Part shown: piece after piece, positions 1 to 64,000 of the stretch
Layout: each line of letters begins with the position of its first letter
Position numbering within the stretch: the first letter of the stretch is position 1
Sequence record: MZ475895.1
Direction: 5' to 3' (one strand)
Length of the DNA: 64,000 bases
Translations under genes and position numbers: made by a program
Notes under the pieces: generated by a model
The model's database searches: none
Seen by the model: the letters and a program-made list of their open reading frames with translations, nothing else
What the model was told of the DNA's origin: nothing

Positions 1-30
1 CCGAATATCAAAGAAGCGTACAGGACGGCC

Positions 31-1446
31 ATGATGGGCCGTCTTGGCGTTTCCCATTTCAGTTCGGAGATCACTCGCAAAGCATTCCGCCGCATCACCA
101 AGCTGGTGGAAGTTAAAAGCGAAATAATTGAATGGGACGACTTGCTGGAAGACCCGAACTTGGCAGAAGAGTTCAGGGATAGTCTGCGCGAAGCAGATGA
201 GAAGCCAGCAAAGAGCATGAAGGGATTCGACCGCGTCTACGACAATCTGGAGAAGTATCGTCAACGCCGTGACATTATGAATATCGGTAAGATGATTGCG
301 AAAGATTTCGGTGAAGCGGATGCCGAAGAGTTCAACGAGCAAGAGTATATGCAAGGTCTGGCTGATAAGCTGGGTCAAGCGCAACGCGGCACTCGTTCTA
401 CCGAGAAAGTGCATACGTTCGGTGGTAAGAAAAGCAACGCTATCAAACTGGCGAAGCAAGTTATCCTGAACCCGAAAGAGGTGATGTACAAGACAGGCTT
501 CAAGAACTACGACAAACGAAATGGCGGTTGGCCTACAACGGGTGTCGTACTCTTAGCAGGTTCTACCTCTGGCGGTAAGTCTGTAATCTCGATGAACATC
601 GCCGATGCAATGGCAAAGATTAATGGCATCCACTGTTTGAAGGTCACCCTTGAGATGACTGCCGAGCAGGAGATGAAGCGTATGCTGTCCATGATCAGCG
701 GCATCGAGTTCAACAAGATCAAGCAGGGCAAGTTATCGAAGCGTGAGCAGAAGCAGTTAATTGAAGCTGCGAAGCAATACGACAAGATCATGACCAAGTC
801 TAAGGGACGTAACTCATTCACGTCTCCAGAGCGCGGCATGTCTATCGATGACGTTCTGTATATGTCTATCCCGTACGGCGTTCACGTAACCTTCATCGAC
901 TACGTTGGTCTGTTAGAAGGTGTGGACAACGACAACCAGTGGCGTGAACTGTCCACGATTGTTCGTAAAGCGAAAGTACACGCGAACGCAACAGGTCAGC
1001 TTGTTGTTATCCTGTGTCAGCTTGATGACCAGTCTGGTCGTATTCGTTACTCTGGTGGTATGCGTGAGCACGCCGACGTTGTATGGTCATGGAACTACTC
1101 TGACCCTGAGATTCGTGAAGGTCACGTTATCCCGATGCAGGTAATGAAAGCGCGTGATGGTGAGTTGTTCGAAATGGCAATCGCCGAAGCGTTCCACTTG
1201 ATGCGTGTGTCTGACGCAGAAGAAGGTGCTGAGATTCCTCAACGTGCTACAACGTCAGATGATGTTGGTGGATCTCCTGCAAAAGGTAATTTCAAGAAGA
1301 AAGGTAAGGGTAAAGACAAGATCGAAATCAAGAAGTCTCGACGTGCAGCAGCAGCGTTCCTATCAAGCGGCAGCGACGATGATGACGACGATGAAGATCT
1401 GCCGAAGAAGAAAAAGAAACGCAAGCAATATGACGTTGCTGCGTAA
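31..1446 (+). CDS. DnaB-like replicative helicase (probably N-terminally truncated by the window edge)
   Basis: Walker A GSTSGGKS, TLEM, FIDY Walker B, QL...HADVV, KARDG arginine-finger motif; low-complexity K/D-rich C-terminal tail. Confidence 0.9.
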   Translation: MMGRLGVSHFSSEITRKAFRRITKLVEVKSEIIEWDDLLEDPNLAEEFRDSLREADEKPAKSMKGFDRVYDNLEKYRQRRDIMNIGKMIAKDFGEADAEEFNEQEYMQGLADKLGQAQRGTRSTEKVHTFGGKKSNAIKLAKQVILNPKEVMYKTGFKNYDKRNGGWPTTGVVLLAGSTSGGKSVISMNIADAMAKINGIHCLKVTLEMTAEQEMKRMLSMISGIEFNKIKQGKLSKREQKQLIEAAKQYDKIMTKSKGRNSFTSPERGMSIDDVLYMSIPYGVHVTFIDYVGLLEGVDNDNQWRELSTIVRKAKVHANATGQLVVILCQLDDQSGRIRYSGGMREHADVVWSWNYSDPEIREGHVIPMQVMKARDGELFEMAIAEAFHLMRVSDAEEGAEIPQRATTSDDVGGSPAKGNFKKKGKGKDKIEIKKSRRAAAAFLSSGSDDDDDDEDLPKKKKKRKQYDVAA

Positions 1447-1457
1447 AGGAACTGACC

Positions 1458-1706
1458 ATGAGTGATATTCAGCTACAGGAATTCACGCAAGAAATTCGTG
1501 ATGACCTGTCGAAAGACTTTGTGTATCACATCCGTACCAAGGACGGTACGGAGCACACTGGTATGTGGCCCAACTATGCAGGCTTTCATTGTCTCAACCC
1601 AAATGAGGGCAAGCGCATTAGTATGGATGATGTTACGCACATCAGTGAGCAAATGACCTTCGACGATCACTCGGACAAATACGTCTTCAATCGTGAAAAA
1701 GTTTGA
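1458..1706 (+). CDS. hypothetical protein
   Basis: 82-aa ORF, AAGGA RBS, packed between neighbours. Confidence 0.7.
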   Translation: MSDIQLQEFTQEIRDDLSKDFVYHIRTKDGTEHTGMWPNYAGFHCLNPNEGKRISMDDVTHISEQMTFDDHSDKYVFNREKV

Positions 1707-2490
1707 GGGTCCATACGGGCTAGTTGAGTCCGATAACCTTGTCCCACGTTGGACGTACCCTATTGTGCATGGTAGAGTTCGTCAGGTAGAAGCGTGGGAA
1801 CTTGATACGCTACCAAACGTTTCCACAGAAGTTCGTATGGTAAACGATATTCATGCAATTCACAGCACCCCCGTAGAGGATTATGATGACACAATCGACC
1901 TCGAAGCAGAAGCCGAAACGTATTCAAAAACTGAATCCCGACTTCTTATCAAACCTAAGCTCAATGAAATCAGAGCCCGTAAAAACCAAAGTAACACTGG
2001 TCCAGAGAACGTCTTCTCTGTAGCTCCTGAAGTTCTTGACCGTACGCTGGACAGCATTGATCAGCACAGCGAATCCTTCCGCGATTATCTGTTGCATCAA
2101 GTGTTCAGCCCAATCTTAGGCTTTGATATAGCGGCGGGTGAAGTCGAAGCAATTGCGCGTGATTGTCTCAAGACACCTCTTGAGATCGACAGTGAACTCG
2201 TTCCTTATCTCGAACGAATCGGACTTGCTAATATCATAGGAGTGATGTTGGGCAAATCTGAGTCTGTACCAGAAATCGTGCGTGCAGACGTACTCAAAGA
2301 CTGGCTGATTAAGTCATTCGATGATATTCGTTTAGACAATAAAACGAAAGCTAACGGTACGAAGCTGCGTGATCAAATACGCCGCCTGATGCACGGTAAC
2401 GACGAGCTGGTTGCTCAAGGTGCTGGCATTGGTTCTACCCGAGGTTATTCGGAAGCGAGGAAGCAACAGAAAGAAAATGGCAAAGCCTAA
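1693..2490 (+). CDS. hypothetical protein (position compatible with small terminase subunit, unproven)
   Basis: 265-aa ORF overlapping the terminase start. Confidence 0.7.
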   Translation: MKKFEGPYGLVESDNLVPRWTYPIVHGRVRQVEAWELDTLPNVSTEVRMVNDIHAIHSTPVEDYDDTIDLEAEAETYSKTESRLLIKPKLNEIRARKNQSNTGPENVFSVAPEVLDRTLDSIDQHSESFRDYLLHQVFSPILGFDIAAGEVEAIARDCLKTPLEIDSELVPYLERIGLANIIGVMLGKSESVPEIVRADVLKDWLIKSFDDIRLDNKTKANGTKLRDQIRRLMHGNDELVAQGAGIGSTRGYSEARKQQKENGKA

Positions 2491-5311
2491 GAAGGGTCCA
2501 GCCTTTCAACTTCGTCCCAAGCGCATAGCTGCATTCGATGCACTGCTTGGCGATGATTTTGAGGAGGCTTCATCTGAGGCGGAAGGGTTAGACTTCCTCT
2601 CAGAAAATAGCGCTAATGCCATAGACTTCCTTGAGAAAGGGGAAGTGAACGTAGTTGACTTGGTAGAGAGTGCGCTAGAGCAGCGTACCCTCGTACCACG
2701 CGACTTGAAGTTCGATGATAGCTCAATGCCGAAAGCAAAGAACTTCTTGGACTGGTGTACTAATCCAAAGTTCCTTAAAGCTGAGCCGTATCTTGAGCAG
2801 GCCATGATCGGTCTGCGTTTGTTCGGTGAGATCTGCGTAAGATGTTCGCCTAACCTACAATGGATGTATACAGAGAATCATGAGCCGCAGGAGGGTACTG
2901 CCGCTATCGGGAAGCATTTGCATCTTCTCCATAACGGTGTGTGTCCTCACTGCGGCGCTCGTCGTTCTGATATGATTCGTAACAAGGAGATTAACTTCTA
3001 CAACGAGCTGGCAGTGAATGCCGGTCAGCGTTGTGTGATTGCGTCTACGCCTGTAGCGACGAACAACGGCATCATGCCTATCGGTCACATGATGATCGGT
3101 CATGACACGCCTGGCTTCCACAAGCCTCGTCGCAATTTCAGTGCGCACAACGGACGTGAGATCAAAAAAGTTAGTCAGGTATATGTGTCAAGCGAGAGTC
3201 CGACTAAGGTCATTACACTCGCTAACGGCATTTGGATTGAAGCAACCCACGATCACCCTATTCGCACAGAGACGGGCTTTAAGAAGACCGATAAACTCGT
3301 GCGTGGTGAACGTGTTGAAGTAGCTGTCGGCACGAACACGTGGGGCAAGATACAGCGTCCTACGACGATCTACGAAGCTGGGTTGTCTACGCGTGAAGAT
3401 GCGTTGCGATACATTGCAGACAGATCGATTCCGTTCGGCGAAAGCAAGCTACAGTACGTCTCAGACGACCCTGATGCGATTCAGATGGTGTGGTCTATTC
3501 TGCTTAACGCGGGATTTGTACCGAGCGTGCTCAGAGGCTCAGAAGGCCGTAGCGTTCTCTACTCTCTGACAGATACACCTCAGCGTTGTTCGAAGCACAT
3601 CGAGATCATGTTCGTTGAAGAGGGCACGCCGCAGATAACATACGACTTGCAGATGGAAGGTCTGCCTCAGTTCGTAGCGTCTGGCCTTGTACATCACAAC
3701 AGCGGTAAGTCAGTTGTTGTTGCAATGATCTCTACCTATCTGACGCACAGACTGCTTATGTCGCAGTCGCCTACGGGCATCTTGAGCATCGATAGCACAA
3801 CCGTATTGCACGGTACGTTCGTTGCTCTTACCCAGAAGCAAGCGGCAGATACACTGTGGACTCCCTACTTCAACTACATCATGGGCAGTCCTTGGTTCCA
3901 AGCATACCATGACCTGATTCGTAAACACGAACGGCGCTATGGTATCGAAGTAATGAAGATTCGTGACACGTTCATATTGTACGGTCACCGTAGCTTTGTT
4001 ATTTATCCTGCAGGTCCTGATGGACGTATTCTTCGTGGTCGAACCCGTGTACTAGCGGTAATCGATGAAGTGGCGTATTTCGACAACGACGCCCAATCGA
4101 AGAAAATCAAAGTCAGTGCTAATGCCGTGTACGGCGCTCTCGACCGCTCGCTCGCCACTGTGCGTGCTAAGGAGAAGCGGCAAGTCGAAGCCGGATATGA
4201 TGAGGCGTTTACGGGCTACTTCTGCAACATTAGTAGCCCGGTACATGCACGCGACAAGATCAATGAACTGATGCGCATGGCAGTTGACTCGAAAACGTTG
4301 CTGGGCATTCATGCTCCTACGTGGAAGATGAACCCAGACATGCCGCGTGACTCAGAGTTCTTGCTTGAAGCGTTCCGTCGTGACCCTGTTGGTGCGGCGC
4401 GTGACTACGGTGCAGAAGCTCCGTTGTCTGCTAACCCGTTCATCACTCAGCCTATCTTTATCGAGCAGGCGATACGTGAGAAGGGTCGTTCGCTGTGCAG
4501 TTACACGCATCATATTCTACGTCACAAAGACGGACAGAGACAGCGTTACGGGTCACTCGTTAAAGCAGTTGAGACAAACAAGAACAGCATCCTCGCAATC
4601 GATGCAGGCTATTCCAACAACAGCTTCTCGCTGGTGACAGGTAGCCGTGACGAAGCAGGGATCATCTCGGTAGACTGCGTTGTGGAGATCATTCCTAAGC
4701 CAGGCATACCTCTCAACTACACGATGATATTCGATGAACTGCTTGTGCCTCTGTGTCGCCTGCGTAACGTTCGCGTAATGCTTGCTGACCAATGGCAGTC
4801 CCTCAAGTTGCTGCAAGATGCGAAGATCAAATGTCCTTCAATCGAAGCTGCCGACAAGTACAGCCTCAAGTATGAGGACATGTGGACAGTTAAGACGATG
4901 TTTGAATCTCAGCCGTCGCGTATCAGTCTGCCTCGTATGGGCTTTGCTAAGACCATTCAGGAGACGTTGCAGTATAACGGTGACGAGTACCCACACTGCT
5001 TTGAGAACAAGCCTACAGAGCACTTGATAATGCAGCTACAGACTGTGCAAGACACAGGCCGTGGCGTTATCAAGAACACAGGTGCAACAGATGACTTGTG
5101 GCGTGCTATGGCTCTCATGGTGTACGGCTTTGAGTGTGGTGAATATGAGGAGTTCTTGTCCACTCCTGCGAAAATCAGCGTTAACCGTGACCCGAATCGT
5201 CTGGGTCGTGTTGCTGGTCGTCTCAACAAAGGCGTTGCAGGGTCTAGTGGTAAGACAGCTCCTACTCGCGTTCTTGGTAGCGCTGCGACTCGTATGATTG
5301 GTCGCAAATAA
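2477..5311 (+). CDS. terL: terminase large subunit, intein-containing
   Basis: Walker A GQR/SGKS split by intein, Walker B VIDEVAYF, motif III ISSP, nuclease acidic motifs AIDAG and DDLW; start taken at MAKPKK (ATG 2477). Confidence 0.88.
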   Translation: MAKPKKGPAFQLRPKRIAAFDALLGDDFEEASSEAEGLDFLSENSANAIDFLEKGEVNVVDLVESALEQRTLVPRDLKFDDSSMPKAKNFLDWCTNPKFLKAEPYLEQAMIGLRLFGEICVRCSPNLQWMYTENHEPQEGTAAIGKHLHLLHNGVCPHCGARRSDMIRNKEINFYNELAVNAGQRCVIASTPVATNNGIMPIGHMMIGHDTPGFHKPRRNFSAHNGREIKKVSQVYVSSESPTKVITLANGIWIEATHDHPIRTETGFKKTDKLVRGERVEVAVGTNTWGKIQRPTTIYEAGLSTREDALRYIADRSIPFGESKLQYVSDDPDAIQMVWSILLNAGFVPSVLRGSEGRSVLYSLTDTPQRCSKHIEIMFVEEGTPQITYDLQMEGLPQFVASGLVHHNSGKSVVVAMISTYLTHRLLMSQSPTGILSIDSTTVLHGTFVALTQKQAADTLWTPYFNYIMGSPWFQAYHDLIRKHERRYGIEVMKIRDTFILYGHRSFVIYPAGPDGRILRGRTRVLAVIDEVAYFDNDAQSKKIKVSANAVYGALDRSLATVRAKEKRQVEAGYDEAFTGYFCNISSPVHARDKINELMRMAVDSKTLLGIHAPTWKMNPDMPRDSEFLLEAFRRDPVGAARDYGAEAPLSANPFITQPIFIEQAIREKGRSLCSYTHHILRHKDGQRQRYGSLVKAVETNKNSILAIDAGYSNNSFSLVTGSRDEAGIISVDCVVEIIPKPGIPLNYTMIFDELLVPLCRLRNVRVMLADQWQSLKLLQDAKIKCPSIEAADKYSLKYEDMWTVKTMFESQPSRISLPRMGFAKTIQETLQYNGDEYPHCFENKPTEHLIMQLQTVQDTGRGVIKNTGATDDLWRAMALMVYGFECGEYEEFLSTPAKISVNRDPNRLGRVAGRLNKGVAGSSGKTAPTRVLGSAATRMIGRK
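3032..3700 (+). mobile_element. intein (223 aa, short, no intact homing endonuclease) in terminase
   Basis: Begins CVIASTPV, block B ATHDHPI, ends YDLQ..FVASGLVHHN followed by Ser; removal restores GQRSGKS. Confidence 0.92.
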
Positions 5312-5313
5312 GC

Positions 5314-5319
5314 TAATTT
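5314..5319 (+). promoter_or_regulatory. TAATTT intergenic motif (candidate late promoter)
   Basis: 30 nt upstream of the 5349 start; same motif at similar spacing at other intergenic sites. Confidence 0.45.
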
Positions 5320-5348
5320 AACCAAGAAAGCCACTTGAGGAAAAGATC

Positions 5349-5567
5349 ATGGAAAACAAGTTTTACAACCCACTGACAGCCGCCGAGACTGTAAAGTCAC
5401 AGTCAAGCACGGATAAGGCAGAAAGTACGAGCGGTGCATTTCAAGTTGAAAACCCGAACGTCTGTCCTAAGTGCGCATCGTCCACTGTTCCTACTCAGTT
5501 ACTTGACGGGGAACAGGTGATGTTCTGCACATCCTGCCGTGTGAGTCTCGCCATTCCATTGAAGTGA
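5349..5567 (+). CDS. small zinc-ribbon protein
   Basis: CPKC...CTSC; GAGG RBS. Confidence 0.75.
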   Translation: MENKFYNPLTAAETVKSQSSTDKAESTSGAFQVENPNVCPKCASSTVPTQLLDGEQVMFCTSCRVSLAIPLK

Positions 5568-5574
5568 GGTTATA

Positions 5575-7500
5575 ATGGGCATTCGTGTCGGACGCCAGTA
5601 CACTGGCTCTCCACCGGAGGAGGCCAAGAAAAAGAAACAGTCTACTCTTGGCTCCGCATCCCTCCCCCGAGCAGTAGGCGAAGCTATCCGCAGTGAGAGT
5701 TCGAAGCGTCACACAGAGTTTCTTTCTCAGTCTGCTGGTGGCGCAGGAATGGCTGCTGGTAATATGCAGATTGGTACCGTACCGCTAGACATTGACTTAG
5801 AGCCAATGATGGAAGGTATGGACTATGATGCTGATGACCGACAGCTATTCAACGTCTACCGCGATATGTATCACTTCGACCCAATCTGCGGCTCTTACGT
5901 GGACTTGTTCTCAACGCTGCCGTTCTCTGATGTGAGTTTCAGTGGCGCGAAGGACAGTGTACTTGAGCCGTATTACGAAGTGAACGAACGTCTGTCACTG
6001 ACGTCCAGTATGCCGAACATCTGTACCGATATTCAGGTTACTGGCGCGTTCATTGGCAGCATGATCTACAACAAAGACCGTAAGAAATTCATCGACCTGA
6101 TGACGCACCGTTACGACAACATCGACGTAACACCGCTTCCGTTTATTAGTCAGGACCCGATGTTTGACTTGCGTATTCCTCAGTACGTGAAGCAGGCCTT
6201 CAACAAAGAAGGCAAGCGAATCGATGCGCTCAAGAAAGAGCTGGGGCCTGGCTTTGTTGAAAAGCTGATGAACGATCAAACGATGGAGCTTGACCCTATT
6301 GGGACAATCTATATCCCTCGCAAGACGTTCACTTTCGGTGAAGGTATCTCTGTATTCCGTCGTGTGTTGCCTATCTGGCTGATTGAGAAGAACCTGTATC
6401 GTGGTACGTTGATCGAATCCGGTCGTCGTCAACGCGGTATTCTTCATGCTCAATTAGGCGATGGCGATCAGTGGGAACCTTCGCAGGAAGAAATGGACTT
6501 CATGACAGACCTGTTGCTGTCTGCTGATAGTGACCCTATCGGTAGTATCATCACAACTCGTCTGGGCGTAAACATTAGTGAGTTCCGTCAAGGCGGTGAC
6601 TTCTGGAAGATTACCGATATCTGGGACCAGACTGCTACGTTTAAGATGCGTGCAATGGGTATCAGTGAGGCATTCCTGAGTGGTGAAGCCAACTATGATT
6701 CCGGCGCTGCTGGCCTGACTATCTTTGTCGAGGCGATGCGTGCTTTCCGTGATCATCTGACGCGTAAGGTCTACTATGAGAAAGTCTTCCCGCTTATCAG
6801 TATGATGAATGGCCTTGCTGTTCAGCGTAACGGTAAGATCGTTAAGAAGAACAATCTCATGGACGGTGGTCTGACCGAAGTTATGCACAGACTGAATGAC
6901 GGCTCTAAGCTGTTTATCCCGAACGTGCATTGGTCTAAGCAGCTTCGTCCTGATGTTGACCAAGCGATGATGGAAAACTTGCGTGCTATGACTGAACTGG
7001 GTGTTCCAGTTCCGTTACGTGCAATCGCATCTGCTGGTGGCTACAACTTCGACCAGATTCTGATGGACCAAGATGAAGACCTCGCTATGCGCCGTAAGCT
7101 GATGGCTTATAAGAAGCGTATGGCAGAAGTTGATTCTGAGTTCAAAGCACCAGAAGAAGGCGCGGAAGGTGGCGATAGCTTTAGTTCTGTTTCTAACGAT
7201 CTCAAGCGCCGTCGTCGTCACATTGCAGGTATCGGTTTGTCCTCAGCTGTGCTTGGCGGTGAACGCCGTAAAGGCCTGCTGGGCCGTGATTTCGGTGAGC
7301 AGTCAGAAGTCTTCGAGTTCACCAAAACCGGCAAGAAGAAACACATCATCGGTCAGGCGCGTGCTAACCATAAAGCGAACGATGCTATTTGGAAAGCAGC
7401 ACGCAACTATGAAGCCAACAAAACGATGCCTCTTGATAACGGTAAAGTGTCCTTTGAGCCTACCGCGCAAGAGCTTCGCGCCATGTCGAGACTTCGCTAA
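5575..7500 (+). CDS. probable portal protein
   Basis: 641-aa helical protein just downstream of terminase; size and position typical; no diagnostic motif. Confidence 0.6.
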   Translation: MGIRVGRQYTGSPPEEAKKKKQSTLGSASLPRAVGEAIRSESSKRHTEFLSQSAGGAGMAAGNMQIGTVPLDIDLEPMMEGMDYDADDRQLFNVYRDMYHFDPICGSYVDLFSTLPFSDVSFSGAKDSVLEPYYEVNERLSLTSSMPNICTDIQVTGAFIGSMIYNKDRKKFIDLMTHRYDNIDVTPLPFISQDPMFDLRIPQYVKQAFNKEGKRIDALKKELGPGFVEKLMNDQTMELDPIGTIYIPRKTFTFGEGISVFRRVLPIWLIEKNLYRGTLIESGRRQRGILHAQLGDGDQWEPSQEEMDFMTDLLLSADSDPIGSIITTRLGVNISEFRQGGDFWKITDIWDQTATFKMRAMGISEAFLSGEANYDSGAAGLTIFVEAMRAFRDHLTRKVYYEKVFPLISMMNGLAVQRNGKIVKKNNLMDGGLTEVMHRLNDGSKLFIPNVHWSKQLRPDVDQAMMENLRAMTELGVPVPLRAIASAGGYNFDQILMDQDEDLAMRRKLMAYKKRMAEVDSEFKAPEEGAEGGDSFSSVSNDLKRRRRHIAGIGLSSAVLGGERRKGLLGRDFGEQSEVFEFTKTGKKKHIIGQARANHKANDAIWKAARNYEANKTMPLDNGKVSFEPTAQELRAMSRLR

Positions 7501-7826
7501 TGTATCGCTTCCAGACTTGTCCCATTGAAGGTACGAAGGAGCTGGTGGTGTATCGCCACCCTTCGTTCTCCAACTACGGTCTGGCCTTAAAGGTAAATCG
7601 CACTGGTGAGCAAGACGCTGTTCAGTGCGATATTGTCTCAGGCAACATTGATGGCGTCTCTCGTCTGGATGCCATTACAGACCATACTGCTCCACTTGAT
7701 GTACAGCTATGGGCTTTTACCTGTATGCACATCTTGCGGGAATCTGTAAATATCGAGAGCATTAATCTTGATACGCTGTTTAGCAATAATGGCGGTATCG
7801 TATACTATGGTACTTCAGGAGAATAA
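7500..7826 (+). CDS. hypothetical protein
   Basis: TAATG overlap with portal stop. Confidence 0.7.
   Translation: MYRFQTCPIEGTKELVVYRHPSFSNYGLALKVNRTGEQDAVQCDIVSGNIDGVSRLDAITDHTAPLDVQLWAFTCMHILRESVNIESINLDTLFSNNGGIVYYGTSGE
7744..7751 (+). promoter_or_regulatory. CTGTAAAT motif (candidate phage promoter)
   Basis: One of 11 exact copies found, each shortly upstream of a start codon. Confidence 0.55.
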
Positions 7827-7828
7827 TC

Positions 7829-8215
7829 GTGAGCGGAATGTTTCCTCATCATGTAATTGAACAAAAGAAAGGCTTCGTGTTTATCGTTACTCCGATTGAG
7901 GACGATCCAGACAGTCTCGAAGCTGCGGAAGAAGTGCGTGCCGTACTCGAAGAGTCGTGGCCTACTGCACCTTCTGAGTTGACCGTGGACGACGTTCGCG
8001 ATCCTGAAGAAGCTGAGTTAATCTTGGCTGACATTCTGGAGGTTCTGGGCGAAGCAGAATCTGAGTACGCGAACAAAGTCCTGATCAACAGCGTAATTGT
8101 TGTCGGCGCTCTGGCCATCGTTAACGTCCTGCTGCTGGACGAAGAAGTCAATTCCGAAGAAGAGGAAGAAGACGATGACGCTGATCAGTCTGCGGACGAA
8201 GAAGAGTTCGAATAA
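7829..8215 (+). CDS. acidic hypothetical protein
   Basis: 128 aa, E/D-rich tail, AGGAG RBS, GTG start. Confidence 0.75.
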   Translation: MSGMFPHHVIEQKKGFVFIVTPIEDDPDSLEAAEEVRAVLEESWPTAPSELTVDDVRDPEEAELILADILEVLGEAESEYANKVLINSVIVVGALAIVNVLLLDEEVNSEEEEEDDDADQSADEEEFE

Positions 8216-8224
8216 CGTAGACCG

Positions 8225-8244
8225 TGAGGACCTTCGGGTCCTCA
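8225..8244 (+). promoter_or_regulatory. 8-bp cUUCGg hairpin covering the RBS and first base of the next start codon
   Basis: TGAGGACC-TTCG-GGTCCTCA, no U-tract; ATG at 8244. Confidence 0.65.
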
Positions 8245-8378
8245 TGAATCTAACAGACAAGCATCCCGTACTTGCCGCCAAGTATCTCACTAATCAGACC
8301 CCTGTGTATGCGCGTGCGTTACTTGATGAACTCAACAACGAGGAAGTATCTGACCTCTACTATCAAATGGTAGCATGA
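8244..8378 (+). CDS. small hypothetical protein (44 aa)
   Basis: MNLTDKHP...YQMVA, GAGG RBS inside hairpin, ATGA overlap with next gene. Confidence 0.55.
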   Translation: MNLTDKHPVLAAKYLTNQTPVYARALLDELNNEEVSDLYYQMVA

Positions 8379-8857
8379 TGGACAAAACAGAGAGCGCAAG
8401 CTCCAATAGCGAAAGGCACCGAATCTATTTCAGGCAGCCGCAACGAGTACCTCCCTTCGATACAGCTTTTGTTCGTGCGTCAGACACCACGAGCCTCAAG
8501 CTGCTTCTCTCGGCTGCTCCTGAACATTGTCAGATCATATTGTTTACGGACGGCACCGGCACTGCTTATGCCATGAAACGCCTCTTTAAGCGCAAATTCC
8601 TTTTGAACTCTCAAGCTCTACAACTCGATCTGCCTACGATAACACTTACAGGTCAGGTCGTTTATCAGTTCGTTCGCGGCGGCTCTGTGCGCGACAAACT
8701 GAGTCGTTACTTCTGTGCTGGACCAAGCTATCTGCATGAGCTGGCACAAACGTCCGTTGAATCAGACGTTCTCGATATGTTCTGTTTGGGCTTAGACTTC
8801 CATGCGGTATTGCGTGCGAGGGAGCGTGGCCGTTCTATTGTCTTTACGGAGGAATAA
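8375..8857 (+). CDS. hypothetical protein
   Basis: 160-aa ORF in operon. Confidence 0.7.
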   Translation: MMDKTESASSNSERHRIYFRQPQRVPPFDTAFVRASDTTSLKLLLSAAPEHCQIILFTDGTGTAYAMKRLFKRKFLLNSQALQLDLPTITLTGQVVYQFVRGGSVRDKLSRYFCAGPSYLHELAQTSVESDVLDMFCLGLDFHAVLRARERGRSIVFTEE

Positions 8858-9885
8858 TGGGAAGAACGTTTGCGTCAGTGACTCGCCACTCACCTGTCGC
8901 TCAAATACCTAAGATGGAAATCAAATACGGTAAGAAGCCTATGCTTCACGTAGTTGATGCATCTAACTGGATGTGTCGTGCTTACTTTGCCACACGCGAT
9001 AAGCCTGTATATGCATCAGACGGTACACCCATCTACGGCCTGCGCCAGTTTCTGTACATGGTTCAGGACCTGATTGATATAGCAGCCAAAGACCCTAACG
9101 GTTGCTACATTGCTTTCTGCTTCGACCCAAGCTCAAACGAAACGTGGCGGTATCGTGCTCTGCAAAACTGGGCAGCAACCAAGAAGAAGAAATTCATCAG
9201 AGGCGTGTTCAAGAAAAGCAGCGACTATAAAGGCAACCGAGACCGCTCTCAAACAGCCGAGCTTGGTGTGCAGATGATTTTAGCGCGGCAGATTCTTGAA
9301 CTTGCAGGCTTCTATGTTGGCCTGAAAAAGCCATACGAGTGCGACGACCTTGTAGGAACTATCTGTCATAGATTCAAGCGCAAGTATCTGATCAAACTCT
9401 ACTCACGCGATAAGGACTATGTACAGCTTGTTGATCACAAGAACGTTGAACTCATTATGCAGGCGCAGTCTAACGCAAAAGAACGCCGCTTCGATTTCAA
9501 AACAGCGAAAGGCTTCTTCGGTGTTCCTGCCGACCGTGTTATCGATATGCTCGCGCTGTGCGGTGATGGTGTCGATAACGTTCCAGGCATTCCTGGTATT
9601 GGCGAGAAGACTGCTATTGAACATATTCATCGCCATGGTGGTGCTATTGAACTTCGTGACGCTCTGCTTAATGGCAAAGTGAAATCGAATGCAGGCTGGG
9701 CTAAAGCATTGCGCTCAGAGATTCCTTCGATGGACCTTGAACTCCAGATGGAGCTTGTCACTATCTGCCGCAACGTGCCGGGCATGCCTCGCACTATTGA
9801 TGCGTTTGCTAATCGCACGCCTGATGTTAAAGCGCTCAAAGCAGTTAAGAAGCGTCTGGGCCTGACTAAACTATTACACGTATAG
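8857..9885 (+). CDS. 5'-3' exonuclease / flap endonuclease (PolI N-terminal, T4 RNase H family)
   Basis: VVDAS, YKGNR, ECDDLVGT, SRDKDYVQL, GDGVDNVPGIPGIGEKTA helix-3-turn-helix. Confidence 0.95.
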   Translation: MGRTFASVTRHSPVAQIPKMEIKYGKKPMLHVVDASNWMCRAYFATRDKPVYASDGTPIYGLRQFLYMVQDLIDIAAKDPNGCYIAFCFDPSSNETWRYRALQNWAATKKKKFIRGVFKKSSDYKGNRDRSQTAELGVQMILARQILELAGFYVGLKKPYECDDLVGTICHRFKRKYLIKLYSRDKDYVQLVDHKNVELIMQAQSNAKERRFDFKTAKGFFGVPADRVIDMLALCGDGVDNVPGIPGIGEKTAIEHIHRHGGAIELRDALLNGKVKSNAGWAKALRSEIPSMDLELQMELVTICRNVPGMPRTIDAFANRTPDVKALKAVKKRLGLTKLLHV

Positions 9886-9892
9886 GAATGAT

Positions 9893-10438
9893 ATGAAACA
9901 TCCTCAGCGCGTTGCTCACTTAGAGCATTGGTTGGAGGCGGGTCGCGCCGCTTTCACCATGGGTGTGCGTACACCAAATAAAGATGGCGTGGAGCTGCTT
10001 GCTATTTTCCGTGCTGTGTCTCGTGGTACAAAAGACCAATGTGCTGCATCAATCGCAAAGCAAACGGCAGAACTGATTGAAGACATTGAACGCGATGTGC
10101 CTGCCTTCAAAGTCATTCGTCGTCGCTTCCGCAAAGAGTTTTATCCAGACTACAACATACCTGCAGAAGTCGAGCTGTATGTTGCGCTTCTGGCAGAGAC
10201 GTTCGGTGACATTGTGCAGACCATGACGTACCTGCATCTTCGTCGCTGTGTCGATACTAAGGACCTGTTGCTTAACTGGCTGCCAAATGGGTATCCAGCT
10301 AAAGACGCTATGGGTCTCCTGTGGAACTTACAGAAAGTGCCTACCGAGAACGAGTTCATGTTCACAGGAAATGCGGTAGACTGCATACAATCTGTAAATG
10401 ACCTATACAACAAAATGTATAAGACAGGAGACAAGTAA
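9893..10438 (+). CDS. hypothetical protein
   Basis: 181-aa ORF with RBS. Confidence 0.7.
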   Translation: MKHPQRVAHLEHWLEAGRAAFTMGVRTPNKDGVELLAIFRAVSRGTKDQCAASIAKQTAELIEDIERDVPAFKVIRRRFRKEFYPDYNIPAEVELYVALLAETFGDIVQTMTYLHLRRCVDTKDLLLNWLPNGYPAKDAMGLLWNLQKVPTENEFMFTGNAVDCIQSVNDLYNKMYKTGDK

Positions 10439-11025
10439 TGGATTTATCTTCTATCGGCTATGCAAACAAACCATTTCGCGTTATCCCTGTTACTTCTGGT
10501 AATATCGTAACTGATTTCATTGCCGGAAAGTTTCAGGTGATTGGCGTTGAGTGTAATGCTCGTGGTGCGTATGGCTCGCCGATTCAACAAAGCATTGCAC
10601 GCCGCTTCCCTGACGTGTTGCAGAAGATGAACGCGCTCGACTACGACCACCAGAACTTCATGGGCAGCACGTTGATGCATCCTGTGCAGACTCAGCACCG
10701 TCGTCGTTTGTTTGTCGCTAACATGTTCCTTGCACGCGGCTTTGGGTTAGGCCAGAATCGCACTCAAAGTGAAGGTCCGATTAATCGTTTCAGTGAACGA
10801 CACTTGACGCAAGCCTTCGACAGTCTTGTTGATAGCTGTGCATCACTCAACATTAGTCTGGACCGCCAGATTGCTGTGCAGCGTTTCTACGGCGGTCTTG
10901 GTGGGGTATCTTGGGAAGAAGTATGTGAAGTGCTGGACGCTATTTGCGCCAAGCATAAATTCAACATGCTGGCTTATCTGCCTAAGAACTATAACTCTAA
11001 CTTTGTGCGGGGTTCTGCGCAATAA
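10438..11025 (+). CDS. macrodomain (ADP-ribose-binding/processing) protein, divergent
   Basis: IGVECNARGAYGSPIQQSIARRFP, VANMF, FYGGLGGVSWEEV match the phage macro (Appr-1-p) pattern. Confidence 0.7.
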   Translation: MDLSSIGYANKPFRVIPVTSGNIVTDFIAGKFQVIGVECNARGAYGSPIQQSIARRFPDVLQKMNALDYDHQNFMGSTLMHPVQTQHRRRLFVANMFLARGFGLGQNRTQSEGPINRFSERHLTQAFDSLVDSCASLNISLDRQIAVQRFYGGLGGVSWEEVCEVLDAICAKHKFNMLAYLPKNYNSNFVRGSAQ

Positions 11026-11040
11026 CTCTGGGGTGTATTG

Positions 11041-11373
11041 ATGAATACAATACGCGGTTTTGATTGGCTTTTTTATGAGGATGGCACCGACAGTGGCCAA
11101 CACTCTGTTTTAAATATCGTCTGTGATCCACAGACTAAATCAATGCAGGTAGAAGTTCGAAAGGGATGCGCCGCACCTGTAATTCAAGCAATTCAGGAAA
11201 ATGAAATCCTGTATGCTCAGACCGATGAAGGACTTTATCGAGTTCGTTATCGTTGTTCGTTTAAGCATCTTGCAGCGAACGCATTTCCTCCAGAGATGAC
11301 AGTGATCAAGTTGAAGTTGCTTGCACTCGACTTTCTTCCGGGCGTTACTACGCACGATAAACCTTTGGACTAA
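11041..11373 (+). CDS. hypothetical protein
   Basis: 110-aa ORF. Confidence 0.65.
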   Translation: MNTIRGFDWLFYEDGTDSGQHSVLNIVCDPQTKSMQVEVRKGCAAPVIQAIQENEILYAQTDEGLYRVRYRCSFKHLAANAFPPEMTVIKLKLLALDFLPGVTTHDKPLD

Positions 11374-11378
11374 CCGCC

Positions 11379-12101
11379 ATGATTACAGCGAAACACATTG
11401 AAAGCCGTTTAAGAACAATAGACTATACCAAGCCTAATCCTGATCGGGAAATGCTTGTGGCGCTTGTGTCTGATGGACGTTCTCGTATTTTGAAGACAGC
11501 ACAGATCGATGGTCTGTGTCCGCTGTCTGATAAGTATTTTGAGTTCTGCCTCAGCCAGGTCGGCTCTTTCTGCACGGCAGGTTACAACGCTGTGGAGATT
11601 GCAATGTCTATCGGTGTTCAGCCTATCTATGTCGCAGCGCACATCCATCTGCATGGCTGCGATTGGGCACACAGACTTTTAGGCTTGAAGCGATTTGCTG
11701 CGCTTGCTCGTGGTCCACATACTGTGTGGTCATCAGGTGAAGCGTGGTTCGCTTTGGGTGAATGCCAGCGCCGCTCTAAGCTGCACTATGGCACTTCAAG
11801 CGGGCAGGAAGCATTGCGCAAAGCAATCCAAAAAGCAGAGATGCCTTATGTGCTTGCTGCCGCTGTCACACATCCCCATCGTCTCATGAGCATTCTCCGT
11901 CCGCGTGATGGGCTGTTGTATCGTGACCCACGTATTGAGAAGACGCTGAAACAACGTGAGAAAGCCGCTGCTGATGCAAAGGCGGAAGGCCGTTCTGTGC
12001 TAACGACTGAGAAGCGTAGCGAGTACGGCGACATGGGTAAGTTGTTTAACGGTCATCTGTCGCGTGCTGACAAGACAGGTAACCCTCGCGTAACTGAATA
12101 A
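11379..12101 (+). CDS. hypothetical protein
   Basis: 240-aa ORF. Confidence 0.7.
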   Translation: MITAKHIESRLRTIDYTKPNPDREMLVALVSDGRSRILKTAQIDGLCPLSDKYFEFCLSQVGSFCTAGYNAVEIAMSIGVQPIYVAAHIHLHGCDWAHRLLGLKRFAALARGPHTVWSSGEAWFALGECQRRSKLHYGTSSGQEALRKAIQKAEMPYVLAAAVTHPHRLMSILRPRDGLLYRDPRIEKTLKQREKAAADAKAEGRSVLTTEKRSEYGDMGKLFNGHLSRADKTGNPRVTE

Positions 12102-12111
12102 GGAACGTATC

Positions 12112-12492
12112 GTGGATAAGAATGAAATCACGTTGTTGATTGACAGTCTGAACGGCAATCGCAATTTCCCAATCGATCCAGAAGCTGCAATAGGCATGAC
12201 CCTTGAACAGTTCATCAAAACCAATGGGAACTTTGTGTTTCTCATGAATGATGCGCTCGTCCGTGACATGGTAAGTAAGCAGCATGAGTACGATCCAAAC
12301 TTCGTACCAGCTACTACTCTCGACGAAATCAACAACGGTCTTATGGGAACTTTCCACGGCGTCAATGTGTACAGCACTTGGGTGTATCGTGCTCCTGGGG
12401 ATCTGCCTGCGGAAGCGAAGCCTCGTTTCGGTATGTATCGCGCCGACCTAAAACAAATCTTCCCGTTGACTAAACATTTTATCGTAAAGTAA
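12112..12492 (+). CDS. hypothetical protein
   Basis: 126 aa, AAGGA RBS, GTG start. Confidence 0.7.
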   Translation: MDKNEITLLIDSLNGNRNFPIDPEAAIGMTLEQFIKTNGNFVFLMNDALVRDMVSKQHEYDPNFVPATTLDEINNGLMGTFHGVNVYSTWVYRAPGDLPAEAKPRFGMYRADLKQIFPLTKHFIVK

Positions 12493-12504
12493 AACTGTTT
12501 ACGG

Positions 12505-12510
12505 TAATTT
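12505..12510 (+). promoter_or_regulatory. TAATTT intergenic motif upstream of cmoA-like gene
   Basis: 34 nt upstream of ATG 12544. Confidence 0.45.
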
Positions 12511-12543
12511 CTGAAGGTCAATCAGAATAACGGAATCCTCATC

Positions 12544-13314
12544 ATGAGCAATATCGATACCACAATGCCTGAAGGCAAATGGGAGTTCAATGAGTCGGTT
12601 GCTTGCGTGTTTGATAACATGCTGCAAAACTCTATCCCGTCTTATGGCCGTATGCGTGACCTGACGTATCGTCTGGGTCGTCGCTTCGTAACCCCGGGTT
12701 CAGCTATCGTCGATCTCGGTGCTTCACTCGGCCGAGCTATCGAGCCGTTTGCAAAAGAGTTCGGCAAGTATGACTACCATCATGCTGCTGACGCTCCTGG
12801 CGAAGACTACGAAACAGGCAATCACTATAGCCTGTTCGAAGTAGCGCCTGCGATGCGTGAACGTCTGGTGCAGAATGAAGTGCTCAACTCAGTGAATGCC
12901 AAACTGGAAAGTGAATCGCTGGTAGATACTGACACGTTTATGTTCGACGGTCAGGTGCATTGCTCGTTGATTCTGAGTGTGCTAACTCTCCAGTTCACGC
13001 CGATTGAACATCGTCAACACATTCTGGAAAACGTGTACAACTCACTGCAACCAGGCGGCGCATTCATCCTCGTTGAGAAGGTGTTAGGCGATAACAACTA
13101 TCTCGACAAAATGCTGGTGGACACCTACTACCAAATGAAAGGCGGTAACGGTTACAGCGCCGAGTCGATTGCGACTAAACGTAAGTCACTGGAAGGTGTA
13201 CTCGTTCCTGTTAAAGCAGCGTGGAACGAAGAACTGTTGCGTAAAGCAGGCTTCGGTCAGGTAGAAAGTTTCTATCGCGACCTGAACTTCGCAGGATGGA
13301 TTGCTATTAAGTAA
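12544..13314 (+). CDS. cmoA: CmoA-like carboxy-S-adenosyl-L-methionine synthase
   Basis: WEFNESVACVFDNMLQNSIPSY, IVDLGASLG, TLQF, LQPGGAFILVEK, KRKSLEGVL (conserved Arg), LLRKAGF..NFAGWIAIK. Confidence 0.88.
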   Translation: MSNIDTTMPEGKWEFNESVACVFDNMLQNSIPSYGRMRDLTYRLGRRFVTPGSAIVDLGASLGRAIEPFAKEFGKYDYHHAADAPGEDYETGNHYSLFEVAPAMRERLVQNEVLNSVNAKLESESLVDTDTFMFDGQVHCSLILSVLTLQFTPIEHRQHILENVYNSLQPGGAFILVEKVLGDNNYLDKMLVDTYYQMKGGNGYSAESIATKRKSLEGVLVPVKAAWNEELLRKAGFGQVESFYRDLNFAGWIAIK

Positions 13315-13323
13315 GGAAATACT

Positions 13324-14586
13324 ATGAAAGTAAACGGGCGTATCTTAGCTATCGTCCCACACAAGACAATGCAAGACCGTACCAAGTCGGGTGTGGGTTC
13401 GTACATTGATGGACTAGAGGCATACGGCTTCTGCGACTTTATCACGGACGGAGAGAACAGCTCCGTTGCGAAAAGTCAGTGGTTCACTTACGGTGATACT
13501 ACTCTCAGTGACGGTTATAAGATAGGGCATATCCAGAGCGAGTTGCTGATTGCACTTGAGCGCTTGCCTTACCGTGCGATTATTTGCAGCACGTATGAGG
13601 CGATTGAAGCCTGCGTGTCTCTGGGACTGCCAAAGATTATGCCCGTTTACTATCGCACGCACAACAGCTTTTTGCTCACACAAGATCTCAAGGGTCTTGG
13701 TGCAGAGAAGATCCACCGTGCGTTGTTGCAAGCACGCGTCACAGGGCTGCGCATCCTTGCTAACTGTGATTCGACTGCGATCAATCTTGCTGAGCGCTAT
13801 AAGACGCCAGCACACGTTGCCTACAACTCGTTCTCGGTGCCTGACTACAACCCACCAGCTCGGCGTGTTCCCCAGCTGTTGATTATCTGTCGCTATGAGA
13901 AGGTCAAGCGCACGTTGTTTGCTGCGCGTATTGCTGCTGCATCAGGATTACCCGTTCGTGTTATGACAGGCAGTGATCGTCAAGTACGCAATTGGGAGAA
14001 AGAGCTGGCTGAGGCGGGTGTCAAAGAATACACCGTCGTCAGTGGCCTTAGTGGTAAACAGAAACTCGAATTTATAGGCGCTTGCACAGTAGCCCTTTCT
14101 ACTGCGAGCGTTGAATCTTTTGCTAACGGTGTGCGTGAGTCTATCCCCTACTGTCCTACCTTTATCGTGCAAACATCCAAGTACGATTGGGCTAAGGACT
14201 ATACGCGCTTCTGTACTGCCGACAAGCATGTTCATATCAGAACTGTTGATCGCGTATCGGACCAAGCCGTAGCTGAAATCGGAAGTGAGATAGCGCGAGT
14301 TGCCACCACACGTTATCTGACAGGTCCGCAGCGTAAACAACTACTGACTGCTTGGGCAAAGCAAGTTGATCGTGGTTGGTCCGACTTTGTTCAGAAGGCT
14401 GTTGTTGACGATGACGGCAAGCCGCTGCGCACCGAGCTATATCAAGAACTGATCGACAAATCAGAAATCGATTGGTCACAAACGCCTACGCTAATGCGTA
14501 CTGTAAATGCGTTACATAAATGCCACGCTCGTTTGGGCCTGACATTTGATGGCACTAAAATCAAATATAAGAGGAAGCGCAAATGA
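13324..14586 (+). CDS. GT-B fold (GT4-like) glycosyltransferase
   Basis: YYRTHNS, ILANCDST, IICRYEKVKR, STASVESFANGVRES resembling E-x7-E donor-binding motif. Confidence 0.6.
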   Translation: MKVNGRILAIVPHKTMQDRTKSGVGSYIDGLEAYGFCDFITDGENSSVAKSQWFTYGDTTLSDGYKIGHIQSELLIALERLPYRAIICSTYEAIEACVSLGLPKIMPVYYRTHNSFLLTQDLKGLGAEKIHRALLQARVTGLRILANCDSTAINLAERYKTPAHVAYNSFSVPDYNPPARRVPQLLIICRYEKVKRTLFAARIAAASGLPVRVMTGSDRQVRNWEKELAEAGVKEYTVVSGLSGKQKLEFIGACTVALSTASVESFANGVRESIPYCPTFIVQTSKYDWAKDYTRFCTADKHVHIRTVDRVSDQAVAEIGSEIARVATTRYLTGPQRKQLLTAWAKQVDRGWSDFVQKAVVDDDGKPLRTELYQELIDKSEIDWSQTPTLMRTVNALHKCHARLGLTFDGTKIKYKRKRK

Positions 14587-15659
14587 GTGTTATCGGTGAT
14601 ATTTATAACATACCACAACCTTTCGCAATGTATGTCGGGAATTGTGAGACGCGTGCTCAAGCCAAAGTTGCTGCTGGTACAATCGAGTGGGCGCCAGAGA
14701 AAGTGTGCTGCACCGTAGATGATGGTAACAACCTGTTCCCCAACGTACCTTCAATCAACCCTGCTGACGTGCATAAGACAGATGCAGAAACTTTAGTGAT
14801 TGGCTGTGCACCTTTCGGCGGCCGCATTGACGAGCACATGGACAAAGCTATTCGTAGCGCTATCTATCGTGGACGCAACATTGCTGCTGCTATGCATACG
14901 CGCCTGGCGGATAATCCCGAATACGTTGAGCTGGCTGATCGCTACAACGTCAAGCTGTATGACTTCCGTCATCGTCCTGATGCGTACCCACTTGGTACCG
15001 GTGAGAAGCGTAGCGGTCTGCGTCTGTTAACTGTCGGTACTGATAGCTCCTGCGGCAAGAAGTTTACCACGCTATCTCTGTATCGTGAACTCAAGCGCAT
15101 CCACGCAGACACTGTGTTTTGCTCTACTGGGCAAACAGGCTTCCTGATTAGCGGTTGCGGTATCAACAACGACACGATTGTTGCTGACTTCCTCGCCGGT
15201 GCTGCTGAATCACTTTCGCCTGCTGGTCCTGCTGATCGTATCTATCTGATTGAAGGTCAAGGTGCTATCACTCACCCAGCATACACAGGCGGTAGCATGA
15301 GTCTGATTGCCGGCTCGCAGCCTGATCATCTCATCCTGTGCCACGCATGGAACCGTCAGAATCAGTTGGGCGTTAAGCGTAAGCCTGACCTTGATTTTGA
15401 GATGCGTGCTAATATTGAAGCGGCGCGTATTCACGGTCTCCACCCGACCTACATCGGTATCAGCATTAACTTCTCTGAGTGTGATTTGACACAGGACGAG
15501 CAAGATAAAATCCTGTACCAACTCGCATCAACGTATGAGATTCCCGTGTTCGACCCATCACAAGACACTTCTGTGTTGCGTGACCTCGCTCGTATGTTAG
15601 CAACTAAAGCCAAAGCAAGGAGCCTCGATGGCCAAGCATCCCCTGCGCAAGCTGTTTGA
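14583..15659 (+). CDS. DUF1611 / DgcN-family P-loop protein
   Basis: LVIGCAPFGG, GRNIAAAMH, LLTVGTDSSCGKKFTT, TGQTG, IEGQG, GSQPDHLILCH. Confidence 0.85.
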   Translation: MSVIGDIYNIPQPFAMYVGNCETRAQAKVAAGTIEWAPEKVCCTVDDGNNLFPNVPSINPADVHKTDAETLVIGCAPFGGRIDEHMDKAIRSAIYRGRNIAAAMHTRLADNPEYVELADRYNVKLYDFRHRPDAYPLGTGEKRSGLRLLTVGTDSSCGKKFTTLSLYRELKRIHADTVFCSTGQTGFLISGCGINNDTIVADFLAGAAESLSPAGPADRIYLIEGQGAITHPAYTGGSMSLIAGSQPDHLILCHAWNRQNQLGVKRKPDLDFEMRANIEAARIHGLHPTYIGISINFSECDLTQDEQDKILYQLASTYEIPVFDPSQDTSVLRDLARMLATKAKARSLDGQASPAQAV

Positions 15660-16503
15660 ACAGCATGTGAAAAAAGAAGTGAAAGCAGACAAGGTAGCTG
15701 TGCTGCTTTCATCTGGCCTCGATGGTTTGGTCAGTGCGTTAGCTGCACACGATCTCGGTAAGAAGGTGCACGCCTTCACTTTCCAAATGGGTGACAACCC
15801 TAGCTTTGACAGTCGCCACGCACAGATTGTTGCGCAGAAGATGGGGTGGGAGTTCACTCTCGTTAAAGTTCCCACCAGCGTGTCTGCTATCGCATTAGCG
15901 TGGCGCGTGCTGCATTCCAAGTATCGCTGCATTAAGAAGCGTGACTACGAGTGTGCGTACCCTATGGTCTATTGCTACAAGGCAATCAAAGACGCTGGGT
16001 ACAAGTATGTGCTAAGCGGGCTGGTGGCCGATGGTTACTTCCTGTATAACCGTAACACGCATATTCAGAAAATCAGCGGGCCACACTCTGACGCTCAGAA
16101 GTATCATGAGTTCCGTACTCAATACTTTAGTCCGTGGCTTAAACACGGTAAGAAGTCTCTGGGCGTTGACGGGTATAACCCGAGCGGCATGTTGCAGCAT
16201 GAGATGTTGTGCGATAACTTCGGCCTGATTCACGTTAACCCGTGGATGCAAAACAAGGTGTTTGACTACTTCATCAAATACACTTGGCAGGAGTTGAATC
16301 AGCCTAAGCAGAAGATGCCACTAACCGAAGCGTGGGCAGAACACATTGCTCTTGTTGGTCATCGTCCACACAGGGGCTATCAGACAGAAGCCAAAGTGCC
16401 TGAATACTTTGAGCATCTGATCGAGAACCCTGAGATTAACTTCAACGGGCGCAAGCGCATCATGGACGTGGCACGCGACTGGTCCAAACGAGAGCCTGAA
16501 TAA
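15628..16503 (+). CDS. asparagine-synthetase-like ATP-dependent amide ligase (no glutaminase domain)
   Basis: PP-loop VLLSSGLDG, VLSGLVADGYF (cf. SGEGADELFGGY), NPW, KMPL; 291 aa. Confidence 0.75.
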   Translation: MAKHPLRKLFEQHVKKEVKADKVAVLLSSGLDGLVSALAAHDLGKKVHAFTFQMGDNPSFDSRHAQIVAQKMGWEFTLVKVPTSVSAIALAWRVLHSKYRCIKKRDYECAYPMVYCYKAIKDAGYKYVLSGLVADGYFLYNRNTHIQKISGPHSDAQKYHEFRTQYFSPWLKHGKKSLGVDGYNPSGMLQHEMLCDNFGLIHVNPWMQNKVFDYFIKYTWQELNQPKQKMPLTEAWAEHIALVGHRPHRGYQTEAKVPEYFEHLIENPEINFNGRKRIMDVARDWSKREPE

Positions 16504-16758
16504 ATGCATCCTGTTATCACAGACTTTCTTGGGCCTATCGTTAAGCGGCTGGGCTTATTCACTGCTATATTCGGTTTTGTCGGCGTGCTGCTGTCTGTGA
16601 TCGCAGTGCTTGTGTGCCGCCCAGAAGTCCTTCAATACGAATACGATACTGTAAATAGACTTCGTACTGAGGGTATTGTATTCTTGGGTAAAGGCGCTCT
16701 CGTTTACATCGTAGGCGAGATACTTGAAGGCACGTTCAAGTGGAGAAAAGATGATTAA
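16504..16758 (+). CDS. small membrane protein
   Basis: Two hydrophobic segments. Confidence 0.6.
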   Translation: MHPVITDFLGPIVKRLGLFTAIFGFVGVLLSVIAVLVCRPEVLQYEYDTVNRLRTEGIVFLGKGALVYIVGEILEGTFKWRKDD

Positions 16759-17014
16759 CAAATTCGTGATGAAGAAGACTCCGACCATTGAAGCCTGTCA
16801 GTGGAATGGAGAGAACAAGGAAGAGATTGAAGCCTTCCTTGGCGATAGCGGATTCGTTGTTGGGCGTTACGTGCAGATTGGTGTTCTGGATAAATACCAG
16901 AAGCCAACTATTGCTAACGTAAGCGTAGGCAACTATGTGATCAAGCGCGATGATGGTAAGTTCTATGCCATTACTGCGCAAGATCTGTTTGAGAATTATG
17001 TATTAGCAGATTGA
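16751..17014 (+). CDS. conserved-type small phage protein
   Basis: KKTPTIEACQWNGEN...GNYVIK...FENY pattern; GGAG RBS. Confidence 0.7.
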   Translation: MINKFVMKKTPTIEACQWNGENKEEIEAFLGDSGFVVGRYVQIGVLDKYQKPTIANVSVGNYVIKRDDGKFYAITAQDLFENYVLAD

Positions 17015-17021
17015 GGCCATA

Positions 17022-17474
17022 ATGAATCTGTTTTCTATTTTAAAACAGCAAGTGAAGAAATCCCTGACGACCGAAGCAACGCTTGAGCCAGAAGTGCGCA
17101 AACACTTTGACTGGCGTTTCAGTGTTGACGTCAAAGGTCTGATGTACATTGTAGGCAAGACAGGCGCTAACACCTGCTTCTATCTTGAGCCAGGTCACGT
17201 TGAGCCTACTGCCTGCTATCCTGATGAACTGCTTGCGAAGATTGATAGCTGGGGCGCTGCGAAGTACGTGTCCTACGCTGTCTACTTCAAGAAGTTCAGT
17301 AGCCCTGTAGCTGAGAACATCAAGACGCTTGAGCAGGCCAAGACAGGCAAGCCTAAAGCGTTTAAGAAAGGCTACTTTATCTGTGGCGTAACACCGAAAG
17401 GTAAGCGCGTCAAACTGTGTCGTCTGCACAACAGCCTAAGCGGTATGCAGTGGGTTGATGTAGACCAGAAGTAA
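17022..17474 (+). CDS. hypothetical protein
   Basis: 150 aa, GAGG RBS. Confidence 0.7.
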   Translation: MNLFSILKQQVKKSLTTEATLEPEVRKHFDWRFSVDVKGLMYIVGKTGANTCFYLEPGHVEPTACYPDELLAKIDSWGAAKYVSYAVYFKKFSSPVAENIKTLEQAKTGKPKAFKKGYFICGVTPKGKRVKLCRLHNSLSGMQWVDVDQK

Positions 17475-17488
17475 AACAAGGAGCATAT

Positions 17489-17809
17489 ATGATTAGCGAC
17501 ATTGACATTGGCCATTATTATTGTTCTGCGAGCGGTATACCGTTTCGCGTAAAAGAACGTGCAGCACACGGACAAGATTGTTCTCTGTCGATGATCGTAT
17601 TTGAGAACGTGGAGGCAACTAAGGATTACCCTGTTGGTCAAACTTGGGTGCTTCCAGAATCTCTGTTCGTGAAACAGTATTCCGAATTTACGGAAGGAAA
17701 GTATCATGAACGAAACAACGCTCTTAGAGCATCTGAAAACAAGACACTGGCAACCAGAGAAGCATTTCGGGTGGCTTTCGCCGAAGACCCTGACAGTGCC
17801 ACTGTATAG
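17489..17809 (+). CDS. DUF1653-like SH3-fold protein
   Basis: YY..SG.PFRV..A.H.D....IVF....TWVLP...F pattern; overlaps next gene by about 100 nt. Confidence 0.5.
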   Translation: MISDIDIGHYYCSASGIPFRVKERAAHGQDCSLSMIVFENVEATKDYPVGQTWVLPESLFVKQYSEFTEGKYHERNNALRASENKTLATREAFRVAFAEDPDSATV

Positions 17810-18222
17810 CTTTGACCGACAGATGAGAGGCGTTCAAGTTTATACGCCTAGCGCACCGAAGAAAGACCCGAACCCTAAAGCGTGTCGTTACTTCACTCGC
17901 GTGTTCGGCGGCAAACAGTTGGTGTGGGGAACGGAAATTAGACCTATACGGGCCGACCGTTTTCTTAACTGAGTCTGTGTTTAAAGCGTGTGCGCTGCAT
18001 CGTCTCGGTCTCAATGCTTGGTCTGTTTTAGGCTCGAACGTGAGTGACTATTTATACCACCAGCTTAGTCTTCTTGACCTGCACTTTGTTTGTCTCGGGG
18101 ATGAGGATAAAGCTGGTGAGGAGTTCAGCCAGACGTTTGGTCGTGGTGCTGTTAGTGCCGACTTGGACGAGATGACTGATGAGCAGTTACTTGATTTAAC
18201 TCTACCACTATTAAGGAAATAG
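17706..18222 (+). pseudogene. primase-like TOPRIM protein split by a frameshift near 17937
   Basis: ORF 17706-17972 ends VWGTE; another frame continues LDLYGPTVFLTESVFKACAL...VLGS...LGDEDKAG (TOPRIM E and DxD motifs) to 18222. Confidence 0.7.
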
Positions 18223-18223
18223 G

Positions 18224-18652
18224 ATGGAACATAAAGTTGTCGTGCGTATTCTCGGACCTGTTGGCAGCGGTAAGTCTTCTGTTTACGCCAAGCTCGTTAA
18301 AGGTCTGACTGATACCGGCGCTATCATCAAACACGCAGATGAGCAGGCGTGGAAGATGTTGAACAACAGCGGCGAAGTAACTTCGGCCGACACGGTTCTC
18401 GATGAGTTCCGCACCGAAGTTACCTTCGAAGAAGTTGTGATTCGTGACGACTACACCAAGTCTAAGAATCAGATCATGCAGTTCTTCGCGTACTCGCATC
18501 TACCGCCTAACCTGCAAGCTGTAAGCAAACCGATTGCGTTGCTTGCTCAGGAGATGGACCAGAATCTTCCTGACGGTGCTGAGAAAGCCGCTGGTCTGCG
18601 TAAGCTGCTTGAAGCGAAAGACTGTCTGGTCCGTGCGCTGGTGGCTAAGTAA
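18224..18652 (+). CDS. P-loop-like N-terminus fused to a small helical-hairpin domain
   Basis: GPVGSGKS at N-term; FFAYSHLPPNLQAVSKP...AEKAAGLRKLLEAKDCLVRA at C-term. Confidence 0.7.
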   Translation: MEHKVVVRILGPVGSGKSSVYAKLVKGLTDTGAIIKHADEQAWKMLNNSGEVTSADTVLDEFRTEVTFEEVVIRDDYTKSKNQIMQFFAYSHLPPNLQAVSKPIALLAQEMDQNLPDGAEKAAGLRKLLEAKDCLVRALVAK

Positions 18653-18666
18653 TTCGGAGAGCAAAC

Positions 18667-19056
18667 ATGCCTAATTTTATTCGCCCTCCTTCATTACTCA
18701 AGTCAGTGCCTACGTCATCAACTGTGGAAGCAACTGACATTTTCGCATCACTCGCACCTATCAACAACGTAATTAACCTAAGTTCCGTTCAAGCTCTGCG
18801 CCGTGAGCAAATCGGTGCTGGTCATGTTGAACAGTTCTCTGAGGCTATTGGTCTGCATCCAGAAGACCCTGCTCCTGAAAATGATCTTGTCAACGTTCCA
18901 GCGATCACTTTCTCCTTTGCAGGAGACGCGTGTGAGACCTGGTATTTCTGCGGACCTGAACGTACCTTAGCTGAATGGGCTGTAGTGCGCGATGCCGTTG
19001 AACAATCTTTTGTTGATAATTCATACCATCATGATATGAACTTCGAAATCAACTAA
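18667..19056 (+). CDS. hypothetical protein
   Basis: 129 aa, GGAG RBS. Confidence 0.7.
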   Translation: MPNFIRPPSLLKSVPTSSTVEATDIFASLAPINNVINLSSVQALRREQIGAGHVEQFSEAIGLHPEDPAPENDLVNVPAITFSFAGDACETWYFCGPERTLAEWAVVRDAVEQSFVDNSYHHDMNFEIN

Positions 19057-19062
19057 CAACAC

Positions 19063-19088
19063 AAAGGGTGGCTTCGGCTGCCCTTTTT
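19063..19088 (+). terminator. intrinsic terminator
   Basis: AAAGGGTGGC-TTCG-GCTGCCCTTTTT. Confidence 0.85.
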
Positions 19089-19092
19089 CGAT

Positions 19093-19100
19093 CTGTAAAT
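19093..19100 (+). promoter_or_regulatory. CTGTAAAT motif
   Basis: Intergenic, directly after terminator, 31 nt before ATG 19131. Confidence 0.6.
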
Positions 19101-19130
19101 AACTCGTATAACATCTAACGAGAAACTACC

Positions 19131-19532
19131 ATGAGACCTGAAAACATTTCACGCACCTATCGCGTCGGTCAGTCTGACCTGGAGAAAGCACACAATGTCT
19201 GCGGAGAGAACAATGTAACACTCTCAGATGTGGTGCGCAGATACATCGAAAGAATCGTACTGACTGAGGGTGAGTTCCTTATGAACGAGCGTAAGCACGT
19301 ACCTGAGTCCCAACTGAATGTACGCCTGCCCTTTTATATTGCGCACTCCTTTGCATCTGTGTGTAAGTCTCGTGGTACGTTAGCCTCTAAAACCATTCTC
19401 AACTTTGTCAAGAATATTGCTCTTTCCGGGACTATCCCTGAGGAGTTAAAGTATGCTTCTGACGCAGAGTTGCGTGCCTATATTACCTCAGAGCGCTCTC
19501 GCCTCGATGCACTGGAAGCAAAACTCAAATGA
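19131..19532 (+). CDS. tandem ribbon-helix-helix (RelB/CopG-like) DNA-binding protein
   Basis: Two repeats: TYRV..DLEKA..VC....TLSDVVRRYI and LNVRLP..I..SF..VC..RG..ASKTILNFV. Confidence 0.55.
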   Translation: MRPENISRTYRVGQSDLEKAHNVCGENNVTLSDVVRRYIERIVLTEGEFLMNERKHVPESQLNVRLPFYIAHSFASVCKSRGTLASKTILNFVKNIALSGTIPEELKYASDAELRAYITSERSRLDALEAKLK

Positions 19533-20368
19533 TTCTAACTAGTCCCATTCGCTATCAGGGTAACAAGCGCACTCTGATGCCTCTTATTCTCGAACATGCG
19601 CCTGTGAAGGATTGCGTTCGCATGATAGACGCATTCGGTGGTAGTGGTACTGTTGCGCTCAACATGCCTCACAAGTTTCGCATCTACAATGAACTGAGCA
19701 CGCCTGTGTTTGAGATCGTCCAGTTGCTTGCGCATCAAGACCCGAAGAAAACATTGGGTCAGATTAAGCGCATCGTCAAGCGTTTTTGTCTAACCAATAG
19801 CAGCCAAGACAACTACGACATGTTCCGCGCGTATGTTCAGAAGAAGCCGAGTCCGTTGTTCCATTACATCGCACACAGGCACGCACGCTCTAACATGCTG
19901 CGCTTCAACCAGAAAGGCATCTACAACGTGCCGTTCGGTGAGCGTGGCCTGATTGGAAAGTTCGATCAGCTTGAGCAGGAGCTGGTGCAGTTCCATGAAC
20001 GTATGCAGAACACGCACATCACCAACATGCGCTATAACCTGTTGCTCAAGTCTGTGTCAAAGCATATCGGACCGAACACGTTCATTTACTTTGACCCTCC
20101 ATATCTTGCTAGTGGTGCAATGCAATACGGTAAGTGGACTGAGCACAACGAACGCAACCTGCTGTCCGTACTTGAGTATCTGAATCGTCAAGGCTGCCCG
20201 TGGATGTTGAGCAACGTTCTCCAACATCGGCACCACACGAACGACCTGCTCAAGCGCTGGCTAAAGAAACACGCAACGACTGTCATCTATCCTGACAAGT
20301 CTTATTCAATGGCCAACTCTCATTCTGATAGTCACAGCACTATCGAGATTCTGGCAATGAACTACTGA
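19529..20368 (+). CDS. dam: DNA adenine methyltransferase (Dam/T4-Dam family)
   Basis: SPIRYQGNK, DAFGGSG, RFNQKG.YNVPFG, FIYFDPPY. Confidence 0.92.
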   Translation: MILTSPIRYQGNKRTLMPLILEHAPVKDCVRMIDAFGGSGTVALNMPHKFRIYNELSTPVFEIVQLLAHQDPKKTLGQIKRIVKRFCLTNSSQDNYDMFRAYVQKKPSPLFHYIAHRHARSNMLRFNQKGIYNVPFGERGLIGKFDQLEQELVQFHERMQNTHITNMRYNLLLKSVSKHIGPNTFIYFDPPYLASGAMQYGKWTEHNERNLLSVLEYLNRQGCPWMLSNVLQHRHHTNDLLKRWLKKHATTVIYPDKSYSMANSHSDSHSTIEILAMNY

Positions 20369-20375
20369 GGTACAA

Positions 20376-20762
20376 ATGGTCAAACAGTATTGTGCCGATA
20401 AGTACGAGGGGGATCTCGAGGGTCACCCTGTTGTGCTGCTGCTATCGTTTAAGATAGGTGGCCCTACGCCTATGCGAATCTCAGGACGTGACCTGTATCG
20501 CTATCTGGGCATAAGCAAGAACTACAGTAGCTGGGTAAACGACTCTATTGCCGACTGCGGTCTTGTCGAGAACTCGGACTATGTGATTGAGTGGTTCAAG
20601 TCAGATGCAAATGGTCATTCGATAGAACACAAATTCACACAGCACGCCGCCATTGAGATTGCAATGCGCGGACGGAGTGTATTGTCTAAACGTATTCGTC
20701 GATCTGTGTGTCGTCGAGATGGCTTCATTCGATTTGTAGGAGAACATAATGAACAAGATTGA
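20376..20762 (+). CDS. AntA/AntB antirepressor-like protein
   Basis: ISGRDLYRYLGISKNYSSW...ENSDY...AIEIAM. Confidence 0.75.
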   Translation: MVKQYCADKYEGDLEGHPVVLLLSFKIGGPTPMRISGRDLYRYLGISKNYSSWVNDSIADCGLVENSDYVIEWFKSDANGHSIEHKFTQHAAIEIAMRGRSVLSKRIRRSVCRRDGFIRFVGEHNEQD

Positions 20763-21213
20763 AGAACTGCGCAGCCGTCTTGCTGCTGCATTGGGCTTTC
20801 GTGTTAAGTCTTTAAACGGTGCTGACCACTACGTTGACGGCGATGATGTTCTCGGACTGGTCGAGCACTGGCTGCCAGATGAGCCTCAGCACATCCTTGC
20901 AGTTATTGAGCGTTATGGGCTGAAAGTCGAACGTATGGTCAAAGAAGGCACTCGCCCACGGCCTGGTGAAGAGCCTGTGTTCGTTTTCTGCGTGAGATCA
21001 AAGACTCTGGTGTATCGCAGCCTGTCTGAGAGTAATCTTGCACGCAGTAGTCTGCCTTACGTATCAGGCAACACCCTGACTGAGGCTGTTCTCCTGTGGG
21101 CTGTGTTACGTGCGGAGCGCATTGTTGCATATAAGGCCGACCCACTAATGTCTAGCGCCTACAACTTCGACAGACTGGAAGAGCTGGTATACATAACGCG
21201 GTTTGGAGAATAA
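20749..21213 (+). CDS. hypothetical protein
   Basis: 154 aa, AGGAG RBS. Confidence 0.7.
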   Translation: MNKIEELRSRLAAALGFRVKSLNGADHYVDGDDVLGLVEHWLPDEPQHILAVIERYGLKVERMVKEGTRPRPGEEPVFVFCVRSKTLVYRSLSESNLARSSLPYVSGNTLTEAVLLWAVLRAERIVAYKADPLMSSAYNFDRLEELVYITRFGE

Positions 21214-21214
21214 T

Positions 21215-21517
21215 ATGGATGCACCAGAAGGTACTAACTTAAAGCTGTGGTCTATTGCGAAGCGTATGGACCGAGTGCTTGAACATGTGGCAAGAGAAGC
21301 ATGGTTCGTGTCTGGCGATCCAAAAGACACCTGCGGCGCTGTTGCGTGGGCGGGTAACTTTGATGATGAGTCCTTGATTGCTCATATTGAAATGCGTGCT
21401 GCCCAGATTGAAGAACGCCGTCGATACACAACACGTATCAGACAAGGCTCTACTGCCTATACGGTAGCGTTAGAGAATCATGCAGACGCTATCTATGCTA
21501 AGTACGGTCGCACATGA
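21215..21517 (+). CDS. hypothetical protein
   Basis: GGAG RBS, ATG 21215. Confidence 0.65.
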   Translation: MDAPEGTNLKLWSIAKRMDRVLEHVAREAWFVSGDPKDTCGAVAWAGNFDDESLIAHIEMRAAQIEERRRYTTRIRQGSTAYTVALENHADAIYAKYGRT

Positions 21518-21822
21518 TGGACATACTGAACGTCCTTGATACACGCATCATTCAATATGAAGATCTTGTCTATGCGTTAGGCCGTAAGTATCGCACGTCT
21601 CAAGGACAATGGGGTGCGCTTGCCCCTTTCTCTCATACAGGTCAAGCTCGTAGGATATTCATTTCACGGACCCGTGCAGCCTATAAGAGTCTGCGTACCT
21701 GGGCGCAAGAGCCTATGAACATTGAAGTGGCTTACTATGAGATTCGTATATTGCTCAAGCATCCTATTGCGCAAGAAATAGAGCATCTGTCTGAATCTGT
21801 AAAGAAACCTAAAGCCATCTAA
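21514..21822 (+). CDS. hypothetical protein
   Basis: ATGA overlap. Confidence 0.65.
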   Translation: MMDILNVLDTRIIQYEDLVYALGRKYRTSQGQWGALAPFSHTGQARRIFISRTRAAYKSLRTWAQEPMNIEVAYYEIRILLKHPIAQEIEHLSESVKKPKAI

Positions 21823-21833
21823 TTGAGGTCAGT

Positions 21834-22577
21834 ATGGAACACGAAGAAAACATTGCAGATCGTCCTGACGTTATCGTTAACGGTTTTCAGTTCAACGATG
21901 CCAACACGAAGCTGCTGGCGTATGCGCTTAATCTCCATCGTCTGGGTGCAAAGATTGGTCCTGAGTTTTGGACGCAACACATCATTAGCGATGTTGTAGA
22001 ACAGTCCGATGACGGCTTCGATAAACTTGCAGGCGTAGACGAACCCACTCGTCCTATCACGTCTTCTGATTTGCTTATGCATCAACTGACCGTTGTGGGT
22101 CCTGTTATCACTCGCCGTGACTTCTGCCTGTTCGACAGCCTTGAGAAGTGCCGGAATGATGCCGCTATTGTTCTTGAAGCGCTGGGCAGAGGTCTGCTGC
22201 ATATGCATGGCTCAATGATTGAGATCTGGGCAATCACTTCAGGCAGTCCTGTTAAAGTTTTGACTGAAAAGCAGGTAAAAAGCCTGGGTCGTGCTACGCT
22301 GCGCTATCTCACCAGTAGTGCCAAGATGGACGAACAGGACGAGCGTGTGTCCGTAGCTACAGTACATGCCGACTCCGAGCCTGTGCTGATTCATGTGCCT
22401 ACAACGCCAGTCGATCAGTACGTGTTTAGCGGTAGCTGGACTCATGTGTCTCATCTCGGTCCTCGTGCAGATAAGCTGCGTCTGTGGTATTACAACCACC
22501 AGCTCACGCGTTTCCGTATGCAGCAACTGCTGAACATCTTCCTCACTCTCGATTTTCCCGAAAAGTTTAAGGCCTGA
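21834..22577 (+). CDS. hypothetical protein
   Basis: 247 aa, GAGG RBS. Confidence 0.7.
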   Translation: MEHEENIADRPDVIVNGFQFNDANTKLLAYALNLHRLGAKIGPEFWTQHIISDVVEQSDDGFDKLAGVDEPTRPITSSDLLMHQLTVVGPVITRRDFCLFDSLEKCRNDAAIVLEALGRGLLHMHGSMIEIWAITSGSPVKVLTEKQVKSLGRATLRYLTSSAKMDEQDERVSVATVHADSEPVLIHVPTTPVDQYVFSGSWTHVSHLGPRADKLRLWYYNHQLTRFRMQQLLNIFLTLDFPEKFKA

Positions 22578-22579
22578 TT

Positions 22580-22924
22580 ATGTCTATTGCGCTCGTTGTA
22601 GAAATGAATCATGTGGAACAGATTGACACTGGTTATGAAAACAGTCCTATCTTCCGCATTCAGTACATCGCAGATAAATCCGTAGCTCCTGCTGATTACA
22701 TCCGCGACAAGCTCGTACCGAAAGCATTCCCGTTCGGTGTGGACAGAGCAGTAGTGCAAGGCCATGACTATATGGTGCTTACTGCTATCATCGACGGTAC
22801 TGAGCACGATGTTTGTCCTGGCGATCTGCTTGTCTATCACGTTGGTGGTCGTGTGACGTATATCGCAGGCGCCACCAAAGACTGTCTCGTAATCAACGGA
22901 GACGGAACAATTGTCATCAGTTAA
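22580..22924 (+). CDS. hypothetical protein
   Basis: 114 aa in operon. Confidence 0.65.
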   Translation: MSIALVVEMNHVEQIDTGYENSPIFRIQYIADKSVAPADYIRDKLVPKAFPFGVDRAVVQGHDYMVLTAIIDGTEHDVCPGDLLVYHVGGRVTYIAGATKDCLVINGDGTIVIS

Positions 22925-23309
22925 TCAGTTACGTGATCAATTGACCGAAGCTGAATACGCAGAACTTGAGCGCAAGACAGCACGGTCAATCATGGAACAA
23001 GTGTGGGCACTACGCGGCTGGACGGTTAAGCTCGACTGGTGCAACTATATGTGCGACGACGTTGATTGGTTATTCCATGGTAATGAACGTAAAGCACCGG
23101 TTGATCACGCTATGCCGAATTCTGGTGTTGGCACTAGCATTGAGCAGCATCGCCTTAATGTCGTGTTTACTCCTACTGAGGTTAGCGTTACGAACTCACT
23201 GGTAGACAGCCCTGTCACGGGCACTGGTATGTCACTGCGCTGTGCTTACTGCGCGTGGCTTTTAGAAATCGAAAAACAAAAGGCTGCCAATGCGCTGCAA
23301 TCTGACTGA
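22911..23309 (+). CDS. hypothetical protein
   Basis: 132 aa, TTG start with GGAG RBS. Confidence 0.6.
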   Translation: MSSVNQLRDQLTEAEYAELERKTARSIMEQVWALRGWTVKLDWCNYMCDDVDWLFHGNERKAPVDHAMPNSGVGTSIEQHRLNVVFTPTEVSVTNSLVDSPVTGTGMSLRCAYCAWLLEIEKQKAANALQSD

Positions 23310-23805
23310 ACTGCCTATCAAACTCGATCAGGCTGAAAACATTATGGGCAGCGTGTTTGCGCTTGCTGCTGGCTCCAAGTCCAAACGCCGTGCTACTGCG
23401 GCAATGCTCATTCACTTCCATGAAGGCTACCCTACTATTATCAGTAGTGGTGTCAATGGCACTGTGCCTGGTGAGAGCAACGTGTGTGAGAACGAAGACC
23501 TCACTCTGACGTTTGCACACGTTACACACGCAGAAGCTAACTGCCTCAATCGCATGGATGAATACAGTCTATGGCCAGAAGAAGAGGACATCCTGTTCTG
23601 CACTGACAGTCCATGTCCTGATTGTTTGCAGCAACTCGAATCTGCTGGTGTGCAGACCATCATTTATGCGCGTGAATACAGACTCACAGAGCATCTGGAT
23701 AAGTCTGCTATTCGCATGTATTGTCTCGATATTGAGAACGTGCGGGCGTCTTTGCTGAAATCTGTAAATCGTATAGACGAAGTGATTGCAACCACACCTA
23801 CTTAA
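23290..23805 (+). CDS. dCMP deaminase family protein
   Basis: SGVNG..PG...CE, HAEAN, TDSPCPDC zinc motif. Confidence 0.9.
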   Translation: MRCNLTELPIKLDQAENIMGSVFALAAGSKSKRRATAAMLIHFHEGYPTIISSGVNGTVPGESNVCENEDLTLTFAHVTHAEANCLNRMDEYSLWPEEEDILFCTDSPCPDCLQQLESAGVQTIIYAREYRLTEHLDKSAIRMYCLDIENVRASLLKSVNRIDEVIATTPT

Positions 23806-23822
23806 ATACCATAAGGATTGTC

Positions 23823-24503
23823 ATGATGGACAAGAATCTGACTATTGAGTTTTTTGCTCCCCGTATTGAAGGAAAGACAGTGCATGTTGGACCTAAGCCT
23901 GTCGATGCACCTTCTTGGGAAGAGCAAATGGCTACTGTGTCTGGTGAGCCTACTGCACAGATGCGCCAGCGTGCGTTTGACCAATTGGATAAGGAATTCA
24001 AATTCACTATTCAAGACATTGCAGATTCTTTGGACTGTCGTGACAATCCTTCCAGTCCTACAGGGCGTATTCAAGACCCGTATCGTCCGCGTCTGCAAAA
24101 CATCAATCTTCGTCCTGAACAGGCCGCAGTGCTACGTGAAGTAGTGAGTCCGCCGCGTTACATGGGTGGCATGCCTGTTGAGTTAATGCAGGGAACTGAG
24201 TCTTCTCTTAATGCACGCGCTCTCTTTGAGCATACCAAAGAGCATTTTCGTAAGGAAGGACCTATCGTTACGATTGATAGTATCCCTGTTGAGTTCACAC
24301 AGAAAGGTGATGACAGTATCGTCATTGCAGAAGATAAGATCGGTCAACAGGCGTTGGGACGCACGCTTCGTATCGATTATGAAACACGTTCTGACTGGTC
24401 GATGAATCGAACCAACCGCGCTGCAACGCCTGCTAAGAGCCGCAGCAAACTTCGCGCAAAGAGCCGTGCTCAAAAGCAAGCACGCAAGCGCCAAAGAGGA
24501 TAA
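23823..24503 (+). CDS. hypothetical protein with basic C-terminal tail
   Basis: 226 aa ending KSRAQKQARKRQRG. Confidence 0.7.
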   Translation: MMDKNLTIEFFAPRIEGKTVHVGPKPVDAPSWEEQMATVSGEPTAQMRQRAFDQLDKEFKFTIQDIADSLDCRDNPSSPTGRIQDPYRPRLQNINLRPEQAAVLREVVSPPRYMGGMPVELMQGTESSLNARALFEHTKEHFRKEGPIVTIDSIPVEFTQKGDDSIVIAEDKIGQQALGRTLRIDYETRSDWSMNRTNRAATPAKSRSKLRAKSRAQKQARKRQRG

Positions 24504-24508
24504 TAACA

Positions 24509-25006
24509 ATGAGCGACATTAATCAATTACGCCGCAACTGGTTACAGTCTATGGACGTGCCCGAAGAGCTGGTGGACAAAGTATGCGGCACAGACATTGA
24601 ACAGCAAGATCTGTTTGAGCGTCTGAGCGCACAGCAACAACGCAAAGTAACGATCGGCCTTGCGCTGCTCCATCTGCAAGTGCCTGATGAAATTCGTTTC
24701 GATTTGCTCACCAATCATCTGGACCAGACTGAACGTTTGGTCAAAGAGCAATTCGAAGAACTGGCAGCACGTCTCGTCAATCAAGTGACGCAGACGGGTT
24801 CACCAGAGAAGCAATCAATGACAGGCGGTGTTCGTTTAGCAATGCTGATGAACATCCTTGGCTTTGATGATACCACGCTACACGGTATCATGTCGAACCC
24901 CAGCTTGATGCGTCAGGCGGGCCTTGTTGCTATGACTGGCCTTCAAGATATGGGACAGAAAATACAGCAACTTTACGACGGAAATAAAAGCAATGAGCCA
25001 AAATGA
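24509..25006 (+). CDS. hypothetical protein
   Basis: 165 aa, GAGG RBS. Confidence 0.7.
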   Translation: MSDINQLRRNWLQSMDVPEELVDKVCGTDIEQQDLFERLSAQQQRKVTIGLALLHLQVPDEIRFDLLTNHLDQTERLVKEQFEELAARLVNQVTQTGSPEKQSMTGGVRLAMLMNILGFDDTTLHGIMSNPSLMRQAGLVAMTGLQDMGQKIQQLYDGNKSNEPK

Positions 25007-25130
25007 ATTAGACGATTTCGACATTCCTGATCTGGACGAAGCTGAGCAACGCGCAGAAGCTAAGCGTGATGGTGGCGGGGAAGTTGTCGAAGCATCTGAT
25101 GAATGTGAAGGCGGCGCCTGCAAAATCTAA
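24993..25130 (+). CDS. 45-aa acidic peptide ending SDECEGGACKI (NrdA C-terminal-tail-like)
   Basis: Read from sequence (below track threshold); followed by terminator. Confidence 0.65.
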   Translation: MSQNELDDFDIPDLDEAEQRAEAKRDGGGEVVEASDECEGGACKI

Positions 25131-25133
25131 TTC

Positions 25134-25160
25134 ATGGGGCCTCGTGCCCCATTTCTGTTT
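25134..25160 (+). terminator. intrinsic terminator
   Basis: ATGGGGC-CTCGT-GCCCCAT then TTCTGTTT. Confidence 0.65.
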
Positions 25161-25174
25161 CTCGGAGAGATGCT

Positions 25175-25630
25175 ATGTCTATTTTATATTCCAACCTTAC
25201 GCCCAATGAGCGTGACAATTTTCGTGCGCATATTCACCAGTGGTATCAGTTGAGCACCCAGAAGTCTGCATATCTCGATCTGATGGATCGTGTTGATGAA
25301 ATTCTCGGCAATATTGTCATGGAGTTTGCCAACATGCAGGTTGCGGACACTACTCAGATTCGCATCGACCTTGCGCTGGAAGAGTGGGCTGCTAAATATC
25401 CTAAATGCATTGCGTTTCGTGACCGTTCTGCCTTCTGGGTGAAAGTCTCATTCAAAGAGTGGTTGAATAACACAACCCTATATGTGGAGCGTTCTCATTC
25501 GTTGCGTGATCTGAGTGCAGGTACTTGTTATGGCGTTGATGTGGTAGACACTCACGATTGGCCAGATAGTATCTTGGTCAAGACCTACCAAGATATAGAA
25601 CAACATAAAATTCGACGAGGTGCTCGCTGA
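25175..25630 (+). CDS. hypothetical protein
   Basis: 151 aa, GGAG RBS. Confidence 0.7.
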   Translation: MSILYSNLTPNERDNFRAHIHQWYQLSTQKSAYLDLMDRVDEILGNIVMEFANMQVADTTQIRIDLALEEWAAKYPKCIAFRDRSAFWVKVSFKEWLNNTTLYVERSHSLRDLSAGTCYGVDVVDTHDWPDSILVKTYQDIEQHKIRRGAR

Positions 25631-26160
25631 TGGAGATCGGCTATCGCTGTGTCAACTGTCGCCACGTCTATCAAGACATTATCGGCAAGTGTGACTGCAA
25701 CAACGACAAGTTCGTGTTCAAGCGTGTTGCAATCATCGACGTGCCTGATGAGGAAGAAAAGATTCCTCAACTGAATGAGCTGCACCATTCGCGCGGCCCT
25801 CGTTTCGTCAACTACCGCAATGGCAGTTCTTGGAATGGCGTGTACGAGTATCAAGGCCTGCATGAGAACGGGCGACCTCGCGTAGGCATTCTCGGTAATA
25901 TGGGTAGCAGCTACGACCACGTAGAAATGTCTAAACAGTTCGGTGATCGTAATATGCAGTCTAACTGTGTGTTGGCTGCTGCTAGTCCTGAGTTGCTGGA
26001 AGTTGCCTACATGTGCTACAACTATTTCAATACGAAGCGCAAGGTACAGGGCAACAGTCCTAAAACTGAAATGCGTATCAAACTAATCGCGCAGGCTATC
26101 CATGCTGCGACTGACCTCTCCGTCTACAAGGAACCGCAAGATGCTCCAGTATCTAAGTGA
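25630..26160 (+). CDS. hypothetical protein with N-terminal CxxC...CxC
   Basis: 176 aa. Confidence 0.7.
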   Translation: MEIGYRCVNCRHVYQDIIGKCDCNNDKFVFKRVAIIDVPDEEEKIPQLNELHHSRGPRFVNYRNGSSWNGVYEYQGLHENGRPRVGILGNMGSSYDHVEMSKQFGDRNMQSNCVLAAASPELLEVAYMCYNYFNTKRKVQGNSPKTEMRIKLIAQAIHAATDLSVYKEPQDAPVSK

Positions 26161-26782
26161 CCCGCATTTTATGACGCGCTTTCTGTGCGCTGTAATTCTG
26201 ATTATCGTTGCCTATCTGATTTGGCAGAAGTTGAAGATCAGACGCGCAGAGAGCATGAACAACTACCGTGCCTCGTTGGCGGTACGTGCAGGTGATTTCA
26301 ATTTCGGTCGCTGCTGGCGTCACCGTAGTTCAGGCCGTGATTACGTTATACTGTGGATGACCAACCTGACTGCTAACAAGCAGGGCTGGGAAGTTATGGT
26401 GACGTACACGAACAACCATCGCGATCTGTACACGCGTCCTGTGTCGCAGTTCTACGCTAAGTTCCGTCGTATGCCTGACTCTGATAGCGTGAAAGACCTA
26501 TCGTTGTCTGAGTTGCTTACTCTGGCTACTGCTAACTGTAAGATGCGCGTACCACTTGCTGGTGAGACGTGGGTTCGTGAAACATCGCTGAATCTTAATG
26601 GAACTGAGGGTTCGTCAATCACAGAAGCCACAATCACTGACGTGCTGGCGCTCGACACGTCTCGTCCTGTTGTCACGTATACTGTAAATGGTAAACACAC
26701 AGCAATGCTGATGTATGTTTTCCTCGCTGATTTCAAACTAAAGGAAGTGCAACGTGAGCAACAACCAAAAGTTACCGCCTAA
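26141..26782 (+). CDS. membrane-anchored protein with DUF1653-like domain
   Basis: N-terminal TM; WRHRSSGRDYVIL...VTY...YTRPVSQFYAKF. Confidence 0.6.
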   Translation: MLQYLSDPHFMTRFLCAVILIIVAYLIWQKLKIRRAESMNNYRASLAVRAGDFNFGRCWRHRSSGRDYVILWMTNLTANKQGWEVMVTYTNNHRDLYTRPVSQFYAKFRRMPDSDSVKDLSLSELLTLATANCKMRVPLAGETWVRETSLNLNGTEGSSITEATITDVLALDTSRPVVTYTVNGKHTAMLMYVFLADFKLKEVQREQQPKVTA

Positions 26783-27110
26783 CGTTTTCAAATACGTGAT
26801 GTTCTTGTGGATCAAAGACGAGCGCACGAACAAAGATCGCACGCATATCCCTATAATCTTCCCACGTCATATCATGCACAGTGATATGGGCGATGAGATG
26901 CGCGGCTATGCGATAAACAACGGTTTCGTGGAGAATCGTTATCACCAGACAATGGAACCTGTTAGCGCAGGCTTTGTTGATCTTAACACTCTGTCGTGCT
27001 TCGGCGAATCCGAGTCTATGGAACTCAAGTCTCGTTCAGAAGAAGACAGCCTAATCCTTCGTGAGTATTTCAAAGATGATGGAAAACTTCCTGAAGTACC
27101 TGTGGAGTGA
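26754..27110 (+). CDS. hypothetical protein
   Basis: 118 aa. Confidence 0.65.
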   Translation: MSNNQKLPPNVFKYVMFLWIKDERTNKDRTHIPIIFPRHIMHSDMGDEMRGYAINNGFVENRYHQTMEPVSAGFVDLNTLSCFGESESMELKSRSEEDSLILREYFKDDGKLPEVPVE

Positions 27111-27414
27111 TGCGTTCTGGTCCTCTCCTGCCTCTGCGTTCGCGCCTGCTGTTGTAATCATCTCATGGTTTGTGTTCTGTGAGATTCGTGAACGCCGTGC
27201 ATTACGTGCAGCACAGCGCGTTGTAGCAAGCGGCTGGGAGCCTGTTGAACACGCCACTTATCAACACAAATGGCTTCCGTGGGTGAAGTGCTATGTCATG
27301 TTCTACACTGTCAGTCTGAATGATAAGTTCATGCCTGCTGTGTATGTACTGATAGGCAAGCACAGTTCTGAAATCCCCATGCACAAATTCCATTCTCGTT
27401 GGAGTTTAGTATGA
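27076..27414 (+). CDS. hypothetical membrane protein
   Basis: Hydrophobic N-terminal segment. Confidence 0.6.
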   Translation: MMENFLKYLWSDAFWSSPASAFAPAVVIISWFVFCEIRERRALRAAQRVVASGWEPVEHATYQHKWLPWVKCYVMFYTVSLNDKFMPAVYVLIGKHSSEIPMHKFHSRWSLV

Positions 27415-27728
27415 CACCTCTTATTATGTTTGACGCACGGACCATTCGTGTGCTCAAGCAAAGTTTCGGTCAGGACAAGCCTTTTGTTGTTGCCGGGCTA
27501 AACCCAATAGTTGGCAACAAAGGTGATCGTGTTACTCTCGCTAATGCCTGTAGCGTAGTCGCCATCCCTCGTGTGATGGGACTTGAAGTAGGCCAAGTGC
27601 TTTACGTAGGCACGGATGATGAAGTCTACGCATGGCCTTCTGATATGGTGATGGAATTTGCTTCTGTCTCTGATAACCAAACTCGGACCATTGCTTATGC
27701 ATTGCGTCCAATACTTTCGGATGATTAA
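27411..27728 (+). CDS. hypothetical protein
   Basis: GGAG RBS, ATG 27411. Confidence 0.65.
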   Translation: MTPLIMFDARTIRVLKQSFGQDKPFVVAGLNPIVGNKGDRVTLANACSVVAIPRVMGLEVGQVLYVGTDDEVYAWPSDMVMEFASVSDNQTRTIAYALRPILSDD

Positions 27729-27730
27729 AA

Positions 27731-28831
27731 ATGACAGGTCCTCTCGATCTCACTAACCCACAGCACTTCGAACTGTACTCGCTGCACAGTGTTGATGCAC
27801 AGTATATCAATCTGTGTGACGCACTCCTAACGCAGGGTACGCACGAATCTGACCCAGAGCGCACTGACGATACGTGGCATACGCTGATCGGTATTGGCTT
27901 CCAGTTGTCTAACACCAACATCGCTTTCCCTGCGCTGCTGTCTAAGCGTGTCAACGTCCGTGCAGCTATCGATGAATCCTGCTGGTTCGCACGCGGTGAA
28001 ACGAACATCGCAACTCTCGGTTCTAAAATCTGGAACGAGTGGGCAGATGAAGAAGGTGAGAACGGTCCTATCTACGGCTTCCAGTACCGTAACTGGCCTG
28101 ACATTAAAGTGTTCAACACTGTCGAAGGCATGATTGAGCAGCACATCCCACCAGCGATGATTGAGCGCATCTCGAAAGAGATTAACCGCATGAAGGCGCA
28201 GGGCTATATCGAAACTGCGTTGCCTGACGGTCGCGTGTTGTACGAAGGCTATATCGATCAGTACGCTGATGCACTGCGTCAAATCATGGCGCGTAGTCGT
28301 AGCCGCCGCATTCGTGTGCAAGCGTTCAACCCAGGTTACGTTGGTATGCAGAGCCTGCCGCCGTGTCATACCGAGTTTGAGTTCAACGTGACCAAAGCCA
28401 CTGCGTATGAGATTGCGCAGATGGAAGCACGCTCAATGCGCCCTGACGCTGACTCACTGCATATCGTGGTGACGATGCGCAGCAATGACGCGCTATTGGG
28501 CAGGCCCTTCAATATCGTGGGCTACAGCGCCATGCACCAGTTGTTTGCGAAGTGGGCTGGTCTGAACGTTGGTTCGTTTACTCTGAACGTGACCAATATG
28601 CACATGTACGATCACCACCGCGAAGCGTATGCACAACAGCGTGAGCAGTGGCTGGAGCTACAGACGCAGATGCAGACGACAGGCAAACCTGTTGTTTACC
28701 CTACCCTCGAAATCACTGACGACATTCTGGGCCTGACGCCAGAAGAGCTGCTGGATAACGTCAACGTCGATTGGTTCGAGCTGGTGGACTACTCTCCTAA
28801 ACCTGCTGTTAAAGGACGCGTAACCAAATGA
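27731..28831 (+). CDS. thyA: thymidylate synthase
   Basis: IWNEWAD, GPIYGFQYR, SRR, LPPCH, MRSND.LLG.PFN, NMHMY. Confidence 0.95.
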   Translation: MTGPLDLTNPQHFELYSLHSVDAQYINLCDALLTQGTHESDPERTDDTWHTLIGIGFQLSNTNIAFPALLSKRVNVRAAIDESCWFARGETNIATLGSKIWNEWADEEGENGPIYGFQYRNWPDIKVFNTVEGMIEQHIPPAMIERISKEINRMKAQGYIETALPDGRVLYEGYIDQYADALRQIMARSRSRRIRVQAFNPGYVGMQSLPPCHTEFEFNVTKATAYEIAQMEARSMRPDADSLHIVVTMRSNDALLGRPFNIVGYSAMHQLFAKWAGLNVGSFTLNVTNMHMYDHHREAYAQQREQWLELQTQMQTTGKPVVYPTLEITDDILGLTPEELLDNVNVDWFELVDYSPKPAVKGRVTK

Positions 28832-29490
28832 TGCTAATCAGCCGCATTGCTGCATTCCTGTATGTTGGATATGCAGAGTCAGTGGAGGACATTCCACGTT
28901 TGCTCGTCGAAAAAGTTAAGGTGCGCATCGAAGATCCCGATTGGGACCCGTTTGATGACGTTACCGTTGAAGATGCACCGCCTATCCTAGAAATGACAGG
29001 CAAGGTCATCTATCATCTGCCACTCAACTGCTTCCTGATTGACGGTCGCATGGAGCAGGATGAATCGTCCGAAGATACGCTCAAGATGCAGAAGCATTGT
29101 CAGACCAACTTCTTCAAGCACAAGCAGACACGCAACGGTCGTGTGGGCATTGCCGTGGACAGCATGATCAGAGAACTGTCTTATGCAGAGGCACAGCACC
29201 CTAACTGGCCTACTGAGCCGCTGCACGCTGGCGCTATCCTCGCAGAAGAAGCAGGTGAGTGTCTGCGTGATTGCGTGTCATACGATGAAACAGGGCGTGA
29301 TGACCTGCTAGCCTCTATGGCCGAAGAAGCTGTGCAGACAGGTGCGATGGCGATTCGTTTTCTGATCAATGCGCATCGTTCTAAAGAGCGCACGCTGCCT
29401 CGCTCTACAGTACGTGACCTGCTGTCAGACACGTCCATTCCTTTGGCTGAGCGTGTTGCTAAACTTCTTGATGTGGTGGACGCTAAATGA
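28828..29490 (+). CDS. protein with C-terminal MazG-like NTP pyrophosphohydrolase domain
   Basis: ILAEEAGE...EEAVQTGAMAIRFL. Confidence 0.6.
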   Translation: MMLISRIAAFLYVGYAESVEDIPRLLVEKVKVRIEDPDWDPFDDVTVEDAPPILEMTGKVIYHLPLNCFLIDGRMEQDESSEDTLKMQKHCQTNFFKHKQTRNGRVGIAVDSMIRELSYAEAQHPNWPTEPLHAGAILAEEAGECLRDCVSYDETGRDDLLASMAEEAVQTGAMAIRFLINAHRSKERTLPRSTVRDLLSDTSIPLAERVAKLLDVVDAK

Positions 29491-30398
29491 AACTACTTGC
29501 ACTTATCCCATCTGCTACCACCAATGTGTTCCGCACGCTGCATTGTGTAGGCACGGCAGAAGAGTTCCCTGTAGGCGAGCATCCTAAGTGGTCTGGCTTT
29601 GGTTTGAATATGACTAACGTCAAAATCATTCCTGACCTGGCTAAAGACGCCGTGCCTGATTCGTTCTATGTCACTATCGATAGCCACCTCGACTGGTCTG
29701 TTGATCTTGATCGTATCGATACGTTCAGCGCTGATTATCTCATCTGGTGCGGTAAGCATACGCCTTCAATTGAAGCTGTGCTCGAAGCCCACATGATTAA
29801 AGGCCAGTTGCCAAATCTGGTGCAGGACTTCGATGCTTTTGTCGCTGATCTGCAAGAGCGTCTGGACAACATGACCAGCCTCGCTAAAGATCGTATGACC
29901 ATCTCAGGCAGCACGCTGATCGATAGCGACACCACAGCCAAGTACAACCTGTGGGCTATCTATCGTCACTGTCTGATGTTAGACAACAAGATGGTCCTGC
30001 TGTACGGTAAAGACAATCACATCCATGTGTCCGACACGCACGTATCTGAAAAGGGTATCGGCTGGTGGTTGACCGAGCACAACAAACACATGATGAGCAT
30101 TGCACAGCAAAACGATCTGCTTGCCGCTTACATTACGTTTGAACGCGATAGCTCTGGCTATACGTTTGTTGGTGCTGACGGTACTCAGGTTAAACGTCCT
30201 GTCGAAAGCAGCGAGTTCATGCACATGGCGCATCACGGCCTGTTCCCTAAAGTTGTAGTGCGTGAAGACGCAGACGGCCGTAACTTCGAACTGTCGTTTG
30301 ATTACGCCGAATACTTCCCACAAGCGTATCACGATTTTGTCAATCATGCGTGGGCCGGCCGTTCTGATCGTTCACGCGATTTGGTTCGCTTCATCTGA
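29487..30398 (+). CDS. hypothetical protein
   Basis: 303 aa, ATGA overlap. Confidence 0.75.
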   Translation: MKLLALIPSATTNVFRTLHCVGTAEEFPVGEHPKWSGFGLNMTNVKIIPDLAKDAVPDSFYVTIDSHLDWSVDLDRIDTFSADYLIWCGKHTPSIEAVLEAHMIKGQLPNLVQDFDAFVADLQERLDNMTSLAKDRMTISGSTLIDSDTTAKYNLWAIYRHCLMLDNKMVLLYGKDNHIHVSDTHVSEKGIGWWLTEHNKHMMSIAQQNDLLAAYITFERDSSGYTFVGADGTQVKRPVESSEFMHMAHHGLFPKVVVREDADGRNFELSFDYAEYFPQAYHDFVNHAWAGRSDRSRDLVRFI

Positions 30399-30420
30399 TC
30401 GTCGCGCTGTCTGCTGTCAG

Positions 30421-30426
30421 TAATTT
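30421..30426 (+). promoter_or_regulatory. TAATTT intergenic motif
   Basis: 24 nt upstream of ATG 30450. Confidence 0.45.
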
Positions 30427-30449
30427 GAAGCTACTATAGGAGACAGCGC

Positions 30450-30788
30450 ATGAAATATGATAAGACCAAAGACTACCAACCGTTCAAGTATCTTGAGCCA
30501 GACCCAAAGGCTCCAAGAGTAGGCTTCTACGGTTCGACTGGCCACACTATCACAAAGGACGTTCTGATAGGGCAGGACGTATGCGAGTTTGAGTTCAAGC
30601 CCGAAGAGTTGAACAATATGAATCGCGGTACGTTGCTCTTCCGTGCTAAAGATAGTGGCGGAACTATTGTCGTAAAGAAATGCTCTGTGCTTGGATTGAA
30701 AATGGTAATTACGCTAGAGAGAAGGGTGATTCAGTTCGGCAAGGTTCAAGCTGAATGGATGACCACATCCCGACTGTATAACTACTAA
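30450..30788 (+). CDS. hypothetical protein
   Basis: 112 aa, AGGAG RBS. Confidence 0.7.
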   Translation: MKYDKTKDYQPFKYLEPDPKAPRVGFYGSTGHTITKDVLIGQDVCEFEFKPEELNNMNRGTLLFRAKDSGGTIVVKKCSVLGLKMVITLERRVIQFGKVQAEWMTTSRLYNY

Positions 30789-30830
30789 CTGTAAATACAT
30801 TGTACAGAAGCAACTACAAGAGAAAAGAGA

Positions 30831-31529
30831 ATGGCAAAAATTGCTAAAGCAAAGGAAGGGAAAAAGAAAAGCAACCCTATGTTGATTGACCTGAAAAAGT
30901 TCAAGTCAGTTAAACAGCTTAAGGGTGCGAAGTACAACCCTCGTTTCATTACAGACAGCCGACTGAGAGCGCTCGAAGGTTCTTTGGGCAGCTTCGGTGA
31001 TTTGTCTGGCGTGGTGTTCAACAACAGCGTAGACAGTGGCGTGCTGATCTCAGGCCACCAGCGTCTCAAGTCGATTGAGAAGTGGGACTCGCGCATTGAG
31101 ATTCAGCAAACGTCTGACAAGTACGGCACGGTAGCGCTGGGTTATATCCATGCCACCAGCGCCAAAGGTAAAACGATCAGCATCCCACTGCGTATCGTTA
31201 ACTGGTCAGATAAGAAAGTGGAGTTTGCTGCTAACATTGCTGCGAATGCCCACGGCGGTGAGTTCGATAACAAAAAGCTCGCGTCACTTGTCGAGAAGCT
31301 GGACCTGACTACAATCAAGCCAGCACTTATCGGGCTTGACCCGTTAGAGATTCGCGGCCTGCAACAGACGCTGAGCAAACAAGCTATCGTCGAGCAGGAA
31401 AAGCGTGTTGGTAAAACAACAGGCAAAATGAACGGCAGCACCGGCGAGTTCAAAGAGTACACGACTGATGAAGTTGGTACTGCGCTGACCTGCACCTGCC
31501 CACGTTGTGGCTTTAAGTTCGAGGGATAA
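30831..31529 (+). CDS. ParB/Srx N-terminal-domain protein with C-terminal zinc ribbon
   Basis: KYNPRFI...SLGSFG...VVFN...ISGHQRL; NIAAN..GGEFD..KL; CTCPRCGFKF. Confidence 0.85.
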   Translation: MAKIAKAKEGKKKSNPMLIDLKKFKSVKQLKGAKYNPRFITDSRLRALEGSLGSFGDLSGVVFNNSVDSGVLISGHQRLKSIEKWDSRIEIQQTSDKYGTVALGYIHATSAKGKTISIPLRIVNWSDKKVEFAANIAANAHGGEFDNKKLASLVEKLDLTTIKPALIGLDPLEIRGLQQTLSKQAIVEQEKRVGKTTGKMNGSTGEFKEYTTDEVGTALTCTCPRCGFKFEG

Positions 31530-31530
31530 C

Positions 31531-33666
31531 ATGATCATCAAGCCGCCTACAATGAAAGAGATTAATAAGCTGCCCAAGCCTTGGTCAGGTATGAGTTTCT
31601 TTGCAGGTTGCGGTGGTTCATCTACCGGTCACAAGATGGCCGGTATTAACATCCTACTGAGCAACGAGTTCGTGGACGCGGCTCGTGAATCGTATGAAGC
31701 GAACCATCCAACAACCAAAGTGTTGCCCCACGATATTCGTCGTCTTGACCCGAAAAAGCTGCTTAGCTATTGCGGCCTGAGCCAAGGCGAACTGGACTTG
31801 CTTGACGGCAGTCCTCCGTGCTTTACCGAAGACACGTTCATTCATACTGACACTGGTATGAAGTTCATCACTGATATGCGCATCGGTGACTTCGCTATGA
31901 CCTCTGTTGGTAAGTATCATCCTGTGTATGACACGATGGTGCGCCCGTATGACGGTCAGATGCACAGAATTGAAACGCTGCTCGGTCAGAACAATGCAAC
32001 ACCTGAGCATCCATTCTTTGTTCGTCGTCAGAATGAAGAAACTGGCGGGTACAGTGAGCCGTTCTGGTGTGACGCTAAAGATGTGCAGGAAGGCGATTTG
32101 TTGGGTACGCCTCGTGTTACGCCTGACATGGGTGAAGCACACACGCATGAGATTATCTCGTCGTTGACTGCGCAGCTTGTGCGTTGGATTGCATTGCCTG
32201 AGTTTTGGTGGCTGATTGGTCACTGGTGCAATCGCGGTGCAATCGATAAGATTCGTGGTGTCGATGTTATTCAGTTCACCTCGATGACAGCGATGGAAAA
32301 CTCGCTGGTGGAACAAGCGTTCGACGTGCTCAAGTTAAGCAGCATCAACAGCGCTTCGTCCGACATGGGCGTTCACCGTAAGACCGTCCGTGTTGTTATG
32401 GACACAGACCTGTTGCTGTTCTTGCGTATGTTTATCGCACAGGGCAAGAAGTCTATGTCCCGCCGTATGCCAGGCATGATCTTCCATCTGGCCAAAGAGC
32501 TGAAACAGCAATTCATTCTCGGCTATCTGGGTCGTGATTACGTCACAGCAATGGGCGTTGGTCATGCGTTAGAGGCTGACTCAAAGCGCTTCCTCGTTGA
32601 GATGAATTACCTGTGCTGCTCTGCGTTCAACAGACCGCTGTTCGATGCAATGTTGTTCACTGACTTGCATTACGGCAGTCCTATGTTACCGCCGAGTCGC
32701 TTCATCACCAAAGAGCACATTGGCTTCCTGTTCTTACAAGAAGAGGTTAATTTCTTCTTTGAGTTCGAGCCGGAAGACCCGCATCTGTGGGTAGAAGTGA
32801 TTGAGAACTTTACGCACCATGAAACGTGCAACGTCTACAACTTCTCAGTCAGTGTTGATGAGACGTATGTTGCTAACGGTATGGTCGTGCATAACTGCAA
32901 AGGGTTCTCGACTGCGGGTGTGAAAGAAGACGGCTGGGGCAAAGAGGTTAAGTACAGCGGCAACAAGTATCAGCAAGTCGATGACCTGTTCGATCAGTAT
33001 TGCCGTATGCTCAAGCACATGCAGCCTAAAACGTTCACTGCGGAAAACGTTAGTGGCCTCGTTAAAGGTGCGTCGAAGGGTTACTTCATTGAAATCATGA
33101 AGACCTTTGATCAGCTAGGCTACTATGTGCGAGCACCGTTGCTTAATGCTGCGTGGCTCGGTGTGCCTCAGTCGCGTGAGCGTATCATCTTTATGGGTGT
33201 GCGCAAAGACGTGGCTAAAGCACTCGGCTATAAGACTGCGTTGACTGCTGTGCCTGATGTAACACCTCAATCAAGCATGGCGTTCCTTGCAGATGCACTG
33301 CCGAACATTCGTCGGTATAAAGGTACGGAGCGTGACATTATCAAGTATCTGCCTGCTGTTAACGGGCCGATGCCTACGATTACCGCTGCTGACGCTATCG
33401 CATACGAAACAGCACGCTTCTCCTCTGCTGGCTTCATTGAAGACGACAAAGGGCACAGACGCAAGCTGACGATTGACGAACTCAAAGTTGTATCAGGCAT
33501 GCCTAGTGATTACGTGCTCACAGGTAAGTTTGAAGAACAATGGGAACGTCTCGGTCGTGTGTGCGTACCTGCAATGACGTGTGCAGCGGCAAGCGCGTTG
33601 ATACGCCATGTGCTTGAGCCGTACGCGAAGCTGCGTAAAAAGAAACCTGGGGATCGTTTTCGTTAA
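31531..33666 (+). CDS. C5-cytosine DNA methyltransferase homologue, intein-containing; probable carboxymethyltransferase
   Basis: FAGCGG (I), NEF (II), DI (III), GSPP/CKGFS (IV), ENV (VI), PQSRER (VIII), motif X reads RLGRVCVP; GAGG RBS before ATG 31531. Confidence 0.9.
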   Translation: MIIKPPTMKEINKLPKPWSGMSFFAGCGGSSTGHKMAGINILLSNEFVDAARESYEANHPTTKVLPHDIRRLDPKKLLSYCGLSQGELDLLDGSPPCFTEDTFIHTDTGMKFITDMRIGDFAMTSVGKYHPVYDTMVRPYDGQMHRIETLLGQNNATPEHPFFVRRQNEETGGYSEPFWCDAKDVQEGDLLGTPRVTPDMGEAHTHEIISSLTAQLVRWIALPEFWWLIGHWCNRGAIDKIRGVDVIQFTSMTAMENSLVEQAFDVLKLSSINSASSDMGVHRKTVRVVMDTDLLLFLRMFIAQGKKSMSRRMPGMIFHLAKELKQQFILGYLGRDYVTAMGVGHALEADSKRFLVEMNYLCCSAFNRPLFDAMLFTDLHYGSPMLPPSRFITKEHIGFLFLQEEVNFFFEFEPEDPHLWVEVIENFTHHETCNVYNFSVSVDETYVANGMVVHNCKGFSTAGVKEDGWGKEVKYSGNKYQQVDDLFDQYCRMLKHMQPKTFTAENVSGLVKGASKGYFIEIMKTFDQLGYYVRAPLLNAAWLGVPQSRERIIFMGVRKDVAKALGYKTALTAVPDVTPQSSMAFLADALPNIRRYKGTERDIIKYLPAVNGPMPTITAADAIAYETARFSSAGFIEDDKGHRRKLTIDELKVVSGMPSDYVLTGKFEEQWERLGRVCVPAMTCAAASALIRHVLEPYAKLRKKKPGDRFR
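31819..32895 (+). mobile_element. intein (359 aa) with degenerate LAGLIDADG-like region, inserted before the catalytic Cys
   Basis: CFTEDTFI start, ATPEHPF block B, VYNFSV..YVANGMVVHN end, +1 Cys. Confidence 0.93.
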
Positions 33667-33675
33667 GGAGCAGTT

Positions 33676-33759
33676 ATGTTGTGGGTCGGGTTCATTTTAG
33701 GTTTTATGCTCGGCACACTGCTAACGTTGCTGCTGCCTATCCCTTACTTGTCATGGTGA
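33676..33759 (+). CDS. 27-aa hydrophobic peptide
   Basis: AAGGAG RBS; MLWVGFILGFMLGTLLTLLLPIPYLSW. Confidence 0.5.
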   Translation: MLWVGFILGFMLGTLLTLLLPIPYLSW

Positions 33760-33829
33760 CAATCTGTGTATTATCTCCGAAGCCTGTCACATTTGAAGGT
33801 GGGCATGTCGTCCACTAGGAGATAGTATT

Positions 33830-34000
33830 ATGACAAACGTAAACACAAACGAAATCGAAACCCCTTGGTACGAAGCAGACGATGAGCAGCTAACCGCAGA
33901 GCACATTGCAATCATTCAGCAAAAGGCTAATGCTGATGCGATAGCTCGCGGAAAGCCGTTGCCAGATGCGGATGACCCGAGCTGGATTCGTCTGTTCTAA
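33830..34000 (+). CDS. small hypothetical protein (56 aa)
   Basis: AGGAG RBS; MTNVNTNEIETPWY... Confidence 0.55.
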   Translation: MTNVNTNEIETPWYEADDEQLTAEHIAIIQQKANADAIARGKPLPDADDPSWIRLF

Positions 34001-34037
34001 AATAAACTTGGGACAAGGATGTCCTTTGGAGAATGCC

Positions 34038-34172
34038 ATGAACGATCCCGTTGTTCTTTGGTCTATTATCGGTGTGCTGTTGTTTATTCTCGCGTGCGGC
34101 GGTGCGTTCATCTATTTCTTGCTGCGCACTGTATCGGAGACAATCTTCCGGAGTCTCTGGGGTGGACACTAG
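34038..34172 (+). CDS. small membrane protein
   Basis: GGAG RBS; one TM segment. Confidence 0.5.
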   Translation: MNDPVVLWSIIGVLLFILACGGAFIYFLLRTVSETIFRSLWGGH

Positions 34173-34337
34173 ACTGCGTGTGGGTCTAGCCTTCATCATT
34201 ACAGGGGCACTCACATTCATGTCCTGTAGATCACTGGATATGTTATTTGATGATGCCCTACCAATATCTTTAGTGTTCGGCACTCTTGTCGCACTGCATG
34301 AGTTTCACTATCTCATGTCAATGAGGGATTTTGAAAA

Positions 34338-34562
34338 TTGAAAATACCTAAAAAGTGGCGAACGGCTTCGAACTCGTTGGCACACACGGTTGAGATTATT
34401 AACGATAATGCACAGCTCGTTGTCGTGTATAAAGTGTGGTCCGCACGCCACCAACGCTGGTCCTATCGCGCAGAGTCTATCGAAGAAGTGTTGTACGTGA
34501 TCAAAGGAATAAGATATGGTGAATTTGCACCCCAACCAAAAGAAAGCAATTGCAATACTTGA
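34338..34562 (+). CDS. hypothetical protein
   Basis: GAGG RBS, TTG start. Confidence 0.55.
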   Translation: MKIPKKWRTASNSLAHTVEIINDNAQLVVVYKVWSARHQRWSYRAESIEEVLYVIKGIRYGEFAPQPKESNCNT

Positions 34563-34941
34563 TCAGTATGGCGCTGTGTACGATAACGGCTTCATTCGTT
34601 TTAAGCGTGATAACAATCGGGTCAGTACGTTCATGTTCCATGTGGACGAGATACGCACCGTGTTTATCTCTCAGGGCGTCGGTAGTAATACAGTGACAGG
34701 CAAAGAAGTTCAAGTCATTCGCCTTGAGATAAGCCTGATTGGCGGGTCTGCCTCGACCTGTGCGTACCACCCTGAACGCGATATTGATGGTGTGATGGAC
34801 TTTGCAAATGCGTTGCTGTGTCTGCGCGACGAAGCGTGTGGTGTTTCTGGACCTGACTATGAGATAGAACTCCACCAAGACTATTTCTACACAGGCAAAC
34901 CGAATGTGTCTTGGCCCGACCAAGACGAAACCGCCGAGTAA
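34516..34941 (+). CDS. hypothetical protein
   Basis: 141 aa. Confidence 0.65.
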   Translation: MVNLHPNQKKAIAILDQYGAVYDNGFIRFKRDNNRVSTFMFHVDEIRTVFISQGVGSNTVTGKEVQVIRLEISLIGGSASTCAYHPERDIDGVMDFANALLCLRDEACGVSGPDYEIELHQDYFYTGKPNVSWPDQDETAE

Positions 34942-35001
34942 TCGGCACTCATGGTGTGAGACACACAAGTGAACTCACCCTCTACCTAAAAGGTATGTAA
35001 T

Positions 35002-35868
35002 ATGACTAAGCAACACACTAACTACAGTTCTGCATTCGCTATCAATGAAATGGCTGTGCTGTCTTTTGATAACTTCGGTTCGGACAAGCTGTATGGCGTT
35101 GTATCGGGCGTTATGTTCTACGGCCCTCAGCGTATGTATCGCGTCAGCCTGTTCGTCAACGACGGTCCTGAGTCGGCACCTACTGCCTTCCTGCATGAAG
35201 GTCGCCCTATCGATGGATTCATCGCAGATGACCTGCTGCCTGTAACTGACCAGTACGTTCCGCATATTGGTCATGTTGGTCGATACGAATCAACTGACCA
35301 CAAGACGTTTGGCGACTCACCGTTCACCAGCGGTCAGTTGGTTGAAATCAAGATCAAAGACATTGCAGACAGCTTCAACGTGCCTGTTCTCATCACAGGC
35401 GTCACTTACGTTGAAGGTAAGATCATGTACGATGTGAGCATCGAACGCGCCTACTACAGTGATGGTCGTGTTAACGGTGGTCGTCTGGTGCGTGATACGC
35501 TTACTGGCATTGATAGTATCTTCATCAAACCTGTTGATGGCTGGCCAGAAGAAGGCGAGGACATTAGCGAGTATGCGCTGGAGATTGGCGTTGAAGACGG
35601 TGCCGTGCCTATCTCAAACGATATTTTTGACGCGGCGTATGATGCGCATCTTTTAGGCGTTCAGTGTGGTGAGCTGAATAAACACGCTGCCCGCAATTTC
35701 TTAGGCGCTTACATCAACGCTGAGAATGCGCGTGTGGAGAAGTATCTCGGTGCACGTACAGGTCGCTGGGACACAAGCAAACTGAATGAGAGCTCCAAAC
35801 CTCGTTCAGTATCAGACATTGATACGTCGAAGATCTCCCAAGTTCAGCCTTGGCCGAAAGATGAATAA
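35002..35868 (+). CDS. hypothetical protein with two SH3/KOW-like repeats
   Basis: 288 aa; F..G..V....(I/V).GV.......Y.VS pattern twice. Confidence 0.7.
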   Translation: MTKQHTNYSSAFAINEMAVLSFDNFGSDKLYGVVSGVMFYGPQRMYRVSLFVNDGPESAPTAFLHEGRPIDGFIADDLLPVTDQYVPHIGHVGRYESTDHKTFGDSPFTSGQLVEIKIKDIADSFNVPVLITGVTYVEGKIMYDVSIERAYYSDGRVNGGRLVRDTLTGIDSIFIKPVDGWPEEGEDISEYALEIGVEDGAVPISNDIFDAAYDAHLLGVQCGELNKHAARNFLGAYINAENARVEKYLGARTGRWDTSKLNESSKPRSVSDIDTSKISQVQPWPKDE

Positions 35869-35874
35869 ATGACT

Positions 35875-35900
35875 AAAGGGTGGCTTCGGCTGCCCTTTTT
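35875..35900 (+). terminator. intrinsic terminator identical to 19063-19088
   Basis: AAAGGGTGGCTTCGGCTGCCCTTTTT. Confidence 0.85.
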
Positions 35901-35935
35901 AGATCTGTAAACAACTTATACAAGAGGAGCGTACA

Positions 35936-36289
35936 ATGAAAGACTATGTTATGAAGCGCCTTGCGGAAGACAATATCGATCCTGAAAACAAGGATATGAT
36001 TATGAGCCGCATACGCGATATTATGGGCGGTGTGTTGCGTGCGCAGCCTACCTTGCCTCATATGTTCGGTGCACTGGAACACTCACGCGTACCGTCACTG
36101 TTTGATGCAATGGTTGTCTGCGATCACACGAACAACTCTGAGGAGGATATTGCAAACAACATCCTTAACGTTTCTATTCTCCCTCGCACTCCAGTACAAC
36201 AAATTTATTTCAACATCGATCCCGGGAGCAAAGAAGATGCGTCTTTTATTTCAAAGACTGTTAAAGTTTCTAAGTCTGAGCAGCAATAA
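35936..36289 (+). CDS. hypothetical protein
   Basis: GAGGAG RBS. Confidence 0.7.
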   Translation: MKDYVMKRLAEDNIDPENKDMIMSRIRDIMGGVLRAQPTLPHMFGALEHSRVPSLFDAMVVCDHTNNSEEDIANNILNVSILPRTPVQQIYFNIDPGSKEDASFISKTVKVSKSEQQ

Positions 36290-36686
36290 ACCTAAGCAGG
36301 TTCATGATCGTGAGCTGCGCAAGTATCTGGCGCCTAAGCGCGAGCCATTCAACCCAGCTAAAGGCCCTCGTATCCCGCCGGTAGTCGACCGTGATTTGGA
36401 GTATCGTCGTCGCGTGCTCGCTACTGGCGGTCATCCGCCTAAGGCCGACCCTTCTTTGCGATCCAGCCCTCAGCGCCGTAGAGACGATGTACTTCCGTCA
36501 CAAGTTGTGATGATGGATGTTAGTACAGGCTTAGGTCCTACTAAGAAGATCCCATCGCATAGCCAGCGTGATTCTGATTCTTACTGTTCACCACATCATA
36601 CGCACCACACGCCGAGTCACACACCGTCTGATAACTATGATGGTGGCTCGAACGATGGTGGCGGTGGAGGAGGTTCTTGTGATTAA
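36237..36686 (+). CDS. hypothetical protein with H/S/G-rich tail
   Basis: MRLLFQR...DGGSNDGGGGGGSCD. Confidence 0.6.
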   Translation: MRLLFQRLLKFLSLSSNKPKQVHDRELRKYLAPKREPFNPAKGPRIPPVVDRDLEYRRRVLATGGHPPKADPSLRSSPQRRRDDVLPSQVVMMDVSTGLGPTKKIPSHSQRDSDSYCSPHHTHHTPSHTPSDNYDGGSNDGGGGGGSCD

Positions 36687-37017
36687 AGTGTTATTGAACG
36701 CGATCGGTCTTCGCCTGATTACTAAAGCGAATCGCCGTAAGATCGAACAACACCACTACATGATGCAGGCCTGTACGGATGTGTATGACTGGTGTGGTGC
36801 CGAGTTCCCTCAAGCTGCTGAGGCTGTTGAGCATGTTCGCACACGCGCACTCGGCTATGAAGGACGCTCTGGCCACAATAGCAAAATCATGACCCCGTAC
36901 GAAGCACATACGGGCATCAGCAACTGGCGTGAACTTATGCGCAATAAGTATAAGGACTGGCCGCCCGTTGATTTCCCTCTTGAGTATAAGAAAGACAATG
37001 AGCAAGAACGGCGATAA
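36679..37017 (+). CDS. hypothetical protein
   Basis: GGAGGAGG RBS, GTG start. Confidence 0.65.
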   Translation: MIKVLLNAIGLRLITKANRRKIEQHHYMMQACTDVYDWCGAEFPQAAEAVEHVRTRALGYEGRSGHNSKIMTPYEAHTGISNWRELMRNKYKDWPPVDFPLEYKKDNEQERR

Positions 37018-37105
37018 AGAAAAGCTGCAAGAGTTCCGAGACGAACTTGAGCGCGACTGTGACGGCGAAGAGGAAGAGGACTTCGATTTCACCGATCATC
37101 AATAA
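36998..37105 (+). CDS. 35-aa acidic peptide
   Basis: MSKNGDKEKLQEFRDELERDCDGEEEEDFDFTDHQ. Confidence 0.45.
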   Translation: MSKNGDKEKLQEFRDELERDCDGEEEEDFDFTDHQ

Positions 37106-37133
37106 CCTGCTTCATCTATACCGAGAATAAAAT

Positions 37134-37355
37134 ATGACACACGAAACTCAAGGTATTATCTTACTGACCTGGCTGCTGGTCGGCATCTTTGTTTCACTTG
37201 CGAAGACCTTCCGTCTGCTTGGTGAATCAGACCGCAGCTACAAGAATGCACCCTTCTGGCTGTTCATCTTCAACATGTTCTTCTGTCTTATTGTATGGCC
37301 GTTCCCTGTTGTGTTTTGTTCAGCACACCAGCGACTCCTCAATCGCTTCTGGTAA
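37134..37355 (+). CDS. small membrane protein
   Basis: Two hydrophobic segments. Confidence 0.6.
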   Translation: MTHETQGIILLTWLLVGIFVSLAKTFRLLGESDRSYKNAPFWLFIFNMFFCLIVWPFPVVFCSAHQRLLNRFW

Positions 37356-37364
37356 GGGACTACT

Positions 37365-37904
37365 GTGGAAAAGAACTCAGACAAGAAAATCATCGTGCTG
37401 GACATAGACCGTTTCGCACAACTGTTAGCGCTTGCATCAGTAGGTGATCAGGAGCTGTGTGGCCAAACGAATCTGGAAGAGATTATACGCCATGTGCGTA
37501 AGTTCAATCCAGTGTTGAAAGCCGCACAGGACGAAGAACAAAAGGAAGAACGTGAACGCCGTAAAGCTGCGCATCGTGAGCGTGCAAAGGCCAATCGCAT
37601 TCTGACTAACAGAACGGTGCACAGTTGGCCTTATGAGTCTCGGGGCTGCGGTACGTTTGAGCAAGTACACAAGGAAGAGCCTCGTGTTTTCTATTACCTG
37701 TATGATCATGAAAAGCTGGCGTTCCCTGTTCATGTTCTCGGTCCGTCAAGCAATGCCATTGGCCTCCTCTGCGTCTCGTTCCTCACTAAAGATCATATTC
37801 ATCTCGCAGGCCAATACTTTATCCAGATTAATTGCCCTGCTCGAAGCATAGCAGAGAGACTTAAAGATATTCCTGAAGGCTACACGCTCATGGAGGTCGA
37901 ATGA
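37365..37904 (+). CDS. hypothetical protein
   Basis: 179 aa. Confidence 0.65.
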   Translation: MEKNSDKKIIVLDIDRFAQLLALASVGDQELCGQTNLEEIIRHVRKFNPVLKAAQDEEQKEERERRKAAHRERAKANRILTNRTVHSWPYESRGCGTFEQVHKEEPRVFYYLYDHEKLAFPVHVLGPSSNAIGLLCVSFLTKDHIHLAGQYFIQINCPARSIAERLKDIPEGYTLMEVE

Positions 37905-38146
37905 TCGGCAACATGATCGTCCTAATTTTGCTAGGCTCTTTCTTGTTTGCATTCTGTTCTTATATAGCCTACAAGTTGGAAAGTAGCCACAAAGAGAAAG
38001 CAGATCAAGGTATCTATGCATACCGCATAGCCTTCAATATGAAACGCTATCTGTTCGCGCGGCTGCTGTGGCGCATCTCTAGCGCAGTCTATTGCGTGCT
38101 CTTTGCGTTCGCGCTTTGCTATCTATATTTCACAGGACAACTATGA
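37901..38146 (+). CDS. small membrane protein
   Basis: Two TM segments, GGAGG RBS. Confidence 0.6.
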   Translation: MIGNMIVLILLGSFLFAFCSYIAYKLESSHKEKADQGIYAYRIAFNMKRYLFARLLWRISSAVYCVLFAFALCYLYFTGQL

Positions 38147-38541
38147 AAGCACTATCTATCAGGCAGCCTTGGGCATGGCTCATCGTTCAAGGCCACAAGA
38201 AAGTTGAGAACCGTACGTGGGATACAAAGAAGCGCGGACGTTTCCTCATTCACGCGAGTTCTAAGCGTCCGTCCGATGATGACATGGCTGCGGCTCAAGC
38301 TATCTGTGACAAGCTGAACGTAACGCTGCCACAAAAGTCTGAGTTCGTGCTCGGTTCCATTGTAGGCTATGCGACACTTATCGGCACAGTGACTGAATCG
38401 CGTGACCCGTTCTTCTTTGGTCCTGTGGGTCACTTGCTCAAAGACTGCCGCGCTGTCGAACCTGTGCAGTTTAAAGGAGCACTCAGTTTCTTTAATACAC
38501 CGTTCTGTATTGTAGGCGGTAAGCTAGTTCGCTCACGATGA
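38143..38541 (+). CDS. ASCH domain protein
   Basis: MKALSIRQPWAWLIVQGHKKVENRTW...RGRFLIHAS. Confidence 0.9.
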   Translation: MKALSIRQPWAWLIVQGHKKVENRTWDTKKRGRFLIHASSKRPSDDDMAAAQAICDKLNVTLPQKSEFVLGSIVGYATLIGTVTESRDPFFFGPVGHLLKDCRAVEPVQFKGALSFFNTPFCIVGGKLVRSR

Positions 38542-38765
38542 GTAGACCTATCTTGCTACATGGTTCTGGTCACTGTGCGTTTGCTCGGCAGTCAGGCATT
38601 GACGGTAAACTCGTATACTTTGTCCGTGACATAAACATCAAAGGGCACTCAGCTTTGATGGTAGGGTCCACAACGGTAGATAACGTTATCTTCCTCTACC
38701 AGTACGTTCCTAACGCAGATGACGCAGAAGTAATCATAGCTTATAAAAACAAGGGTGGCCATTAG
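38538..38765 (+). CDS. hypothetical protein
   Basis: 75 aa, ATGA overlap. Confidence 0.55.
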   Translation: MSRPILLHGSGHCAFARQSGIDGKLVYFVRDINIKGHSALMVGSTTVDNVIFLYQYVPNADDAEVIIAYKNKGGH

Positions 38766-38778
38766 GCTGCCCTTTTCT
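38751..38778 (+). terminator. intrinsic terminator
   Basis: AAGGGTGGCC-ATTA-GGCTGCCCTTTTCT. Confidence 0.75.
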
Positions 38779-38848
38779 GTTTAATTTGCCAGTGACGAGG
38801 GTCCTACACAAGTAGGAAATTTAACTAGCAACAGCTTAAGGAACTATC

Positions 38849-39853
38849 ATGCAACTAGCATTCCCCAGAAAGAGCGACGACCATGTAAGTCTAATGCGCC
38901 GTTCGTTGAGTCGTCTATATTTTTTCGATGATGCCGCACCTAAAGAAAGCATGAAAGCAGGCCACCTTAATTGGTTACAGAACCTGCCTATGTGCAAAGC
39001 TATGGGTGTCGGCAGAACTGATAATGTTGTGAGCACAGGTCAGCTACAGGGTCAAGGTGATAATAACCGCTGGTATGTTGCTACTGGTGGCTATGTAGGT
39101 ACGGCAGATGCCTACAACTTTATCAATATGACGTATGCTTCCTTTGGTCAAACAGATGTTGTGTCTGATACGACAACGCCTGTAAGTAATCCTACCACAC
39201 AAGCAGAAGTCATAGGTTCTACGCTGCTTCCTTCAAACAGACTGATGACAGCCTGCCAATATTCAGGCACGATCTATGTAGGCAACAATAGTGGCGGCAC
39301 TGTCGGTCTAACTGTGTCTGAGATAACGCGCTGGCCTAGTGGCGGCGTACACTATAATGACACGTACACGCAAAAGCTGCGTTCGTACCGATTCTGGGTG
39401 ACAAACAACACATTGACCTCAGTGGCTGGTGTTGATGGTACAGCCAGTTCAGTAGCTGCTAACGGTACGTATCAGGTATCTTCGTCCACCAGCGCTCCGT
39501 TCTTTGCGTTTGTGTCAGCGTACTACACTCTAGTGAGATTGTCGTATAACGCGAGTGGCGAAGCAAGCGGAGGAGGAGGCACGTTTGATTACAATGGTGT
39601 GTACTCGTCGTTCTCTCGCAACAGAACTGCGCAGCCTATATATCTGCCACGAACTGCTGCTAAAGCTGCGGTGAATATTACGTGGGCTGGAATATTTGTA
39701 AAGTACCAACAAGCTGAATCTTATTTGCTTCTGGACTCTGCTGATATACTCAACGTAAGTACCACAGAGCCAGGGCAATACGCCCAGATACAGATCGCAG
39801 ACATTGAACCGCTCTTAGCTCAATGGTCACCTGCTCGCCAAATCATGTTATAA
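38849..39853 (+). CDS. probable virion protein; displaced paralogue of the 57669-61938 family
   Basis: S/T/G/N-rich; N-term RRSLSRLYFFDD resembles RAMSSLYLFDS; similar size and C-terminal pattern. Confidence 0.6.
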   Translation: MQLAFPRKSDDHVSLMRRSLSRLYFFDDAAPKESMKAGHLNWLQNLPMCKAMGVGRTDNVVSTGQLQGQGDNNRWYVATGGYVGTADAYNFINMTYASFGQTDVVSDTTTPVSNPTTQAEVIGSTLLPSNRLMTACQYSGTIYVGNNSGGTVGLTVSEITRWPSGGVHYNDTYTQKLRSYRFWVTNNTLTSVAGVDGTASSVAANGTYQVSSSTSAPFFAFVSAYYTLVRLSYNASGEASGGGGTFDYNGVYSSFSRNRTAQPIYLPRTAAKAAVNITWAGIFVKYQQAESYLLLDSADILNVSTTEPGQYAQIQIADIEPLLAQWSPARQIML

Positions 39854-39862
39854 GGAGTCGTC

Positions 39863-40282
39863 ATGTTACCTTTTGCCCCTCGGACGTTAGTGGTTAGTAT
39901 GCGCAATGGCAACAAAGAGTTTGATGTACGCATCGACCGCGAATCTATGTGGGGCAATAAGTTCTACATGAAGAACGAAAGCAAGGAAGAACGTGCGCGA
40001 GTTATCTATGAGTATGGCGTGTGGTTGTGGACTAAAATCTACAACGGAGACATTACACTAAGTCAGCTAGACGCACTATATGGGAAGCGTCTAGGCTGCT
40101 GGTGCTCACCTAAGCCTTGTCATGGCGATGAGTTGAGAAAAGCCGTAGAATGGGCACACGCTACAATCTGTAAATGGGAACGTATATCACGCACATATGC
40201 AAGGAGAAAGAAACATGGGCACAGGCAGACCAAGAAAAGAAAAAGCGATGACAGCAGCCGAGCGTTCAAAAAAGCTGCGTAA
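39863..40282 (+). CDS. DUF4326 family protein
   Basis: IDRESMWGNKF, LYGKRLGCWCSPKPCHGDEL. Confidence 0.85.
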   Translation: MLPFAPRTLVVSMRNGNKEFDVRIDRESMWGNKFYMKNESKEERARVIYEYGVWLWTKIYNGDITLSQLDALYGKRLGCWCSPKPCHGDELRKAVEWAHATICKWERISRTYARRKKHGHRQTKKRKSDDSSRAFKKAA

Positions 40283-40496
40283 TCGTATGGCCCCTTTGGG
40301 CAAGCGAGTTGATATTTATATGGACGAGGAGACTCTTAAGGCGATTGACCGTGAAGTAGCTCAACGTCCTGCGCTGGTGGGCATTACGCCTGCTGTTGCA
40401 CGTAGCCAGTTGCTGCGTGAGATTCTTACAGGTCGTGAGTTCCTTGCTGACCTGACTGCATTCGAATACCACAGAGGTCAGACACGCGATGCGTAA
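40215..40496 (+). CDS. small DNA-binding-like protein
   Basis: GRPRKEKAMTAAERSKKLR then RHH-like segment; AAGGAG RBS. Confidence 0.6.
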   Translation: MGTGRPRKEKAMTAAERSKKLRNRMAPLGKRVDIYMDEETLKAIDREVAQRPALVGITPAVARSQLLREILTGREFLADLTAFEYHRGQTRDA

Positions 40497-41040
40497 CAAA
40501 GAAAAAGTAAGACGCCGTTTCCTTTCCGCTGGCCGTTCGTTGGACGCTATCAGTTCTCAGGTGTTCACAAGCCCGTACTCGGGATTAGCATACGGCAGCT
40601 TTAGCCTAGCTGTGGGTTCGAGTTTTGTGCATATCCACGCGCTGGATGAGAGCACTGCCCCAGAGTCTGATGTTCTGTACCTGATGAAAGTCGATGCTGT
40701 TATTCGTCACCTCAAGGACTACATCGCGTTGTTGACTGATTGGGCTGACGGCCATGCGCGTATGTGGCTGAACCCTGAAGGCTCTGCTGCTACAGGCTGC
40801 GTCGCGTACCACCACGATGTATCGCACCCAGAAAAGCTCGCCTTCTTTGAGCTATCGTCCTGTAGTCAGACGTTCCGTTTGCAGATGATGACCTTCACGC
40901 ATAAGGAATACAAGAAGCACATTAACCTGCTGTCCAAAATTAAGGACCATCTTATTCGCCATCGCTTTGATATGGATGACTGGATGAAGGCTATTACTGC
41001 TGAGTCTGCACGACTCATGGATTCTGTAAATGAACAATAA
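40489..41040 (+). CDS. hypothetical protein
   Basis: 183 aa. Confidence 0.7.
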   Translation: MRNKEKVRRRFLSAGRSLDAISSQVFTSPYSGLAYGSFSLAVGSSFVHIHALDESTAPESDVLYLMKVDAVIRHLKDYIALLTDWADGHARMWLNPEGSAATGCVAYHHDVSHPEKLAFFELSSCSQTFRLQMMTFTHKEYKKHINLLSKIKDHLIRHRFDMDDWMKAITAESARLMDSVNEQ

Positions 41041-41163
41041 CAACGATTGCTGCTGGTGTGCTTTCGGTATGGGTATAGTTCTCGGACTATTTATCGGCCT
41101 GTCGATTGCTGCCTTCGCTGTTAAATACGGCGTCTTCATAAAACTATAGGACAAAAGTACCTC

Positions 41164-41832
41164 ATGCTTACTAACATTGCTCGACTTGCTGCGACTAACG
41201 CACACGCAAAACAAACTCGTCGCTTCACCGGCGAACCGTACATCAACCATCCGCAAGCTGTCGTTCAATTCCTTGAGCGCTTCAACGTGGGTGAACAGAT
41301 TCTCGCTGCTGCCTGGTGCCACGATGTGTTGGAAGATTGTGGCATCTGCTACGAAGCTCTGGAACTTTGCATCGGTACGATTGCGACCGACATCGTGTTC
41401 GAAGTAACGAACAAAGAGTTCCCAGAAGGCACGCCACGCATTGAGAAATATTGGCATAACATCGAACGTCTGGTAAGGGCTTCGCATCAGGCTCAGACGC
41501 TCAAGTGCGGTGACATTTACGATAACTGCAAAGATGTATATGAGCGTGACCAACACTACGGTGCTAAGTACATCGCAGAGAAGTATTTCCTGATTCGCAT
41601 ATTTGCGCGTGCTCAATCTGATGTACGTCAGACCGTTATGCAGATGCTGCATGATCGCTATCTGTCCATGACGCCAGATGATCGCATGTACTGCTTAGAG
41701 TATATGGCGCGTCTCGATAAAGAATGTCCAGCCGACCTGCGTTCTTTGTTTGACCAGGCCCGCAAAGAAGCTGGTATTGAAAGCCTCTGCTGTGGAGAAC
41801 ATGATGGAGCTACCTGCATTCAAAACGCGTAA
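41164..41832 (+). CDS. HD-domain phosphohydrolase (SpoT/Mesh1-like)
   Basis: AHAKQTR..TGEPYINHP, AAWCHDVLED, VFEVT, KCGDIYDN. Confidence 0.85.
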   Translation: MLTNIARLAATNAHAKQTRRFTGEPYINHPQAVVQFLERFNVGEQILAAAWCHDVLEDCGICYEALELCIGTIATDIVFEVTNKEFPEGTPRIEKYWHNIERLVRASHQAQTLKCGDIYDNCKDVYERDQHYGAKYIAEKYFLIRIFARAQSDVRQTVMQMLHDRYLSMTPDDRMYCLEYMARLDKECPADLRSLFDQARKEAGIESLCCGEHDGATCIQNA

Positions 41833-42178
41833 CGCTCTGGTTGAAAGCCTCACCATTCGTGATAAGCAAGCGTCTGCATTAGTGCGCGTGTACGAAACGA
41901 GCTGGTGGGGTTTCTGCAAACGTGACCTGTGCGTTGCTATCAACTGTCGTAAGATAACGCGCAAGGAACTCAAGTGGTCTAGCTATGTGCGGTGGTCTGA
42001 GGGTTATCAGATTCTGCCTGTATGCGAAGACAGCGAAGTCCTTCAGGTAGCAAACAGTGCGCTGAAAGATATGCGTCATCTTGGTTACACCAAGTATGAA
42101 CAGCTTCTGGCGTATCGTCTCCAAATTCACATGAGAAAGCACAATGCCAAAGAAAATTCTCACGCTCATTCACACTGA
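41801..42178 (+). CDS. hypothetical protein
   Basis: GGAG RBS. Confidence 0.6.
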   Translation: MMELPAFKTRNALVESLTIRDKQASALVRVYETSWWGFCKRDLCVAINCRKITRKELKWSSYVRWSEGYQILPVCEDSEVLQVANSALKDMRHLGYTKYEQLLAYRLQIHMRKHNAKENSHAHSH

Positions 42179-42533
42179 TGTGGAAGACCAGAAGGCGTAT
42201 CTGGAAGACCGCTTTCATCGCAGCATTATGTTCATGCACACGACGACGAACCGCGACCCGTACAAACGTGAATCGAATCCGTGTACGTTCTGCATATATA
42301 AAGTGGAAGGCGCGAATGTGTATATCAACCTTCACGGCAACAATGAGATGCCAGAAGAGTTGGCGAGCACTCTCGGTCTGGTCAAAGTAAAAGAGTGGAC
42401 TCTTATCCGCCGTCAGTCGAACGTCTTCTTTGTAGGCCGTAGCTCAGAAGCTATCATCGCAGAGAACGTTGTACCAATGGAAATTCGTGTTGAAGGGGCG
42501 CGTGATGCTGAACGATGCTGGTCCGGACATTGA
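42144..42533 (+). CDS. hypothetical protein
   Basis: 129 aa. Confidence 0.6.
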   Translation: MPKKILTLIHTDVEDQKAYLEDRFHRSIMFMHTTTNRDPYKRESNPCTFCIYKVEGANVYINLHGNNEMPEELASTLGLVKVKEWTLIRRQSNVFFVGRSSEAIIAENVVPMEIRVEGARDAERCWSGH

Positions 42534-43119
42534 GTTCGAAGCAATTGATATTGAGAAGTATTGGCAGGGTCGTATCTATCTCGAAGCGGGTCGTTTGCAA
42601 GACGCAGACACTAATCTGGAGAACGTGGCTTATACCACTGATACGATTAAGCCCTACATCGAAGCCGCGACTAAGATCGTTGCATCGAAGCGTGAGCTGC
42701 ACGAGGAAGGCACTGACTTGCCTAAGGTGGAGTTGGGTGAAGGGCACACGATGAGTCCGTACTTTGTCATTGTGTTCTGTCTGATGTTCGAAGCGGAAGG
42801 CGTTATCAATGCGCAGACACGCAATGCCCTTAAGGGTTTGTCTCAGGCCGAGCGTGATAAAAAGATACGCATTGAGATTGCTGGGCATAGCAGCAAAATC
42901 GGTGTGAGTCTTCTCAAAGAGCTGGAAGCATCTTTGGCTGATCGTATTCATGGCCGTCGTCCTGACTTCGCGTTTGCAGAGCTGTCCGAGCCTCGTGAGA
43001 AGAAGCCTACGTTTCGTGCTAATGCCCATCTCAAGCAAGGTCGTGTTGGCAGACACAGCGGCAATCAGCGATTCAATGCTAAGCCGCAGCGTCAGAACTT
43101 TAAAGGTAGAGGTCGCTGA
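42505..43119 (+). CDS. hypothetical protein with basic tail
   Basis: about 204 aa. Confidence 0.65.
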   Translation: MLNDAGPDIEFEAIDIEKYWQGRIYLEAGRLQDADTNLENVAYTTDTIKPYIEAATKIVASKRELHEEGTDLPKVELGEGHTMSPYFVIVFCLMFEAEGVINAQTRNALKGLSQAERDKKIRIEIAGHSSKIGVSLLKELEASLADRIHGRRPDFAFAELSEPREKKPTFRANAHLKQGRVGRHSGNQRFNAKPQRQNFKGRGR

Positions 43120-43469
43120 TGCCTACTCCTGATAATCTGATGTTCCGAGTCGTTGAATATAAAGACGGCAATCCCGCTCATATTCATTTGTTCAGCATCG
43201 TGCGTGAATATGGTGAGAATCCTTCTAAGGCTATGAATGCGATCAGGGGTTTTGAGAACATCCTAGACCGACAGAGACCCAACACATATCGCGTAATGAC
43301 TCCGCAAGAGTGGAAAACTCAGGTTCAAATCGAAACACGCTGGGCAGCACGCGGTGTAGCGTATGAGTTCACAGCACTCCCTGTAATTGAGCATGAGAAC
43401 ATCTGGACGTTCTTTCCTACAATTGACTTCAATCCTATAGAAGCTATGTTTTGTGGGGCAGGCAAATGA
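43119..43469 (+). CDS. hypothetical protein (paralogue of next gene)
   Basis: GAGG RBS; shared motifs with 43466. Confidence 0.7.
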   Translation: MPTPDNLMFRVVEYKDGNPAHIHLFSIVREYGENPSKAMNAIRGFENILDRQRPNTYRVMTPQEWKTQVQIETRWAARGVAYEFTALPVIEHENIWTFFPTIDFNPIEAMFCGAGK

Positions 43470-43834
43470 GCAAAATCTTCTATGCTACGGAGTATATTGA
43501 TAATAAGCCTGTGGCAGTTCATCGCTTTCCTGCTGTTGAGCAAGGTCGAGCACTATCTGATTACCGTTCCTTGATCTCATTGGGTGCGTTCGATAAGCGT
43601 CAGACCGAGCAGTGTCTCAAAGACTGCATGGTGCGTCGATTCTACGTGAAGAACAAACGCGACTATGAGGCAGACAAGGAGATCTTGCAGAAGTCCTCTG
43701 CGCGTCTCAATCTACCTGAGGTAGGGCTAAGCACTGTCGAACACAAAGACGTGTGGGCATTCTATAAAGCTGTCGGTTATGACTACCGTACTAAAACTCT
43801 GGGAGTGAAAGCAGATGACAAGCAACCTGTCTGA
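43466..43834 (+). CDS. hypothetical protein (paralogue of previous gene)
   Basis: ATGA overlap. Confidence 0.7.
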   Translation: MSKIFYATEYIDNKPVAVHRFPAVEQGRALSDYRSLISLGAFDKRQTEQCLKDCMVRRFYVKNKRDYEADKEILQKSSARLNLPEVGLSTVEHKDVWAFYKAVGYDYRTKTLGVKADDKQPV

Positions 43835-44552
43835 CATTAAATTCGGTAGTCCATTGCCTGATATGGCGCAGAAGTTAGGCGAAGAAATCATCAAAGGCCG
43901 TATCGCAATCCCCAACACTCTGTGGGATTTGCATATTCAGTCTAATGTGCAGCTTCGTCCTATGACTGAGTTGGATATGGCTCTGACAAATACGCTGAAC
44001 GGCTCATGGACTTACGTGCCCAAATACTTGGGTCCAGCGCGAGCAATGCGTCAGGCATACAGCTTAGGCCGAACTGTGACAAGCGATGAGCCTCGTGCAG
44101 GCTATGAATTGCTGTTGAACCAAATGACCCGTCAGGCGGAGCAGCAATTCTTCTACAAGCCGCTGGGTGTGTTGCGCGATCATCTGCTCATTGACGGTAA
44201 AATCCGTATGCCTAAACGCTGGCATGTTGAGATTGGTCCGAAGTTTGCACTGACTGTTGCCTCTTCCTCGTTTGAGTTGTTCCTCAATCAGGTAGATCAC
44301 CAGGAAATGCTGCGTACCGTGTATGATATGCTATCGAGTGCGCTGGATAATAACGATCCCGCGAATGCATCACACGTGGTGTGCTCTGATAGTTCTCGCG
44401 GTCCTACGGATGTGCATGTGCTGAACACGCAAGCAACTCCACCAGCAGGTTCTGTCAATATGACCAATATTTTCAGATTCCTGCTGCATCCAATCGGTCA
44501 TGATCTGACGCAAGACAGACTTCAGGACTATTTGGAATCTGTAAATAACTGA
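43815..44552 (+). CDS. hypothetical protein
   Basis: 245 aa. Confidence 0.7.
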   Translation: MTSNLSDIKFGSPLPDMAQKLGEEIIKGRIAIPNTLWDLHIQSNVQLRPMTELDMALTNTLNGSWTYVPKYLGPARAMRQAYSLGRTVTSDEPRAGYELLLNQMTRQAEQQFFYKPLGVLRDHLLIDGKIRMPKRWHVEIGPKFALTVASSSFELFLNQVDHQEMLRTVYDMLSSALDNNDPANASHVVCSDSSRGPTDVHVLNTQATPPAGSVNMTNIFRFLLHPIGHDLTQDRLQDYLESVNN

Positions 44553-44597
44553 TGTAAGCAAGCGCCACTCTTTTAATCTAATGTTAAGGAATAAGTA

Positions 44598-45263
44598 ATG
44601 TCTGAGAAAACTAGCGGTATCGCTAAAGCACCTAAATCTCGCAACGGTGCAATGATCTCCCAAACGTATGCAGGCGCAGAAGTTGGTTCTGCCCGTGCTC
44701 CAGGTATCAGCACTGCTGGCTCTATCGTCAATCGCATCAACAATCTGTCCAATGAAGCGTATTCTTTACGCGACACTCTGCGTCAGATTGGTGTTATCGT
44801 AGAAGTGCCCGCTAAAGGTTCTGCGGGTGAAGCTAAAGCTGCCGCGCCTTCTATGCTGCTGGACGTTATCAAAACCGAACTGGGCGACGTTGTGCGTTTC
44901 ACACAGAATGTGGTGAACGAAGCCGTCCATGGTGCTGATTGCGGTCACGAAGACAAAGACTGCGGTGAGGAAGAAGATAAAGAGAACGAAGGCTCTATCC
45001 TCTCTACCGAATATGGCCGCACTATCTTCTACGCCGTTGGTCGCACTACTGATCGTCTGAGCGATATTCGTCGTCAGGTGGAAACAATCGACCGCACGTT
45101 CTTTGGCGATAAGCCGAATGACAACGTTAGCCGTGTGCAGAACAGCTCCGAATCTGTTGTTGCTTCGGTTAGCGTCCTGATCGACAACCTCGATGACACC
45201 ATCGTCGCTATCCAGCGTCTGAACGGTGATCTGCGTGCTAACATTCTGGGTGAGAACGTTTAA
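44598..45263 (+). CDS. helical hypothetical protein
   Basis: 221 aa, AAGGA RBS. Confidence 0.75.
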   Translation: MSEKTSGIAKAPKSRNGAMISQTYAGAEVGSARAPGISTAGSIVNRINNLSNEAYSLRDTLRQIGVIVEVPAKGSAGEAKAAAPSMLLDVIKTELGDVVRFTQNVVNEAVHGADCGHEDKDCGEEEDKENEGSILSTEYGRTIFYAVGRTTDRLSDIRRQVETIDRTFFGDKPNDNVSRVQNSSESVVASVSVLIDNLDDTIVAIQRLNGDLRANILGENV

Positions 45264-45265
45264 TT

Positions 45266-46183
45266 ATGATTGATTGGTCACAAGTAAACGTGAAGTGGGA
45301 AGAGGGCACTAACGGTGTTCACGTTCCCTATGTACTTGAGCGCGGCCCGAAAGGTCGTTTCGTAAAACGCTACCTGACTGACGCTGAGCAGAACGAATAC
45401 AAACGTTCGCATCATAGTGCAAGCGTATCAGCCTCATCTGATCCAGTTAATCTGAGCGCAGGTGAGGCTGGTCCTGTGGGTCCTGGTCCTTGTCCGCAGG
45501 GTCCTGCTAATTCATACGACCCAGCCCCTGAGCCTCTGTACGAAAGCGATGTTGATCTGGGTGCTGCTACACGTCTGGCACGGCGTAGCACAACGCTGTT
45601 GCTGTCTGTGCAACGTCTATCTGCTGCGCTGTATGACTTCGGTCTGATCTACGATAACTCGTTTGCAGAGATTATCAACCGCGCTAAATCGCTTAACCAA
45701 AATCAGGAAGCGGACTCAAGTTCGCCTACTCAGGCTGATTACAACGACACTGATTCTAACTTCCTGCGTCTGGCTGGCTTGTTAAATCACTCGTGGTATA
45801 TGGATCGCGGCGCTTCTCCTGCGCGTGTTATCGGTAACTATGCTGCACCAACTCTGGTGACGTTGCAGTATCTGCTGGGTCTGGCGCTGCCTGATTCTGA
45901 TTGCTGCATCCGTGCTTCTCACGACGAGCTGATGTTCCGCACCGATGCACAGCAAGTGCCTGCGCTGGCTAACGATCTGCTGAACGAATACAACCACATT
46001 CAGTCATGCATCACTGCGCTGTGTCAGAACCTGGCGGGCCATGATATTCCACAGTCTGGCGGCGACATGCAGTACCCACAGAATGCGTCTATCATCGAAT
46101 ACGTCAGCGGCGTTGATGATCTGATTAGCTATCTGGTTGAACGTGTTGATGCCCTGTCTGAGATTATCGAAGGCACGATGTAA
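45266..46183 (+). CDS. hypothetical protein
   Basis: 305 aa. Confidence 0.75.
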   Translation: MIDWSQVNVKWEEGTNGVHVPYVLERGPKGRFVKRYLTDAEQNEYKRSHHSASVSASSDPVNLSAGEAGPVGPGPCPQGPANSYDPAPEPLYESDVDLGAATRLARRSTTLLLSVQRLSAALYDFGLIYDNSFAEIINRAKSLNQNQEADSSSPTQADYNDTDSNFLRLAGLLNHSWYMDRGASPARVIGNYAAPTLVTLQYLLGLALPDSDCCIRASHDELMFRTDAQQVPALANDLLNEYNHIQSCITALCQNLAGHDIPQSGGDMQYPQNASIIEYVSGVDDLISYLVERVDALSEIIEGTM

Positions 46184-46200
46184 CAACAGTTTGGACAAAT

Positions 46201-46237
46201 AAAAAGGGCGACTCTCAATCACGAGGGCCGCCCTTTT
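46201..46237. terminator. bidirectional terminator at the convergence of the two transcription blocks
   Basis: AAAAGGGCG...CGCCCTTTTT with A-run and T-run flanks. Confidence 0.8.
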
Positions 46238-46241
46238 TCGA

Positions 46242-46709
46242 TCACAACGCCAATCCAATCCCTATCGCTGCAACAATACGCGTAAACCAAATCTGCATGT
46301 TGGCCGACTTCTGGTCTTCTATACGCGCCTTCCTTTCTGCTGCTAAGTCTTCGGAATAACCGTTAGCACGCACCTCTTCGGCTTGTGCAAGTCTCAGCAA
46401 CTTGTTGCGCTCATCAATCGTCAGGTTAAGAGTCTCAAGCAGCTTGTTACGCTCCTCAGTTCTGTCCTTACCTGCCTTGTACAGATTTATTAGATCAACC
46501 ATCCCTTTCTTGTCCAGAGTTGCCAGCTTCTGATCGTCAACTTGCTTGAGCACAATCTGAGGCTTGGCAGGAACCTTTTCTGCTTCCCACTGAACTTTGT
46601 TGATCTGCTGAACATCCTGCATGGTAGTCTTTTTCTGAGCATCAATGTTACTCAGATTGGACGAACATCCGCACAGAATAAGGCACAACAGCATAATGAT
46701 AGTTTTCAT
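46242..46709 (-). CDS. lipoprotein, spanin-like
   Basis: Signal MKTIIMLLCLILCG/C, coiled-coil body, hydrophobic C-terminus. Confidence 0.65.
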   Translation of the reverse strand: MKTIIMLLCLILCGCSSNLSNIDAQKKTTMQDVQQINKVQWEAEKVPAKPQIVLKQVDDQKLATLDKKGMVDLINLYKAGKDRTEERNKLLETLNLTIDERNKLLRLAQAEEVRANGYSEDLAAERKARIEDQKSANMQIWFTRIVAAIGIGLAL

Positions 46710-47011
46710 AGCTTGTTGTATTTCTCCGCCAGATCATCCATAGAATCGTTTTCAGATGCGGGCTTAGGGTCAGTCTCAGGCTTCCGTTCGTTCAAGCCCG
46801 CCACAGCATCGTTGACAGTCTTGCTGTCTTGGACCTGATTGGCAATAGCTTGTTCTCGCGTATTCTCTGCGGCTTTCTCTTCACCTGACGTGATTGATTC
46901 ACTCGCTTTCGGACGACGAAAGAAAAGTGCAGCAACAATCAACACGACTACTGAGGCGAAAATCTTCCAGTACTTCTTAAAAATTTCAATAGCCTTCGAC
47001 ATACCAATCAC
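46706..47011 (-). CDS. inner-membrane spanin-like protein
   Basis: N-terminal TM IFASVVVLIVAALFF, polar helical body, overlaps lipoprotein gene. Confidence 0.5.
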   Translation of the reverse strand: MIGMSKAIEIFKKYWKIFASVVVLIVAALFFRRPKASESITSGEEKAAENTREQAIANQVQDSKTVNDAVAGLNERKPETDPKPASENDSMDDLAEKYNKL

Positions 47012-47332
47012 CTATTGGTTGTTATCGTTCTGATCAGTGTTCTGACCGTCAGCATCTTCTTTCTTTGACTTGGAGATTTGAGTGTTAATCAAGTTCTCTA
47101 CCGTAAAAGCAAGAGAGAAATAGGTAAGATGATCTGTTTGGCCACTGCGAATCAAACTAATCATCATGCCTGTAGAGACGCATAGTGCCGCGATACTTGC
47201 GACAGGATTGAGCGTCCAGTACTCTTTCCATCCCAAGTGTTCGCGTCGCGTCTTAACGATATAGTTCATCAACACTCCGCCGATGTATGTGCAGGTGAAG
47301 GCGAAAATATCGGTATACGACAAATGCTCCAT
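47012..47332 (-). CDS. holin-like membrane protein
   Basis: 106 aa, 2-3 TM segments, charged C-tail, upstream of spanin-like genes. Confidence 0.5.
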   Translation of the reverse strand: MEHLSYTDIFAFTCTYIGGVLMNYIVKTRREHLGWKEYWTLNPVASIAALCVSTGMMISLIRSGQTDHLTYFSLAFTVENLINTQISKSKKEDADGQNTDQNDNNQ

Positions 47333-47352
47333 TGATCAATACTCCGTATCGA

Positions 47353-47382
47353 CAAAAGAAAAGGGAAGCCGAAGCCTCCCTC
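47353..47382 (-). terminator. intrinsic terminator
   Basis: minus strand GGGAGGC-TTCG-GCTTCCC-TTTTCTTTT. Confidence 0.8.
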
Positions 47383-47387
47383 ATGTA

Positions 47388-47627
47388 TCACAGCTGATCA
47401 GCGGTAATCTGACCTGCTTGATATAGTTCACGCTTGCGTTCTTTCCATGTAGATGATACTTCTGAGAAGAACTCTTTCAGACGGTCGTCATCTAGCTCGA
47501 ACGGCTGATCAACGCCATACTTGGTACATAAGGCATTGAACGTGGATTGGTACTCAGATTGCAGTAAGGACTTACCAGCACTAACTGACGTATATTCCTT
47601 AGCTGCCAAAGCAACTCGAATTTGCAT
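47388..47627 (-). CDS. hypothetical protein
   Basis: 79 aa, GAGGAG RBS, TAATTT 28 nt upstream. Confidence 0.7.
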   Translation of the reverse strand: MQIRVALAAKEYTSVSAGKSLLQSEYQSTFNALCTKYGVDQPFELDDDRLKEFFSEVSSTWKERKRELYQAGQITADQL

Positions 47628-47662
47628 AACAGGCTCCTCGTATTAGACTCTAGTAAATTAGC

Positions 47663-48268
47663 TTACTTGAAAGTAATAACGAGGTCGTTGATTACTGTGG
47701 CTTTCGATTGATCGTTGCCTGTTGTAGCGTTGGCATAGACCTTACCACCAGCAATGCGAAGCTCTGCGCTGCTGTTCTCGTTACCCACTGAACCCACTGC
47801 AATGAAGTCGCAGTAGTATGAAGCGGTAGGCAAGCCTGTTGTCAGATTCAGCGCTAACGAACCACCAGCAACAAGCGCGAACCACGTAGGCGTTGCATCC
47901 TTAGTGATATAGCTGTTGCGGGTATCGGTGTTAGCAGCAACCAGTTTGGTGTTCATGGCAGCACCGAGAGTAATCGGTACGTTACTTGCCATAAGCGTTA
48001 TGCTAGGCTTTAAGCCACCAACGCCACCAACGTAGTCTGCGTTGCGTGCGGTCAGGAACGAAGTCAGGTTCTGATAAGCTGCGTTCGAGCCTGCGTGCTG
48101 CGTAGCGCCGTTCAGAAAAGCATTCATCTCAGCTTTAGTTGGCTGAGTACCTGTGAACAGCAACACTGCCACGTTCATTGAAGCATACGCGGTAGGCACA
48201 GAGCCAGACACATATGTTGAGATAGCGTTGCGCTGCATTGCGTTTGCTGTAGCTGGTAACATTCTCAT
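47663..48268 (-). CDS. virion structural paralogue (short type)
   Basis: LLFTGTQP...PTWF...GSVGNENSSAEL.I. Confidence 0.7.
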   Translation of the reverse strand: MRMLPATANAMQRNAISTYVSGSVPTAYASMNVAVLLFTGTQPTKAEMNAFLNGATQHAGSNAAYQNLTSFLTARNADYVGGVGGLKPSITLMASNVPITLGAAMNTKLVAANTDTRNSYITKDATPTWFALVAGGSLALNLTTGLPTASYYCDFIAVGSVGNENSSAELRIAGGKVYANATTGNDQSKATVINDLVITFK

Positions 48269-49170
48269 TACACACTCTCCAGGAAGTTATCAGCGATGCG
48301 GAACGACAGGTCAGGCACGGCTTGCTGTGTGAACTTACCGATGTTAGGCACACCCAGCGTCATATCAGTAGGCACGTCAAGCACCAGACCATAATAGTCG
48401 TCTGCAACGTTACCCAGATAGTTGTTCGCGCCAGAAGGCATAGCAAGCAGCAACGGAACCAACACAACGTGCGTGAGAGCAGCGCTAACGTATTCACTGG
48501 ACCGTTCTGCATACAGCGTGAAGGACTGATAGGCTGTGGTTGCTGTCTTGCATGTGATGCGAATACGACGAGTAGTAATGTCCAAACCATCGTTCATGCC
48601 TTGAGCAAGCCCTGTGATTGACGTCCACACGTTGTTGCTGTCCAGATAGCTAATGTCAAACCAACCACTGCTTGGAAGCTGTGCAGAGTTAATCATCATA
48701 CCACGTATATGCAACGAGCGACCGTAATCGTACTCAACCACATCGCCTAACGCCCATGAAGGAGAAACAGGGCTGGTGAAGTCGAATGCGGCAGAGAGCT
48801 GTGCGCACACTTGCTGGGGCGTGTTGTTCGTACCAATAGCAGGCGTGAGGCGCGAATACTCAGGGTAAGTAGCAAACGTATCAACAGACGCACCAGCAAT
48901 GAACTGAGTGCGTTTCTGGCCATAGCCGCCAATAGGAAGCATTGAACGACCACGACTGAACTGACGAGTCAACAGGCCATTTGCTTCTGTGCCTTGAGAC
49001 TGGAACTTATATTCCACAGCACAACGTGAGCTTGCAATCAAGTCCATGAGTGTGCGTGGAATGGATGCGCTACTACCGTTACGGAAGAAAGCAGCAAACC
49101 CGCTAGAGTTAGCAGCCGTGCCTACTGTCTGTAGGAACTGGTATAGCGCAACTTTTTCAGAGACTAACAT
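48268..49170 (-). CDS. virion structural paralogue (long type, discoidin-like insert)
   Basis: EYDYG...WT...RRIRI. Confidence 0.65.
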   Translation of the reverse strand: MLVSEKVALYQFLQTVGTAANSSGFAAFFRNGSSASIPRTLMDLIASSRCAVEYKFQSQGTEANGLLTRQFSRGRSMLPIGGYGQKRTQFIAGASVDTFATYPEYSRLTPAIGTNNTPQQVCAQLSAAFDFTSPVSPSWALGDVVEYDYGRSLHIRGMMINSAQLPSSGWFDISYLDSNNVWTSITGLAQGMNDGLDITTRRIRITCKTATTAYQSFTLYAERSSEYVSAALTHVVLVPLLLAMPSGANNYLGNVADDYYGLVLDVPTDMTLGVPNIGKFTQQAVPDLSFRIADNFLESV

Positions 49171-49179
49171 CGTGCCTCC

Positions 49180-49710
49180 TTAGAGCTTGATGCGAATGTC
49201 AGATGGACGCAAGGCAACGTTAGCAGTTACGGTACCGCCAACGATTTTAAGATCCGCTGTGGAGTTCTCATCACCGACAGTTCCCCAGACCAACGCACTG
49301 CACGTAGTAGAGGCAGACCAGTTCGCAAACGCAGATCCCGCTGAGGCCGCTGCGCACAAACGCATCATGAACCAAGTAGGCGTGCCTGACGTAGCGATCA
49401 CAAAGTTGTTAGCCTGTGAACTAAGAGGGATAACAAGCGACAGCGCATCTGGGTCGATAGTCGGTACGATAGACAGACACGCTAAGTCACCGAGAAAGTT
49501 TGACGCTGTAGCGAAAGGTGCAACCGCAGCAGCCGTCCACGTAGGCAGCTGACTGGATCCCAACAGAGCGAGGATCTGATCGTCTGTAGGCATAGTTCCG
49601 TTGAACAGACCTACATGCAGCACGTTGTCCAACATAGTTGAGTTAGGAACAAAACGCAGCAGCAGGTTGACCAAACTCTGGTTACTATTGAAAGAAGCAG
49701 ATACACGCAT
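49180..49710 (-). CDS. virion structural paralogue (short type)
   Basis: GLFNGTMP...PTWF...GTVGDENSTADL.I; start MRVSAS. Confidence 0.7.
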   Translation of the reverse strand: MRVSASFNSNQSLVNLLLRFVPNSTMLDNVLHVGLFNGTMPTDDQILALLGSSQLPTWTAAAVAPFATASNFLGDLACLSIVPTIDPDALSLVIPLSSQANNFVIATSGTPTWFMMRLCAAASAGSAFANWSASTTCSALVWGTVGDENSTADLKIVGGTVTANVALRPSDIRIKL

Positions 49711-50774
49711 TAGTAGTTCTCCAGAGTTACAGGACGCAGGTTGATAACAAGACTCGGGCACAGTTGCTCCTGTGCAGGAATCACAGTCGCGTCAGGCATA
49801 AGAATGTCGTTTGATGCAGAGACTTTCAGATCGTCTGTCACGCTAAGGCCAAAGTGGTTGAAGACACGCCCGTAGTTATACCCAGACTGATTCGACACCG
49901 CAGGGATAGCAGTGAATGACGTGGCAAAAGCAAACAAGCATCCAACCATGTGACCGATTTTACTCATGGTACGCGGTGAAGTGCCTGAAACGTAGTCGCC
50001 ATAGAAGTGCAGCGCGAACTGACCAAAGCCCGTAGGCCACTGAGTCACAGCGTTAGCAGCTTTAGTCACTAAACGGAAACGACGTCCAGTAACAGTTGAA
50101 GGCAACTGGAAGTATTTCTCCGAGGCTGCACTGGCGTTGAACAGGTTAGCTGTTACGCTAGTAACGTCAGTCCAGCTACTGCCATTCTGCACCTGCAGGA
50201 AGACCATATACGGAGCAGATGAGACCAAGACGTTATTGCTGCCTGTAGCGAACGTCAATGACGCCAGAGAGTTGATAGCAACATCAGCACCAAAATCGTA
50301 CTCAGCAATCGTCCACGAACCATCTGTGTTCTGCACACGAGGTTGAGGTAGAGAAGCTGTAGCATTCGCAGGGAATGGAATTAAGTTAGCGGCCGTAGTT
50401 GACGCACAACGATGTGCCAGAATCGTGAAGAAGATTTGGTCTAACTGTAAGGCAACGTTGGTCAATGAGTTTTGCGACAGCACGTTCGCATAGTCTGTGC
50501 TATACGTAGGCAGATTCACTTTAGGCAACACGCGTTTGCCACGATAACCTTGAACAGTAGTCCACGCTGGTGCAGGAGATACCTGATATGCTGTCACTGT
50601 GTTCGGCGTAGCTGTGAACTGACCGCCACTTGGAGCCGCTGTAAAAGAACGCGCAGACAGCATGTTGTTCAGCACTGTTTGCAGATCATAGTTCAAGGGA
50701 TCCGGCATAGCTCCCTCAAGGAATGCACCGTAGATTTGCTGCGTGGTACTCGAATTAAATGGAGCGAGTTTCAT
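49710..50774 (-). CDS. virion structural paralogue (long type, discoidin-like insert)
   Basis: EYDFGA...LQVQNGSSWTDV...GRRFRLV; start MKLAPF. Confidence 0.7.
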   Translation of the reverse strand: MKLAPFNSSTTQQIYGAFLEGAMPDPLNYDLQTVLNNMLSARSFTAAPSGGQFTATPNTVTAYQVSPAPAWTTVQGYRGKRVLPKVNLPTYSTDYANVLSQNSLTNVALQLDQIFFTILAHRCASTTAANLIPFPANATASLPQPRVQNTDGSWTIAEYDFGADVAINSLASLTFATGSNNVLVSSAPYMVFLQVQNGSSWTDVTSVTANLFNASAASEKYFQLPSTVTGRRFRLVTKAANAVTQWPTGFGQFALHFYGDYVSGTSPRTMSKIGHMVGCLFAFATSFTAIPAVSNQSGYNYGRVFNHFGLSVTDDLKVSASNDILMPDATVIPAQEQLCPSLVINLRPVTLENY

Positions 50775-50811
50775 ATTATGCCCTTGTGTTGAAGACACAT
50801 CAAATTAATGA

Positions 50812-50834
50812 GTGCGGCACATATAGCACCGCAC
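50812..50834 (-). terminator. intergenic hairpin (terminator or processing site)
   Basis: GTGCGGTGC-TATAT-GTGCCGCAC, weak U-tract, followed by TAATTT. Confidence 0.45.
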
Positions 50835-50840
50835 ACAATC

Positions 50841-51371
50841 TTATACCTGGAACGACAGATCGAGGAAGCGATATGCCTGACTGGTCTTAATCGTGCCGCC
50901 GATGAACTGTAGTTCAGCATCAGAGCCTTCTGCACCGACAGTGCCGATAATCACAGGCCCTGCAAGCAGCGTACCAGGAGAAGACGTTAGCATGAAGTTA
51001 GCCCATGAAGCCACAGCGGCCGCACCCGCAGCGGCAACGATACGAGCTACGAAGTAGGTAGGTGTACCATCAGCCACGCCAACAAGTGTACGACTACTAC
51101 CCGCAAGAGGCAGAGAGATTGTACGAGATGAAGGGTTGACAGAAGGTGTAAGGTTATCAATGGCGATAGAGCCAAGGAAGTTAGCCTGCGTCAAACCTAA
51201 ACCTGTACCACCCAGCACGTTCCAACCCGAAGTTAGAGACATAGCCATGAGATTTTTCATCTGAGGCTTAGTGCCTTTAAACAGACCGATATGCAACGTA
51301 TTTGCCGCAATTGCAGTAGCAGGAAACACTGAGTTCAGTTGAGCCAAAGAAAGGCCACGGTTACTAATCAT
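50841..51371 (-). CDS. virion structural paralogue (short type)
   Basis: GLFKGTKP...PTYF...GTVGAEGSDAEL. Confidence 0.7.
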   Translation of the reverse strand: MISNRGLSLAQLNSVFPATAIAANTLHIGLFKGTKPQMKNLMAMSLTSGWNVLGGTGLGLTQANFLGSIAIDNLTPSVNPSSRTISLPLAGSSRTLVGVADGTPTYFVARIVAAAGAAAVASWANFMLTSSPGTLLAGPVIIGTVGAEGSDAELQFIGGTIKTSQAYRFLDLSFQV

Positions 51372-52444
51372 ACGCCTCTCCCTACAATTGCATCAGCACG
51401 AACTTTGAAAGCAGGCACAGGCACGTCCGTAAACTTGTCTAGCGTGTAAGTTGCGTCACGCATGTAGATGTCCGAAGTGGCTGCTTTCGTCAGGTCATCT
51501 GTGATAGTCACGTGGAACATCGCGCAGTAACGGCCAAGCACTGTAGTAATAGCAGCAGGATAGTTGAAAGCCCACTCAGTGGTAGTAGTATAGCCCGCGG
51601 CAGGGATTACATGCAGCATAGTCATGTGCTTGTACTTGCCCAATGTACGTGGCTTGGTAGTGGTATAGTTGCCAAAGAAATGCAAACCAAACGGATAGTG
51701 ACCAACAGTAGACCACGGGAAGGTCGGGTTCTTATTCACTACGCGGAACTTCTGCGCTTTAACAGAAGCAGGAAGAACGTAATGATTCGAACCGTAGTTA
51801 GTGGACACACGGGTAGCTGCGTATACGTCTACTGCATCTATCCACTGCCCGTCAACTTGAGCCTGCAAAATAGTTTGCTGGGTATTCGTTATCATGTACG
51901 TGCTGTTGGTAGAACCACATGTTGTGCCGAGGATGCTCTTGAGTTCAATCTCTGCACCGAAGTCGTACTCAGCACACAGCCACCAGCCTTCCGCAGTTGT
52001 GTTATAGATATTACTTAACACGCGGTTGCCTGATGTAGAGAAGGCAACAATCGTATCAAAGTGATGCGCAATCATCGCAGCAGCTACAGCCTCGTTGTAA
52101 TACTGAGCCTGAATAGAGAAACGCTGATCGATAGGTGCGAAACGAATTTTAGGCACGATACGCTTAGCACCAGCAGGCACGGCAATAGCTGAGTTACGTG
52201 CAACGGTTTCGATCCAAGAAGGAACAAAGTTGTTACCGCTAAACGTTGTATTGCTAATGCTTGGCGTAAACTGAGAAGCGATTGGCGATCCAATACGCGC
52301 CATGTTAAACAGACGTATAGCAACAGCTTCATTGAATGCGCTGTGAATCCCTTTCTCACCATCGGCAGGAGCATCAGTATCATAGAGCAGACCAAAATAC
52401 TGAGCGTTGCCTGATAGCAGAGGGTTGTACGGTAGAATCTCCAT
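51368..52444 (-). CDS. virion structural paralogue (long type, discoidin-like insert)
   Basis: EYDFGAE...LQAQVDGQW...AQKFRVV. Confidence 0.7.
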   Translation of the reverse strand: MEILPYNPLLSGNAQYFGLLYDTDAPADGEKGIHSAFNEAVAIRLFNMARIGSPIASQFTPSISNTTFSGNNFVPSWIETVARNSAIAVPAGAKRIVPKIRFAPIDQRFSIQAQYYNEAVAAAMIAHHFDTIVAFSTSGNRVLSNIYNTTAEGWWLCAEYDFGAEIELKSILGTTCGSTNSTYMITNTQQTILQAQVDGQWIDAVDVYAATRVSTNYGSNHYVLPASVKAQKFRVVNKNPTFPWSTVGHYPFGLHFFGNYTTTKPRTLGKYKHMTMLHVIPAAGYTTTTEWAFNYPAAITTVLGRYCAMFHVTITDDLTKAATSDIYMRDATYTLDKFTDVPVPAFKVRADAIVGRGV

Positions 52445-52451
52445 AATGTCC

Positions 52452-53033
52452 TCAGCTAAAAGTTATGTTATTGAGAACGATAGGACCGCTCAGTGTATAG
52501 GTACCATCACCGTTGTCAGTCAGAGTCGCACCCATCTGAGTCAGGTCAGCAGGCGTAAGCTCAACAACTGAGGGTATCGCAGTTGTTGTACCGATGGCGG
52601 CAACACCACTAAGGAACAAATACATGCGATTGAACGGTTGCGTGTATGTGATGCGACCCAAGTTCTGAATCAGAATATCCAACATGCGAGTACCATCACC
52701 CTGATTGATGATACGCACAGCGTTAGAACTGGAATTCACGACTGCGCTCATCGTACAGTTAACGCCAGCAGCATTCAGCGCTGTGCTCAGAGCATTGATC
52801 GTGATGTTCGACGCATACAGCGTATTCCAAATAGAGTCTGGAATGGTGTCGCCTGTAGAGAAAAGAATAGCTGCTCCTACTTCTGTACTGTAAGGAGCGC
52901 CGCCACCTTGCACAGCAACAGCATTATAGGGAGTCACTAGTGCTGGCACCCAAGGCGCATCCACTGGAGAACTTGAGTTGTTAGAACTCAGAGCATCACC
53001 ACGCATGTTCATCATGGCTTTAGAAATATACAT
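52452..53033 (-). CDS. probable virion structural protein (short type)
   Basis: 193 aa, in alternating array. Confidence 0.6.
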   Translation of the reverse strand: MYISKAMMNMRGDALSSNNSSSPVDAPWVPALVTPYNAVAVQGGGAPYSTEVGAAILFSTGDTIPDSIWNTLYASNITINALSTALNAAGVNCTMSAVVNSSSNAVRIINQGDGTRMLDILIQNLGRITYTQPFNRMYLFLSGVAAIGTTTAIPSVVELTPADLTQMGATLTDNGDGTYTLSGPIVLNNITFS

Positions 53034-53935
53034 CAGCTACTCCTTGTGGTGAAGCGCAGCTTAGGACAATACATGATTGTCTTCTGGTTAGGAATAACGT
53101 CGCCCACGATCTTGAATGGACCTGACGTACCGCACGCACCGGCCGCAAACATAATGTCATCAGAGTAGTCAATGCTACCATGAGTGAACGTATTGCAGTG
53201 AGTGAAAGCAGCCCACGTAGGAGCAGTTGCAGCAGCGCTTGGTGCAGCATCTACGGAACTCAACAGGATGCGAGGCATGGACGCAGTGGTGCCTGAGTAT
53301 TTGAAGCGATAGCGCTTAGCCGCACGTGGCGTAGACAGAGCGAGACAAGTAGCCTCACCAGCAACAGCCGTAGCACTACCTAACGCATATTCAGTCGCAC
53401 CATCGTCAGACAACGCCACCAGCGTAAAGCCATCAGAAACAGTGCCGAGGAATTTGATGTGCGTTACAGTAACCGCAGTATCAAACTCAATGTCCGTATT
53501 GCTCGAAGCGGAACGTGAATACACGGACGCTACGGACCCAACGCCAAGAGGCAGCGTGATGTTTCTGTCAGTGAATCCGCTACGCGTAATGCGATTAGGC
53601 AGAAGCTGATTAACAGCGAGCGCAGCAGTACCCACAGTGCCGTAATACGAAACGCCTTTAGGTATGTACTGCGACTGTAGAGCAAGCGCAATAACGTTAC
53701 CGTTTTCTGTTCCTGTCACAGGATTACGCACGATACCAATCGCTTGGTTGTACATGTCCGCAAGTGACTTCTGGTTGAAAGCCGCAGCGAAGCCCGCATC
53801 AGATGTAGGCAGCTTACCGCTAAATGCAAAGATATTCCAGCCGGCGCCTACGTTCGGGTCATTCAGGACACCAGCTACGTTTGAGGCCGACCCAACAACT
53901 GCTTGAGCCATTTGGCGAGTATTGATGATTTTCAT
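53033..53935 (-). CDS. virion structural paralogue (long type)
   Basis: FAFSGKLP, IEFDTAV, AKRYRF, PTW, GACG. Confidence 0.65.
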   Translation of the reverse strand: MKIINTRQMAQAVVGSASNVAGVLNDPNVGAGWNIFAFSGKLPTSDAGFAAAFNQKSLADMYNQAIGIVRNPVTGTENGNVIALALQSQYIPKGVSYYGTVGTAALAVNQLLPNRITRSGFTDRNITLPLGVGSVASVYSRSASSNTDIEFDTAVTVTHIKFLGTVSDGFTLVALSDDGATEYALGSATAVAGEATCLALSTPRAAKRYRFKYSGTTASMPRILLSSVDAAPSAAATAPTWAAFTHCNTFTHGSIDYSDDIMFAAGACGTSGPFKIVGDVIPNQKTIMYCPKLRFTTRSS

Positions 53936-54393
53936 TATCCCACCACCGGTGCAACAGGTTTGTTGGTAACTTTCGTATCGGACAGATCGAGATTACCTGT
54001 CTGCACACGAAACACGATGTTATCAAACAGCACGTCCAGTGTTGCTGTTGTGACGAACTGGCCACACACCACAGGCGCGTACTGCACAGGCGCTGGTGGG
54101 TTTGAGTTGAACGACTCAGGCATAAACTTAGACTGAGACTGCGTAGCCAGCACAGGTTTAAGCGTCAGAGTATCAACAGCCGCAGTACGCTTGCGCTGAA
54201 TGAGCGACCACACATTCGCACCCAGCGTTAACGAAATGGCGGTAGCGCTAGTACGCGTCAGACTAATAGCAGACTGGTTTTCGTTGTCGTACTTACGGTT
54301 AGGCTGAGAGGAGCTGCTAATCTCTTGCTGTGAAAGCACGAACGTAAAGTCCGCAAACATATCTGGGTCATATGTGACGACAGGAATAAACAT
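53935..54393 (-). CDS. probable virion protein
   Basis: MFIPVVTYD shared with 57105 gene (MHIPVVSYE). Confidence 0.6.
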   Translation of the reverse strand: MFIPVVTYDPDMFADFTFVLSQQEISSSSQPNRKYDNENQSAISLTRTSATAISLTLGANVWSLIQRKRTAAVDTLTLKPVLATQSQSKFMPESFNSNPPAPVQYAPVVCGQFVTTATLDVLFDNIVFRVQTGNLDLSDTKVTNKPVAPVVG

Positions 54394-54395
54394 CG

Positions 54396-55490
54396 TTACA
54401 CTCCTTGGCGAATGCTGTATTTGTCAATGATAGGCGTGTAGGCCGCATTCGCACTTGAACCATAACCGCCTGTAACGATACTTCCAGTAACATTCGGCTT
54501 AACAATCGCATACGTGAAGCTATCCACAACAGTACCGTTGATGGAAATAGTATGGATGTTTGACAGTGCGTTATACACATACTTGATGTGGACGTTGCTG
54601 GTGGTTTTCATCGCGGCATATGCAGCAATAGGACGAACCACTTTAGCAGCAGCCGCACCGCCACCTGAGTTGTTCCACAACAGGAAGCCTTTCTCGTTCG
54701 AACGGTCAAACGATAGCGTCAGTCTGTCAGTTAACGTGGTGCCCATCTTGAGCAGCGTGAACTCAGAGTAGTCCGTAGTGCTTGACTGACGATAATCAAA
54801 CTCAATGGTGAATGACTGACTCAGATCGATATTGGACGTGAGAGACATAACGCCTGTCGTGCCTAAATCGATACCAGCAGCACCGTCAGCAGGAGCTTTA
54901 GCGTTACCACTTACAGTCGCAGTGGCTCCAAGATAGTCAGCAAAGCTGGTGGCGCCAGGCGTCCACAACGAACTGTCCAGAGCTACAACCTCTGAACCGC
55001 CAAGCCATGTCGCTGTTGTGTTCTCTACCCACATGTTGGTCAGTGGAATAGTGAAGCTGTTGATCGTAATCTGCGTCTTATATCCCGCTGCATCGTACTT
55101 GATGTTCAGGTCAGGATAAAGCAGAGTAACGTCCGTGCCTACAGTCAGACACACAGGCAAGATGCCACCCAGAATAAGATGAGTAGGCACGCCTTCTGCA
55201 ACTGCGGTCAACAGGCAATCAGATACGGAAATCTTCTGACGGTCGATAGTGCGAACGCAGTTGGTGCCTTTAGCCAGCACAGTACAGATACCGCTAGACG
55301 CTGCTAGTGCTGCATCAAACGAGTAACCTGCACCAGTCTGTGTCTGATAGTTAAGGCACTTATTAATGTCTGTCTCAGTGAATCCGTTGTTGAGACGAAC
55401 GAGATAACAGGACTTATCGTCGGCGGTAGCCTGAGCAAACAGACGAGTAAGCTGAGGTACGGCAGATGCTGCAAATAAACTGTATTTCAT
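54396..55490 (-). CDS. virion protein with C-terminal LamG/concanavalin-like domain
   Basis: start MKYSLF; FTIEFDY...HIKYVY...ISINGTVV...IDKYSI. Confidence 0.65.
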   Translation of the reverse strand: MKYSLFAASAVPQLTRLFAQATADDKSCYLVRLNNGFTETDINKCLNYQTQTGAGYSFDAALAASSGICTVLAKGTNCVRTIDRQKISVSDCLLTAVAEGVPTHLILGGILPVCLTVGTDVTLLYPDLNIKYDAAGYKTQITINSFTIPLTNMWVENTTATWLGGSEVVALDSSLWTPGATSFADYLGATATVSGNAKAPADGAAGIDLGTTGVMSLTSNIDLSQSFTIEFDYRQSSTTDYSEFTLLKMGTTLTDRLTLSFDRSNEKGFLLWNNSGGGAAAAKVVRPIAAYAAMKTTSNVHIKYVYNALSNIHTISINGTVVDSFTYAIVKPNVTGSIVTGGYGSSANAAYTPIIDKYSIRQGV

Positions 55491-55491
55491 G

Positions 55492-56448
55492 TTATACCTC
55501 AGTAGACAGGCGCATCTGAGCGATAGTAGCGAACTCACCCGGGCCCAATGCGGTAGCCTGTACTTCGATTGGCTTACCACTACCGATAGCTCCGACTTCG
55601 CAAGCGAAATAAGTTGGGATGTAGTTGCCATTTGCCAAAGCACCATAGTTGGTATCTTGAATCACGACGATAGCGCTTTGCACAGTCTTGTAACTCGCAT
55701 TCACACCAACATCAGATGCAGTCACAGGAATAGCGCGGCGGTTAGCTACAGAGTGGACAAGTCTAAAGCGATTGCTTGCAGCAGGCACGGTGGCCAGCAT
55801 GTTACCTTCCTGGTTGGCTGCAATAGACCACGCAACAGCAGTTCCAATAGAACCATCACTGTTGATAGGAGCAATCGTACCACTCGTAATCAGCGACTGA
55901 TCGTTAACGTCAGACAGCATGGCATTGATCGTTACCACGTTGTCATACGTCAGGTCAGTAGTTGATAAGTGAATCCCAGGCTGCGCTGCATCGTGAGGGA
56001 TACCCGCATAGTCCCAAGGACGATAGCCCGCTTGACCAATACCCCACAGTGCTTTGTTGCCTGCATCGATCGAGGTAGTGTACGCAGTTTGAATCGCAAC
56101 GTTTGCAGCAGCCGAGTAGCCTACAGGAAATGCCTTAGAAGGATAGTGAATCGTTGCCCCGTTCTTTGGTTCGTACACAGAACCCGAACGCGCTTTCCAT
56201 CCCTCAGACAAATCAAGCAGTGGCAGCAGGCCTTCTGTTGTTGGACGCAATACTACCTTCGTTGCAGCAACTGCGTTGTTGAACAGGTTGCGCATGTCAG
56301 TCAAATGCTGGCGGAAGTTGCCTTGATCTGCAATGGTGTTCTCAAAGAAGAACACGTTGGCGATAATACCATTGGACGCTGTATTCGCCCAGCCGGAGCC
56401 TTGCTGTAGCACAGACAGCGGCAGAATGTTATGTCCTAAGATACGCAT
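55492..56448 (-). CDS. virion structural paralogue (long type)
   Basis: PTYFACEVGAIGSG; NRFRLV. Confidence 0.65.
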   Translation of the reverse strand: MRILGHNILPLSVLQQGSGWANTASNGIIANVFFFENTIADQGNFRQHLTDMRNLFNNAVAATKVVLRPTTEGLLPLLDLSEGWKARSGSVYEPKNGATIHYPSKAFPVGYSAAANVAIQTAYTTSIDAGNKALWGIGQAGYRPWDYAGIPHDAAQPGIHLSTTDLTYDNVVTINAMLSDVNDQSLITSGTIAPINSDGSIGTAVAWSIAANQEGNMLATVPAASNRFRLVHSVANRRAIPVTASDVGVNASYKTVQSAIVVIQDTNYGALANGNYIPTYFACEVGAIGSGKPIEVQATALGPGEFATIAQMRLSTEV

Positions 56449-56457
56449 CAGAACCTC

Positions 56458-57105
56458 TTAATCATATAAAAATACACCAGCACGCAGACGCACTCTATCA
56501 ATAACTCCAAACGGTCCAGCGACATTTCCATATCTGCCTATAGCCCAAGGCGTATCGCTTACTTTCGGCATAGCCTGTACGACTTGAGCAACTTGTTGGC
56601 CATTGACAAAGATCGTGTGGGTCTTAGCTGTTGCGTCATAGACATACTTGAAAGGGACCATGCTCAAAGTCAACAGGCCGCCAAGAACACCAGACTGAGC
56701 AATTTGCTTTTCTGCCCATGAGCCGCCCGTGCTATACCAAACGCCTATGCGAATGTTAGAGCCATTCCATTGGTTCTGCATCAACAGCTCCACCTTGTCT
56801 GGGTTAGACTTTAGGTAGGACATGAATATGAACTGTGCTAACACATTCGTATCAGTCTGTGCATAGAGCAAATCAAGCGTATATGAGGCAGTCGTATCAA
56901 ACAGCAGATTACCTGCGGTCTTCACGTTACCACCACAGACAATACCTACATCAGACAGAGACAATGAAGAAGCAGCAAACTGATTGCCTACATAATCAGT
57001 GAACCCGTCTGCGGAGAAGTTGTCACGGTCAAAGGCCACCAGCTCATCGCCTGTGAACCAAGGAGGCACGTCCGCTATTTCGTATGAAACGACAGGAATA
57101 TGCAT
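56458..57105 (-). CDS. virion protein with LamG/concanavalin-like domain
   Basis: YTLDL...YVYD...IFVNGQQV...AIG...G.IDRVRL. Confidence 0.65.
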   Translation of the reverse strand: MHIPVVSYEIADVPPWFTGDELVAFDRDNFSADGFTDYVGNQFAASSLSLSDVGIVCGGNVKTAGNLLFDTTASYTLDLLYAQTDTNVLAQFIFMSYLKSNPDKVELLMQNQWNGSNIRIGVWYSTGGSWAEKQIAQSGVLGGLLTLSMVPFKYVYDATAKTHTIFVNGQQVAQVVQAMPKVSDTPWAIGRYGNVAGPFGVIDRVRLRAGVFLYD

Positions 57106-57106
57106 G

Positions 57107-57604
57107 TTAGAACTCCTTAGAGTCTCTGCATACAGTCGCTAAGAACTTACCGTTACGCAAGTTGTCTGAACTAAGAATCAGGTCAGCACCCGAACCCGCA
57201 GCACCGATAGTCAAGATCAAGAAGCCACCATACGGCGTGCTTGCAATGCTCTTGTTAAACACAATCACGTTGTACTGAGCAAGCAACTCGGTGATTGTTC
57301 CAGCAAACGTTCCCTGAAGTGTGGCAGCAAGTTTGAATTTATATTTATTGCCTGAACCGTGAATCCAGCGAACAGGATTGTTAGTCACAGACGTTAGGTC
57401 AAGCACAGCAGTTGCGCCAATCGCAGCCTGAACGGTAGTACCATCAGCAACTACGATGTTCGCAGGGTCAGGCACTTTCGCAAAGCAGATTGTTTTCTGC
57501 ATGTTTGAAAGGCCATACTTCAACGGCGGATCAGCAGCAGGACGTTTGCCTGCGTCTGGGATAACGATGCCGTTAGCGACCAGCGGGAAAGAAATGATTT
57601 CCAT
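57107..57604 (-). CDS. virion structural paralogue (short type)
   Basis: LTIGAAGSGADLIL; TAATTT 27 nt upstream. Confidence 0.6.
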   Translation of the reverse strand: MEIISFPLVANGIVIPDAGKRPAADPPLKYGLSNMQKTICFAKVPDPANIVVADGTTVQAAIGATAVLDLTSVTNNPVRWIHGSGNKYKFKLAATLQGTFAGTITELLAQYNVIVFNKSIASTPYGGFLILTIGAAGSGADLILSSDNLRNGKFLATVCRDSKEF

Positions 57605-57668
57605 TATAGTTCTCCAGTTGTTTCGCGTTTAAATTACTGACTGCATGTGGTAAGTGCGGAACACTATG

Positions 57669-58724
57669 CTACAGCGAAACGGTTTTTGTTAGCGCAACGT
57701 CTGTGATAGTTGCTACGGATATCTGAGGGATATCGCCAGGCAGCGTAGATGTAGCGTGAGTGAAGTCCGTACCTTCGCGCAGCACTTGCACCATACACGG
57801 ATGCTGTGGGTCAAACGCTATTGGAAGCATAGCCCACGTCAGTTTGGTTGCTGGCGTATCAGCACGCGTAACAAGAGGCACAGAATACAGACGATCTGTT
57901 TCAACAAAGTTCGTGGTGTTATTCAGCGCACCCTTTGAGTATGATGTGCTGTACGACCAACCACCTCCTGAGAAATAGCGCGTACCGTACACGTTAGTTC
58001 TCCACGAATACAGAACACGCAGGCTTCTAGCAGGCGCAGAACTCAACGTAGTCTGAGCATTGGCTATGAGCGCACTCTGACCTACAATACCAGACCGCAC
58101 CGTTACGTTCGTTGCGTCAGAGTAGGTATAGGTATCCATATAGACGTTAGTGATAGAGCTGGAATCACTAGAAGACCAGTTACCTATTGTGCCTATGTTA
58201 CCACTGTTAGAGTCAGACATGGGTACAGTCACACCTGTCTGCACTGCACACTTAGGGCTTAGGTTAGCTTCTGTGATTGTACTGTCAAATACAGGCAACA
58301 ACATAGAAGCAGATGAAGGAATGCGCTTACCATCAATGTTCGTATTGTCCAGTAAGCTGCCTTGCATTGTAACAACAGAACCTTCTGCAAACAAAGTACC
58401 GACGCTGTAGTAGCGTCTGAATACTTCTTGAGGAGTCCAGACAACGGATTCGGCAGCTGTAGGCAACGTTGACCCGTACGTAGGGTTATCTATCATTGTG
58501 TGATAGTATCGCATACTACGATAGCCTGCCATGCGCGTACATTGAAAGGTATCGTTTGCTACATACTGAGAGAACGAACGCGCCAAGTTAATCGTGTTCA
58601 TTGCAGAGGCTGCGGTAGACTGTGCTGTTGGAGGAACTGTGTCATCCGTGAACAGAAATACCCTTCTTCTAGCTAGTGCTAGTTTCTTCTCCAACAGCTT
58701 AGCCCCACTTGAGGCAAATAACAT
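57669..58724 (-). CDS. probable virion protein, MLFAS family copy 1
   Basis: MLFASSG...RRVFLF; S/T-rich. Confidence 0.65.
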   Translation of the reverse strand: MLFASSGAKLLEKKLALARRRVFLFTDDTVPPTAQSTAASAMNTINLARSFSQYVANDTFQCTRMAGYRSMRYYHTMIDNPTYGSTLPTAAESVVWTPQEVFRRYYSVGTLFAEGSVVTMQGSLLDNTNIDGKRIPSSASMLLPVFDSTITEANLSPKCAVQTGVTVPMSDSNSGNIGTIGNWSSSDSSSITNVYMDTYTYSDATNVTVRSGIVGQSALIANAQTTLSSAPARSLRVLYSWRTNVYGTRYFSGGGWSYSTSYSKGALNNTTNFVETDRLYSVPLVTRADTPATKLTWAMLPIAFDPQHPCMVQVLREGTDFTHATSTLPGDIPQISVATITDVALTKTVSL

Positions 58725-58733
58725 AAACTCTCC

Positions 58734-59768
58734 TTAGACAGAGATAACCGATGCAACCCCGGGGACAGCGAGCGTTTGGAGAAATGATACATCGGGCTCA
58801 ACGTTTGTCTGTTGCTGTACGTTGTTTTTGAAGTCAGTACCTTTGCGGAAGATCTCACAGCTAATCTTCTCGCCGTTCCATATAGGACAGCCCAGCCATT
58901 CAATGTCGAATGCAGGAGTGTCAGCAGGCGCAGTTGACGCAAAGCCGATCTTAACAACAGGCTTATGTTGAAGCGGAACGTCTACGTTACCTGGTCTGGA
59001 GTACGTCCAGGTATTCACGTTATTGCCTACAAGCGTGTTATAGATATAGTTCTGCACACCGTACACAGAGGCCATACCCGCAACAGGAGCGGAACCAAAC
59101 AGTCGTATGATATTACCTATCGAGGAAGAACCAAAGCTGATGTTGCCTTGAGCATATGAGTTATCCTCAGTTCCGTACGAGGCTCTTGATGCAAAGTACG
59201 TGTAGCTCCAACTGTTGTTACTACCACTGCCAGACGAGTTGTATGTGCCAGTCCTATCAGGGAAGTGACCACCTACTCCGTAAAGAGACGCGTACTTCTT
59301 AGGAATCAGCACGGTCTTTATCGTGCCAACAACAGGCAGATGGCTAGGGTTATACGTGTCATAAGCAGAAGGTGCAGACAACGACACAGGACCTGCCAGT
59401 GGGTTAGCAAACGAATTGTCTGCATTTAGATAGCTCATCACACCGTGCTTGAGAGCGCGTTGTTGGGCAGTAAGCGTATCTGACATGCTGAATATCGGTG
59501 AGTTGTTCACAGTGCGCTCATAGGCATCATGATTCACCTCAGCAGGAAAGAAATACTGACTCGCAATGCCACTGCATGAACACCCGAGTAGTTTGTTGTC
59601 TGCTACACTATACCCGATAGAGCGAGCTTCTACCATATTCTTTACCCATGCCACAGGGTCAGTGAGTGCAGCTTCTGGTGTTATTGAACTGTCAAACATG
59701 AAGGCACGCTTACGCGCAACAGCCATAAGCGTCTTCTGGATGTTTCCACCTGACGATGCAAAAATCAT
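58734..59768 (-). CDS. probable virion protein, MLFAS family copy 2
   Basis: MIFASSG...KRAFMFD. Confidence 0.65.
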   Translation of the reverse strand: MIFASSGGNIQKTLMAVARKRAFMFDSSITPEAALTDPVAWVKNMVEARSIGYSVADNKLLGCSCSGIASQYFFPAEVNHDAYERTVNNSPIFSMSDTLTAQQRALKHGVMSYLNADNSFANPLAGPVSLSAPSAYDTYNPSHLPVVGTIKTVLIPKKYASLYGVGGHFPDRTGTYNSSGSGSNNSWSYTYFASRASYGTEDNSYAQGNISFGSSSIGNIIRLFGSAPVAGMASVYGVQNYIYNTLVGNNVNTWTYSRPGNVDVPLQHKPVVKIGFASTAPADTPAFDIEWLGCPIWNGEKISCEIFRKGTDFKNNVQQQTNVEPDVSFLQTLAVPGVASVISV

Positions 59769-59777
59769 ATTATTGCC

Positions 59778-60875
59778 TCATAGCGTAATAGAGGACGGGG
59801 CATTGCACCAGTCTTTAACTGCTTGAGCAACTACCAAGTCAGCTTGTTGGGCTACTGTCGTCCCTGTCTGCTTAATATCGGCGGAATCGTCCTGTGCAAT
59901 ATCGAACATAGCGAGCCTGTACCCACCAACAGTCTCGTAAGCAATGGCACCAACAGTCAGCACACACGCACCATCATCAGCCATGCCTGTTACAATGACA
60001 GAAGGAACATCGGGAATAGTCATTGCATTCTGATCTGCGTTCGGCGTTAGTCCTTCATTGAATGAGTTGTTAGTGGTGCCTCCACCTATAGGGTACGTGG
60101 TGAAGCGCCGCTCCTGCATAGTGATTACCATAGCGCCCGACACAGTGTTGAATGCCTGGGGATCGAATACATCTGCCCAATTGCCATTCCCGCCATAAGT
60201 CGTATCGTTCGGCAGCATAATATCAATATAGTTTTGCGCCTGATAAGTATTAGGTATAGGGTAGAACACAGCAGACGAATAGAACTGGTCATAGTAATAG
60301 TTAACACCAGATTGACCTGAACTACGAAACGATATTGTCGCGTTATTGAGAAACTTAGGCTGGTACTGCGTCTTATTCTTCGTACTACGCATACTGGTGA
60401 CGATGCGCTGCGGATAAAGATACAAGCGAGAGGCCAGCTTTGCTTTATCGTACTGCCCAACAAGAGTAGAGCCAAGAATGTTGCTCGTCTTGTCTCCGAT
60501 AGTACCCCTGGGTGCGAGATACTTCACGGTGCAATAGCGGTCAGCTTGTTGGTCTGGCGTGTTGCCGTCTGAGGAAACGTTATACATGCCATTCCATGAA
60601 GCACTATTCGACGCGTTGTTCTGGTTGAATAGCTGAATGTTTGCGCTGTGTGCAGGGTAATAGCGATTGGACTTTACACCACTAAGCGCTGTTGATTTAA
60701 GAGCGTCTACGGTACCGCAAGTCATCGCACGACATTCAGGCACGGACTGTAATAGATACTGGCGCGCTTGTCTGATAGTGTCTTTACTGATTGTGCTGTC
60801 AAACAGATATAAGGAGGACATTGCACGAGTTCGCACAGCTTTATCTCGTACTCCTCCGACGGAAGCGAATAGCAT
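59778..60875 (-). CDS. probable virion protein, MLFAS family copy 3
   Basis: MLFASVG...SSLYLFD. Confidence 0.65.
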   Translation of the reverse strand: MLFASVGGVRDKAVRTRAMSSLYLFDSTISKDTIRQARQYLLQSVPECRAMTCGTVDALKSTALSGVKSNRYYPAHSANIQLFNQNNASNSASWNGMYNVSSDGNTPDQQADRYCTVKYLAPRGTIGDKTSNILGSTLVGQYDKAKLASRLYLYPQRIVTSMRSTKNKTQYQPKFLNNATISFRSSGQSGVNYYYDQFYSSAVFYPIPNTYQAQNYIDIMLPNDTTYGGNGNWADVFDPQAFNTVSGAMVITMQERRFTTYPIGGGTTNNSFNEGLTPNADQNAMTIPDVPSVIVTGMADDGACVLTVGAIAYETVGGYRLAMFDIAQDDSADIKQTGTTVAQQADLVVAQAVKDWCNAPSSITL

Positions 60876-60882
60876 AGCTACC

Positions 60883-61938
60883 TCATAGTGTGTAGGACTT
60901 CGTTGTTACTAAGGCAGCCAACACCGCACTCGAACAAGTAAAAGCAGGCTGAGTGCCTACCGAAGTGCCTGTCGTCAGTGTTAGGTCCGAACCAATGTCC
61001 ATCACCATAAGCTCGCTGGATTGTTCCGTGGCTACAGCGATAGCGCCAAAGCTCAATGCTGCATCTGGGTCATCGGCCTGAGTAACATCAATGTAAGGCA
61101 GTTCGACGCACACCTCATTGGGTGTACCGTTTCGCCAGTTCTGACCACTGCCATAGCTCGTATACCACGTGGCGTTAGCGAACCATGTGCGCGTGTAGTT
61201 ATACTGTGGGTTTATCATGTACAGACCGCCATACTCTGTACGCAGCGCACCTAAAGCAGTAGGCGTACTGTTTTCATAGTAACCAGCACCAACAGGGAAA
61301 GATACACCAGGCATCGTCCAGAATCGAGAAACACCAGAACCCAGAGAGATGAATCCAGGAGTTATGCTCTGCGTATAATCAAAGTAGTCCGTGCTCGTAC
61401 CGGTACGTCCTCCCATCGTGCTCTTTGGCCGGAGTTTAACGGACTTGCCGCCAAACAAAGAAAGCCGGGATGTAGGCAGCAGATACGTACGGCTCATGCT
61501 ATCGAATGAAGTAACACCACCGTAACCAGATTGCGTACCGAGCATGTTGCCTGTAGCGACATCAAAAGCAGCTTTAGTTGCAGGCGAGGCTACCGTAACA
61601 AAACGCGCAGCATAGTTCTCAACAGTCTGACCGTCGCTTATGCCATTAGTCAGACGGAAGAACCAACCGTTGTTACTGGACACAGGACTGAACTGACCGA
61701 TACGTCCTGTATGCGACAAATAAAACTTATTGTTCTTTATACCGCCTATAGCAGTAGCATCCAGAGTATTACCTGTCATTGTGTGCGTGCAGCTACGCGC
61801 TTCATGGCACACATTCAGCAAACCTACAGGAGTGCGAACATTCTGTTTGTCTACGGACGTGTCAAACAAAAATAGGTGCTGCATAGCGGACTTGCGAATG
61901 TTTTCCTGTATAACAGCTCCAGCAGAAACGAATAGCAT
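60883..61938 (-). CDS. probable virion protein, MLFAS family copy 4
   Basis: start MLFVSAG with AGGAG RBS; QHLFLFD. Confidence 0.65.
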   Translation of the reverse strand: MLFVSAGAVIQENIRKSAMQHLFLFDTSVDKQNVRTPVGLLNVCHEARSCTHTMTGNTLDATAIGGIKNNKFYLSHTGRIGQFSPVSSNNGWFFRLTNGISDGQTVENYAARFVTVASPATKAAFDVATGNMLGTQSGYGGVTSFDSMSRTYLLPTSRLSLFGGKSVKLRPKSTMGGRTGTSTDYFDYTQSITPGFISLGSGVSRFWTMPGVSFPVGAGYYENSTPTALGALRTEYGGLYMINPQYNYTRTWFANATWYTSYGSGQNWRNGTPNEVCVELPYIDVTQADDPDAALSFGAIAVATEQSSELMVMDIGSDLTLTTGTSVGTQPAFTCSSAVLAALVTTKSYTL

Positions 61939-61948
61939 ACAAGCTCCT

Positions 61949-61988
61949 AAAACGAAAGAGGGCAGACACCTTTCGATGCCCACCCTTT
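61949..61988 (-). terminator. intrinsic terminator
   Basis: minus strand AGGGTGGGCATC-GAAA-GGTGTCTGCCCT-CTTTCGTTTT. Confidence 0.75.
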
Positions 61989-61991
61989 AGA

Positions 61992-62573
61992 TCACACGAG
62001 CAGGCGTCCTGCGATAGTGATCGCCACACCGTTAAGCGTAGTATCAGCAGTATCAGGCGCAACGATGCGAAGCTGATCACCAGATACGAGAATGATTTCC
62101 TGATCTTGGTAAGCAGCAAGCGGAGCAAATACGCCAGATTTTGAACCAGCACCGAATGAGACGGTACCAAGCTGGATAACAGCCGCAGTTGCAGAGTCAT
62201 ACGCGCTGATCTTAAAAGCAGAAGCAGCGGTAGCAGCAACGTCGGCAGTAGCCAGAGAACCTGCAAAGTTTTTAGTGATAGCTGTTGTGCGCACAGAGAG
62301 GAAACGAGAAATCTCCTGGCCACCAGCGTAACGCTTGAGCACGTTCATGCCCAAGTCGTATGGGTTGTATGATTGTAGTTGATTAACCCACTTTGCTCGC
62401 ACTTGGCTATACACGTATAAGCCAGGCTGGTTAGCACCAGACACAGCAGTCAGGTTCCACACGCGGCCGTTAGTCGGGCTAGCAGGGAAAGTTGGGCCAG
62501 AAGAATTGGGATCACCTGGGGCGCGAACAATCTGAGAGTTCACACCTGCAAGCTGTAGACCGTAAGATAACAT
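61992..62573 (-). CDS. probable tail/collar fibre-associated protein
   Basis: FP..P..G..W...GLYVY...W fibre-type motif; AAGGAG RBS. Confidence 0.6.
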   Translation of the reverse strand: MLSYGLQLAGVNSQIVRAPGDPNSSGPTFPASPTNGRVWNLTAVSGANQPGLYVYSQVRAKWVNQLQSYNPYDLGMNVLKRYAGGQEISRFLSVRTTAITKNFAGSLATADVAATAASAFKISAYDSATAAVIQLGTVSFGAGSKSGVFAPLAAYQDQEIILVSGDQLRIVAPDTADTTLNGVAITIAGRLLV

Positions 62574-62584
62574 CAGTATTCTCC

Positions 62585-62806
62585 TTAGGCGATTCGCACT
62601 TCACCAGTCACCGCGTACGGGAAGGTAATCTTAACAGTGTCCGAGTCAACGATGACTACATCCAGCGGCAGCACTTGATGTAGCTTACCATCAGGTTGCA
62701 TAGTGCATGTAGTCACGGCGACAGGACGCCCGAAGTTGTGCAGAATCGTCCATTCAGAAGCAGGCGTGTCTTGCTTGAAGCTACGCCCCATCGAATAGTT
62801 GAGCAT
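62585..62806 (-). CDS. small virion protein with one W-x-I-x-HN module
   Basis: EWTILHNFGRPVAV...ITF...GEV. Confidence 0.65.
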   Translation of the reverse strand: MLNYSMGRSFKQDTPASEWTILHNFGRPVAVTTCTMQPDGKLHQVLPLDVVIVDSDTVKITFPYAVTGEVRIA

Positions 62807-62827
62807 AAGAGCCTCGCGATTGTGGCG

Positions 62828-63424
62828 TTAGTACAGGATTACAGTGCCAGACTCAGGATTGTCGAAGGTAATCGTCAACTGGCTGGTGCTGTCATGCACG
62901 ATAGACTTAGGCTGCACTTCATTCGCACCTTGATAGATACGCACCGCAGGGTTATAACCGAGATTATGCACAACAACCCACGTAGCCAGATTCTCGTAAG
63001 ATGCAGTGAATGCAACGGTAGGAGTAGGCAGACCTGACTCAACGCCAGACAACAGTACCGCAGTACCGGCCACAGCAGAAGGGAAGAGGACAACGATGTT
63101 GTTAGCATCATCAGCGTGAATTGAAGATGGCTGCACCACGTCACCATTCTCATCGTAGCACTGTACGATAGGCGTAGCGGTATTCATCTTGTGGTTAATC
63201 TCCCAACGAGACGAGGCAGTAGGTTGCGAGTAGCGAACCATAGTCATCTGTTGAGTTAATGGAACCCAGACAGGAACATCTTCGATAGACACGCAGAACA
63301 TCAGACGCTTGTCCATGAAGATAGCCATACCAGGCTTAGGGTTAAGAGGCCAGTCAGTCGCTACGTCAAACGCGAAGTTAGCAAGTGAGCCAAACTCTAA
63401 ATCAAGAGTCCCTAGGACTTTCAT
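62828..63424 (-). CDS. virion protein with two W-x-I-x-HN modules
   Basis: RWEINHKMN..P.VQCYD and TWVVVHNLGYNPAV. Confidence 0.7.
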   Translation of the reverse strand: MKVLGTLDLEFGSLANFAFDVATDWPLNPKPGMAIFMDKRLMFCVSIEDVPVWVPLTQQMTMVRYSQPTASSRWEINHKMNTATPIVQCYDENGDVVQPSSIHADDANNIVVLFPSAVAGTAVLLSGVESGLPTPTVAFTASYENLATWVVVHNLGYNPAVRIYQGANEVQPKSIVHDSTSQLTITFDNPESGTVILY

Positions 63425-63444
63425 AAATCTTTCTCCTGAGAGGT

Positions 63445-63474
63445 AAAAGGGGCAGGCAGAAGCCCACCCCTTTT
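63445..63474 (-). terminator. intrinsic terminator (A/T runs on both sides)
   Basis: minus strand AAAAGGGGTGGGC-TTCT-GCCTGCCCCTTTT. Confidence 0.75.
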
Positions 63475-63487
63475 GTATGTGTCGTTA

Positions 63488-64000
63488 TTACTCAGCCGGA
63501 GTGTAAGCGTTCGCACCAGTAACGAATGCGATTGCAACTTTCTTCTCGGTGGTCAGTTCAACACGCAGCGTGTTAGCGTCAACAAACACGACCTCATCAG
63601 GGATGATCTGATAGCCGGTATCATCAACGACGGTAACGGTACCGTATTTGACGCCTGCATTGTGTGCGAAGGTGTGAGTAGTGTTAGCCACGTCACCGCT
63701 TGCAGTTTTGTCGTACTGGTACAGCTTAGCAGCAGAACCGCTTGAGCCAGCAGCAATCGCATCGTCAACATATTTCTTGCTGACAACAGACTCATCAACC
63801 AGCGCTTCGGTGCCGGTCAGAGTAAGGGCTTCGACAGCGCCGCCTTCACCAGCGATGAAACCAGCGCTTTTTAAGGCGTCTTGGTCCACGATGATTTTGC
63901 TGTTGGTAGTGTCCTGTTTCAGGCCAGTACCCAGAGCAGCGCCTGCAATCTGCGCATAACCAACGCCACCATCAGTGATTGCCAGACCATCAGCAGTACG
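63488..64000 (-). CDS. C-terminal part of a fibre-like virion protein (starts beyond the window)
   Basis: Frame is open to position 64000 (RTADGLAITDGGVG...LGTGL...); ends with an HN module. Confidence 0.7.
   Translation of the reverse strand, partial: RTADGLAITDGGVGYAQIAGAALGTGLKQDTTNSKIIVDQDALKSAGFIAGEGGAVEALTLTGTEALVDESVVSKKYVDDAIAAGSSGSAAKLYQYDKTASGDVANTTHTFAHNAGVKYGTVTVVDDTGYQIIPDEVVFVDANTLRVELTTEKKVAIAFVTGANAYTPAE

Follow-up and report, generated by a model that had tools for sequence, protein, structure and literature searches.

The two loci described here, found in the first 64 kb of the Erwinia amylovora jumbo phage pEa_SNUABM_14 (record MZ475895.1; this whole stretch of DNA is called the window), likely encode a post-replicative pathway of cytosine hypermodification, in which at least two tailoring enzymes would be added to the CmoA/CmoX/CmoY scheme. 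To judge from these genes, the DNA of the phage probably holds a cytosine derivative so far undescribed. The first locus (12544-17474) is a single operon, with overlapping or abutting genes throughout, that comprises a CmoA homologue, a GT-B (GT4-like) glycosyltransferase, a DUF1611/DgcN-like protein and a CmoY-like ligase. The second locus (30831-33666), separated from the first by 17 kb, is formed by a ParB-like gene followed by an intein-bearing C5-methyltransferase, the CmoX homologue. All features given below lie on the + strand, and all the genes discussed are annotated as hypothetical in the record. At both loci the genes lie at the positions given in the original prediction.

The cyanophage system cited there was described correctly: CmoA makes carboxy-SAM (Cx-SAM), CmoX forms 5-carboxymethylcytosine (5cxmC) in duplex DNA, and glycine is joined to 5cxmC as an amide by CmoY, ParB-domain genes being often adjacent (Yang et al., Nat Commun 2025, PMC12783734). 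The glycine amide of 5cxmC in Synechococcus phage S-B43, the source of this system, is a dC+115 species. In pEa_SNUABM_14 the predicted carboxy-SAM synthase (256 aa, 12544..13314) matches TIGR00740 (1.2e-39), phrog_4752 (6e-78) and PDB 4gek (E 4e-28). It scores 136 bits on TIGR00740, under the NCBI curated equivalog cut-off of 193 bits, and has 28% identity with SpCmoA, the assayed enzyme (E 9e-24); its best matches are CmoA models, and 26 alignment columns do not vary between it, E. coli CmoA and SpCmoA. The predicted DNA cytosine-C5 carboxymethyltransferase (31531..33666, intein included; PF00145, 6e-38) has SpCmoX (PDB 8yf3) as its best solved relative by far (1.8e-54, versus 1e-16 for M.HaeIII). 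The Arg that had been noticed in place of the motif-X Asn is indeed there, as R684, and aligns with R350 of SpCmoX; together with the catalytic Cys, ENV and QxRxR, the G-R684 pair is invariant in seven homologues including SpCmoX. All the sequence features used for CmoX in PMC12783734 are present in the protein.

Directly ahead of it, the ParB-N-like protein (232 aa, 30831..31529) matches phrog_620 (2.3e-31) and phrog_498, a ParB fused to a DNA methyltransferase (1.7e-17), with no match in Pfam. Homologues with 42-45% identity stand directly upstream of CmoX in PaBG and in the phages L006, L008 and L028. The third enzyme of the scheme is a candidate AMP-forming amide ligase of the asparagine-synthase C-terminal type (291 aa, 15628..16503; PF00733, 1.7e-13), 33% identical to the assayed SpCmoY (E 1.5e-48). 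It consists of the PP-loop domain, the glutaminase domain being absent; the PP-loop S28-x-G30-x-D32 is kept, and its subtype has an insert and a conserved block of its own. We think it very likely that these three proteins carry out the chemistry predicted for CmoA, CmoX and the ligase.

Two further enzymes of the operon are candidates for tailoring. The glycosyltransferase (420 aa, 13324..14586) has no match among Pfam, NCBI and PHROG profiles, and was assigned from an AlphaFold (AF2) model (pLDDT 81), which in Foldseek matches GT4-type GT-B glycosyltransferases only (best GlgM, BshA, MshA and SenB, E 1e-10 to 1e-8) and in BFVD matches phage GT1/GT4 proteins. Its motif E264-x7-E272 is invariant in eight relatives. 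The DUF1611/DgcN-like P-loop protein (358 aa, 14583..15659), a predicted N-acyltransferase whose gene overlaps its neighbours on both sides, matches PF07755 (1.4e-46) and PF17396 (5.7e-18), its P-loop (G152..G158-K159) being invariant. Its closest named family is the N-acetyltransferase DgcN (NF041892, 4.9e-85) and its nearest structure is PDB 7xrj (6.8e-50). Since it reaches 285 bits on NF041892, under the equivalog cut-off of 480 bits, the phage protein is not DgcN itself.

The operon continues with three smaller genes. An 84-aa ORF (16504..16758), with no family match and no similarity to AD1_019, occupies a place that is taken by a 206-aa gene in relatives. The penultimate ORF (87 aa, 16751..17014; phrog_36935, 1.3e-44) is conserved with 66-69% identity in AD1, Y3 and SNUABM_3, and has a weak match (0.0034) to a nucleotide pyrophosphohydrolase PHROG. 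The last one encodes a 150-aa protein (17022..17474) without Pfam match, for which the AF2 model reaches a pLDDT of only 65 and Foldseek returns nothing at E<=1e-3. It appears associated with the module, as its homologues have CmoA or the ligase for a neighbour in PaBG (33% identity), L002 (47%), L007 (29%) and L028 (35%).

The co-occurrence of these families in relatives, which had been proposed as a check, takes the form of conserved operon linkage in distant phages. Metagenomic phages have the two loci joined in a single operon of the type ParB-CmoX-(CmoA)-GT-DUF1611-(alanine-racemase-like)-ligase-(CmoA), where GT is the glycosyltransferase. The order is ParB-CmoX-GT-DUF1611-ligase-CmoA in L006, L007 and L008, and ParB-CmoX-CmoA-GT-DUF1611-racemase-ligase-g23 in L028. 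Other arrangements are found in L002 (CmoA-GT-DUF1611-racemase-ligase-DAHP synthase-g23), in L025 and L027 (GT-DUF1611-ligase) and in L026 (DUF1611-racemase-ligase); the DAHP synthase of L002 fits with prephenate supply. Part of this linkage could be due to common descent of related jumbo phages, although the gene order varies. 

The main alternative is that the core trio of CmoA, CmoX and ligase is all that acts on DNA, with a simple 5cxmC amide like that of S-B43 as the product, while the glycosyltransferase and the DgcN-like protein act on a metabolite, an envelope component or a protein and share with the trio only the transcription unit. DgcN is known to act on a free amino acid, enzymes with small-molecule acceptors (BshA, MshA and GlgM) provide the nearest GT4 structures, neither gene is present in Y3 and PaBG, and the glycosyltransferase is absent from Alexandra and AD1, which do have DUF1611. 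However, in phages whose versions of these proteins are only 25-60% identical, both genes lie between CmoX and the ligase or CmoA, with overlapping reading frames in L006-L008 and L028. Moreover, DUF1611 precedes the ligase of the window type in every context recovered (at least eight lineages) and never precedes the Y3/PaBG subtype, and within the phage collection it is found only in Erwinia and Dickeya phages that bear CmoA and CmoX. We consider this alternative unlikely. That both tailoring enzymes belong to the same pathway and lead to a different base, as originally proposed, is supported by their operon position in relatives and is, on balance, probable. The presence of DUF1611 without the glycosyltransferase in Alexandra and AD1 implies that neither enzyme has to work on the product of the other.

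A second alternative, to which we give a low probability, is that the pathway is vestigial, either because the intein-bearing methyltransferase is not matured or because the cassette is a recombinant without racemase, so that the DNA would be unmodified or carry an intermediate only. The methyltransferase is interrupted: the "spliced" enzyme of the original prediction corresponds to an intein of 359 residues (31819..32895; PF14890, PF13403) that splits the catalytic motif directly before the catalytic Cys, in a single uninterrupted ORF without stop codon or frameshift. The N-extein (31531..31818, motifs I-III, ending in GSPP) is 54% identical to SpCmoX residues 20-97, and its match stops exactly where that of the C-extein starts in intein-less genes. 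The C-extein (32896..33666), delimited by alignment, carries the catalytic Cys, motifs IV-X, the target-recognition region and Arg684, with 47-49% identity to the metagenomic and PaBG homologues and 31-34% to SpCmoX. Intein-less alleles are found in L008, L028, PaBG and S-B43, and L006 has an intein at the same site that is only 19% identical.

The cassette is also mosaic, and cultured relatives present four variants of it (Y3; AD1/Alexandra; pEa_SNUABM_3; pEa_SNUABM_14). The glycosyltransferase is 80% identical to that of the SNUABM_3 clade; the DUF1611 protein is closer to the Alexandra clade (75-77% identity) than to the SNUABM_3 clade (57%). The alanine-racemase-like gene of several relatives is missing from pEa_SNUABM_14. 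Against loss of function, every ORF of the pathway is intact, the translated intein keeps Cys1, the T-x-x-H block, the terminal His-Asn and Cys+1, and it is retained in AD1, Y3 and SNUABM_3 (62-66% identical, the exteins 77-91%). The same cassette is shared by nine near-identical isolates, and D-Ala and D-Glu are available from the host, whose cells supply them for peptidoglycan synthesis.

The least credible explanation, that the CmoA homologue boosts cmo5U in host tRNA and the methyltransferase is an ordinary SAM-dependent 5mC methylase against restriction, at functionally unrelated loci, would agree with the name of tRNA methyltransferase that RefSeq and PHROGs give to the CmoA homologue, with the CmoB encoded by the host and with the 17 kb distance, but the methyltransferase has Arg where SAM-dependent enzymes carry Asn and is far nearer to SpCmoX than to any methylase, Cx-SAM is the sole cofactor accepted by wild-type SpCmoX (PMC12783734), a search of the phage records of the collection found no CmoB homologue, and the loci are fused in PaBG, L006-8, L028 and S-B43 and show the same pattern of presence and absence. 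Records with CmoA are as numerous as those with a close CmoX homologue (Erwinia 48, Dickeya 2, Yersinia 1). The ParB-like gene, the methyltransferase, the asparagine synthase and the CmoA-like methyltransferase are in AD1 and Y3 and are all absent from their relative JA11 (Day et al. 2018, Table 5).

For the hypermodification pathway that we favour, we infer the chemical steps, their order and their substrates from the homologies, catalytic motifs, operon structure and linkage observed. CmoA would convert SAM and prephenate into carboxy-SAM. Excision of the intein would be required first for the second step, rebuilding motif IV around the catalytic Cys; the spliced CmoX would then transfer the carboxymethyl group to cytosine C5 in duplex phage DNA, giving 5cxmC, probably with the assistance of the ParB-like protein on DNA. 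In the third step the PP-loop ligase would adenylate the carboxylate of 5cxmC and form an amide with an amine, probably not glycine. A D-amino acid or a derivative is favoured, as the racemase-like gene of several relatives and the likeness to DgcN point to one; it would come from the host pool in pEa_SNUABM_14, or from the racemase in relatives carrying one. This participation of a D-amino acid is a tentative proposal. The DgcN-like protein would N-acylate the amino-acid moiety, either before ligation (as free D-amino acid) or after it. DgcN uses a free amino acid and acetyl-CoA, so that acting on DNA would be new for a protein of this kind; and since a plain alpha-amino acid has one amine only, to combine ligation with N-acylation would take a diamino compound, unless the logic is another. 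Finally, the GT4 enzyme would attach a sugar. No hydroxymethylase is present, the ThyA homologue passing the thymidylate-synthase cut-off, and therefore the acceptor cannot be 5hmC and would sit on the carboxymethyl-amide arm. The end product is probably a glycosylated, N-acylated (D-)amino-acid amide of 5cxmC, whose bulk would shield the DNA from host nucleases.

Comparison with known systems helps in delimiting what may be new. S-B43 has the same three enzyme families, a ParB-domain gene adjoining CmoX and no CmoB, and its CmoX (8YF3) has in common with the pEa_SNUABM_14 homologue the catalytic SPPC motif as well as the Arg to which the carboxylate of Cx-SAM binds. In contrast to S-B43, the genes of pEa_SNUABM_14 are in two loci 17 kb apart, CmoX has an intein at the catalytic Cys, the ligase is a separate subtype always paired with DUF1611, and the module has as extra genes the GT4 enzyme, the DgcN-like protein and the conserved 150-aa protein; relatives add an alanine-racemase-like gene, a DAHP synthase or a 2OG-Fe(II) oxygenase. 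The tailoring set thus differs from the cyanophage one, as had been claimed, and because of these differences a product other than the 5cxmC-glycine amide is expected. In the main text of Yang et al. 2025 and the supplements covered, the words glycosyltransferase, DUF1611, Erwinia and intein are absent.

As for the tailoring enzymes, we take DgcN to be the D-glutamate N-acetyltransferase of the DgcN-DgcA pathway of D-glutamate catabolism (NF041892; 7XRJ). The phage protein shares its two-domain DUF1611 architecture from end to end (its residues 10-327 aligning with 2-320 of 7xrj) and the conserved P-loop; unlike DgcN, its neighbours are the ligase, plus the racemase in relatives, in a phage operon predicted to modify DNA, and not DgcA. 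The glycosyltransferase has the GT-B fold and E-x7-E motif of retaining GT4 enzymes such as BshA, MshA, GlgM and SenB, although it is only 11-17% identical to solved glycosyltransferases, with TM-scores of 0.5-0.6. Phage DNA glycosyltransferases act on 5hmC or 5hmU, those of T-even phages decorating a pyrimidine C5 substituent, and the pEa_SNUABM_14 enzyme would do likewise. Phages SP10, PhiW-14 and ViI have hypermodified thymidines bearing amino acids or polyamines, made by pathways that start from 5-hydroxymethyl-dU, with kinases or pyrophosphorylated intermediates. The proposed pathway would resemble them in the post-replicative addition of amino-acid-like groups to a C5 handle and in restriction evasion, whereas its handle would be a carboxymethyl group placed on cytosine by a methyltransferase homologue and activated by adenylation.

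The intergenic regions contain two promoter-like motifs. The TAATTT motif, noted at the head of both loci, is present and conserved at 12505 and 30421, GTAATTT being kept at both sites in AD1, Y3 and pEa_SNUABM_3, but the second copy heads a 112-aa gene rather than ParB, and the motif is not specific to these loci. There are 13 copies in the window versus 24 expected, nine of them within the approximately 4.7% of it called non-coding; TAATTT is a genome-wide intergenic signal, not private to the two loci, and its sharing is weak support for a private regulon. The first copy (12504..12516), some 35 nt before the CmoA start, is part of ACGGTAATTT, kept in AD1, Y3 and pEa_SNUABM_3. At the second site, GTAATTT (30420-30426) is in the loop of a hairpin (30400..30449; dG -24.7 kcal/mol, z -4.4), whose 3' arm holds the Shine-Dalgarno sequence of the 112-aa gene; AD1, Y3 and SNUABM_3 have equivalent hairpins with different stem sequences. 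The 112-aa ORF (30450..30788), with no family match, has 61-64% identity at the same position in these three phages. The other class, CTGTAAATA, stands directly upstream of the ParB-like gene (30789..30797) and occurs six times in the window, each time on the + strand, versus 1.03 expected, one of the copies being inside the 84-aa ORF at 16649. Upstream of ParB, CTGTAAA is kept in AD1, Y3 and SNUABM_3.

The jumbo phage pEa_SNUABM_14, a myovirus with a genome of 264 kb, infects Erwinia amylovora. It is closely related to phages of Alexandravirus and Sasquatchvirus (Alexandra, AD1, Y3 and many pEa_SNUABM isolates) and more distantly to Pseudomonas phage PaBG. Every gene between 9 kb and 36.5 kb is annotated as 'hypothetical protein' in record MZ475895.1, and a search of the literature found no study of DNA modification in phages of this group. 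The original prediction had placed a cytosine hypermodification pathway in two loci and had pointed to a cyanophage CmoA/CmoX/CmoY system that makes 5-carboxymethylcytosine (5cxmC) and amidates it with glycine. Homology matches confirm the genes reported at both loci, and the cyanophage system is as described by Yang et al. for Synechococcus phage S-B43 (PMC12783734). In that phage CmoA makes Cx-SAM, CmoX uses Cx-SAM as its sole accepted donor to form 5cxmC at GC sites of duplex DNA, and CmoY attaches glycine to it; the resulting 5gcxmC was found in virion DNA. The same work lists 5,615 candidate CmoX sequences, often with adjacent CmoA, ligase and ParBc genes, and notes ligase clusters with other pockets (PMC12783734). 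That work, of December 2025, is the first report of 5cxmC as a natural base; the glycine amide is the single product downstream of it described there, and the search for others is explicitly urged. The core of the pathway proposed here belongs to this published kind. The main text of PMC12783734 makes no mention of Erwinia, jumbo phages, glycosyltransferase, DUF1611 or inteins, and the accessible part of its supplements holds no mention of Erwinia, glycosyl, acetyltransferase, DUF1611 or intein.

The first locus consists of seven plus-strand genes, overlapping or abutting, from 12544 to 17474. It opens with a CmoA homologue (12544-13314, +), which matches TIGR00740 (1.2e-39), PDB entry 4gek (4e-28) and phrog_4752 (6e-78). 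TIGR00740 is still its best family at 136.4 bits, a score that stays under the equivalog cut-off of 193.3 bits since about 19 inserted residues break the match in two. In an alignment of eight sequences that includes the assayed CmoA enzymes of E. coli (taken from MG1655) and S-B43, 26 columns are invariant, with the blocks S-x-P-x-Y, D-x-G-x-S-x-G, T-x-x-F, E-K and a C-terminal A-G-F. Residue R199 of E. coli CmoA was dropped as a defining residue, since the active S-B43 enzyme, SpCmoA, has Glu in this column; the window protein has Arg.

The second locus begins with a ParB-like gene (30831-31529, +; PHROGs 2.3e-31, no Pfam ParB match), followed by a C5-methyltransferase gene (31531-33666, +; PF00145 6e-38) for a homologue of CmoX. 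Among solved structures, the best match of this protein is 8YF3, the structure of S-B43 CmoX (SpCmoX), at 1.8e-54, with M.HaeIII next at 1e-16. An intein of 359 aa (31819-32895, +) is encoded in frame within this gene, which reads through as a single ORF; the N- and C-exteins were kept as separate queries in all searches and alignments. In the C-extein alignment of seven homologues, SpCmoX included, the catalytic Cys, F-S, E-N-V, Q-x-R-x-R and G-R are all invariant; in C-extein numbering these are E50-N51-V52 and Q92-x-R94-x-R96, with the cytosine-contacting Glu and Arg, and G220-R221. Arg684 is aligned with Arg350 of SpCmoX, at the position where SAM-dependent enzymes have the motif X Asn. 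In SpCmoX, this Arg contacts the carboxylate of Cx-SAM (PMC12783734). The target-recognition region of the window protein cannot be aligned with that of SpCmoX, so that its site may differ from the GC of S-B43.

The intein has Cys1, a T-x-x-H block, a terminal His-Asn and Cys+1. Its match to PF14890 and PF13403 lies below their cut-offs (34.8 of 35.8 bits), and its endonuclease part matches no Pfam family. Empty-site alleles of CmoX occur in S-B43, PaBG and the metagenomic contigs L008 and L028, where the two extein queries match adjacent codons; as they abut exactly, the boundaries of the window intein are confirmed. The insertion lies exactly before the catalytic cysteine, with ...GSPP ending the N-extein and Cys464 opening the C-extein to complete the S-P-P-C motif, so that the catalytic Cys doubles as the +1 splice residue. 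This documents a DNA-modifying enzyme whose catalytic cysteine is the site of an intein insertion. The metagenomic contig L006 has an intein at the same CmoX site (8137-9288), only 19% identical to that of the window and with a LAGLIDADG-like match.

The fourth gene of the first locus (15628-16503, +) encodes a ligase with the asparagine-synthase C-terminal PP-loop domain (PF00733, 1.7e-13) and without a glutaminase domain, in which the PP-loop residues S28-x-G30-x-D32 are kept. It is 33% identical to the S-B43 ligase SpCmoY over 275 residues (E 1.5e-48). Two ligase subtypes can be distinguished, each about 33% identical to SpCmoY, namely the window type and the Y3/PaBG type. In the window type about 14 residues are inserted and a conserved block is present, neither of which SpCmoY has; this suggests a substrate other than glycine. 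In all gene contexts recovered, a DUF1611 gene accompanies the window type and never the Y3/PaBG type.

This DUF1611 gene is the third of the operon (14583-15659, +; DUF1611_N, PF17396, 5.7e-18, and DUF1611, PF07755, 1.4e-46), and its protein has the P-loop architecture of DgcN, with 7xrj as the nearest structure (6.8e-50 over 318 residues). The nearest named family is the N-acetyltransferase DgcN (NF041892, 4.9e-85), for which it scores 285.4 bits against an equivalog cut-off of 480 bits; judged by this score, it is a relative of DgcN and not DgcN itself. DgcN catalyzes the acetyl-CoA-dependent N-acetylation of a D-amino acid. In four lineages (pEa_SNUABM_3, locus L012, 6324-7259; metagenomic contigs L002, 12322-13287, L026, 7099-8001, and L028, 7055-8032) an alanine/serine-racemase-like gene for 300-325 aa stands beside the DUF1611 gene, between it and the ligase. 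No racemase was found anywhere in the genomes of the window clade (nine records). A scan of IMG/VR with the DUF1611 alignment returned just the known Erwinia/Dickeya phages and one 268-kb metagenomic genome.

The second gene (13324-14586, +) had been predicted to encode a GT-B glycosyltransferase, and the structural evidence bears this out. Its sequence has no family match in Pfam, NCBIfam, PHROGs or PDB; Pfam Glycos_transf_1 (PF00534) was not matched, with just a weak precomputed match in the relative P0007, and its relatives are limited to seven clusters among 5.8 billion proteins. The AlphaFold (AF2) model (pLDDT 81, pTM 0.81) has two Rossmann-like domains in a GT-B arrangement. Among the 50 PDB matches listed, nearly all are GT-B glycosyltransferases or pseudo-glycosyltransferases with probability 1.00, including the GT4-type GlgM, BshA, MshA and SenB at E values of 1e-10 to 1e-8; in BFVD, phage GT1/GT4 proteins were matched. 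The E-x7-E motif of the C-terminal domain (E264, E272) is invariant in eight relatives with identity down to 37%.

In independent contigs of metagenomic phages, proteins 25-60% identical to those of the window are flanked by the same genes. The contigs L006, L007 and L008 have the order ParB, CmoX, GT (the glycosyltransferase), DUF1611, ligase, CmoA and a homologue of gene 23, the 150-aa protein of the window, whereas L028 has ParB, CmoX, CmoA, GT, DUF1611, racemase-like gene, ligase and g23 homologue. The co-occurrence of CmoA, CmoX, GT, DUF1611 and ligase, which the original prediction had named as a check, is found in these contigs within one operon. In L002 the order is CmoA, an 84-aa gene, GT, DUF1611, racemase-like gene, ligase, DAHP synthase and g23 homologue; L025 and L027 have GT, DUF1611 and ligase, and L026 has DUF1611, racemase-like gene and ligase. 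From these orders it follows that the two window loci form one functional unit, which happens to be divided in the Erwinia phages. GT and DUF1611 lie inside this CmoX/CmoA/ligase unit, and wherever a GT gene occurs, DUF1611 comes directly after it. The glycosyltransferase and the DUF1611 enzyme could still act on some other target, but both genes are positioned inside the CmoX-ligase operon and the pairing of ligase and DUF1611 is strict.

It could also be that CmoA serves tRNA and that the methyltransferase is an ordinary methylase. The methyltransferase, however, carries the Arg signature and resembles SpCmoX, and the two loci are fused in relatives and absent together elsewhere. Among phages of Erwinia, Dickeya and Yersinia, the numbers of records with a CmoA homologue (48, 2 and 1) equal those with a close CmoX homologue. 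Table 5 of Day et al. (2018) gives the ParB-like 'repressor', cytosine methyltransferase, asparagine synthase and CmoA-like methyltransferase as common to AD1 and Y3, and all four as missing from the relative JA11. No CmoB homologue was found in phage records except in one 3.4-kb fragment resembling Salmonella DNA. The pathway could also be vestigial in this phage, but the open reading frames are intact, the splicing residues of the intein are preserved and the cassette is conserved in many isolates. The interpretation as a tailored 5cxmC pathway is supported as far as evidence of sequence reaches.

Around this core the cultured relatives differ in their tailoring genes. The nine records of the window clade have CmoA, GT, DUF1611 and ligase; the pEa_SNUABM_3 clade has a racemase-like gene in addition to these four; the Alexandra/AD1 type has CmoA, DUF1611 and ligase; and the Y3 type has CmoA, a divergent ligase and a 2OG-Fe(II) oxygenase. 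In Y3 this oxygenase (locus L011, 5595-6233) stands in place of DUF1611 and GT and accompanies the other ligase subtype, which implies yet another derivative of 5cxmC. In PaBG the unit is a compact core of ParB, CmoX, CmoA, g23 and ligase, so that the 150-aa protein (17022-17474 in the window) can be counted as a conserved member of the module. Homologues accompany the CmoA module in PaBG, L002, L007, L028, Yersinia phage fHe-Yen9-02 and every one of the Erwinia relatives. It has no Pfam match and, with a poor model (pLDDT 65), no Foldseek match at E<=1e-3; we regard it as a candidate uncharacterised component of the pathway.

A comparison of 13324-15659 indicates recombination inside the operon. 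The window GT is about 80% identical to that of the pEa_SNUABM_3 clade. Its DUF1611 neighbour, by contrast, shares 57% identity with this clade and 75-77% with the Alexandra clade, which has no GT; being closest to different clades, the two neighbours point to a mosaic cassette. The DUF1611-racemase-ligase trio of L026 comes from a 168-kb contig (JBOFUQ010000052.1) of a 'Bacteroidales' MAG (GCA_051652665.1), with a ligase 70% identical to that of the Erwinia phages. The contig carries genes for Phage_gp49_66, a Dam-type methylase and dCMP deaminase, and it is probably a jumbo-phage contig that was wrongly binned. In L027, a metagenomic relative of 224 kb, the ligase is followed two genes on by a GNAT acetyltransferase (9192-10100, 302 aa), which may be a further tailoring enzyme.

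The DAHP synthase of L002 (14162-15025) is of the AroFGH type and N-terminally short (TIGR00034, 180 bits; cut-off 173). This enzyme performs the first step of the shikimate pathway, and prephenate is the co-substrate of CmoA, so its place inside the modification operon fits a need of supply. We think that it probably feeds prephenate to CmoA, which would make it a phage-carried shikimate-pathway enzyme apparently feeding Cx-SAM synthesis.

By homology to the assayed enzymes, CmoA would make Cx-SAM, the spliced CmoX would place a carboxymethyl group on cytosine C5 in duplex DNA, and the ligase would adenylate the carboxylate of 5cxmC and then form an amide. The later steps are proposed from family and gene context. 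The amine would be other than glycine; N-acylation of the amino acid, perhaps before its ligation, would fall to the DUF1611 enzyme, and glycosylation to the GT4 enzyme. A simple alpha-amino acid has one amine, which is a difficulty for ligation followed by acetylation. Favoured building blocks are D-amino acids and, as alternatives, diamino or hydroxy amino acids. A D-amino acid is suggested by the activity of DgcN and by the racemase-like gene between DUF1611 and ligase in four lineages. The end product would probably be a base undescribed so far. We tentatively propose, as possible rather than probable, that the virion DNA of the pEa_SNUABM_14 clade carries cytosine with a C5-carboxymethyl handle and an amide-linked D-amino acid that is N-acylated and glycosylated. 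To our knowledge, no D-amino acid has been described in a natural DNA base before, no DUF1611 enzyme in the modification of nucleic acids and no DNA glycosylation built on anything but a hydroxymethyl pyrimidine; this base would be the first case of each.

If the proposal is right, four natural cassette variants of cultured Erwinia/Dickeya jumbo phages each give a different base. Nine isolates of the window cassette type and dozens of close relatives are available in culture, and because their cassettes differ gene by gene, mass spectrometry of their DNA side by side would show which gene accounts for which chemical step. Three families, the DUF1611/DgcN-like, the alanine-racemase-like and the GT4 glycosyltransferase, are newly linked to DNA hypermodification. 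The DNA of these Erwinia phages is probably heavily modified, and since they are under development against fire blight, this bears on their sequencing and on how they cope with host restriction.

A TAATTT motif had been proposed as a common head of the two loci. Copies are present at 12505 and 30421, but the signal is not private to these loci, and the copy at 30421 precedes a conserved 112-aa gene rather than ParB. The extended GTAATTT is kept at both places in AD1, Y3 and pEa_SNUABM_3. Over the window TAATTT is depleted about two-fold (13 copies, 24 expected), yet nine of the 13 copies fall in the approximately 4.7% called intergenic (binomial P about 1e-9), for example at 5314, 12505, 30421, 37923 and 38782 on the plus strand and 17935, 47655, 50802 and 57631 on the minus strand. 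Such a distribution looks like a genome-wide promoter-like signal, and it suggests a phage promoter element avoided within genes. A private two-locus motif, GTAATTT..GAAG, was rejected; its expectation of 0.08 is circular, as the two sites themselves had supplied the pattern, and GTAATTT alone has four copies for six expected. A sigma-70 promoter scan of the operon gave four matches against 7.8 in shuffles and none on the plus strand, so that host-type promoters are not evident.

The window also has a ThyA homologue (27731-28831), with a dCMP deaminase homologue (23290-23805) upstream of it. Insertions bring this ThyA homologue to 366 aa, some 100 residues above the usual length. It was considered as a pyrimidine hydroxymethylase and dropped; it passes the thymidylate-synthase cut-off and is treated as an ordinary ThyA. 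Two conserved genes of no assigned function (28828-30398) follow it in all relatives. The 112-aa gene is preceded by a hairpin (30400-30449; -24.7 kcal/mol, z -4.4) whose loop contains GTAATTT and whose 3' arm holds that gene's Shine-Dalgarno sequence in paired form. Equivalent hairpins with different stem sequences are present in AD1, Y3 and pEa_SNUABM_3 (z -3.2 to -4.8 across the four phages), as given by single-sequence folds, the alignment mis-registering the 3' arm in consensus folding. The hairpin may serve translational control or be part of a structured promoter region. A further motif, CTGTAAATA (CTGTAAAYA), has six copies in the window for 1.03 expected, all on the plus strand (7744, 16649, 19093, 30789, 35905 and 44539), one directly upstream of ParB and one within the CmoA operon, ahead of its last two genes. 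At 19057-19101 and 35869-35913 the motif is preceded by a nearly identical terminator-like hairpin (GGGTGGCTTCGGCTGCCCTTTTT).

Follow-up and report, generated by a model that had tools for sequence, protein, structure and literature searches.

A type-A branch of CmoY-like ligases in an Erwinia jumbo phage as the probable amide-forming step on carboxymethylated DNA cytosine

The glutaminase-less, asparagine-synthetase-like protein of 291 residues encoded in the window (the whole 64,000-nucleotide stretch of record MZ475895.1 analysed here) is understood as a probable CmoY-family ATP-dependent amide ligase that acts on phage DNA, and we assign a rough probability of 0.78 to this scheme as a whole. 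In the proposed sequence of reactions, CmoA would form carboxy-SAM and CmoX, once spliced, would use it to place a carboxymethyl group onto C5 of DNA cytosines. The PP-loop of the ligase would then adenylate the 5cxmC carboxyl, giving 5cxmC-AMP and PPi, and attack of an external amine on the adenylate would yield a 5cxmC amide. These steps are drawn by homology with SpCmoY, the type-A branch being known here from sequence and gene context. The CmoA/CmoX/CmoY pathway and the CmoY family were published in December 2025 (Yang et al., Nat Commun 2025, PMC12783734). The enzyme family is thus already known, and what is new here is a separate branch of it, termed type A.

The ligase gene (Table 1) is an uninterrupted open reading frame for one asparagine-synthetase-type domain, as the list of reading frames and the translation show. 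Its Shine-Dalgarno sequence lies within the 3' end of the gene for a DgcN-like protein, with which the ligase gene overlaps by 32 nt, and the N-terminus, MAKHPLRKLF, is kept among homologues in the alignment. The Pfam Asn_synthase profile matches residues 6-138 (E 1.7e-13; 51.4 bits, the cut-off being 21), far beyond chance. Since the match starts at profile position 2, there is no room for an N-terminal domain, and no glutaminase domain was detected in the ligase. The first-pass annotation had described a 291-residue protein with SSGLDG and SGxxAD-GYF motifs and no Ntn-glutaminase; reading frame, motif positions and Pfam match confirm that description. AF2 predicts one single domain for the ligase (pLDDT 94.7). 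A sequence search of the PDB with the ligase returned noise only and a fold search was used instead; the best PDB matches of the model in Foldseek were AsnB, ASNS, beta-lactam synthetase and carbapenam synthetase. A profile comparison with the AsnB synthetase domain had also been proposed as a check, and hhalign against E. coli AsnB gave a probability of 97%. Absences at the level of the whole genome refer to pEa_SNUABM_7, the nearest complete genome (its ligase is 99% identical), not to the window's own assembly: profile search revealed no GATase_7 there, and neither CmoB, an alanine racemase nor a second Asn_synthase domain was found, the ligase being the sole one in that genome.

Table 1. 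Features of the cmo island and of the CmoX locus in the window
Feature	Position	Strand	Basis
CmoA homologue (carboxy-SAM synthase), 256 aa	12544..13314	+	TIGR00740 CmoA 1.2e-39; phrog_4752 6e-78
GT-B fold glycosyltransferase-like protein, 420 aa, variable island accessory	13324..14586	+	AF2 and Foldseek
DgcN-like DUF1611 protein, 358 aa, constant partner of type-A ligases	14583..15659	+	PF07755 1.4e-46, PF17396
Shine-Dalgarno AAGGAG of the ligase gene	15617..15622	+	sequence read; 5 nt ahead of ATG
Probable CmoY-type ligase of the type-A branch: asparagine-synthetase-like, amide-forming, without glutaminase, 291 aa	15628..16503	+	Pfam, SpCmoY homology, AF2, Foldseek, tree
PP-loop SSGLDG, ATP pyrophosphatase motif, residues 28-33	15709..15726	+	hhalign: pairs with AsnB SGGLDS
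SGLVADGYF, residues 130-138, counterpart of AsnB SGEGSDEVF	16015..16041	+	hhalign
Clade-specific insertion SPWLKHGKKSLGVDGY, about residues 168-183	16129..16176	+	alignments
NQPKQK loop, residues 224-229, with invariant Lys229	16297..16314	+	alignments
150-aa protein recurring in cmo gene clusters	17022..17474	+	phrog_23597
CmoX homologue (DNA cytosine C5-carboxymethyltransferase), intein-interrupted	31507..33666	+	PF00145 6.3e-38, two pieces
Intein C105 to N463, 359 aa; CmoX catalytic Cys at +1	31819..32895	+	

Within the PP-loop S28, G30 and D32 are invariant across both CmoY clades, while S29 is specific to type A and replaced by Gly in the SpCmoY clade. The segment LSGLVADGYF (residues 129-138, nt 16012-16041) holds G131, A134 and D135, all invariant in the alignments, and the position of AsnB Glu348 is occupied by Leu. 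In the NQPKQK loop, N224, P226, Q228 and K229 are invariant in all clades, and hhalign pairs K229 with the Lys of AsnB EKHILR. Type A and the SpCmoY clade alike preserve K103, K104, R163, K229, H248, R275 and R277.

SpCmoY (UniProt A0A514ABJ0) of Synechococcus phage S-B43 is a proven ATP-dependent 5cxmC-glycine amide ligase, its steps demonstrated in vivo and in vitro; among CmoY-type ligases only this glycine-adding enzyme has been characterised, and different amines are probable for the other clusters (PMC12783734). We checked the identity of the SpCmoY gene against the source data of that study. The ligase aligns with SpCmoY over its full length (33% identity over 275 aa, pairwise E 6e-50) and belongs to type A, a sister clade of the SpCmoY clade (support for type A, 97/96; sister-clade supports in the CmoY tree, 95-97%). 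The protein is likely a CmoY family member acting on 5cxmC-DNA. The source is an Erwinia jumbo phage, and the branch occurs in Dickeya jumbo phages as well. The type-A insertion, 13-17 aa long, occurs in each of the 17 type-A sequences, whereas all 57 sequences of the SpCmoY clade have a gap there; it lies directly ahead of the segment that hhalign pairs with the AsnB substrate-binding helix and adjoins the predicted substrate pocket. No basic residue that the SpCmoY clade holds invariant is lost in the ligase, and 12 other positions are fixed otherwise.

Gene context is consistent with a function in the carboxymethylation pathway. The CmoA homologue, encoded 2.3 kb upstream of the ligase, is 28% identical to SpCmoA (3e-25). 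The CmoX reading frame also matches the Intein_splicing and Hint domains, and the parts flanking the insert are 55% and 31% identical to SpCmoX. With junctions GSPP/C...HN/CKGF, removal of the intein restores the SPPC of CmoX; motif X reads ERLGR, with the diagnostic Arg R684 at nt 33556-33558. The location of CmoX 15 kb from the ligase and its need of protein splicing for activity count against the main reading, as do the modest identity of the ligase to SpCmoY (33%), the 12 fixed differences, the insertion beside the predicted pocket and the unlike pI values (9.3 and 5.8). On independent metagenomic contigs, type-A ligases are found in compact CmoX/CmoA operons; relatives of the ligase stand in compact cmo operons at loci L012, L013 and L014, and L012 carries CmoX-DgcN-CmoY-CmoA, in that order, all in 3.7 kb. 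CmoA, Asn synthase and C5-MTase are jointly present in phages AD1 and Y3 and jointly missing in JA11 (PMC6143709). The earlier proposal, in which the ligase activates the carboxyl of DNA-borne 5cxmC by adenylation and joins it to an external amine, thus draws support from SpCmoY homology together with the CmoA/CmoX context, and it is retained here as a predicted activity.

Regarding the amine, it would not be glutamine-derived ammonia, because the ligase is without a glutaminase domain. As all the invariant basic residues of the glycine-using clade are kept, the nucleophile is most likely an alpha-amino acid, an assignment that we favour with some reserve. It is probably not glycine, given the insertion, the fixed polar substitutions, the constant DgcN-like partner and the frequent alanine-racemase-like and GT-B genes. 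From the genes that accompany the ligase one might guess at a D-amino acid, a choice that we consider less likely than not. Published [M+H]+ values are 286.1 for 5cxmdC and 343.1 for its glycine amide; by calculation, the amides with ammonia, Ala, Ser and Glu would come to about 285.1, 357.1, 373.1 and 415.1, an acetyl group adding 42 and a hexose 162. As a separate branch with a constant gene of D-amino-acid acyltransferase type, type A probably makes a final base other than the known glycine adduct.

The DgcN-like protein matches NCBIfam DgcN at 4.9e-85, under the equivalog cut-off, and PDB 7xrj at 6.8e-50. The DgcN family N-acetylates D-glutamate (NCBIfam name; PMC12363236). N-acetyl-D-glutamate, the normal DgcN product, and the 5cxmC-D-Glu amide have a common skeleton. 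The gene lies directly upstream of the ligase in 12 of 12 type-A loci, as against 0 of 73 loci of the SpCmoY clade, and both genes are present in the same 34 phage records; their 32-nt overlap suggests translational coupling. A simple one-enzyme mechanism leaves this constant partner unexplained, and we found no literature linking DUF1611/DgcN with phage DNA modification. The neighbouring 420-aa protein has no match in Pfam or PHROG; its AF2 model (pLDDT 76) matches SenB, the glycosyltransferase of phage HY126 and BshA in Foldseek. It was considered as CmoX and rejected, as it has a GT-B fold and no similarity to SpCmoX. Its gene is present in 8 of the 12 type-A loci. An alanine-racemase-like gene is often found in type-A loci, several lineages having it between the DgcN-like gene and the ligase. 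The island reads CmoA-GT-DgcN-CmoY in pEa_SNUABM_14, 45 and 46, pEa_SNUABM_3 has the racemase-like gene, and Rivsvirus pEa_SNUABM_5 has a different ligase. The 150-aa protein downstream shares 33-35% identity (E about 1e-22) with small open reading frames in the cmo clusters of PaBG, L013 and L014, and 49% with one of Rivsvirus; a protein atlas search with it gave no match. PADLOC returned no match for the three island proteins.

Alternatively, the type-A ligase could add an amino acid or a diamine that the DgcN-like protein (by N-acetylation) and the GT-B protein (by glycosylation) then decorate. Such tailoring after ligation would suit the placement of the GT-B and DgcN-like genes between cmoA and cmoY and the modular island, for which three architectures are seen among related phages. 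An amino acid linked through its alpha-amine would offer no free amine for N-acetylation, however, unless it were a diamino acid, and AD1- and Alexandra-type phages are without the GT-B gene, whereas DgcN stays constant. We consider this course of events possible but doubtful. A further proposal, rather unlikely on present evidence, takes the type-A ligase and the DgcN-like protein as a two-protein amide-forming unit that would place a D-amino acid on carboxymethylcytosine, to be glycosylated by GT-B in some phages.

The ligase function might itself be divided, the CmoY-type protein only adenylating 5cxmC and the DgcN-like protein binding a D-amino acid and performing acyl transfer. Such a route would lead to an N-(cytosin-5-ylacetyl)-D-amino acid, which is analogous in structure to N-acetyl-D-Glu. 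The strict co-occurrence and overlap of the two genes, the clade-specific insertion next to the pocket and the alanine-racemase-like gene placed between the pair in several lineages would all fit. SpCmoY works without a partner, though; type A keeps the ligase catalytic loop and all of the conserved basic residues, and DgcN is known to take its acyl group from acetyl-CoA rather than from a DNA-borne acyl-adenylate. This division of labour is accordingly seen as a long shot.

Use of free ammonia, giving 5-carbamoylmethylcytosine, is quite improbable. Asparagine synthetases are able to use ammonia, and the published set of ligases includes a glutaminase-bearing cluster for which ammonia use is predicted (PMC12783734), but the nearest complete genome has no glutaminase, glycine is the substrate of the closest characterised relative, and the conserved Arg residues suit the binding of a carboxylate.

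Bacterial CmoA is a tRNA-modification enzyme and there are weak, sub-threshold matches to QueC, NadE and LarE, both of which could suggest a metabolic asparagine-synthetase-like or QueC/tRNA-type PP-loop enzyme working on a small molecule or tRNA; this reading is very improbable, given that those matches fall under their cut-offs and are much weaker than Asn_synthase, that no CmoB was found in the nearest complete genome and that the ligase gene accompanies CmoX on several independent contigs. QueC itself was rejected (Pfam 21.4 against 22 bits, TIGR00364 23.2 against 150.3, with only residues 23-83 aligning), and the NadE, LarE and ThiI profiles likewise scored under their cut-offs. A better match to a QueC/tRNA PP-loop family, named in the first-pass annotation as grounds for giving up its proposal, did not emerge: Asn_synthase reaches 51 bits compared with 21 for QueC, and the Foldseek TM is 0.67-0.70 for AsnB compared with at most 0.41 for TtuA, LarE and NadE.

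The preferred reading of a CmoY-type amide ligase has importance in that the type-A branch is carried by jumbo phages of Erwinia and Dickeya that are in culture and relevant to biocontrol. With a fixed partner and optional racemase-like and GT genes in phages that can be cultured, a probably new hypermodified cytosine becomes directly accessible to chemical test. Type-A genes could supply new enzymes for the attachment of groups to DNA, and "hypothetical proteins" of the cmo island can now be given names. If the two-protein D-amino-acid unit were true, it would represent a new hypermodified DNA base, the first D-amino acid in DNA and the recruitment of a D-amino-acid catabolic enzyme for DNA modification.

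Compared with known systems, the ligase has the PP-loop ATP pyrophosphatase core in common with QueC (7-cyano-7-deazaguanine synthase) and other PP-loop enzymes. Its best structural match is the AsnB synthetase domain (E. coli 1ct9; human ASNS; Foldseek E 3.6e-10, TMq 0.67-0.70), with which the PP-loop and SG..AD motifs align and the acyl-adenylate chemistry would be the same. AsnB has an Ntn glutaminase domain, whereas the ligase has none and starts with MAKHP; AsnB Lys449 faces an invariant His of the ligase in hhalign, the acyl substrate is aspartate in the one and, as proposed, a DNA base in the other, and against TIGR01536 (glutamine-hydrolysing asparagine synthetase) the ligase scores 57.1 bits, under the cut-off of 267.1. 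Beta-lactam and carbapenam synthetases (1mc1, 1q19) resemble the proposed enzyme in having the AsnB fold, making no use of glutamine and forming an amide from an acyl-adenylate and an amine other than ammonia; they differ in keeping a vestigial N-terminal domain and in forming an intramolecular lactam on a small molecule, and identity is 14-18%. The glutaminase-bearing CmoY-type cluster (A0A7T0Q3R0, PMC12783734) and the Rivsvirus/PaBG-type ligases are only about 24% identical to the ligase, and neither the insertion, a DgcN-like partner nor a C-terminal R-K-R motif is present in them; one of these clusters has a glutaminase domain, and in sister jumbo phages of Erwinia the Rivsvirus-type ligase is encoded at the same syntenic position. 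SpCmoY, lastly, is likewise a lone asparagine-synthetase-type ATP-binding domain without glutaminase (271 aa compared with 291), with the PP-loop, C-x-KK-x3-EC-x2-P, G-x2-AD and N-x-P-x-QK loop elements, the invariant His and the C-terminal R-x-R-x2-D motif in common, and with CmoA and CmoX encoded in the same phage. The ligase departs from it in 12 fixed substitutions (e.g., SSG for SGG, Tyr/Thr for Leu/Leu at 251/253, Asp for His at 106), in pI (9.3 compared with 5.8) and in a CmoX that is intein-split and distant, and while the SpCmoY clade never occurs with a DgcN-like gene, type A is always preceded by one.

The evidence supports, at the level of sequence, placing the window ligase in the CmoA/CmoX/CmoY family that Yang et al. 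described in December 2025 (Nat Commun 17:281; PMC12783734). In Synechococcus phage S-B43, whose locus gene coordinates we matched against the source data of that paper, CmoA produces carboxy-SAM and CmoX, a C5-methyltransferase homologue, generates 5-carboxymethylcytosine (5cxmC) in DNA. SpCmoY, a 271-aa asparagine-synthetase homologue lacking an amidase domain, ligates glycine to 5cxmC in an ATP-dependent manner, as demonstrated in E. coli cells and, with genomic DNA and a 110-bp DNA as substrates, in vitro (PMC12783734). The window ligase is 33% identical to SpCmoY across 275 residues (E 6e-50) and shares with it three CmoY features that sequence comparison resolves: a lone synthetase domain, homology over the full length, and company of CmoA and of a CmoX with SPPC and the motif-X Arg. 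The amide-ligase idea of the first-pass annotation appears right, yet it was anticipated by the published family and is not new; the chemistry proposed there, activation of the 5cxmC carboxyl on DNA and coupling of an external amine, is supported by homology to SpCmoY and by the CmoA and CmoX partners.

Both motifs noticed initially are found in the translated ORF, SSGLDG at residues 28-33 and SGxxAD-GYF within LSGLVADGYF at residues 129-138, and a ribosome-binding site (AAGGAG) lies 5 nt upstream of the ATG, within the final 32 nt of the preceding gene. Pfam Asn_synthase covers residues 6-138 (E 1.7e-13; 51.4 bits, cut-off 21) and starts at profile position 2, leaving no space for a glutaminase domain in the ORF; TIGR01536 scores 57 bits, far under its equivalog cut-off of 267. 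The nearest complete genome, pEa_SNUABM_7, in which the ligase counterpart is 99% identical, has just one Asn_synthase domain and lacks GATase_7 throughout, in line with the noted absence of an Ntn-glutaminase domain. The AlphaFold2 model, for which 18 homologues were the input, is confident (pLDDT 94.7, pTM 0.91). A Foldseek search of the PDB with it puts E. coli AsnB at the top (E 3.6e-10, TMq 0.67-0.70), together with human ASNS and the beta-lactam and carbapenam synthetases, consistent with the carboxylate-adenylating fold previously suggested. A better fit to QueC or a tRNA PP-loop family, raised as the alternative, was not found: the QueC, NadE, LarE, ThiI and MnmA profiles all stay sub-threshold, and TtuA, NcsA, LarE, NadE and argininosuccinate synthetase appear only at lower Foldseek ranks (TMq <=0.43). 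Profile alignment with AsnB (97% probability) pairs SSGLDG with SGGLDS, SGLVAD with SGEGSD, and Lys229 with the Lys of EKHILR; it places Leu at the position of AsnB Glu348, and the invariant His248 opposite AsnB Lys449. The active SpCmoY has the same Leu and His replacements relative to AsnB, which are therefore understood as family traits, not defects.

Over positions 12000-17000, the window shows 100% identity to pEa_SNUABM_14, 45 and 46, jumbo phages of Erwinia amylovora, and 96-97% to phages closely related to these; Dickeya phage AD1 and pEa_SNUABM_3, classified as Alexandravirus, are more distant. AD1 and Y3 were reported to have a methyltransferase (CmoA), an asparagine synthase and a DNA-cytosine methyltransferase, all missing from the related JA11 (PMC6143709). 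No CmoB was found in pEa_SNUABM_7, and likewise none in S-B43. The 420-aa ORF between CmoA and the ligase was ruled out as CmoX by comparison with SpCmoX and by its GT-B fold. The CmoX homologue is instead encoded elsewhere in the window, interrupted by an intein that begins at Cys105 directly after GSPP and ends with HN ahead of Cys464. Splicing would restore SPPC, with the +1 Cys as the predicted catalytic Cys, so that carboxymethylation would depend on protein splicing. Motif X reads ERLGR (Arg684); SPPC plus the motif-X Arg is the published criterion for carboxymethyltransferases (PMC12783734). In related Erwinia and Yersinia jumbo phages, SpCmoX matches also fall in two pieces ~2 kb apart.

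In the maximum-likelihood tree, the window ligase and 16 metagenomic relatives (46-99% identity) form one clade, here named type A (support 97/96), which is sister to the clade holding SpCmoY (95/92); a third clade holds the Rivsvirus ligases and that of Pseudomonas phage PaBG. Type A is accompanied by a DgcN-like DUF1611 protein that scores 4.9e-85 (285 bits, under the equivalog cut-off of 480) on NCBIfam DgcN and 6.8e-50 against PDB 7xrj and keeps the P-loop region. Exactly the same 34 records of the phage collection carry both genes, and the DUF1611 gene occurs in 0 of 21 records with distant ligases. Among 85 loci, it is present in 12/12 of type A as compared to 0/73 of the SpCmoY clade (Fisher's test, 7.6e-15, the loci being related and representing about eight lineages). 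The type-A branch and its constant partner are absent from the CmoY paper, a text search of which returned no DUF1611, Erwinia or intein (PMC12783734); among the papers searched, none links DgcN to phage DNA modification.

Coordinates of the ligase island, its pathway partners and comparison loci
Feature	Position	Strand	Remarks
CmoA homologue	12544-13314	+	TIGR00740 1.2e-39; 28% identity to SpCmoA, E 3e-25
420-aa GT-B-fold protein	13324-14586	+	Foldseek: SenB, phage HY126 glycosyltransferase, BshA
DgcN-like DUF1611 protein	14583-15659	+	directly upstream of ligase, 32-nt overlap
Type-A ligase, CmoY-type	15628-16503	+	open ORF, 291 aa
150-aa protein	17022-17474	+	phrog_23597, family of unknown function
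CmoX homologue	31507-33666	+	two halves, 55% and 31% identical to SpCmoX, flanking the intein
CmoX intein	31819-32895	+	359 aa
Alanine-racemase-like PLP protein, 300-325 aa	L005:6324-7259; L006:7099-8001; L013:7055-8032; L014:2869-3780		L005 is pEa_SNUABM_3
Rivsvirus CmoA and ligase	L010:4051-5744		Erwinia phage pEa_SNUABM_5; syntenic site, ligase directly after CmoA

The type-A ligase and DgcN-like pair also lies inside compact cmo operons of independent metagenomic contigs, with the gene orders CmoX-DgcN-CmoY-CmoA (L012), CmoX-CmoA-GT-DgcN-racemase-like-CmoY (L013) and GT-DgcN-racemase-like-CmoY-CmoA (L014). Their CmoA-like proteins are 41-45% identical to that of the window; the L012 and L013 methyltransferases have both SPPC and ERLGR, and that of L014 was detected by similarity to SpCmoX only. 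Alexandravirus-type phages show three island architectures: AD1 and Alexandra have CmoA-DgcN-CmoY, to which the window adds the 420-aa protein and pEa_SNUABM_3 the racemase-like protein. Neither Pfam nor PHROG gives a match for the 420-aa protein, and its gene occurs in 8/12 type-A loci, AD1 and Alexandra lacking it. The short racemase-like gene sits between the DgcN-like and ligase genes in several lineages; the window's phage type lacks it. At the syntenic site of the sister genus Rivsvirus, CmoA is followed by a ligase just 24% identical, and both DgcN and GT are missing; the ligase module thus appears exchangeable, and the locus suggests that modules were swapped and that the amine differs.

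Homologues of the 150-aa protein lie inside or adjoining the cmo clusters of L012, L013, L014 and Rivsvirus, the PaBG copy between CmoA and ligase; none was found in SpCmoY-clade loci. The protein may be an additional pathway component. In AD1 and pEa_SNUABM_3, the ligase is immediately followed by a 206-aa protein (L002:6872-7492), 25% identical to that following the Rivsvirus ligase; window positions 16504-17014 hold no trace of it, only two short ORFs (84 and 96 aa). The early region further includes 10438-11025, which matches PHROG 335 (phosphatase) and whose AD1 counterpart is annotated O-acetyl-ADP-ribose deacetylase (macro domain), and a Dam-type N6-adenine DNA methyltransferase at 19529-20368 (PF02086, 2.1e-25).

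By homology transfer from SpCmoY, the ligase would adenylate the 5cxmC carboxyl on double-stranded DNA, and an external amine would then attack. We infer an amine other than glutamine-derived ammonia; an alpha-amino acid, though not glycine, is probable, and D-amino-acid chemistry is hinted at by the DgcN-like and racemase-like partners. DgcN, named N-acetyltransferase in NCBIfam, reportedly (2023) uses D-glutamate as substrate and acetyl-CoA as acetyl source. A D-amino-acid amide of 5cxmC is an N-(substituted acetyl)-D-amino acid and so has the skeleton of DgcN's own product. Given this shared skeleton, the DgcN-like protein could bind the D-amino acid and deliver or transfer it to 5cxmC adenylated by the CmoY-type protein, in effect a split ligase and a rival to the one-enzyme reading, or it could tailor the adduct after ligation.

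A comparison of type A (17 sequences) and the SpCmoY clade (57 non-identical IMG/VR sequences) defines what the ligase shares with the characterized system. The common core comprises S28, G30, D32, D61, C101, K103, K104, E108, C109, P112, G131, A134, D135, R163, Y166, N224, P226, Q228, K229, H248, R275, R277, D280 and D284. Type A differs by an extra insertion of 13-17 aa (about residues 168-183), immediately preceding the segment aligned to the AsnB substrate-binding helix, and by 12 fixed differences (type A/SpCmoY clade): S29/G, M54/L, F60/Y, H64/K, R105/T, D106/H, M113/F, R142/K, S186/A, R246/K, Y251/L and T253/L. Taken with the insertion, the altered positions suggest that the side-chain pocket may differ; for SpCmoY, the pocket residues are given in a figure only (PMC12783734). 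P0021, a 35% relative from a plain CmoY-CmoX-CmoA cassette, lacks the insertion. Type-A proteins are basic (pI ~9.3) as compared to SpCmoY (5.8), and they retain all the basic residues invariant in the glycine-using clade, so that an alpha-amino acid with free carboxylate stays the most likely amine.

Follow-up and report, generated by a model that had tools for sequence, protein, structure and literature searches.

Natural and engineered DNA carboxymethyltransferases

The closest described system is that of Synechococcus phage S-B43, whose SpCmoX has been crystallised as a natural DNA cytosine C5-carboxymethyltransferase (PDB 8YF3, 1.9 Å; Yang et al., Nat Commun 2025, PMC12783734). Its residue R350 contacts the carboxymethyl/carboxyl group of carboxy-SAM (Cx-SAM) and stands where M.HhaI has N304; the wild-type enzyme accepts Cx-SAM and refuses SAM, while the R350N mutant has lost activity with both cofactors (PMC12783734). 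In E. coli, 5-carboxymethylcytosine (5cxmC) was made only with cmoA present, and CmoY joins glycine to 5cxmC (PMC12783734). Yang et al. filtered for an SPPC motif together with an Arg equivalent to R350, and their paper counts 5,615 candidates (PMC12783734).

A positive charge in place of the motif-X Asn, pairing with the carboxylate of Cx-SAM, is also present in M.MpeI N374K and M.MedI N377K (PMC12015181, PMC12783734), and the gain of carboxymethyltransferase activity upon Asn-to-Lys exchange in M.MpeI, on which the original prediction for the present locus had drawn, agrees with PMC12015181. These two and Dcm N436K were made in the laboratory from SAM enzymes specific for CG or CCWGG and still methylate. 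Dcm N436K, too, is said to be an engineered carboxymethyltransferase. In contrast to such engineered Lys enzymes, the protein described here is natural and its Arg is ancestral in its clade. With the PF00145 enzymes M.HhaI, M.HaeIII, Dcm and DNMT1 it has in common the fold, motifs I, IV, VI and VIII and the covalent Cys mechanism, whereas those enzymes carry Asn in motif X where it carries Arg, and its predicted cofactor is Cx-SAM rather than SAM.

A probable intein-interrupted CmoX in an Erwinia jumbo phage

The window, a stretch of 64,000 nucleotides from record MZ475895.1, matches Erwinia phage pEa_SNUABM_45 (MZ475893.1) letter for letter, and the coordinates coincide (Table 1). Judged from its sequence, one of the genes in this jumbo phage most likely adds a carboxymethyl rather than a methyl group to DNA cytosines. 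By analogy with SpCmoX, its product is, with a probability of roughly 0.85, a DNA cytosine C5-carboxymethyltransferase of the CmoX family whose precursor contains an intein. The CmoX family having been published in 2025, the principle is known, and the Erwinia protein is an additional, intein-interrupted CmoX; new are an intein whose +1 Cys is the nucleophile of the enzyme, and a variable cassette beside CmoA.

Like SpCmoX, the enzyme combines a C5-methyltransferase fold with SPPC, an Arg in 'ER.GR' context and the same adenosine-binding residues, and as in S-B43 it has a ParB-like neighbour and shares its genome with a phage CmoA and an asparagine-synthetase-like ligase consisting of the ATP domain only. 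The two systems differ in several respects. A 359-aa intein splits the Erwinia enzyme at the catalytic Cys. Whereas cmoA, cmoY and cmoX are contiguous in S-B43, the genes are dispersed in the Erwinia phage, with CmoA 18 kb upstream of CmoX, and the Erwinia-phage ligase is divergent and accompanied by genes for GT-B-like and DUF1611 proteins. Furthermore, S-B43 infects a cyanobacterium, the Erwinia phage a plant pathogen of the enterobacteria. In the available text of the CmoX paper and its supplements (PMC12783734), Erwinia, Dickeya, PaBG and inteins are not mentioned.

Table 1. Features of the CmoX pathway in the window, with the evidence for each (all on the + strand)
Feature	Coordinates	Strand	Evidence or content
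CmoA homologue (carboxy-SAM synthase)	12544..13314	+	TIGR00740, phrog_4752, tblastn
GT-B-fold glycosyltransferase-like protein, 420 aa	13324..14586	+	AF2 and Foldseek; within the CmoA cassette
DUF1611/DgcN-like protein	14583..15659	+	PF07755 1.4e-46; PF17396 5.7e-18
Asparagine-synthetase-like PP-loop ligase, 291 aa, without glutamine amidotransferase domain; CmoY-type candidate	15628..16503	+	PF00733, TIGR01536
Conserved 150-aa protein, cassette companion	17022..17474	+	PaBG gp307 homologue, 3e-20
ParB-like DNA-binding protein, 232 aa, C-terminal CxxC ribbon	30831..31529	+	phrog_620 2.3e-31; PaBG ParB-like 2e-36
CmoX precursor gene, C5-cytosine methyltransferase homologue with intein	31531..33666	+	711 aa; PF00145, TIGR00675
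N-extein, aa 1-96	31531..31818	+	Motif I FFAGCGG; F24, E46, F47, D68; S94-P95-P96 of motif IV
Intein, 359 aa (aa 97-455)	31819..32895	+	Cys1 (CFTEDT), block B T-P-E-H, C-terminal VVHN, then +1 Cys
C-extein, precursor aa 456-711	32896..33663	+	First residue is the catalytic Cys (C97 spliced); motifs VI, VIII, X
Motif VI, ENV	33043-33051	+	
Motif VIII, QSRER	33169-33183	+	
Motif X, QWERLGRVCVP	33538..33570	+	'ER.GR' signature
Arg codon CGT, R676 in the precursor, R317 spliced	33556..33558	+	Predicted Cx-SAM carboxylate ligand

The 711-aa precursor, labelled just 'hypothetical protein' in MZ475893.1, matches PF00145 (6e-38; 131.5 bits, cut-off 22) and TIGR00675 (8e-35; 121 bits, cut-off 100.65). 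Removal of the intein leaves a computed spliced protein of 352 aa, as had been estimated. Its best PDB sequence match by phmmer is SpCmoX (8YF3, 2e-60, against 2e-19 for M.HaeIII), and the AF2 model (pLDDT 92.6, pTM 0.92) also finds 8YF3 first in Foldseek (E 1.2e-26, TM 0.75/0.79), with HaeIII and HhaI behind it at about 6e-19 to 1e-18. Residues F24, E46, F47, D68 and C97 align with F25, E47, F48, D69 and C98 of SpCmoX, and S94-P95-P96-C97 with S95-P96-P97-C98. Overall identity to SpCmoX is just about 30-40%, and some 60 residues between two aligned stretches (roughly 221-282) cannot be aligned to it; since this is the expected target-recognition region, GC specificity cannot be taken for granted. 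The SpCmoX parallel suggests that the enzyme is probably exclusive for Cx-SAM.

Arginine at the motif-X asparagine position

The motifs that had been called intact, I, IV, VI and VIII, are indeed so: the FFAGCGG, GSPP|C, ENV and QSRER columns are invariant in the homologue alignment, GSPP|C being interrupted by the intein and contiguous only without it. The Arg codon lies at exactly the positions given for it, and the reading of motif X as QWERLGRVCVP stands, although the motif begins at 33538, one codon before the start at 33541 first proposed. The canonical motif-X Gln had been equated with Q311, which is not so; the alignment puts that Gln at R314.

A misplaced Arg would have undone the argument, and this possibility was checked by alignment. 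R317 falls on N436 of E. coli Dcm (RQFGNSVVVP), on the Asn that M.HaeIII and a methyltransferase chain of the DNMT1 family have in motif X, and on R350 of SpCmoX (8YF3); the Gly-Asn of motif X that contacts the methionine part of SAM is absent, the Asn column being occupied by R317. The proposal that this Arg binds the carboxylate of Cx-SAM gains support by analogy from the contact of the aligned R350 with the carboxymethyl group in 8YF3, and the wider proposal of a natural carboxymethyltransferase likewise from SpCmoX ranking first by both sequence and fold and from the phage-borne CmoA. An R-to-N mutant would not offer a clean specificity switch as a control, because SpCmoX R350N is dead with both cofactors.

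Conservation was assessed in an alignment of 123 sequences, in which the window protein and two phage references were joined by the 120 nearest homologues. SPPC occurs in all 123 and F24, E46, F47 and D68 in 121-123, while the Arg is kept in 117 and is thus no chance substitution; none of the five orthologues compared from phages of Erwinia, Dickeya and Yersinia, the window protein being one of them, lacks it. In a few close homologues N or M replaces R, the Asn-bearing ones being P0051, P0059, P0060 and P0117, so that the residue can switch inside the clade. In four phage homologues from groups essentially without a phage CmoA match, this position holds M, N, L and N, respectively.

The Asn of P0051, P0059, P0060 and P0117 would fit an ordinary SAM-dependent 5-methylcytosine methyltransferase that merely tolerates Arg where motif X usually has Asn, as would the intact classical C5 motifs outside motif X and the weak activity of the Asn-type wild-type M.MedI with both cofactors (PMC12015181). 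This reading is nevertheless very unlikely, as SpCmoX, with the same Arg in the same 'ER.GR' context, refuses SAM, the Arg is kept in 117 of the 123 sequences and tracks phage-encoded CmoA, and a retained CmoA and carboxylate-activating ligase would then be without an obvious role on DNA. Under the preferred reading of a carboxymethyltransferase, one residue, an Arg for the Asn of motif X within 'ER.GR', suffices as a marker to pick out a natural candidate from raw sequence.

The CmoA cassette and its genomic setting

The phage CmoA homologue covers the CmoA model end to end, in two stretches separated by an internal insertion, and other methyltransferase families give no comparable match. Its TIGR00740 score (1.2e-39, 136 bits) is below the 193-bit equivalog cut-off of NCBIfam, so its own activity is inferred. 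It also matches phrog_4752 (6e-78), is found by tblastn with the CmoA of S-CRM01 (1e-24) and PaBG (4e-58) as queries, and has an 83% identical orthologue in Y3 that is labelled carboxy-SAM synthase. S-CRM01, TurkishDelight and PaBG served as stand-ins for SpCmoA and SpCmoY, S-B43 being missing from the phage-collection matches; CmoA-like genes adjoin CmoX homologues in all three, and the CmoA of the window is homologous to them.

Downstream of CmoA lie three further genes and that of a small companion. The AF2 model of the 420-aa protein (pLDDT 81, pTM 0.81) resembles GlgM, BshA and MshA in Foldseek (E 2e-10 to 1e-8), and a remote homologue (P0127) contains PF00534; PDB sequence searches with this protein and with the ligase gave no match. 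The DUF1611/DgcN-like protein matches NF041892 (4.9e-85, under the cut-off) and PDB 7XRJ (6.8e-50). In the ligase, PF00733 matches residues 6-138 (1.7e-13) and TIGR01536 gives 1.6e-15, with no GATase match in Pfam; like SpCmoY, it has the ATP-binding domain only. Its PP-loop reads SSGLDG against the canonical SGGxDS, with SGGIDS in Y3 and SSGVDS in PaBG. Queries with the ParB and the GATase-containing asparagine-synthetase-like proteins of TurkishDelight found no match in the window by tblastn; it was Pfam that revealed the ligase. The 150-aa companion also matches a 147-aa protein (5e-45) of another locus (L014).

Directly before CmoX, the stop codon of the ParB-like gene is one base ahead of the CmoX start codon. 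Pfam gave nothing for this ORF even at E = 10, and the ParB-like assignment came from PHROGs and the PaBG homologue. The adjacency of the two genes is kept in PaBG, Yen9-02, AD1, Y3 and three further loci (L005, L006, L007). In PaBG (gp309), Y3 and Alexandra (both Erwinia), AD1 (Dickeya) and fHe-Yen9-02 (Yersinia), the orthologous enzyme keeps this Arg and its gene follows a ParB-like one, and each of these genomes encodes CmoA; the orthologues of PaBG and the Erwinia, Dickeya and Yersinia phages are labelled 'DNA cytosine methylase' or 'hypothetical protein'. In PaBG, whose 335-aa enzyme has no intein, the ParB-like, enzyme, CmoA and asparagine-synthetase-like ligase genes form one contiguous block (ParB-CmoX-CmoA-x-AsnS), with gp307 between CmoA and the ligase gene. 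The four genes are found together in AD1 and Y3 and are together missing from the related phage JA11 (PMC6143709). CmoA is present in every record carrying the enzyme among those of Erwinia (48/48) and Dickeya (2/2) phages.

The sub-threshold score and internal insertion of the CmoA homologue, together with a cassette make-up (GT-B, DUF1611) unlike the published S-B43 system, leave some room for another reading: the divergent CmoA-like protein would make some other anionic analogue of SAM, the enzyme would transfer from it a group that is not carboxymethyl, and the target of the cassette would not be DNA. The papers on the PaBG, AD1 and SNUABM phages also report no chemistry for these phages, DNA modification and the intein being unmentioned there. 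Such a departure is very unlikely given the end-to-end match to the CmoA model with nothing comparable from other methyltransferase families, the homology to CmoA-like genes beside CmoX homologues, and the agreement of the cofactor-pocket residues with the Cx-SAM complex. With carboxymethyl as the transferred group, the reach of the recently described CmoA/CmoX/CmoY pathway would widen to a large set of jumbo phages, those of the enterobacterial plant pathogens Erwinia, Dickeya and Yersinia and of Pseudomonas.

The intein in motif IV

The intein is inserted exactly before the catalytic Cys of motif IV. Intein-free homologues of 64-72% identity run uninterrupted across the site (GSPPCKGFSTAG), with P0001-P0003 reading GSPPCKGFS(T/S)AG over the junction, which confirms the intein boundaries. 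In P0004 and P0017, other inteins of unrelated size occupy the same site with the same splicing residues, and all the Erwinia, Dickeya and Yersinia orthologues compared contain the intein. By sequence, all class-1 splicing residues are present (Cys1, TxxH, His-Asn, +1 Cys). TIGR01443 matches with 17.3 bits, over its cut-off of 15.6, while the Intein_splicing and Hint_2 matches in Pfam remain below theirs (PF14890, 32-35 bits against 35.8; PF13403, 22 against 28.4). A PDB sequence search with the intein returned nothing. Pfam and PDB sequence searches with its central ~200 aa were without match, and no homing-endonuclease family was recognised there; LAGLIDADG-like strings can be picked out by eye in this region, as candidates only. 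A paper on an actinophage 'methylase intein' showed no tie to C5 enzymes.

That the gene is dead, a selfish intein having broken the catalytic motif with no splicing or an inactive product as the result, is highly improbable: the intein does lie right inside the PPC motif, with sub-threshold Pfam scores and no recognised homing-endonuclease family, but stop codons are absent from the ORF and from four orthologues in phages only about 75% identical in DNA, the exteins are under strong purifying selection (dN/dS 0.06-0.11) with the intein constrained too (0.17-0.25), every splicing residue is in place, and active-site motifs are the usual seat of inteins. The intein as a mark of a pseudogene was likewise rejected, on dN/dS and the intact motifs.

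Proposed pathway

In the functional enzyme thus favoured, the intact splicing motifs suggest that the class-1 intein would excise itself after translation, joining GSPP to CKGFS and restoring motif IV. The +1 Cys would then turn into the catalytic nucleophile C97, so that the unspliced precursor could not be active. From homology to the structure and assays of SpCmoX, the spliced 352-aa enzyme is expected to bind Cx-SAM, with the adenosine gripped by F24, E46, F47 and D68 and the carboxylate by R317 in the place of the motif-X Asn. C97 would attack C6 of cytosine, the carboxymethyl group would pass to C5, and beta-elimination would release 5cxmC in the phage DNA. The Cx-SAM would be supplied by the phage CmoA from SAM and host prephenate, with the host CmoA as a possible back-up source.

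Later steps are drawn with less assurance. The PP-loop ligase might adenylate and then amidate the carboxylate of 5cxmC, and the GT-B-like and DUF1611/DgcN-like neighbours may supply the amine or decorate it further; their presence beside CmoA hints at an uncharacterised hypermodification. The purpose is likely the shielding of phage DNA from host nucleases. A joint reading of these features is possible but tentative: 5cxmC would be a mere intermediate in the Erwinia jumbo-phage lineage, from which the divergent ligase and the DUF1611/DgcN-like and GT-B-like proteins, encoded between it and CmoA, build a hypermodified cytosine, its amide further acylated or glycosylated, unlike the published glycine amide. 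Sister-phage cassettes, of type A in the window, B in AD1 and Alexandra and C in Y3, would yield different adducts, and the DNA-modifying activity would be switched on by protein splicing at this Cys, a step without which there is none and which may be redox-sensitive. Leads to a natural splicing-gated DNA-modifying enzyme and to new base chemistry are thus offered by an intein placed at the catalytic Cys and by a GT-B/DUF1611 cassette that varies. Several such phages are under development for the biocontrol of fire blight, and the chemistry of their DNA matters for how they evade restriction, which hosts they infect, and how their DNA can be sequenced and cloned. In jumbo phages of this kind, the pathway genes are labelled 'hypothetical protein', 'tRNA methyltransferase' or 'transcriptional repressor'.

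CmoX Identity and the Motif X Arginine

The window is 100% identical, with identical coordinates, to Erwinia phage pEa_SNUABM_45 (MZ475893.1), a jumbo phage that infects Erwinia amylovora and has a genome of 263.9 kb. The enzyme gene (see table below for all features) matches the C5-cytosine DNA methylase family (PF00145, 6e-38; TIGR00675, 8e-35) in addition to intein profiles. Motifs I (FFAGCGG), VI (ENV), and VIII (QSRER), described as intact in the original prediction, were all found and are invariant across a 61-sequence alignment. By sequence comparison, the extein (the enzyme part flanking the intein) is under purifying selection, with dN/dS values of 0.06–0.11 against phages AD1, Alexandra, Y3, and Yen9-02, which are approximate given the saturated dS.

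The original prediction placed an arginine at the motif X asparagine and took the enzyme for a natural carboxymethyltransferase using carboxy-SAM (Cx-SAM). Four independent alignments uphold the arginine's position: the LGR of the enzyme pairs with the IGN of M.HaeIII and with that of a DNMT1-family methyltransferase chain (both HMMER), R317 (spliced-protein numbering) shares a column with Asn436 (RQFGNSVVVP) of E. coli MG1655 Dcm, a comparison proposed at the outset, and it lies opposite R350 of the best PDB match, 8YF3. The predicted arginine codon was exact, while the motif start had been set one codon late; the Gln read as that of motif X (Q311) is not the canonical one, whose equivalent is R314.

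8YF3 is SpCmoX, an enzyme of Synechococcus phage S-B43. According to Yang et al. (Nat Commun 2025, PMC12783734), it naturally carboxymethylates DNA cytosine at C5 and yields 5-carboxymethylcytosine (5cxmC) at GC sites. In its 1.9 Å complex with Cx-SAM, R350 replaces N304 of M.HhaI and touches the carboxymethyl group; the unmutated enzyme works with Cx-SAM and not with SAM, and R350N works with neither (PMC12783734). The product appears in E. coli only with intact cmoA, and the phage's own CmoA is its source of Cx-SAM (PMC12783734). The Arg-for-Asn principle is thus already established by the SpCmoX work. The window enzyme is closest to SpCmoX both by sequence (2e-60; next structure M.HaeIII, 2e-19) and by fold. 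When the spliced protein was modeled with AlphaFold2 (pLDDT 92.6, pTM 0.92), the top Foldseek match was 8YF3 (E 1.2e-26, TM 0.75/0.79), followed by HaeIII and HhaI at ~1e-18. SpCmoX residues F25, E47, F48, D69, C98, and R350 correspond to F24, E46, F47, D68, C97, and R317. The carboxymethyltransferase reading is therefore supported, and the window enzyme belongs to the CmoX family as a new member that carries an intein and is predicted to use Cx-SAM.

The published family comprises 5,615 candidate sequences defined by SPPC plus R350 (PMC12783734). An alignment of 123 sequences combined the window protein with two phage references and the best 120 of 5,780 homologs; in it, SPPC is invariant, and the arginine column contains R 117 times, N four times, and M twice. 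The exceptions, at 39–49% identity, are P0051, P0059, P0060, and P0117 (Asn) and P0103 and P0110 (Met), whose contigs are mostly ~3–6 kb, too short for CmoA to be checked. These sequences point to natural switching of cofactor type within the clade. In four homologs from phage groups essentially without a CmoA match, the residue in this column is M for Flavobacterium Fpv8, N for Aphanizomenon CL131, L for Melnitz, and N for Burkholderia E555. None of the four has the preceding Glu either, so the signature in full reads ER.GR. Glu313 co-varies with Arg317 (33544..33558), Arg-type enzymes reading ER.GR. E313 or R314 is lost in four of the six non-Arg close homologs (KRCGN, ARLGN, and ELLGM twice), and the corresponding residues of more distant homologs are KRIGM, ARIGN, and ARIGL. 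Judging from this pattern, Glu313 may position Arg317.

Coordinates of the features discussed
Feature	Coordinates	Strand	Evidence or remark
DnaB-like helicase	31..1446
CmoA homolog	12544..13314	+	TIGR00740 1.2e-39; phrog_4752 6e-78
420-aa GT-B glycosyltransferase-like protein	13324..14586	+	Model (pLDDT 81) and Foldseek
DUF1611/DgcN-like protein	14583..15659	+	Next after 420-aa gene; NF041892 4.9e-85; PDB 7XRJ 6.8e-50
Asparagine-synthase-domain protein, 291 aa, without amidotransferase domain	15628..16503	+	PF00733 1.7e-13; three genes downstream of CmoA
150-aa conserved protein	17022..17474	+	Homologous to PaBG gp307 and to the 147-aa protein ending the L014 cassette
5'-3' exonuclease	8857..9885
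Thymidylate synthase (long, 366 aa)	27731..28831
ParB-like ORF	30831..31529	+	phrog_620 2.3e-31; PaBG ParB-like protein 2e-36; directly upstream of enzyme
Enzyme gene	31531..33666	+	711 aa; only "hypothetical protein" in MZ475893.1
Intein, 359 aa (aa 97-455)	31819..32895	+	Starts CFTEDT, ends VVHN, then Cys
Motif X, QWERLGRVCVP	33538..33570	+	ORF translation
Arg codon CGT (R317)	33556-33558	+	ORF translation

Intein

Removal of the intein leaves a 352-aa protein, in agreement with the ~352 aa foreseen, whose junction reads GSPPCKGFSTAG. The boundaries are exact, because the intein-free metagenomic homologs P0001-P0003 (64–72% identity) read through without interruption as GSPPCKGFS(T/S)AG. The class-1 splicing residues are complete (Cys1, block B T-P-E-H, and His-Asn followed by Cys), and splicing is predicted from these. 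This +1 Cys doubles as the nucleophile of the methyltransferase, so an unspliced precursor must be inactive. Pfam intein scores fall slightly below their thresholds and TIGR01443 exceeds its own; the central domain of ~200 aa matched no known homing-endonuclease family by sequence. The intein is present in all four Erwinia, Dickeya, and Yersinia orthologs aligned with the window protein (36–66% intein identity) and is old and constrained in view of its dN/dS of 0.17–0.25. Other inteins occupy the same PP|C site in P0004 (259 aa) and P0017 (a 171-aa mini-intein), which makes this CmoX site a recurrent homing site. Inteins go unmentioned in the CmoX paper (PMC12783734).

Partner Genes and Possible Hypermodification Cassette

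Frequent companions of candidate CmoX genes are CmoA, an AMP-forming ligase, and a ParB-domain protein; CmoY, an asparagine-synthetase homolog consisting only of the ATP-binding domain, attaches glycine to the carboxylate (PMC12783734). At 136 bits, the CmoA homolog of the window falls short of the TIGR00740 equivalog cut-off of 193 bits; it is 83% identical to a Y3 protein annotated as carboxy-SAM synthase. The 291-aa ligase has the same architecture as SpCmoY. At 31527..31533, a single base separates the TAA stop codon of the ParB-like gene from the enzyme ATG, which suggests translational coupling. ParB and CmoX genes are likewise paired in the metagenomic contigs L005, L006, and L007 and in phages PaBG, Yen9-02, AD1, and Y3. 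In Pseudomonas phage PaBG, the genes for ParB, CmoX (335 aa, intein-free, motif ERLGRSVPP), CmoA, a 150-aa protein, and an asparagine-synthase-like protein are contiguous. AD1 and Y3 share a "repressor", a cytosine methyltransferase, an asparagine synthase, and a "methyltransferase", all four absent from the related JA11 (PMC6143709); the "repressor" is the ParB-like gene and the "methyltransferase" is CmoA. Within the phage collection, enzyme-bearing records (48 Erwinia, 2 Dickeya, 6 Synechococcus) equal CmoA-bearing records in number.

Two additional genes lie between CmoA and the ligase. The 420-aa protein, with only seven homologs in 5.8 billion sequences, is modeled with a GT-B glycosyltransferase fold (top Foldseek matches GlgM, BshA, and MshA, E 2e-10 to 1e-8), from which sugar transfer may belong to the DNA hypermodification. 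The 150-aa protein may be an unrecognized pathway component, judged by homology; PaBG gp307 sits between CmoA and the asparagine-synthase-like gene. The metagenomic contig L014 (from SRR26596593), which belongs to a related jumbo phage, has the same order of cassette genes at 37–59% identity, then a DAHP-synthase-family gene. This DAHP_synth_1 gene (DAHP or KDO8P synthase; L014:14162..15025), which directly follows the CmoA/GT-like/DUF1611/AsnS cassette and has no counterpart in the window, might increase the prephenate that reaches CmoA from the shikimate pathway, or synthesize a sugar acid.

Three cassette types were distinguished: CmoA, GT-B-like, DUF1611, and AsnS-like genes (type A; the window phage and ~17 records), the same without the GT-B-like gene (type B; AD1, Alexandra, and others), and CmoA alone in common with a different ligase plus an oxygenase (type C; Y3, Yoloswag, and Yen9-02). 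From this variation among Erwinia and Dickeya jumbo phages we infer, as it suggests, lineage-specific hypermodifications built on 5cxmC.

A Pfam sweep of the window also revealed a dCMP deaminase and a D12-class N6-adenine DNA methyltransferase, the latter therefore a second DNA methyltransferase alongside CmoX.
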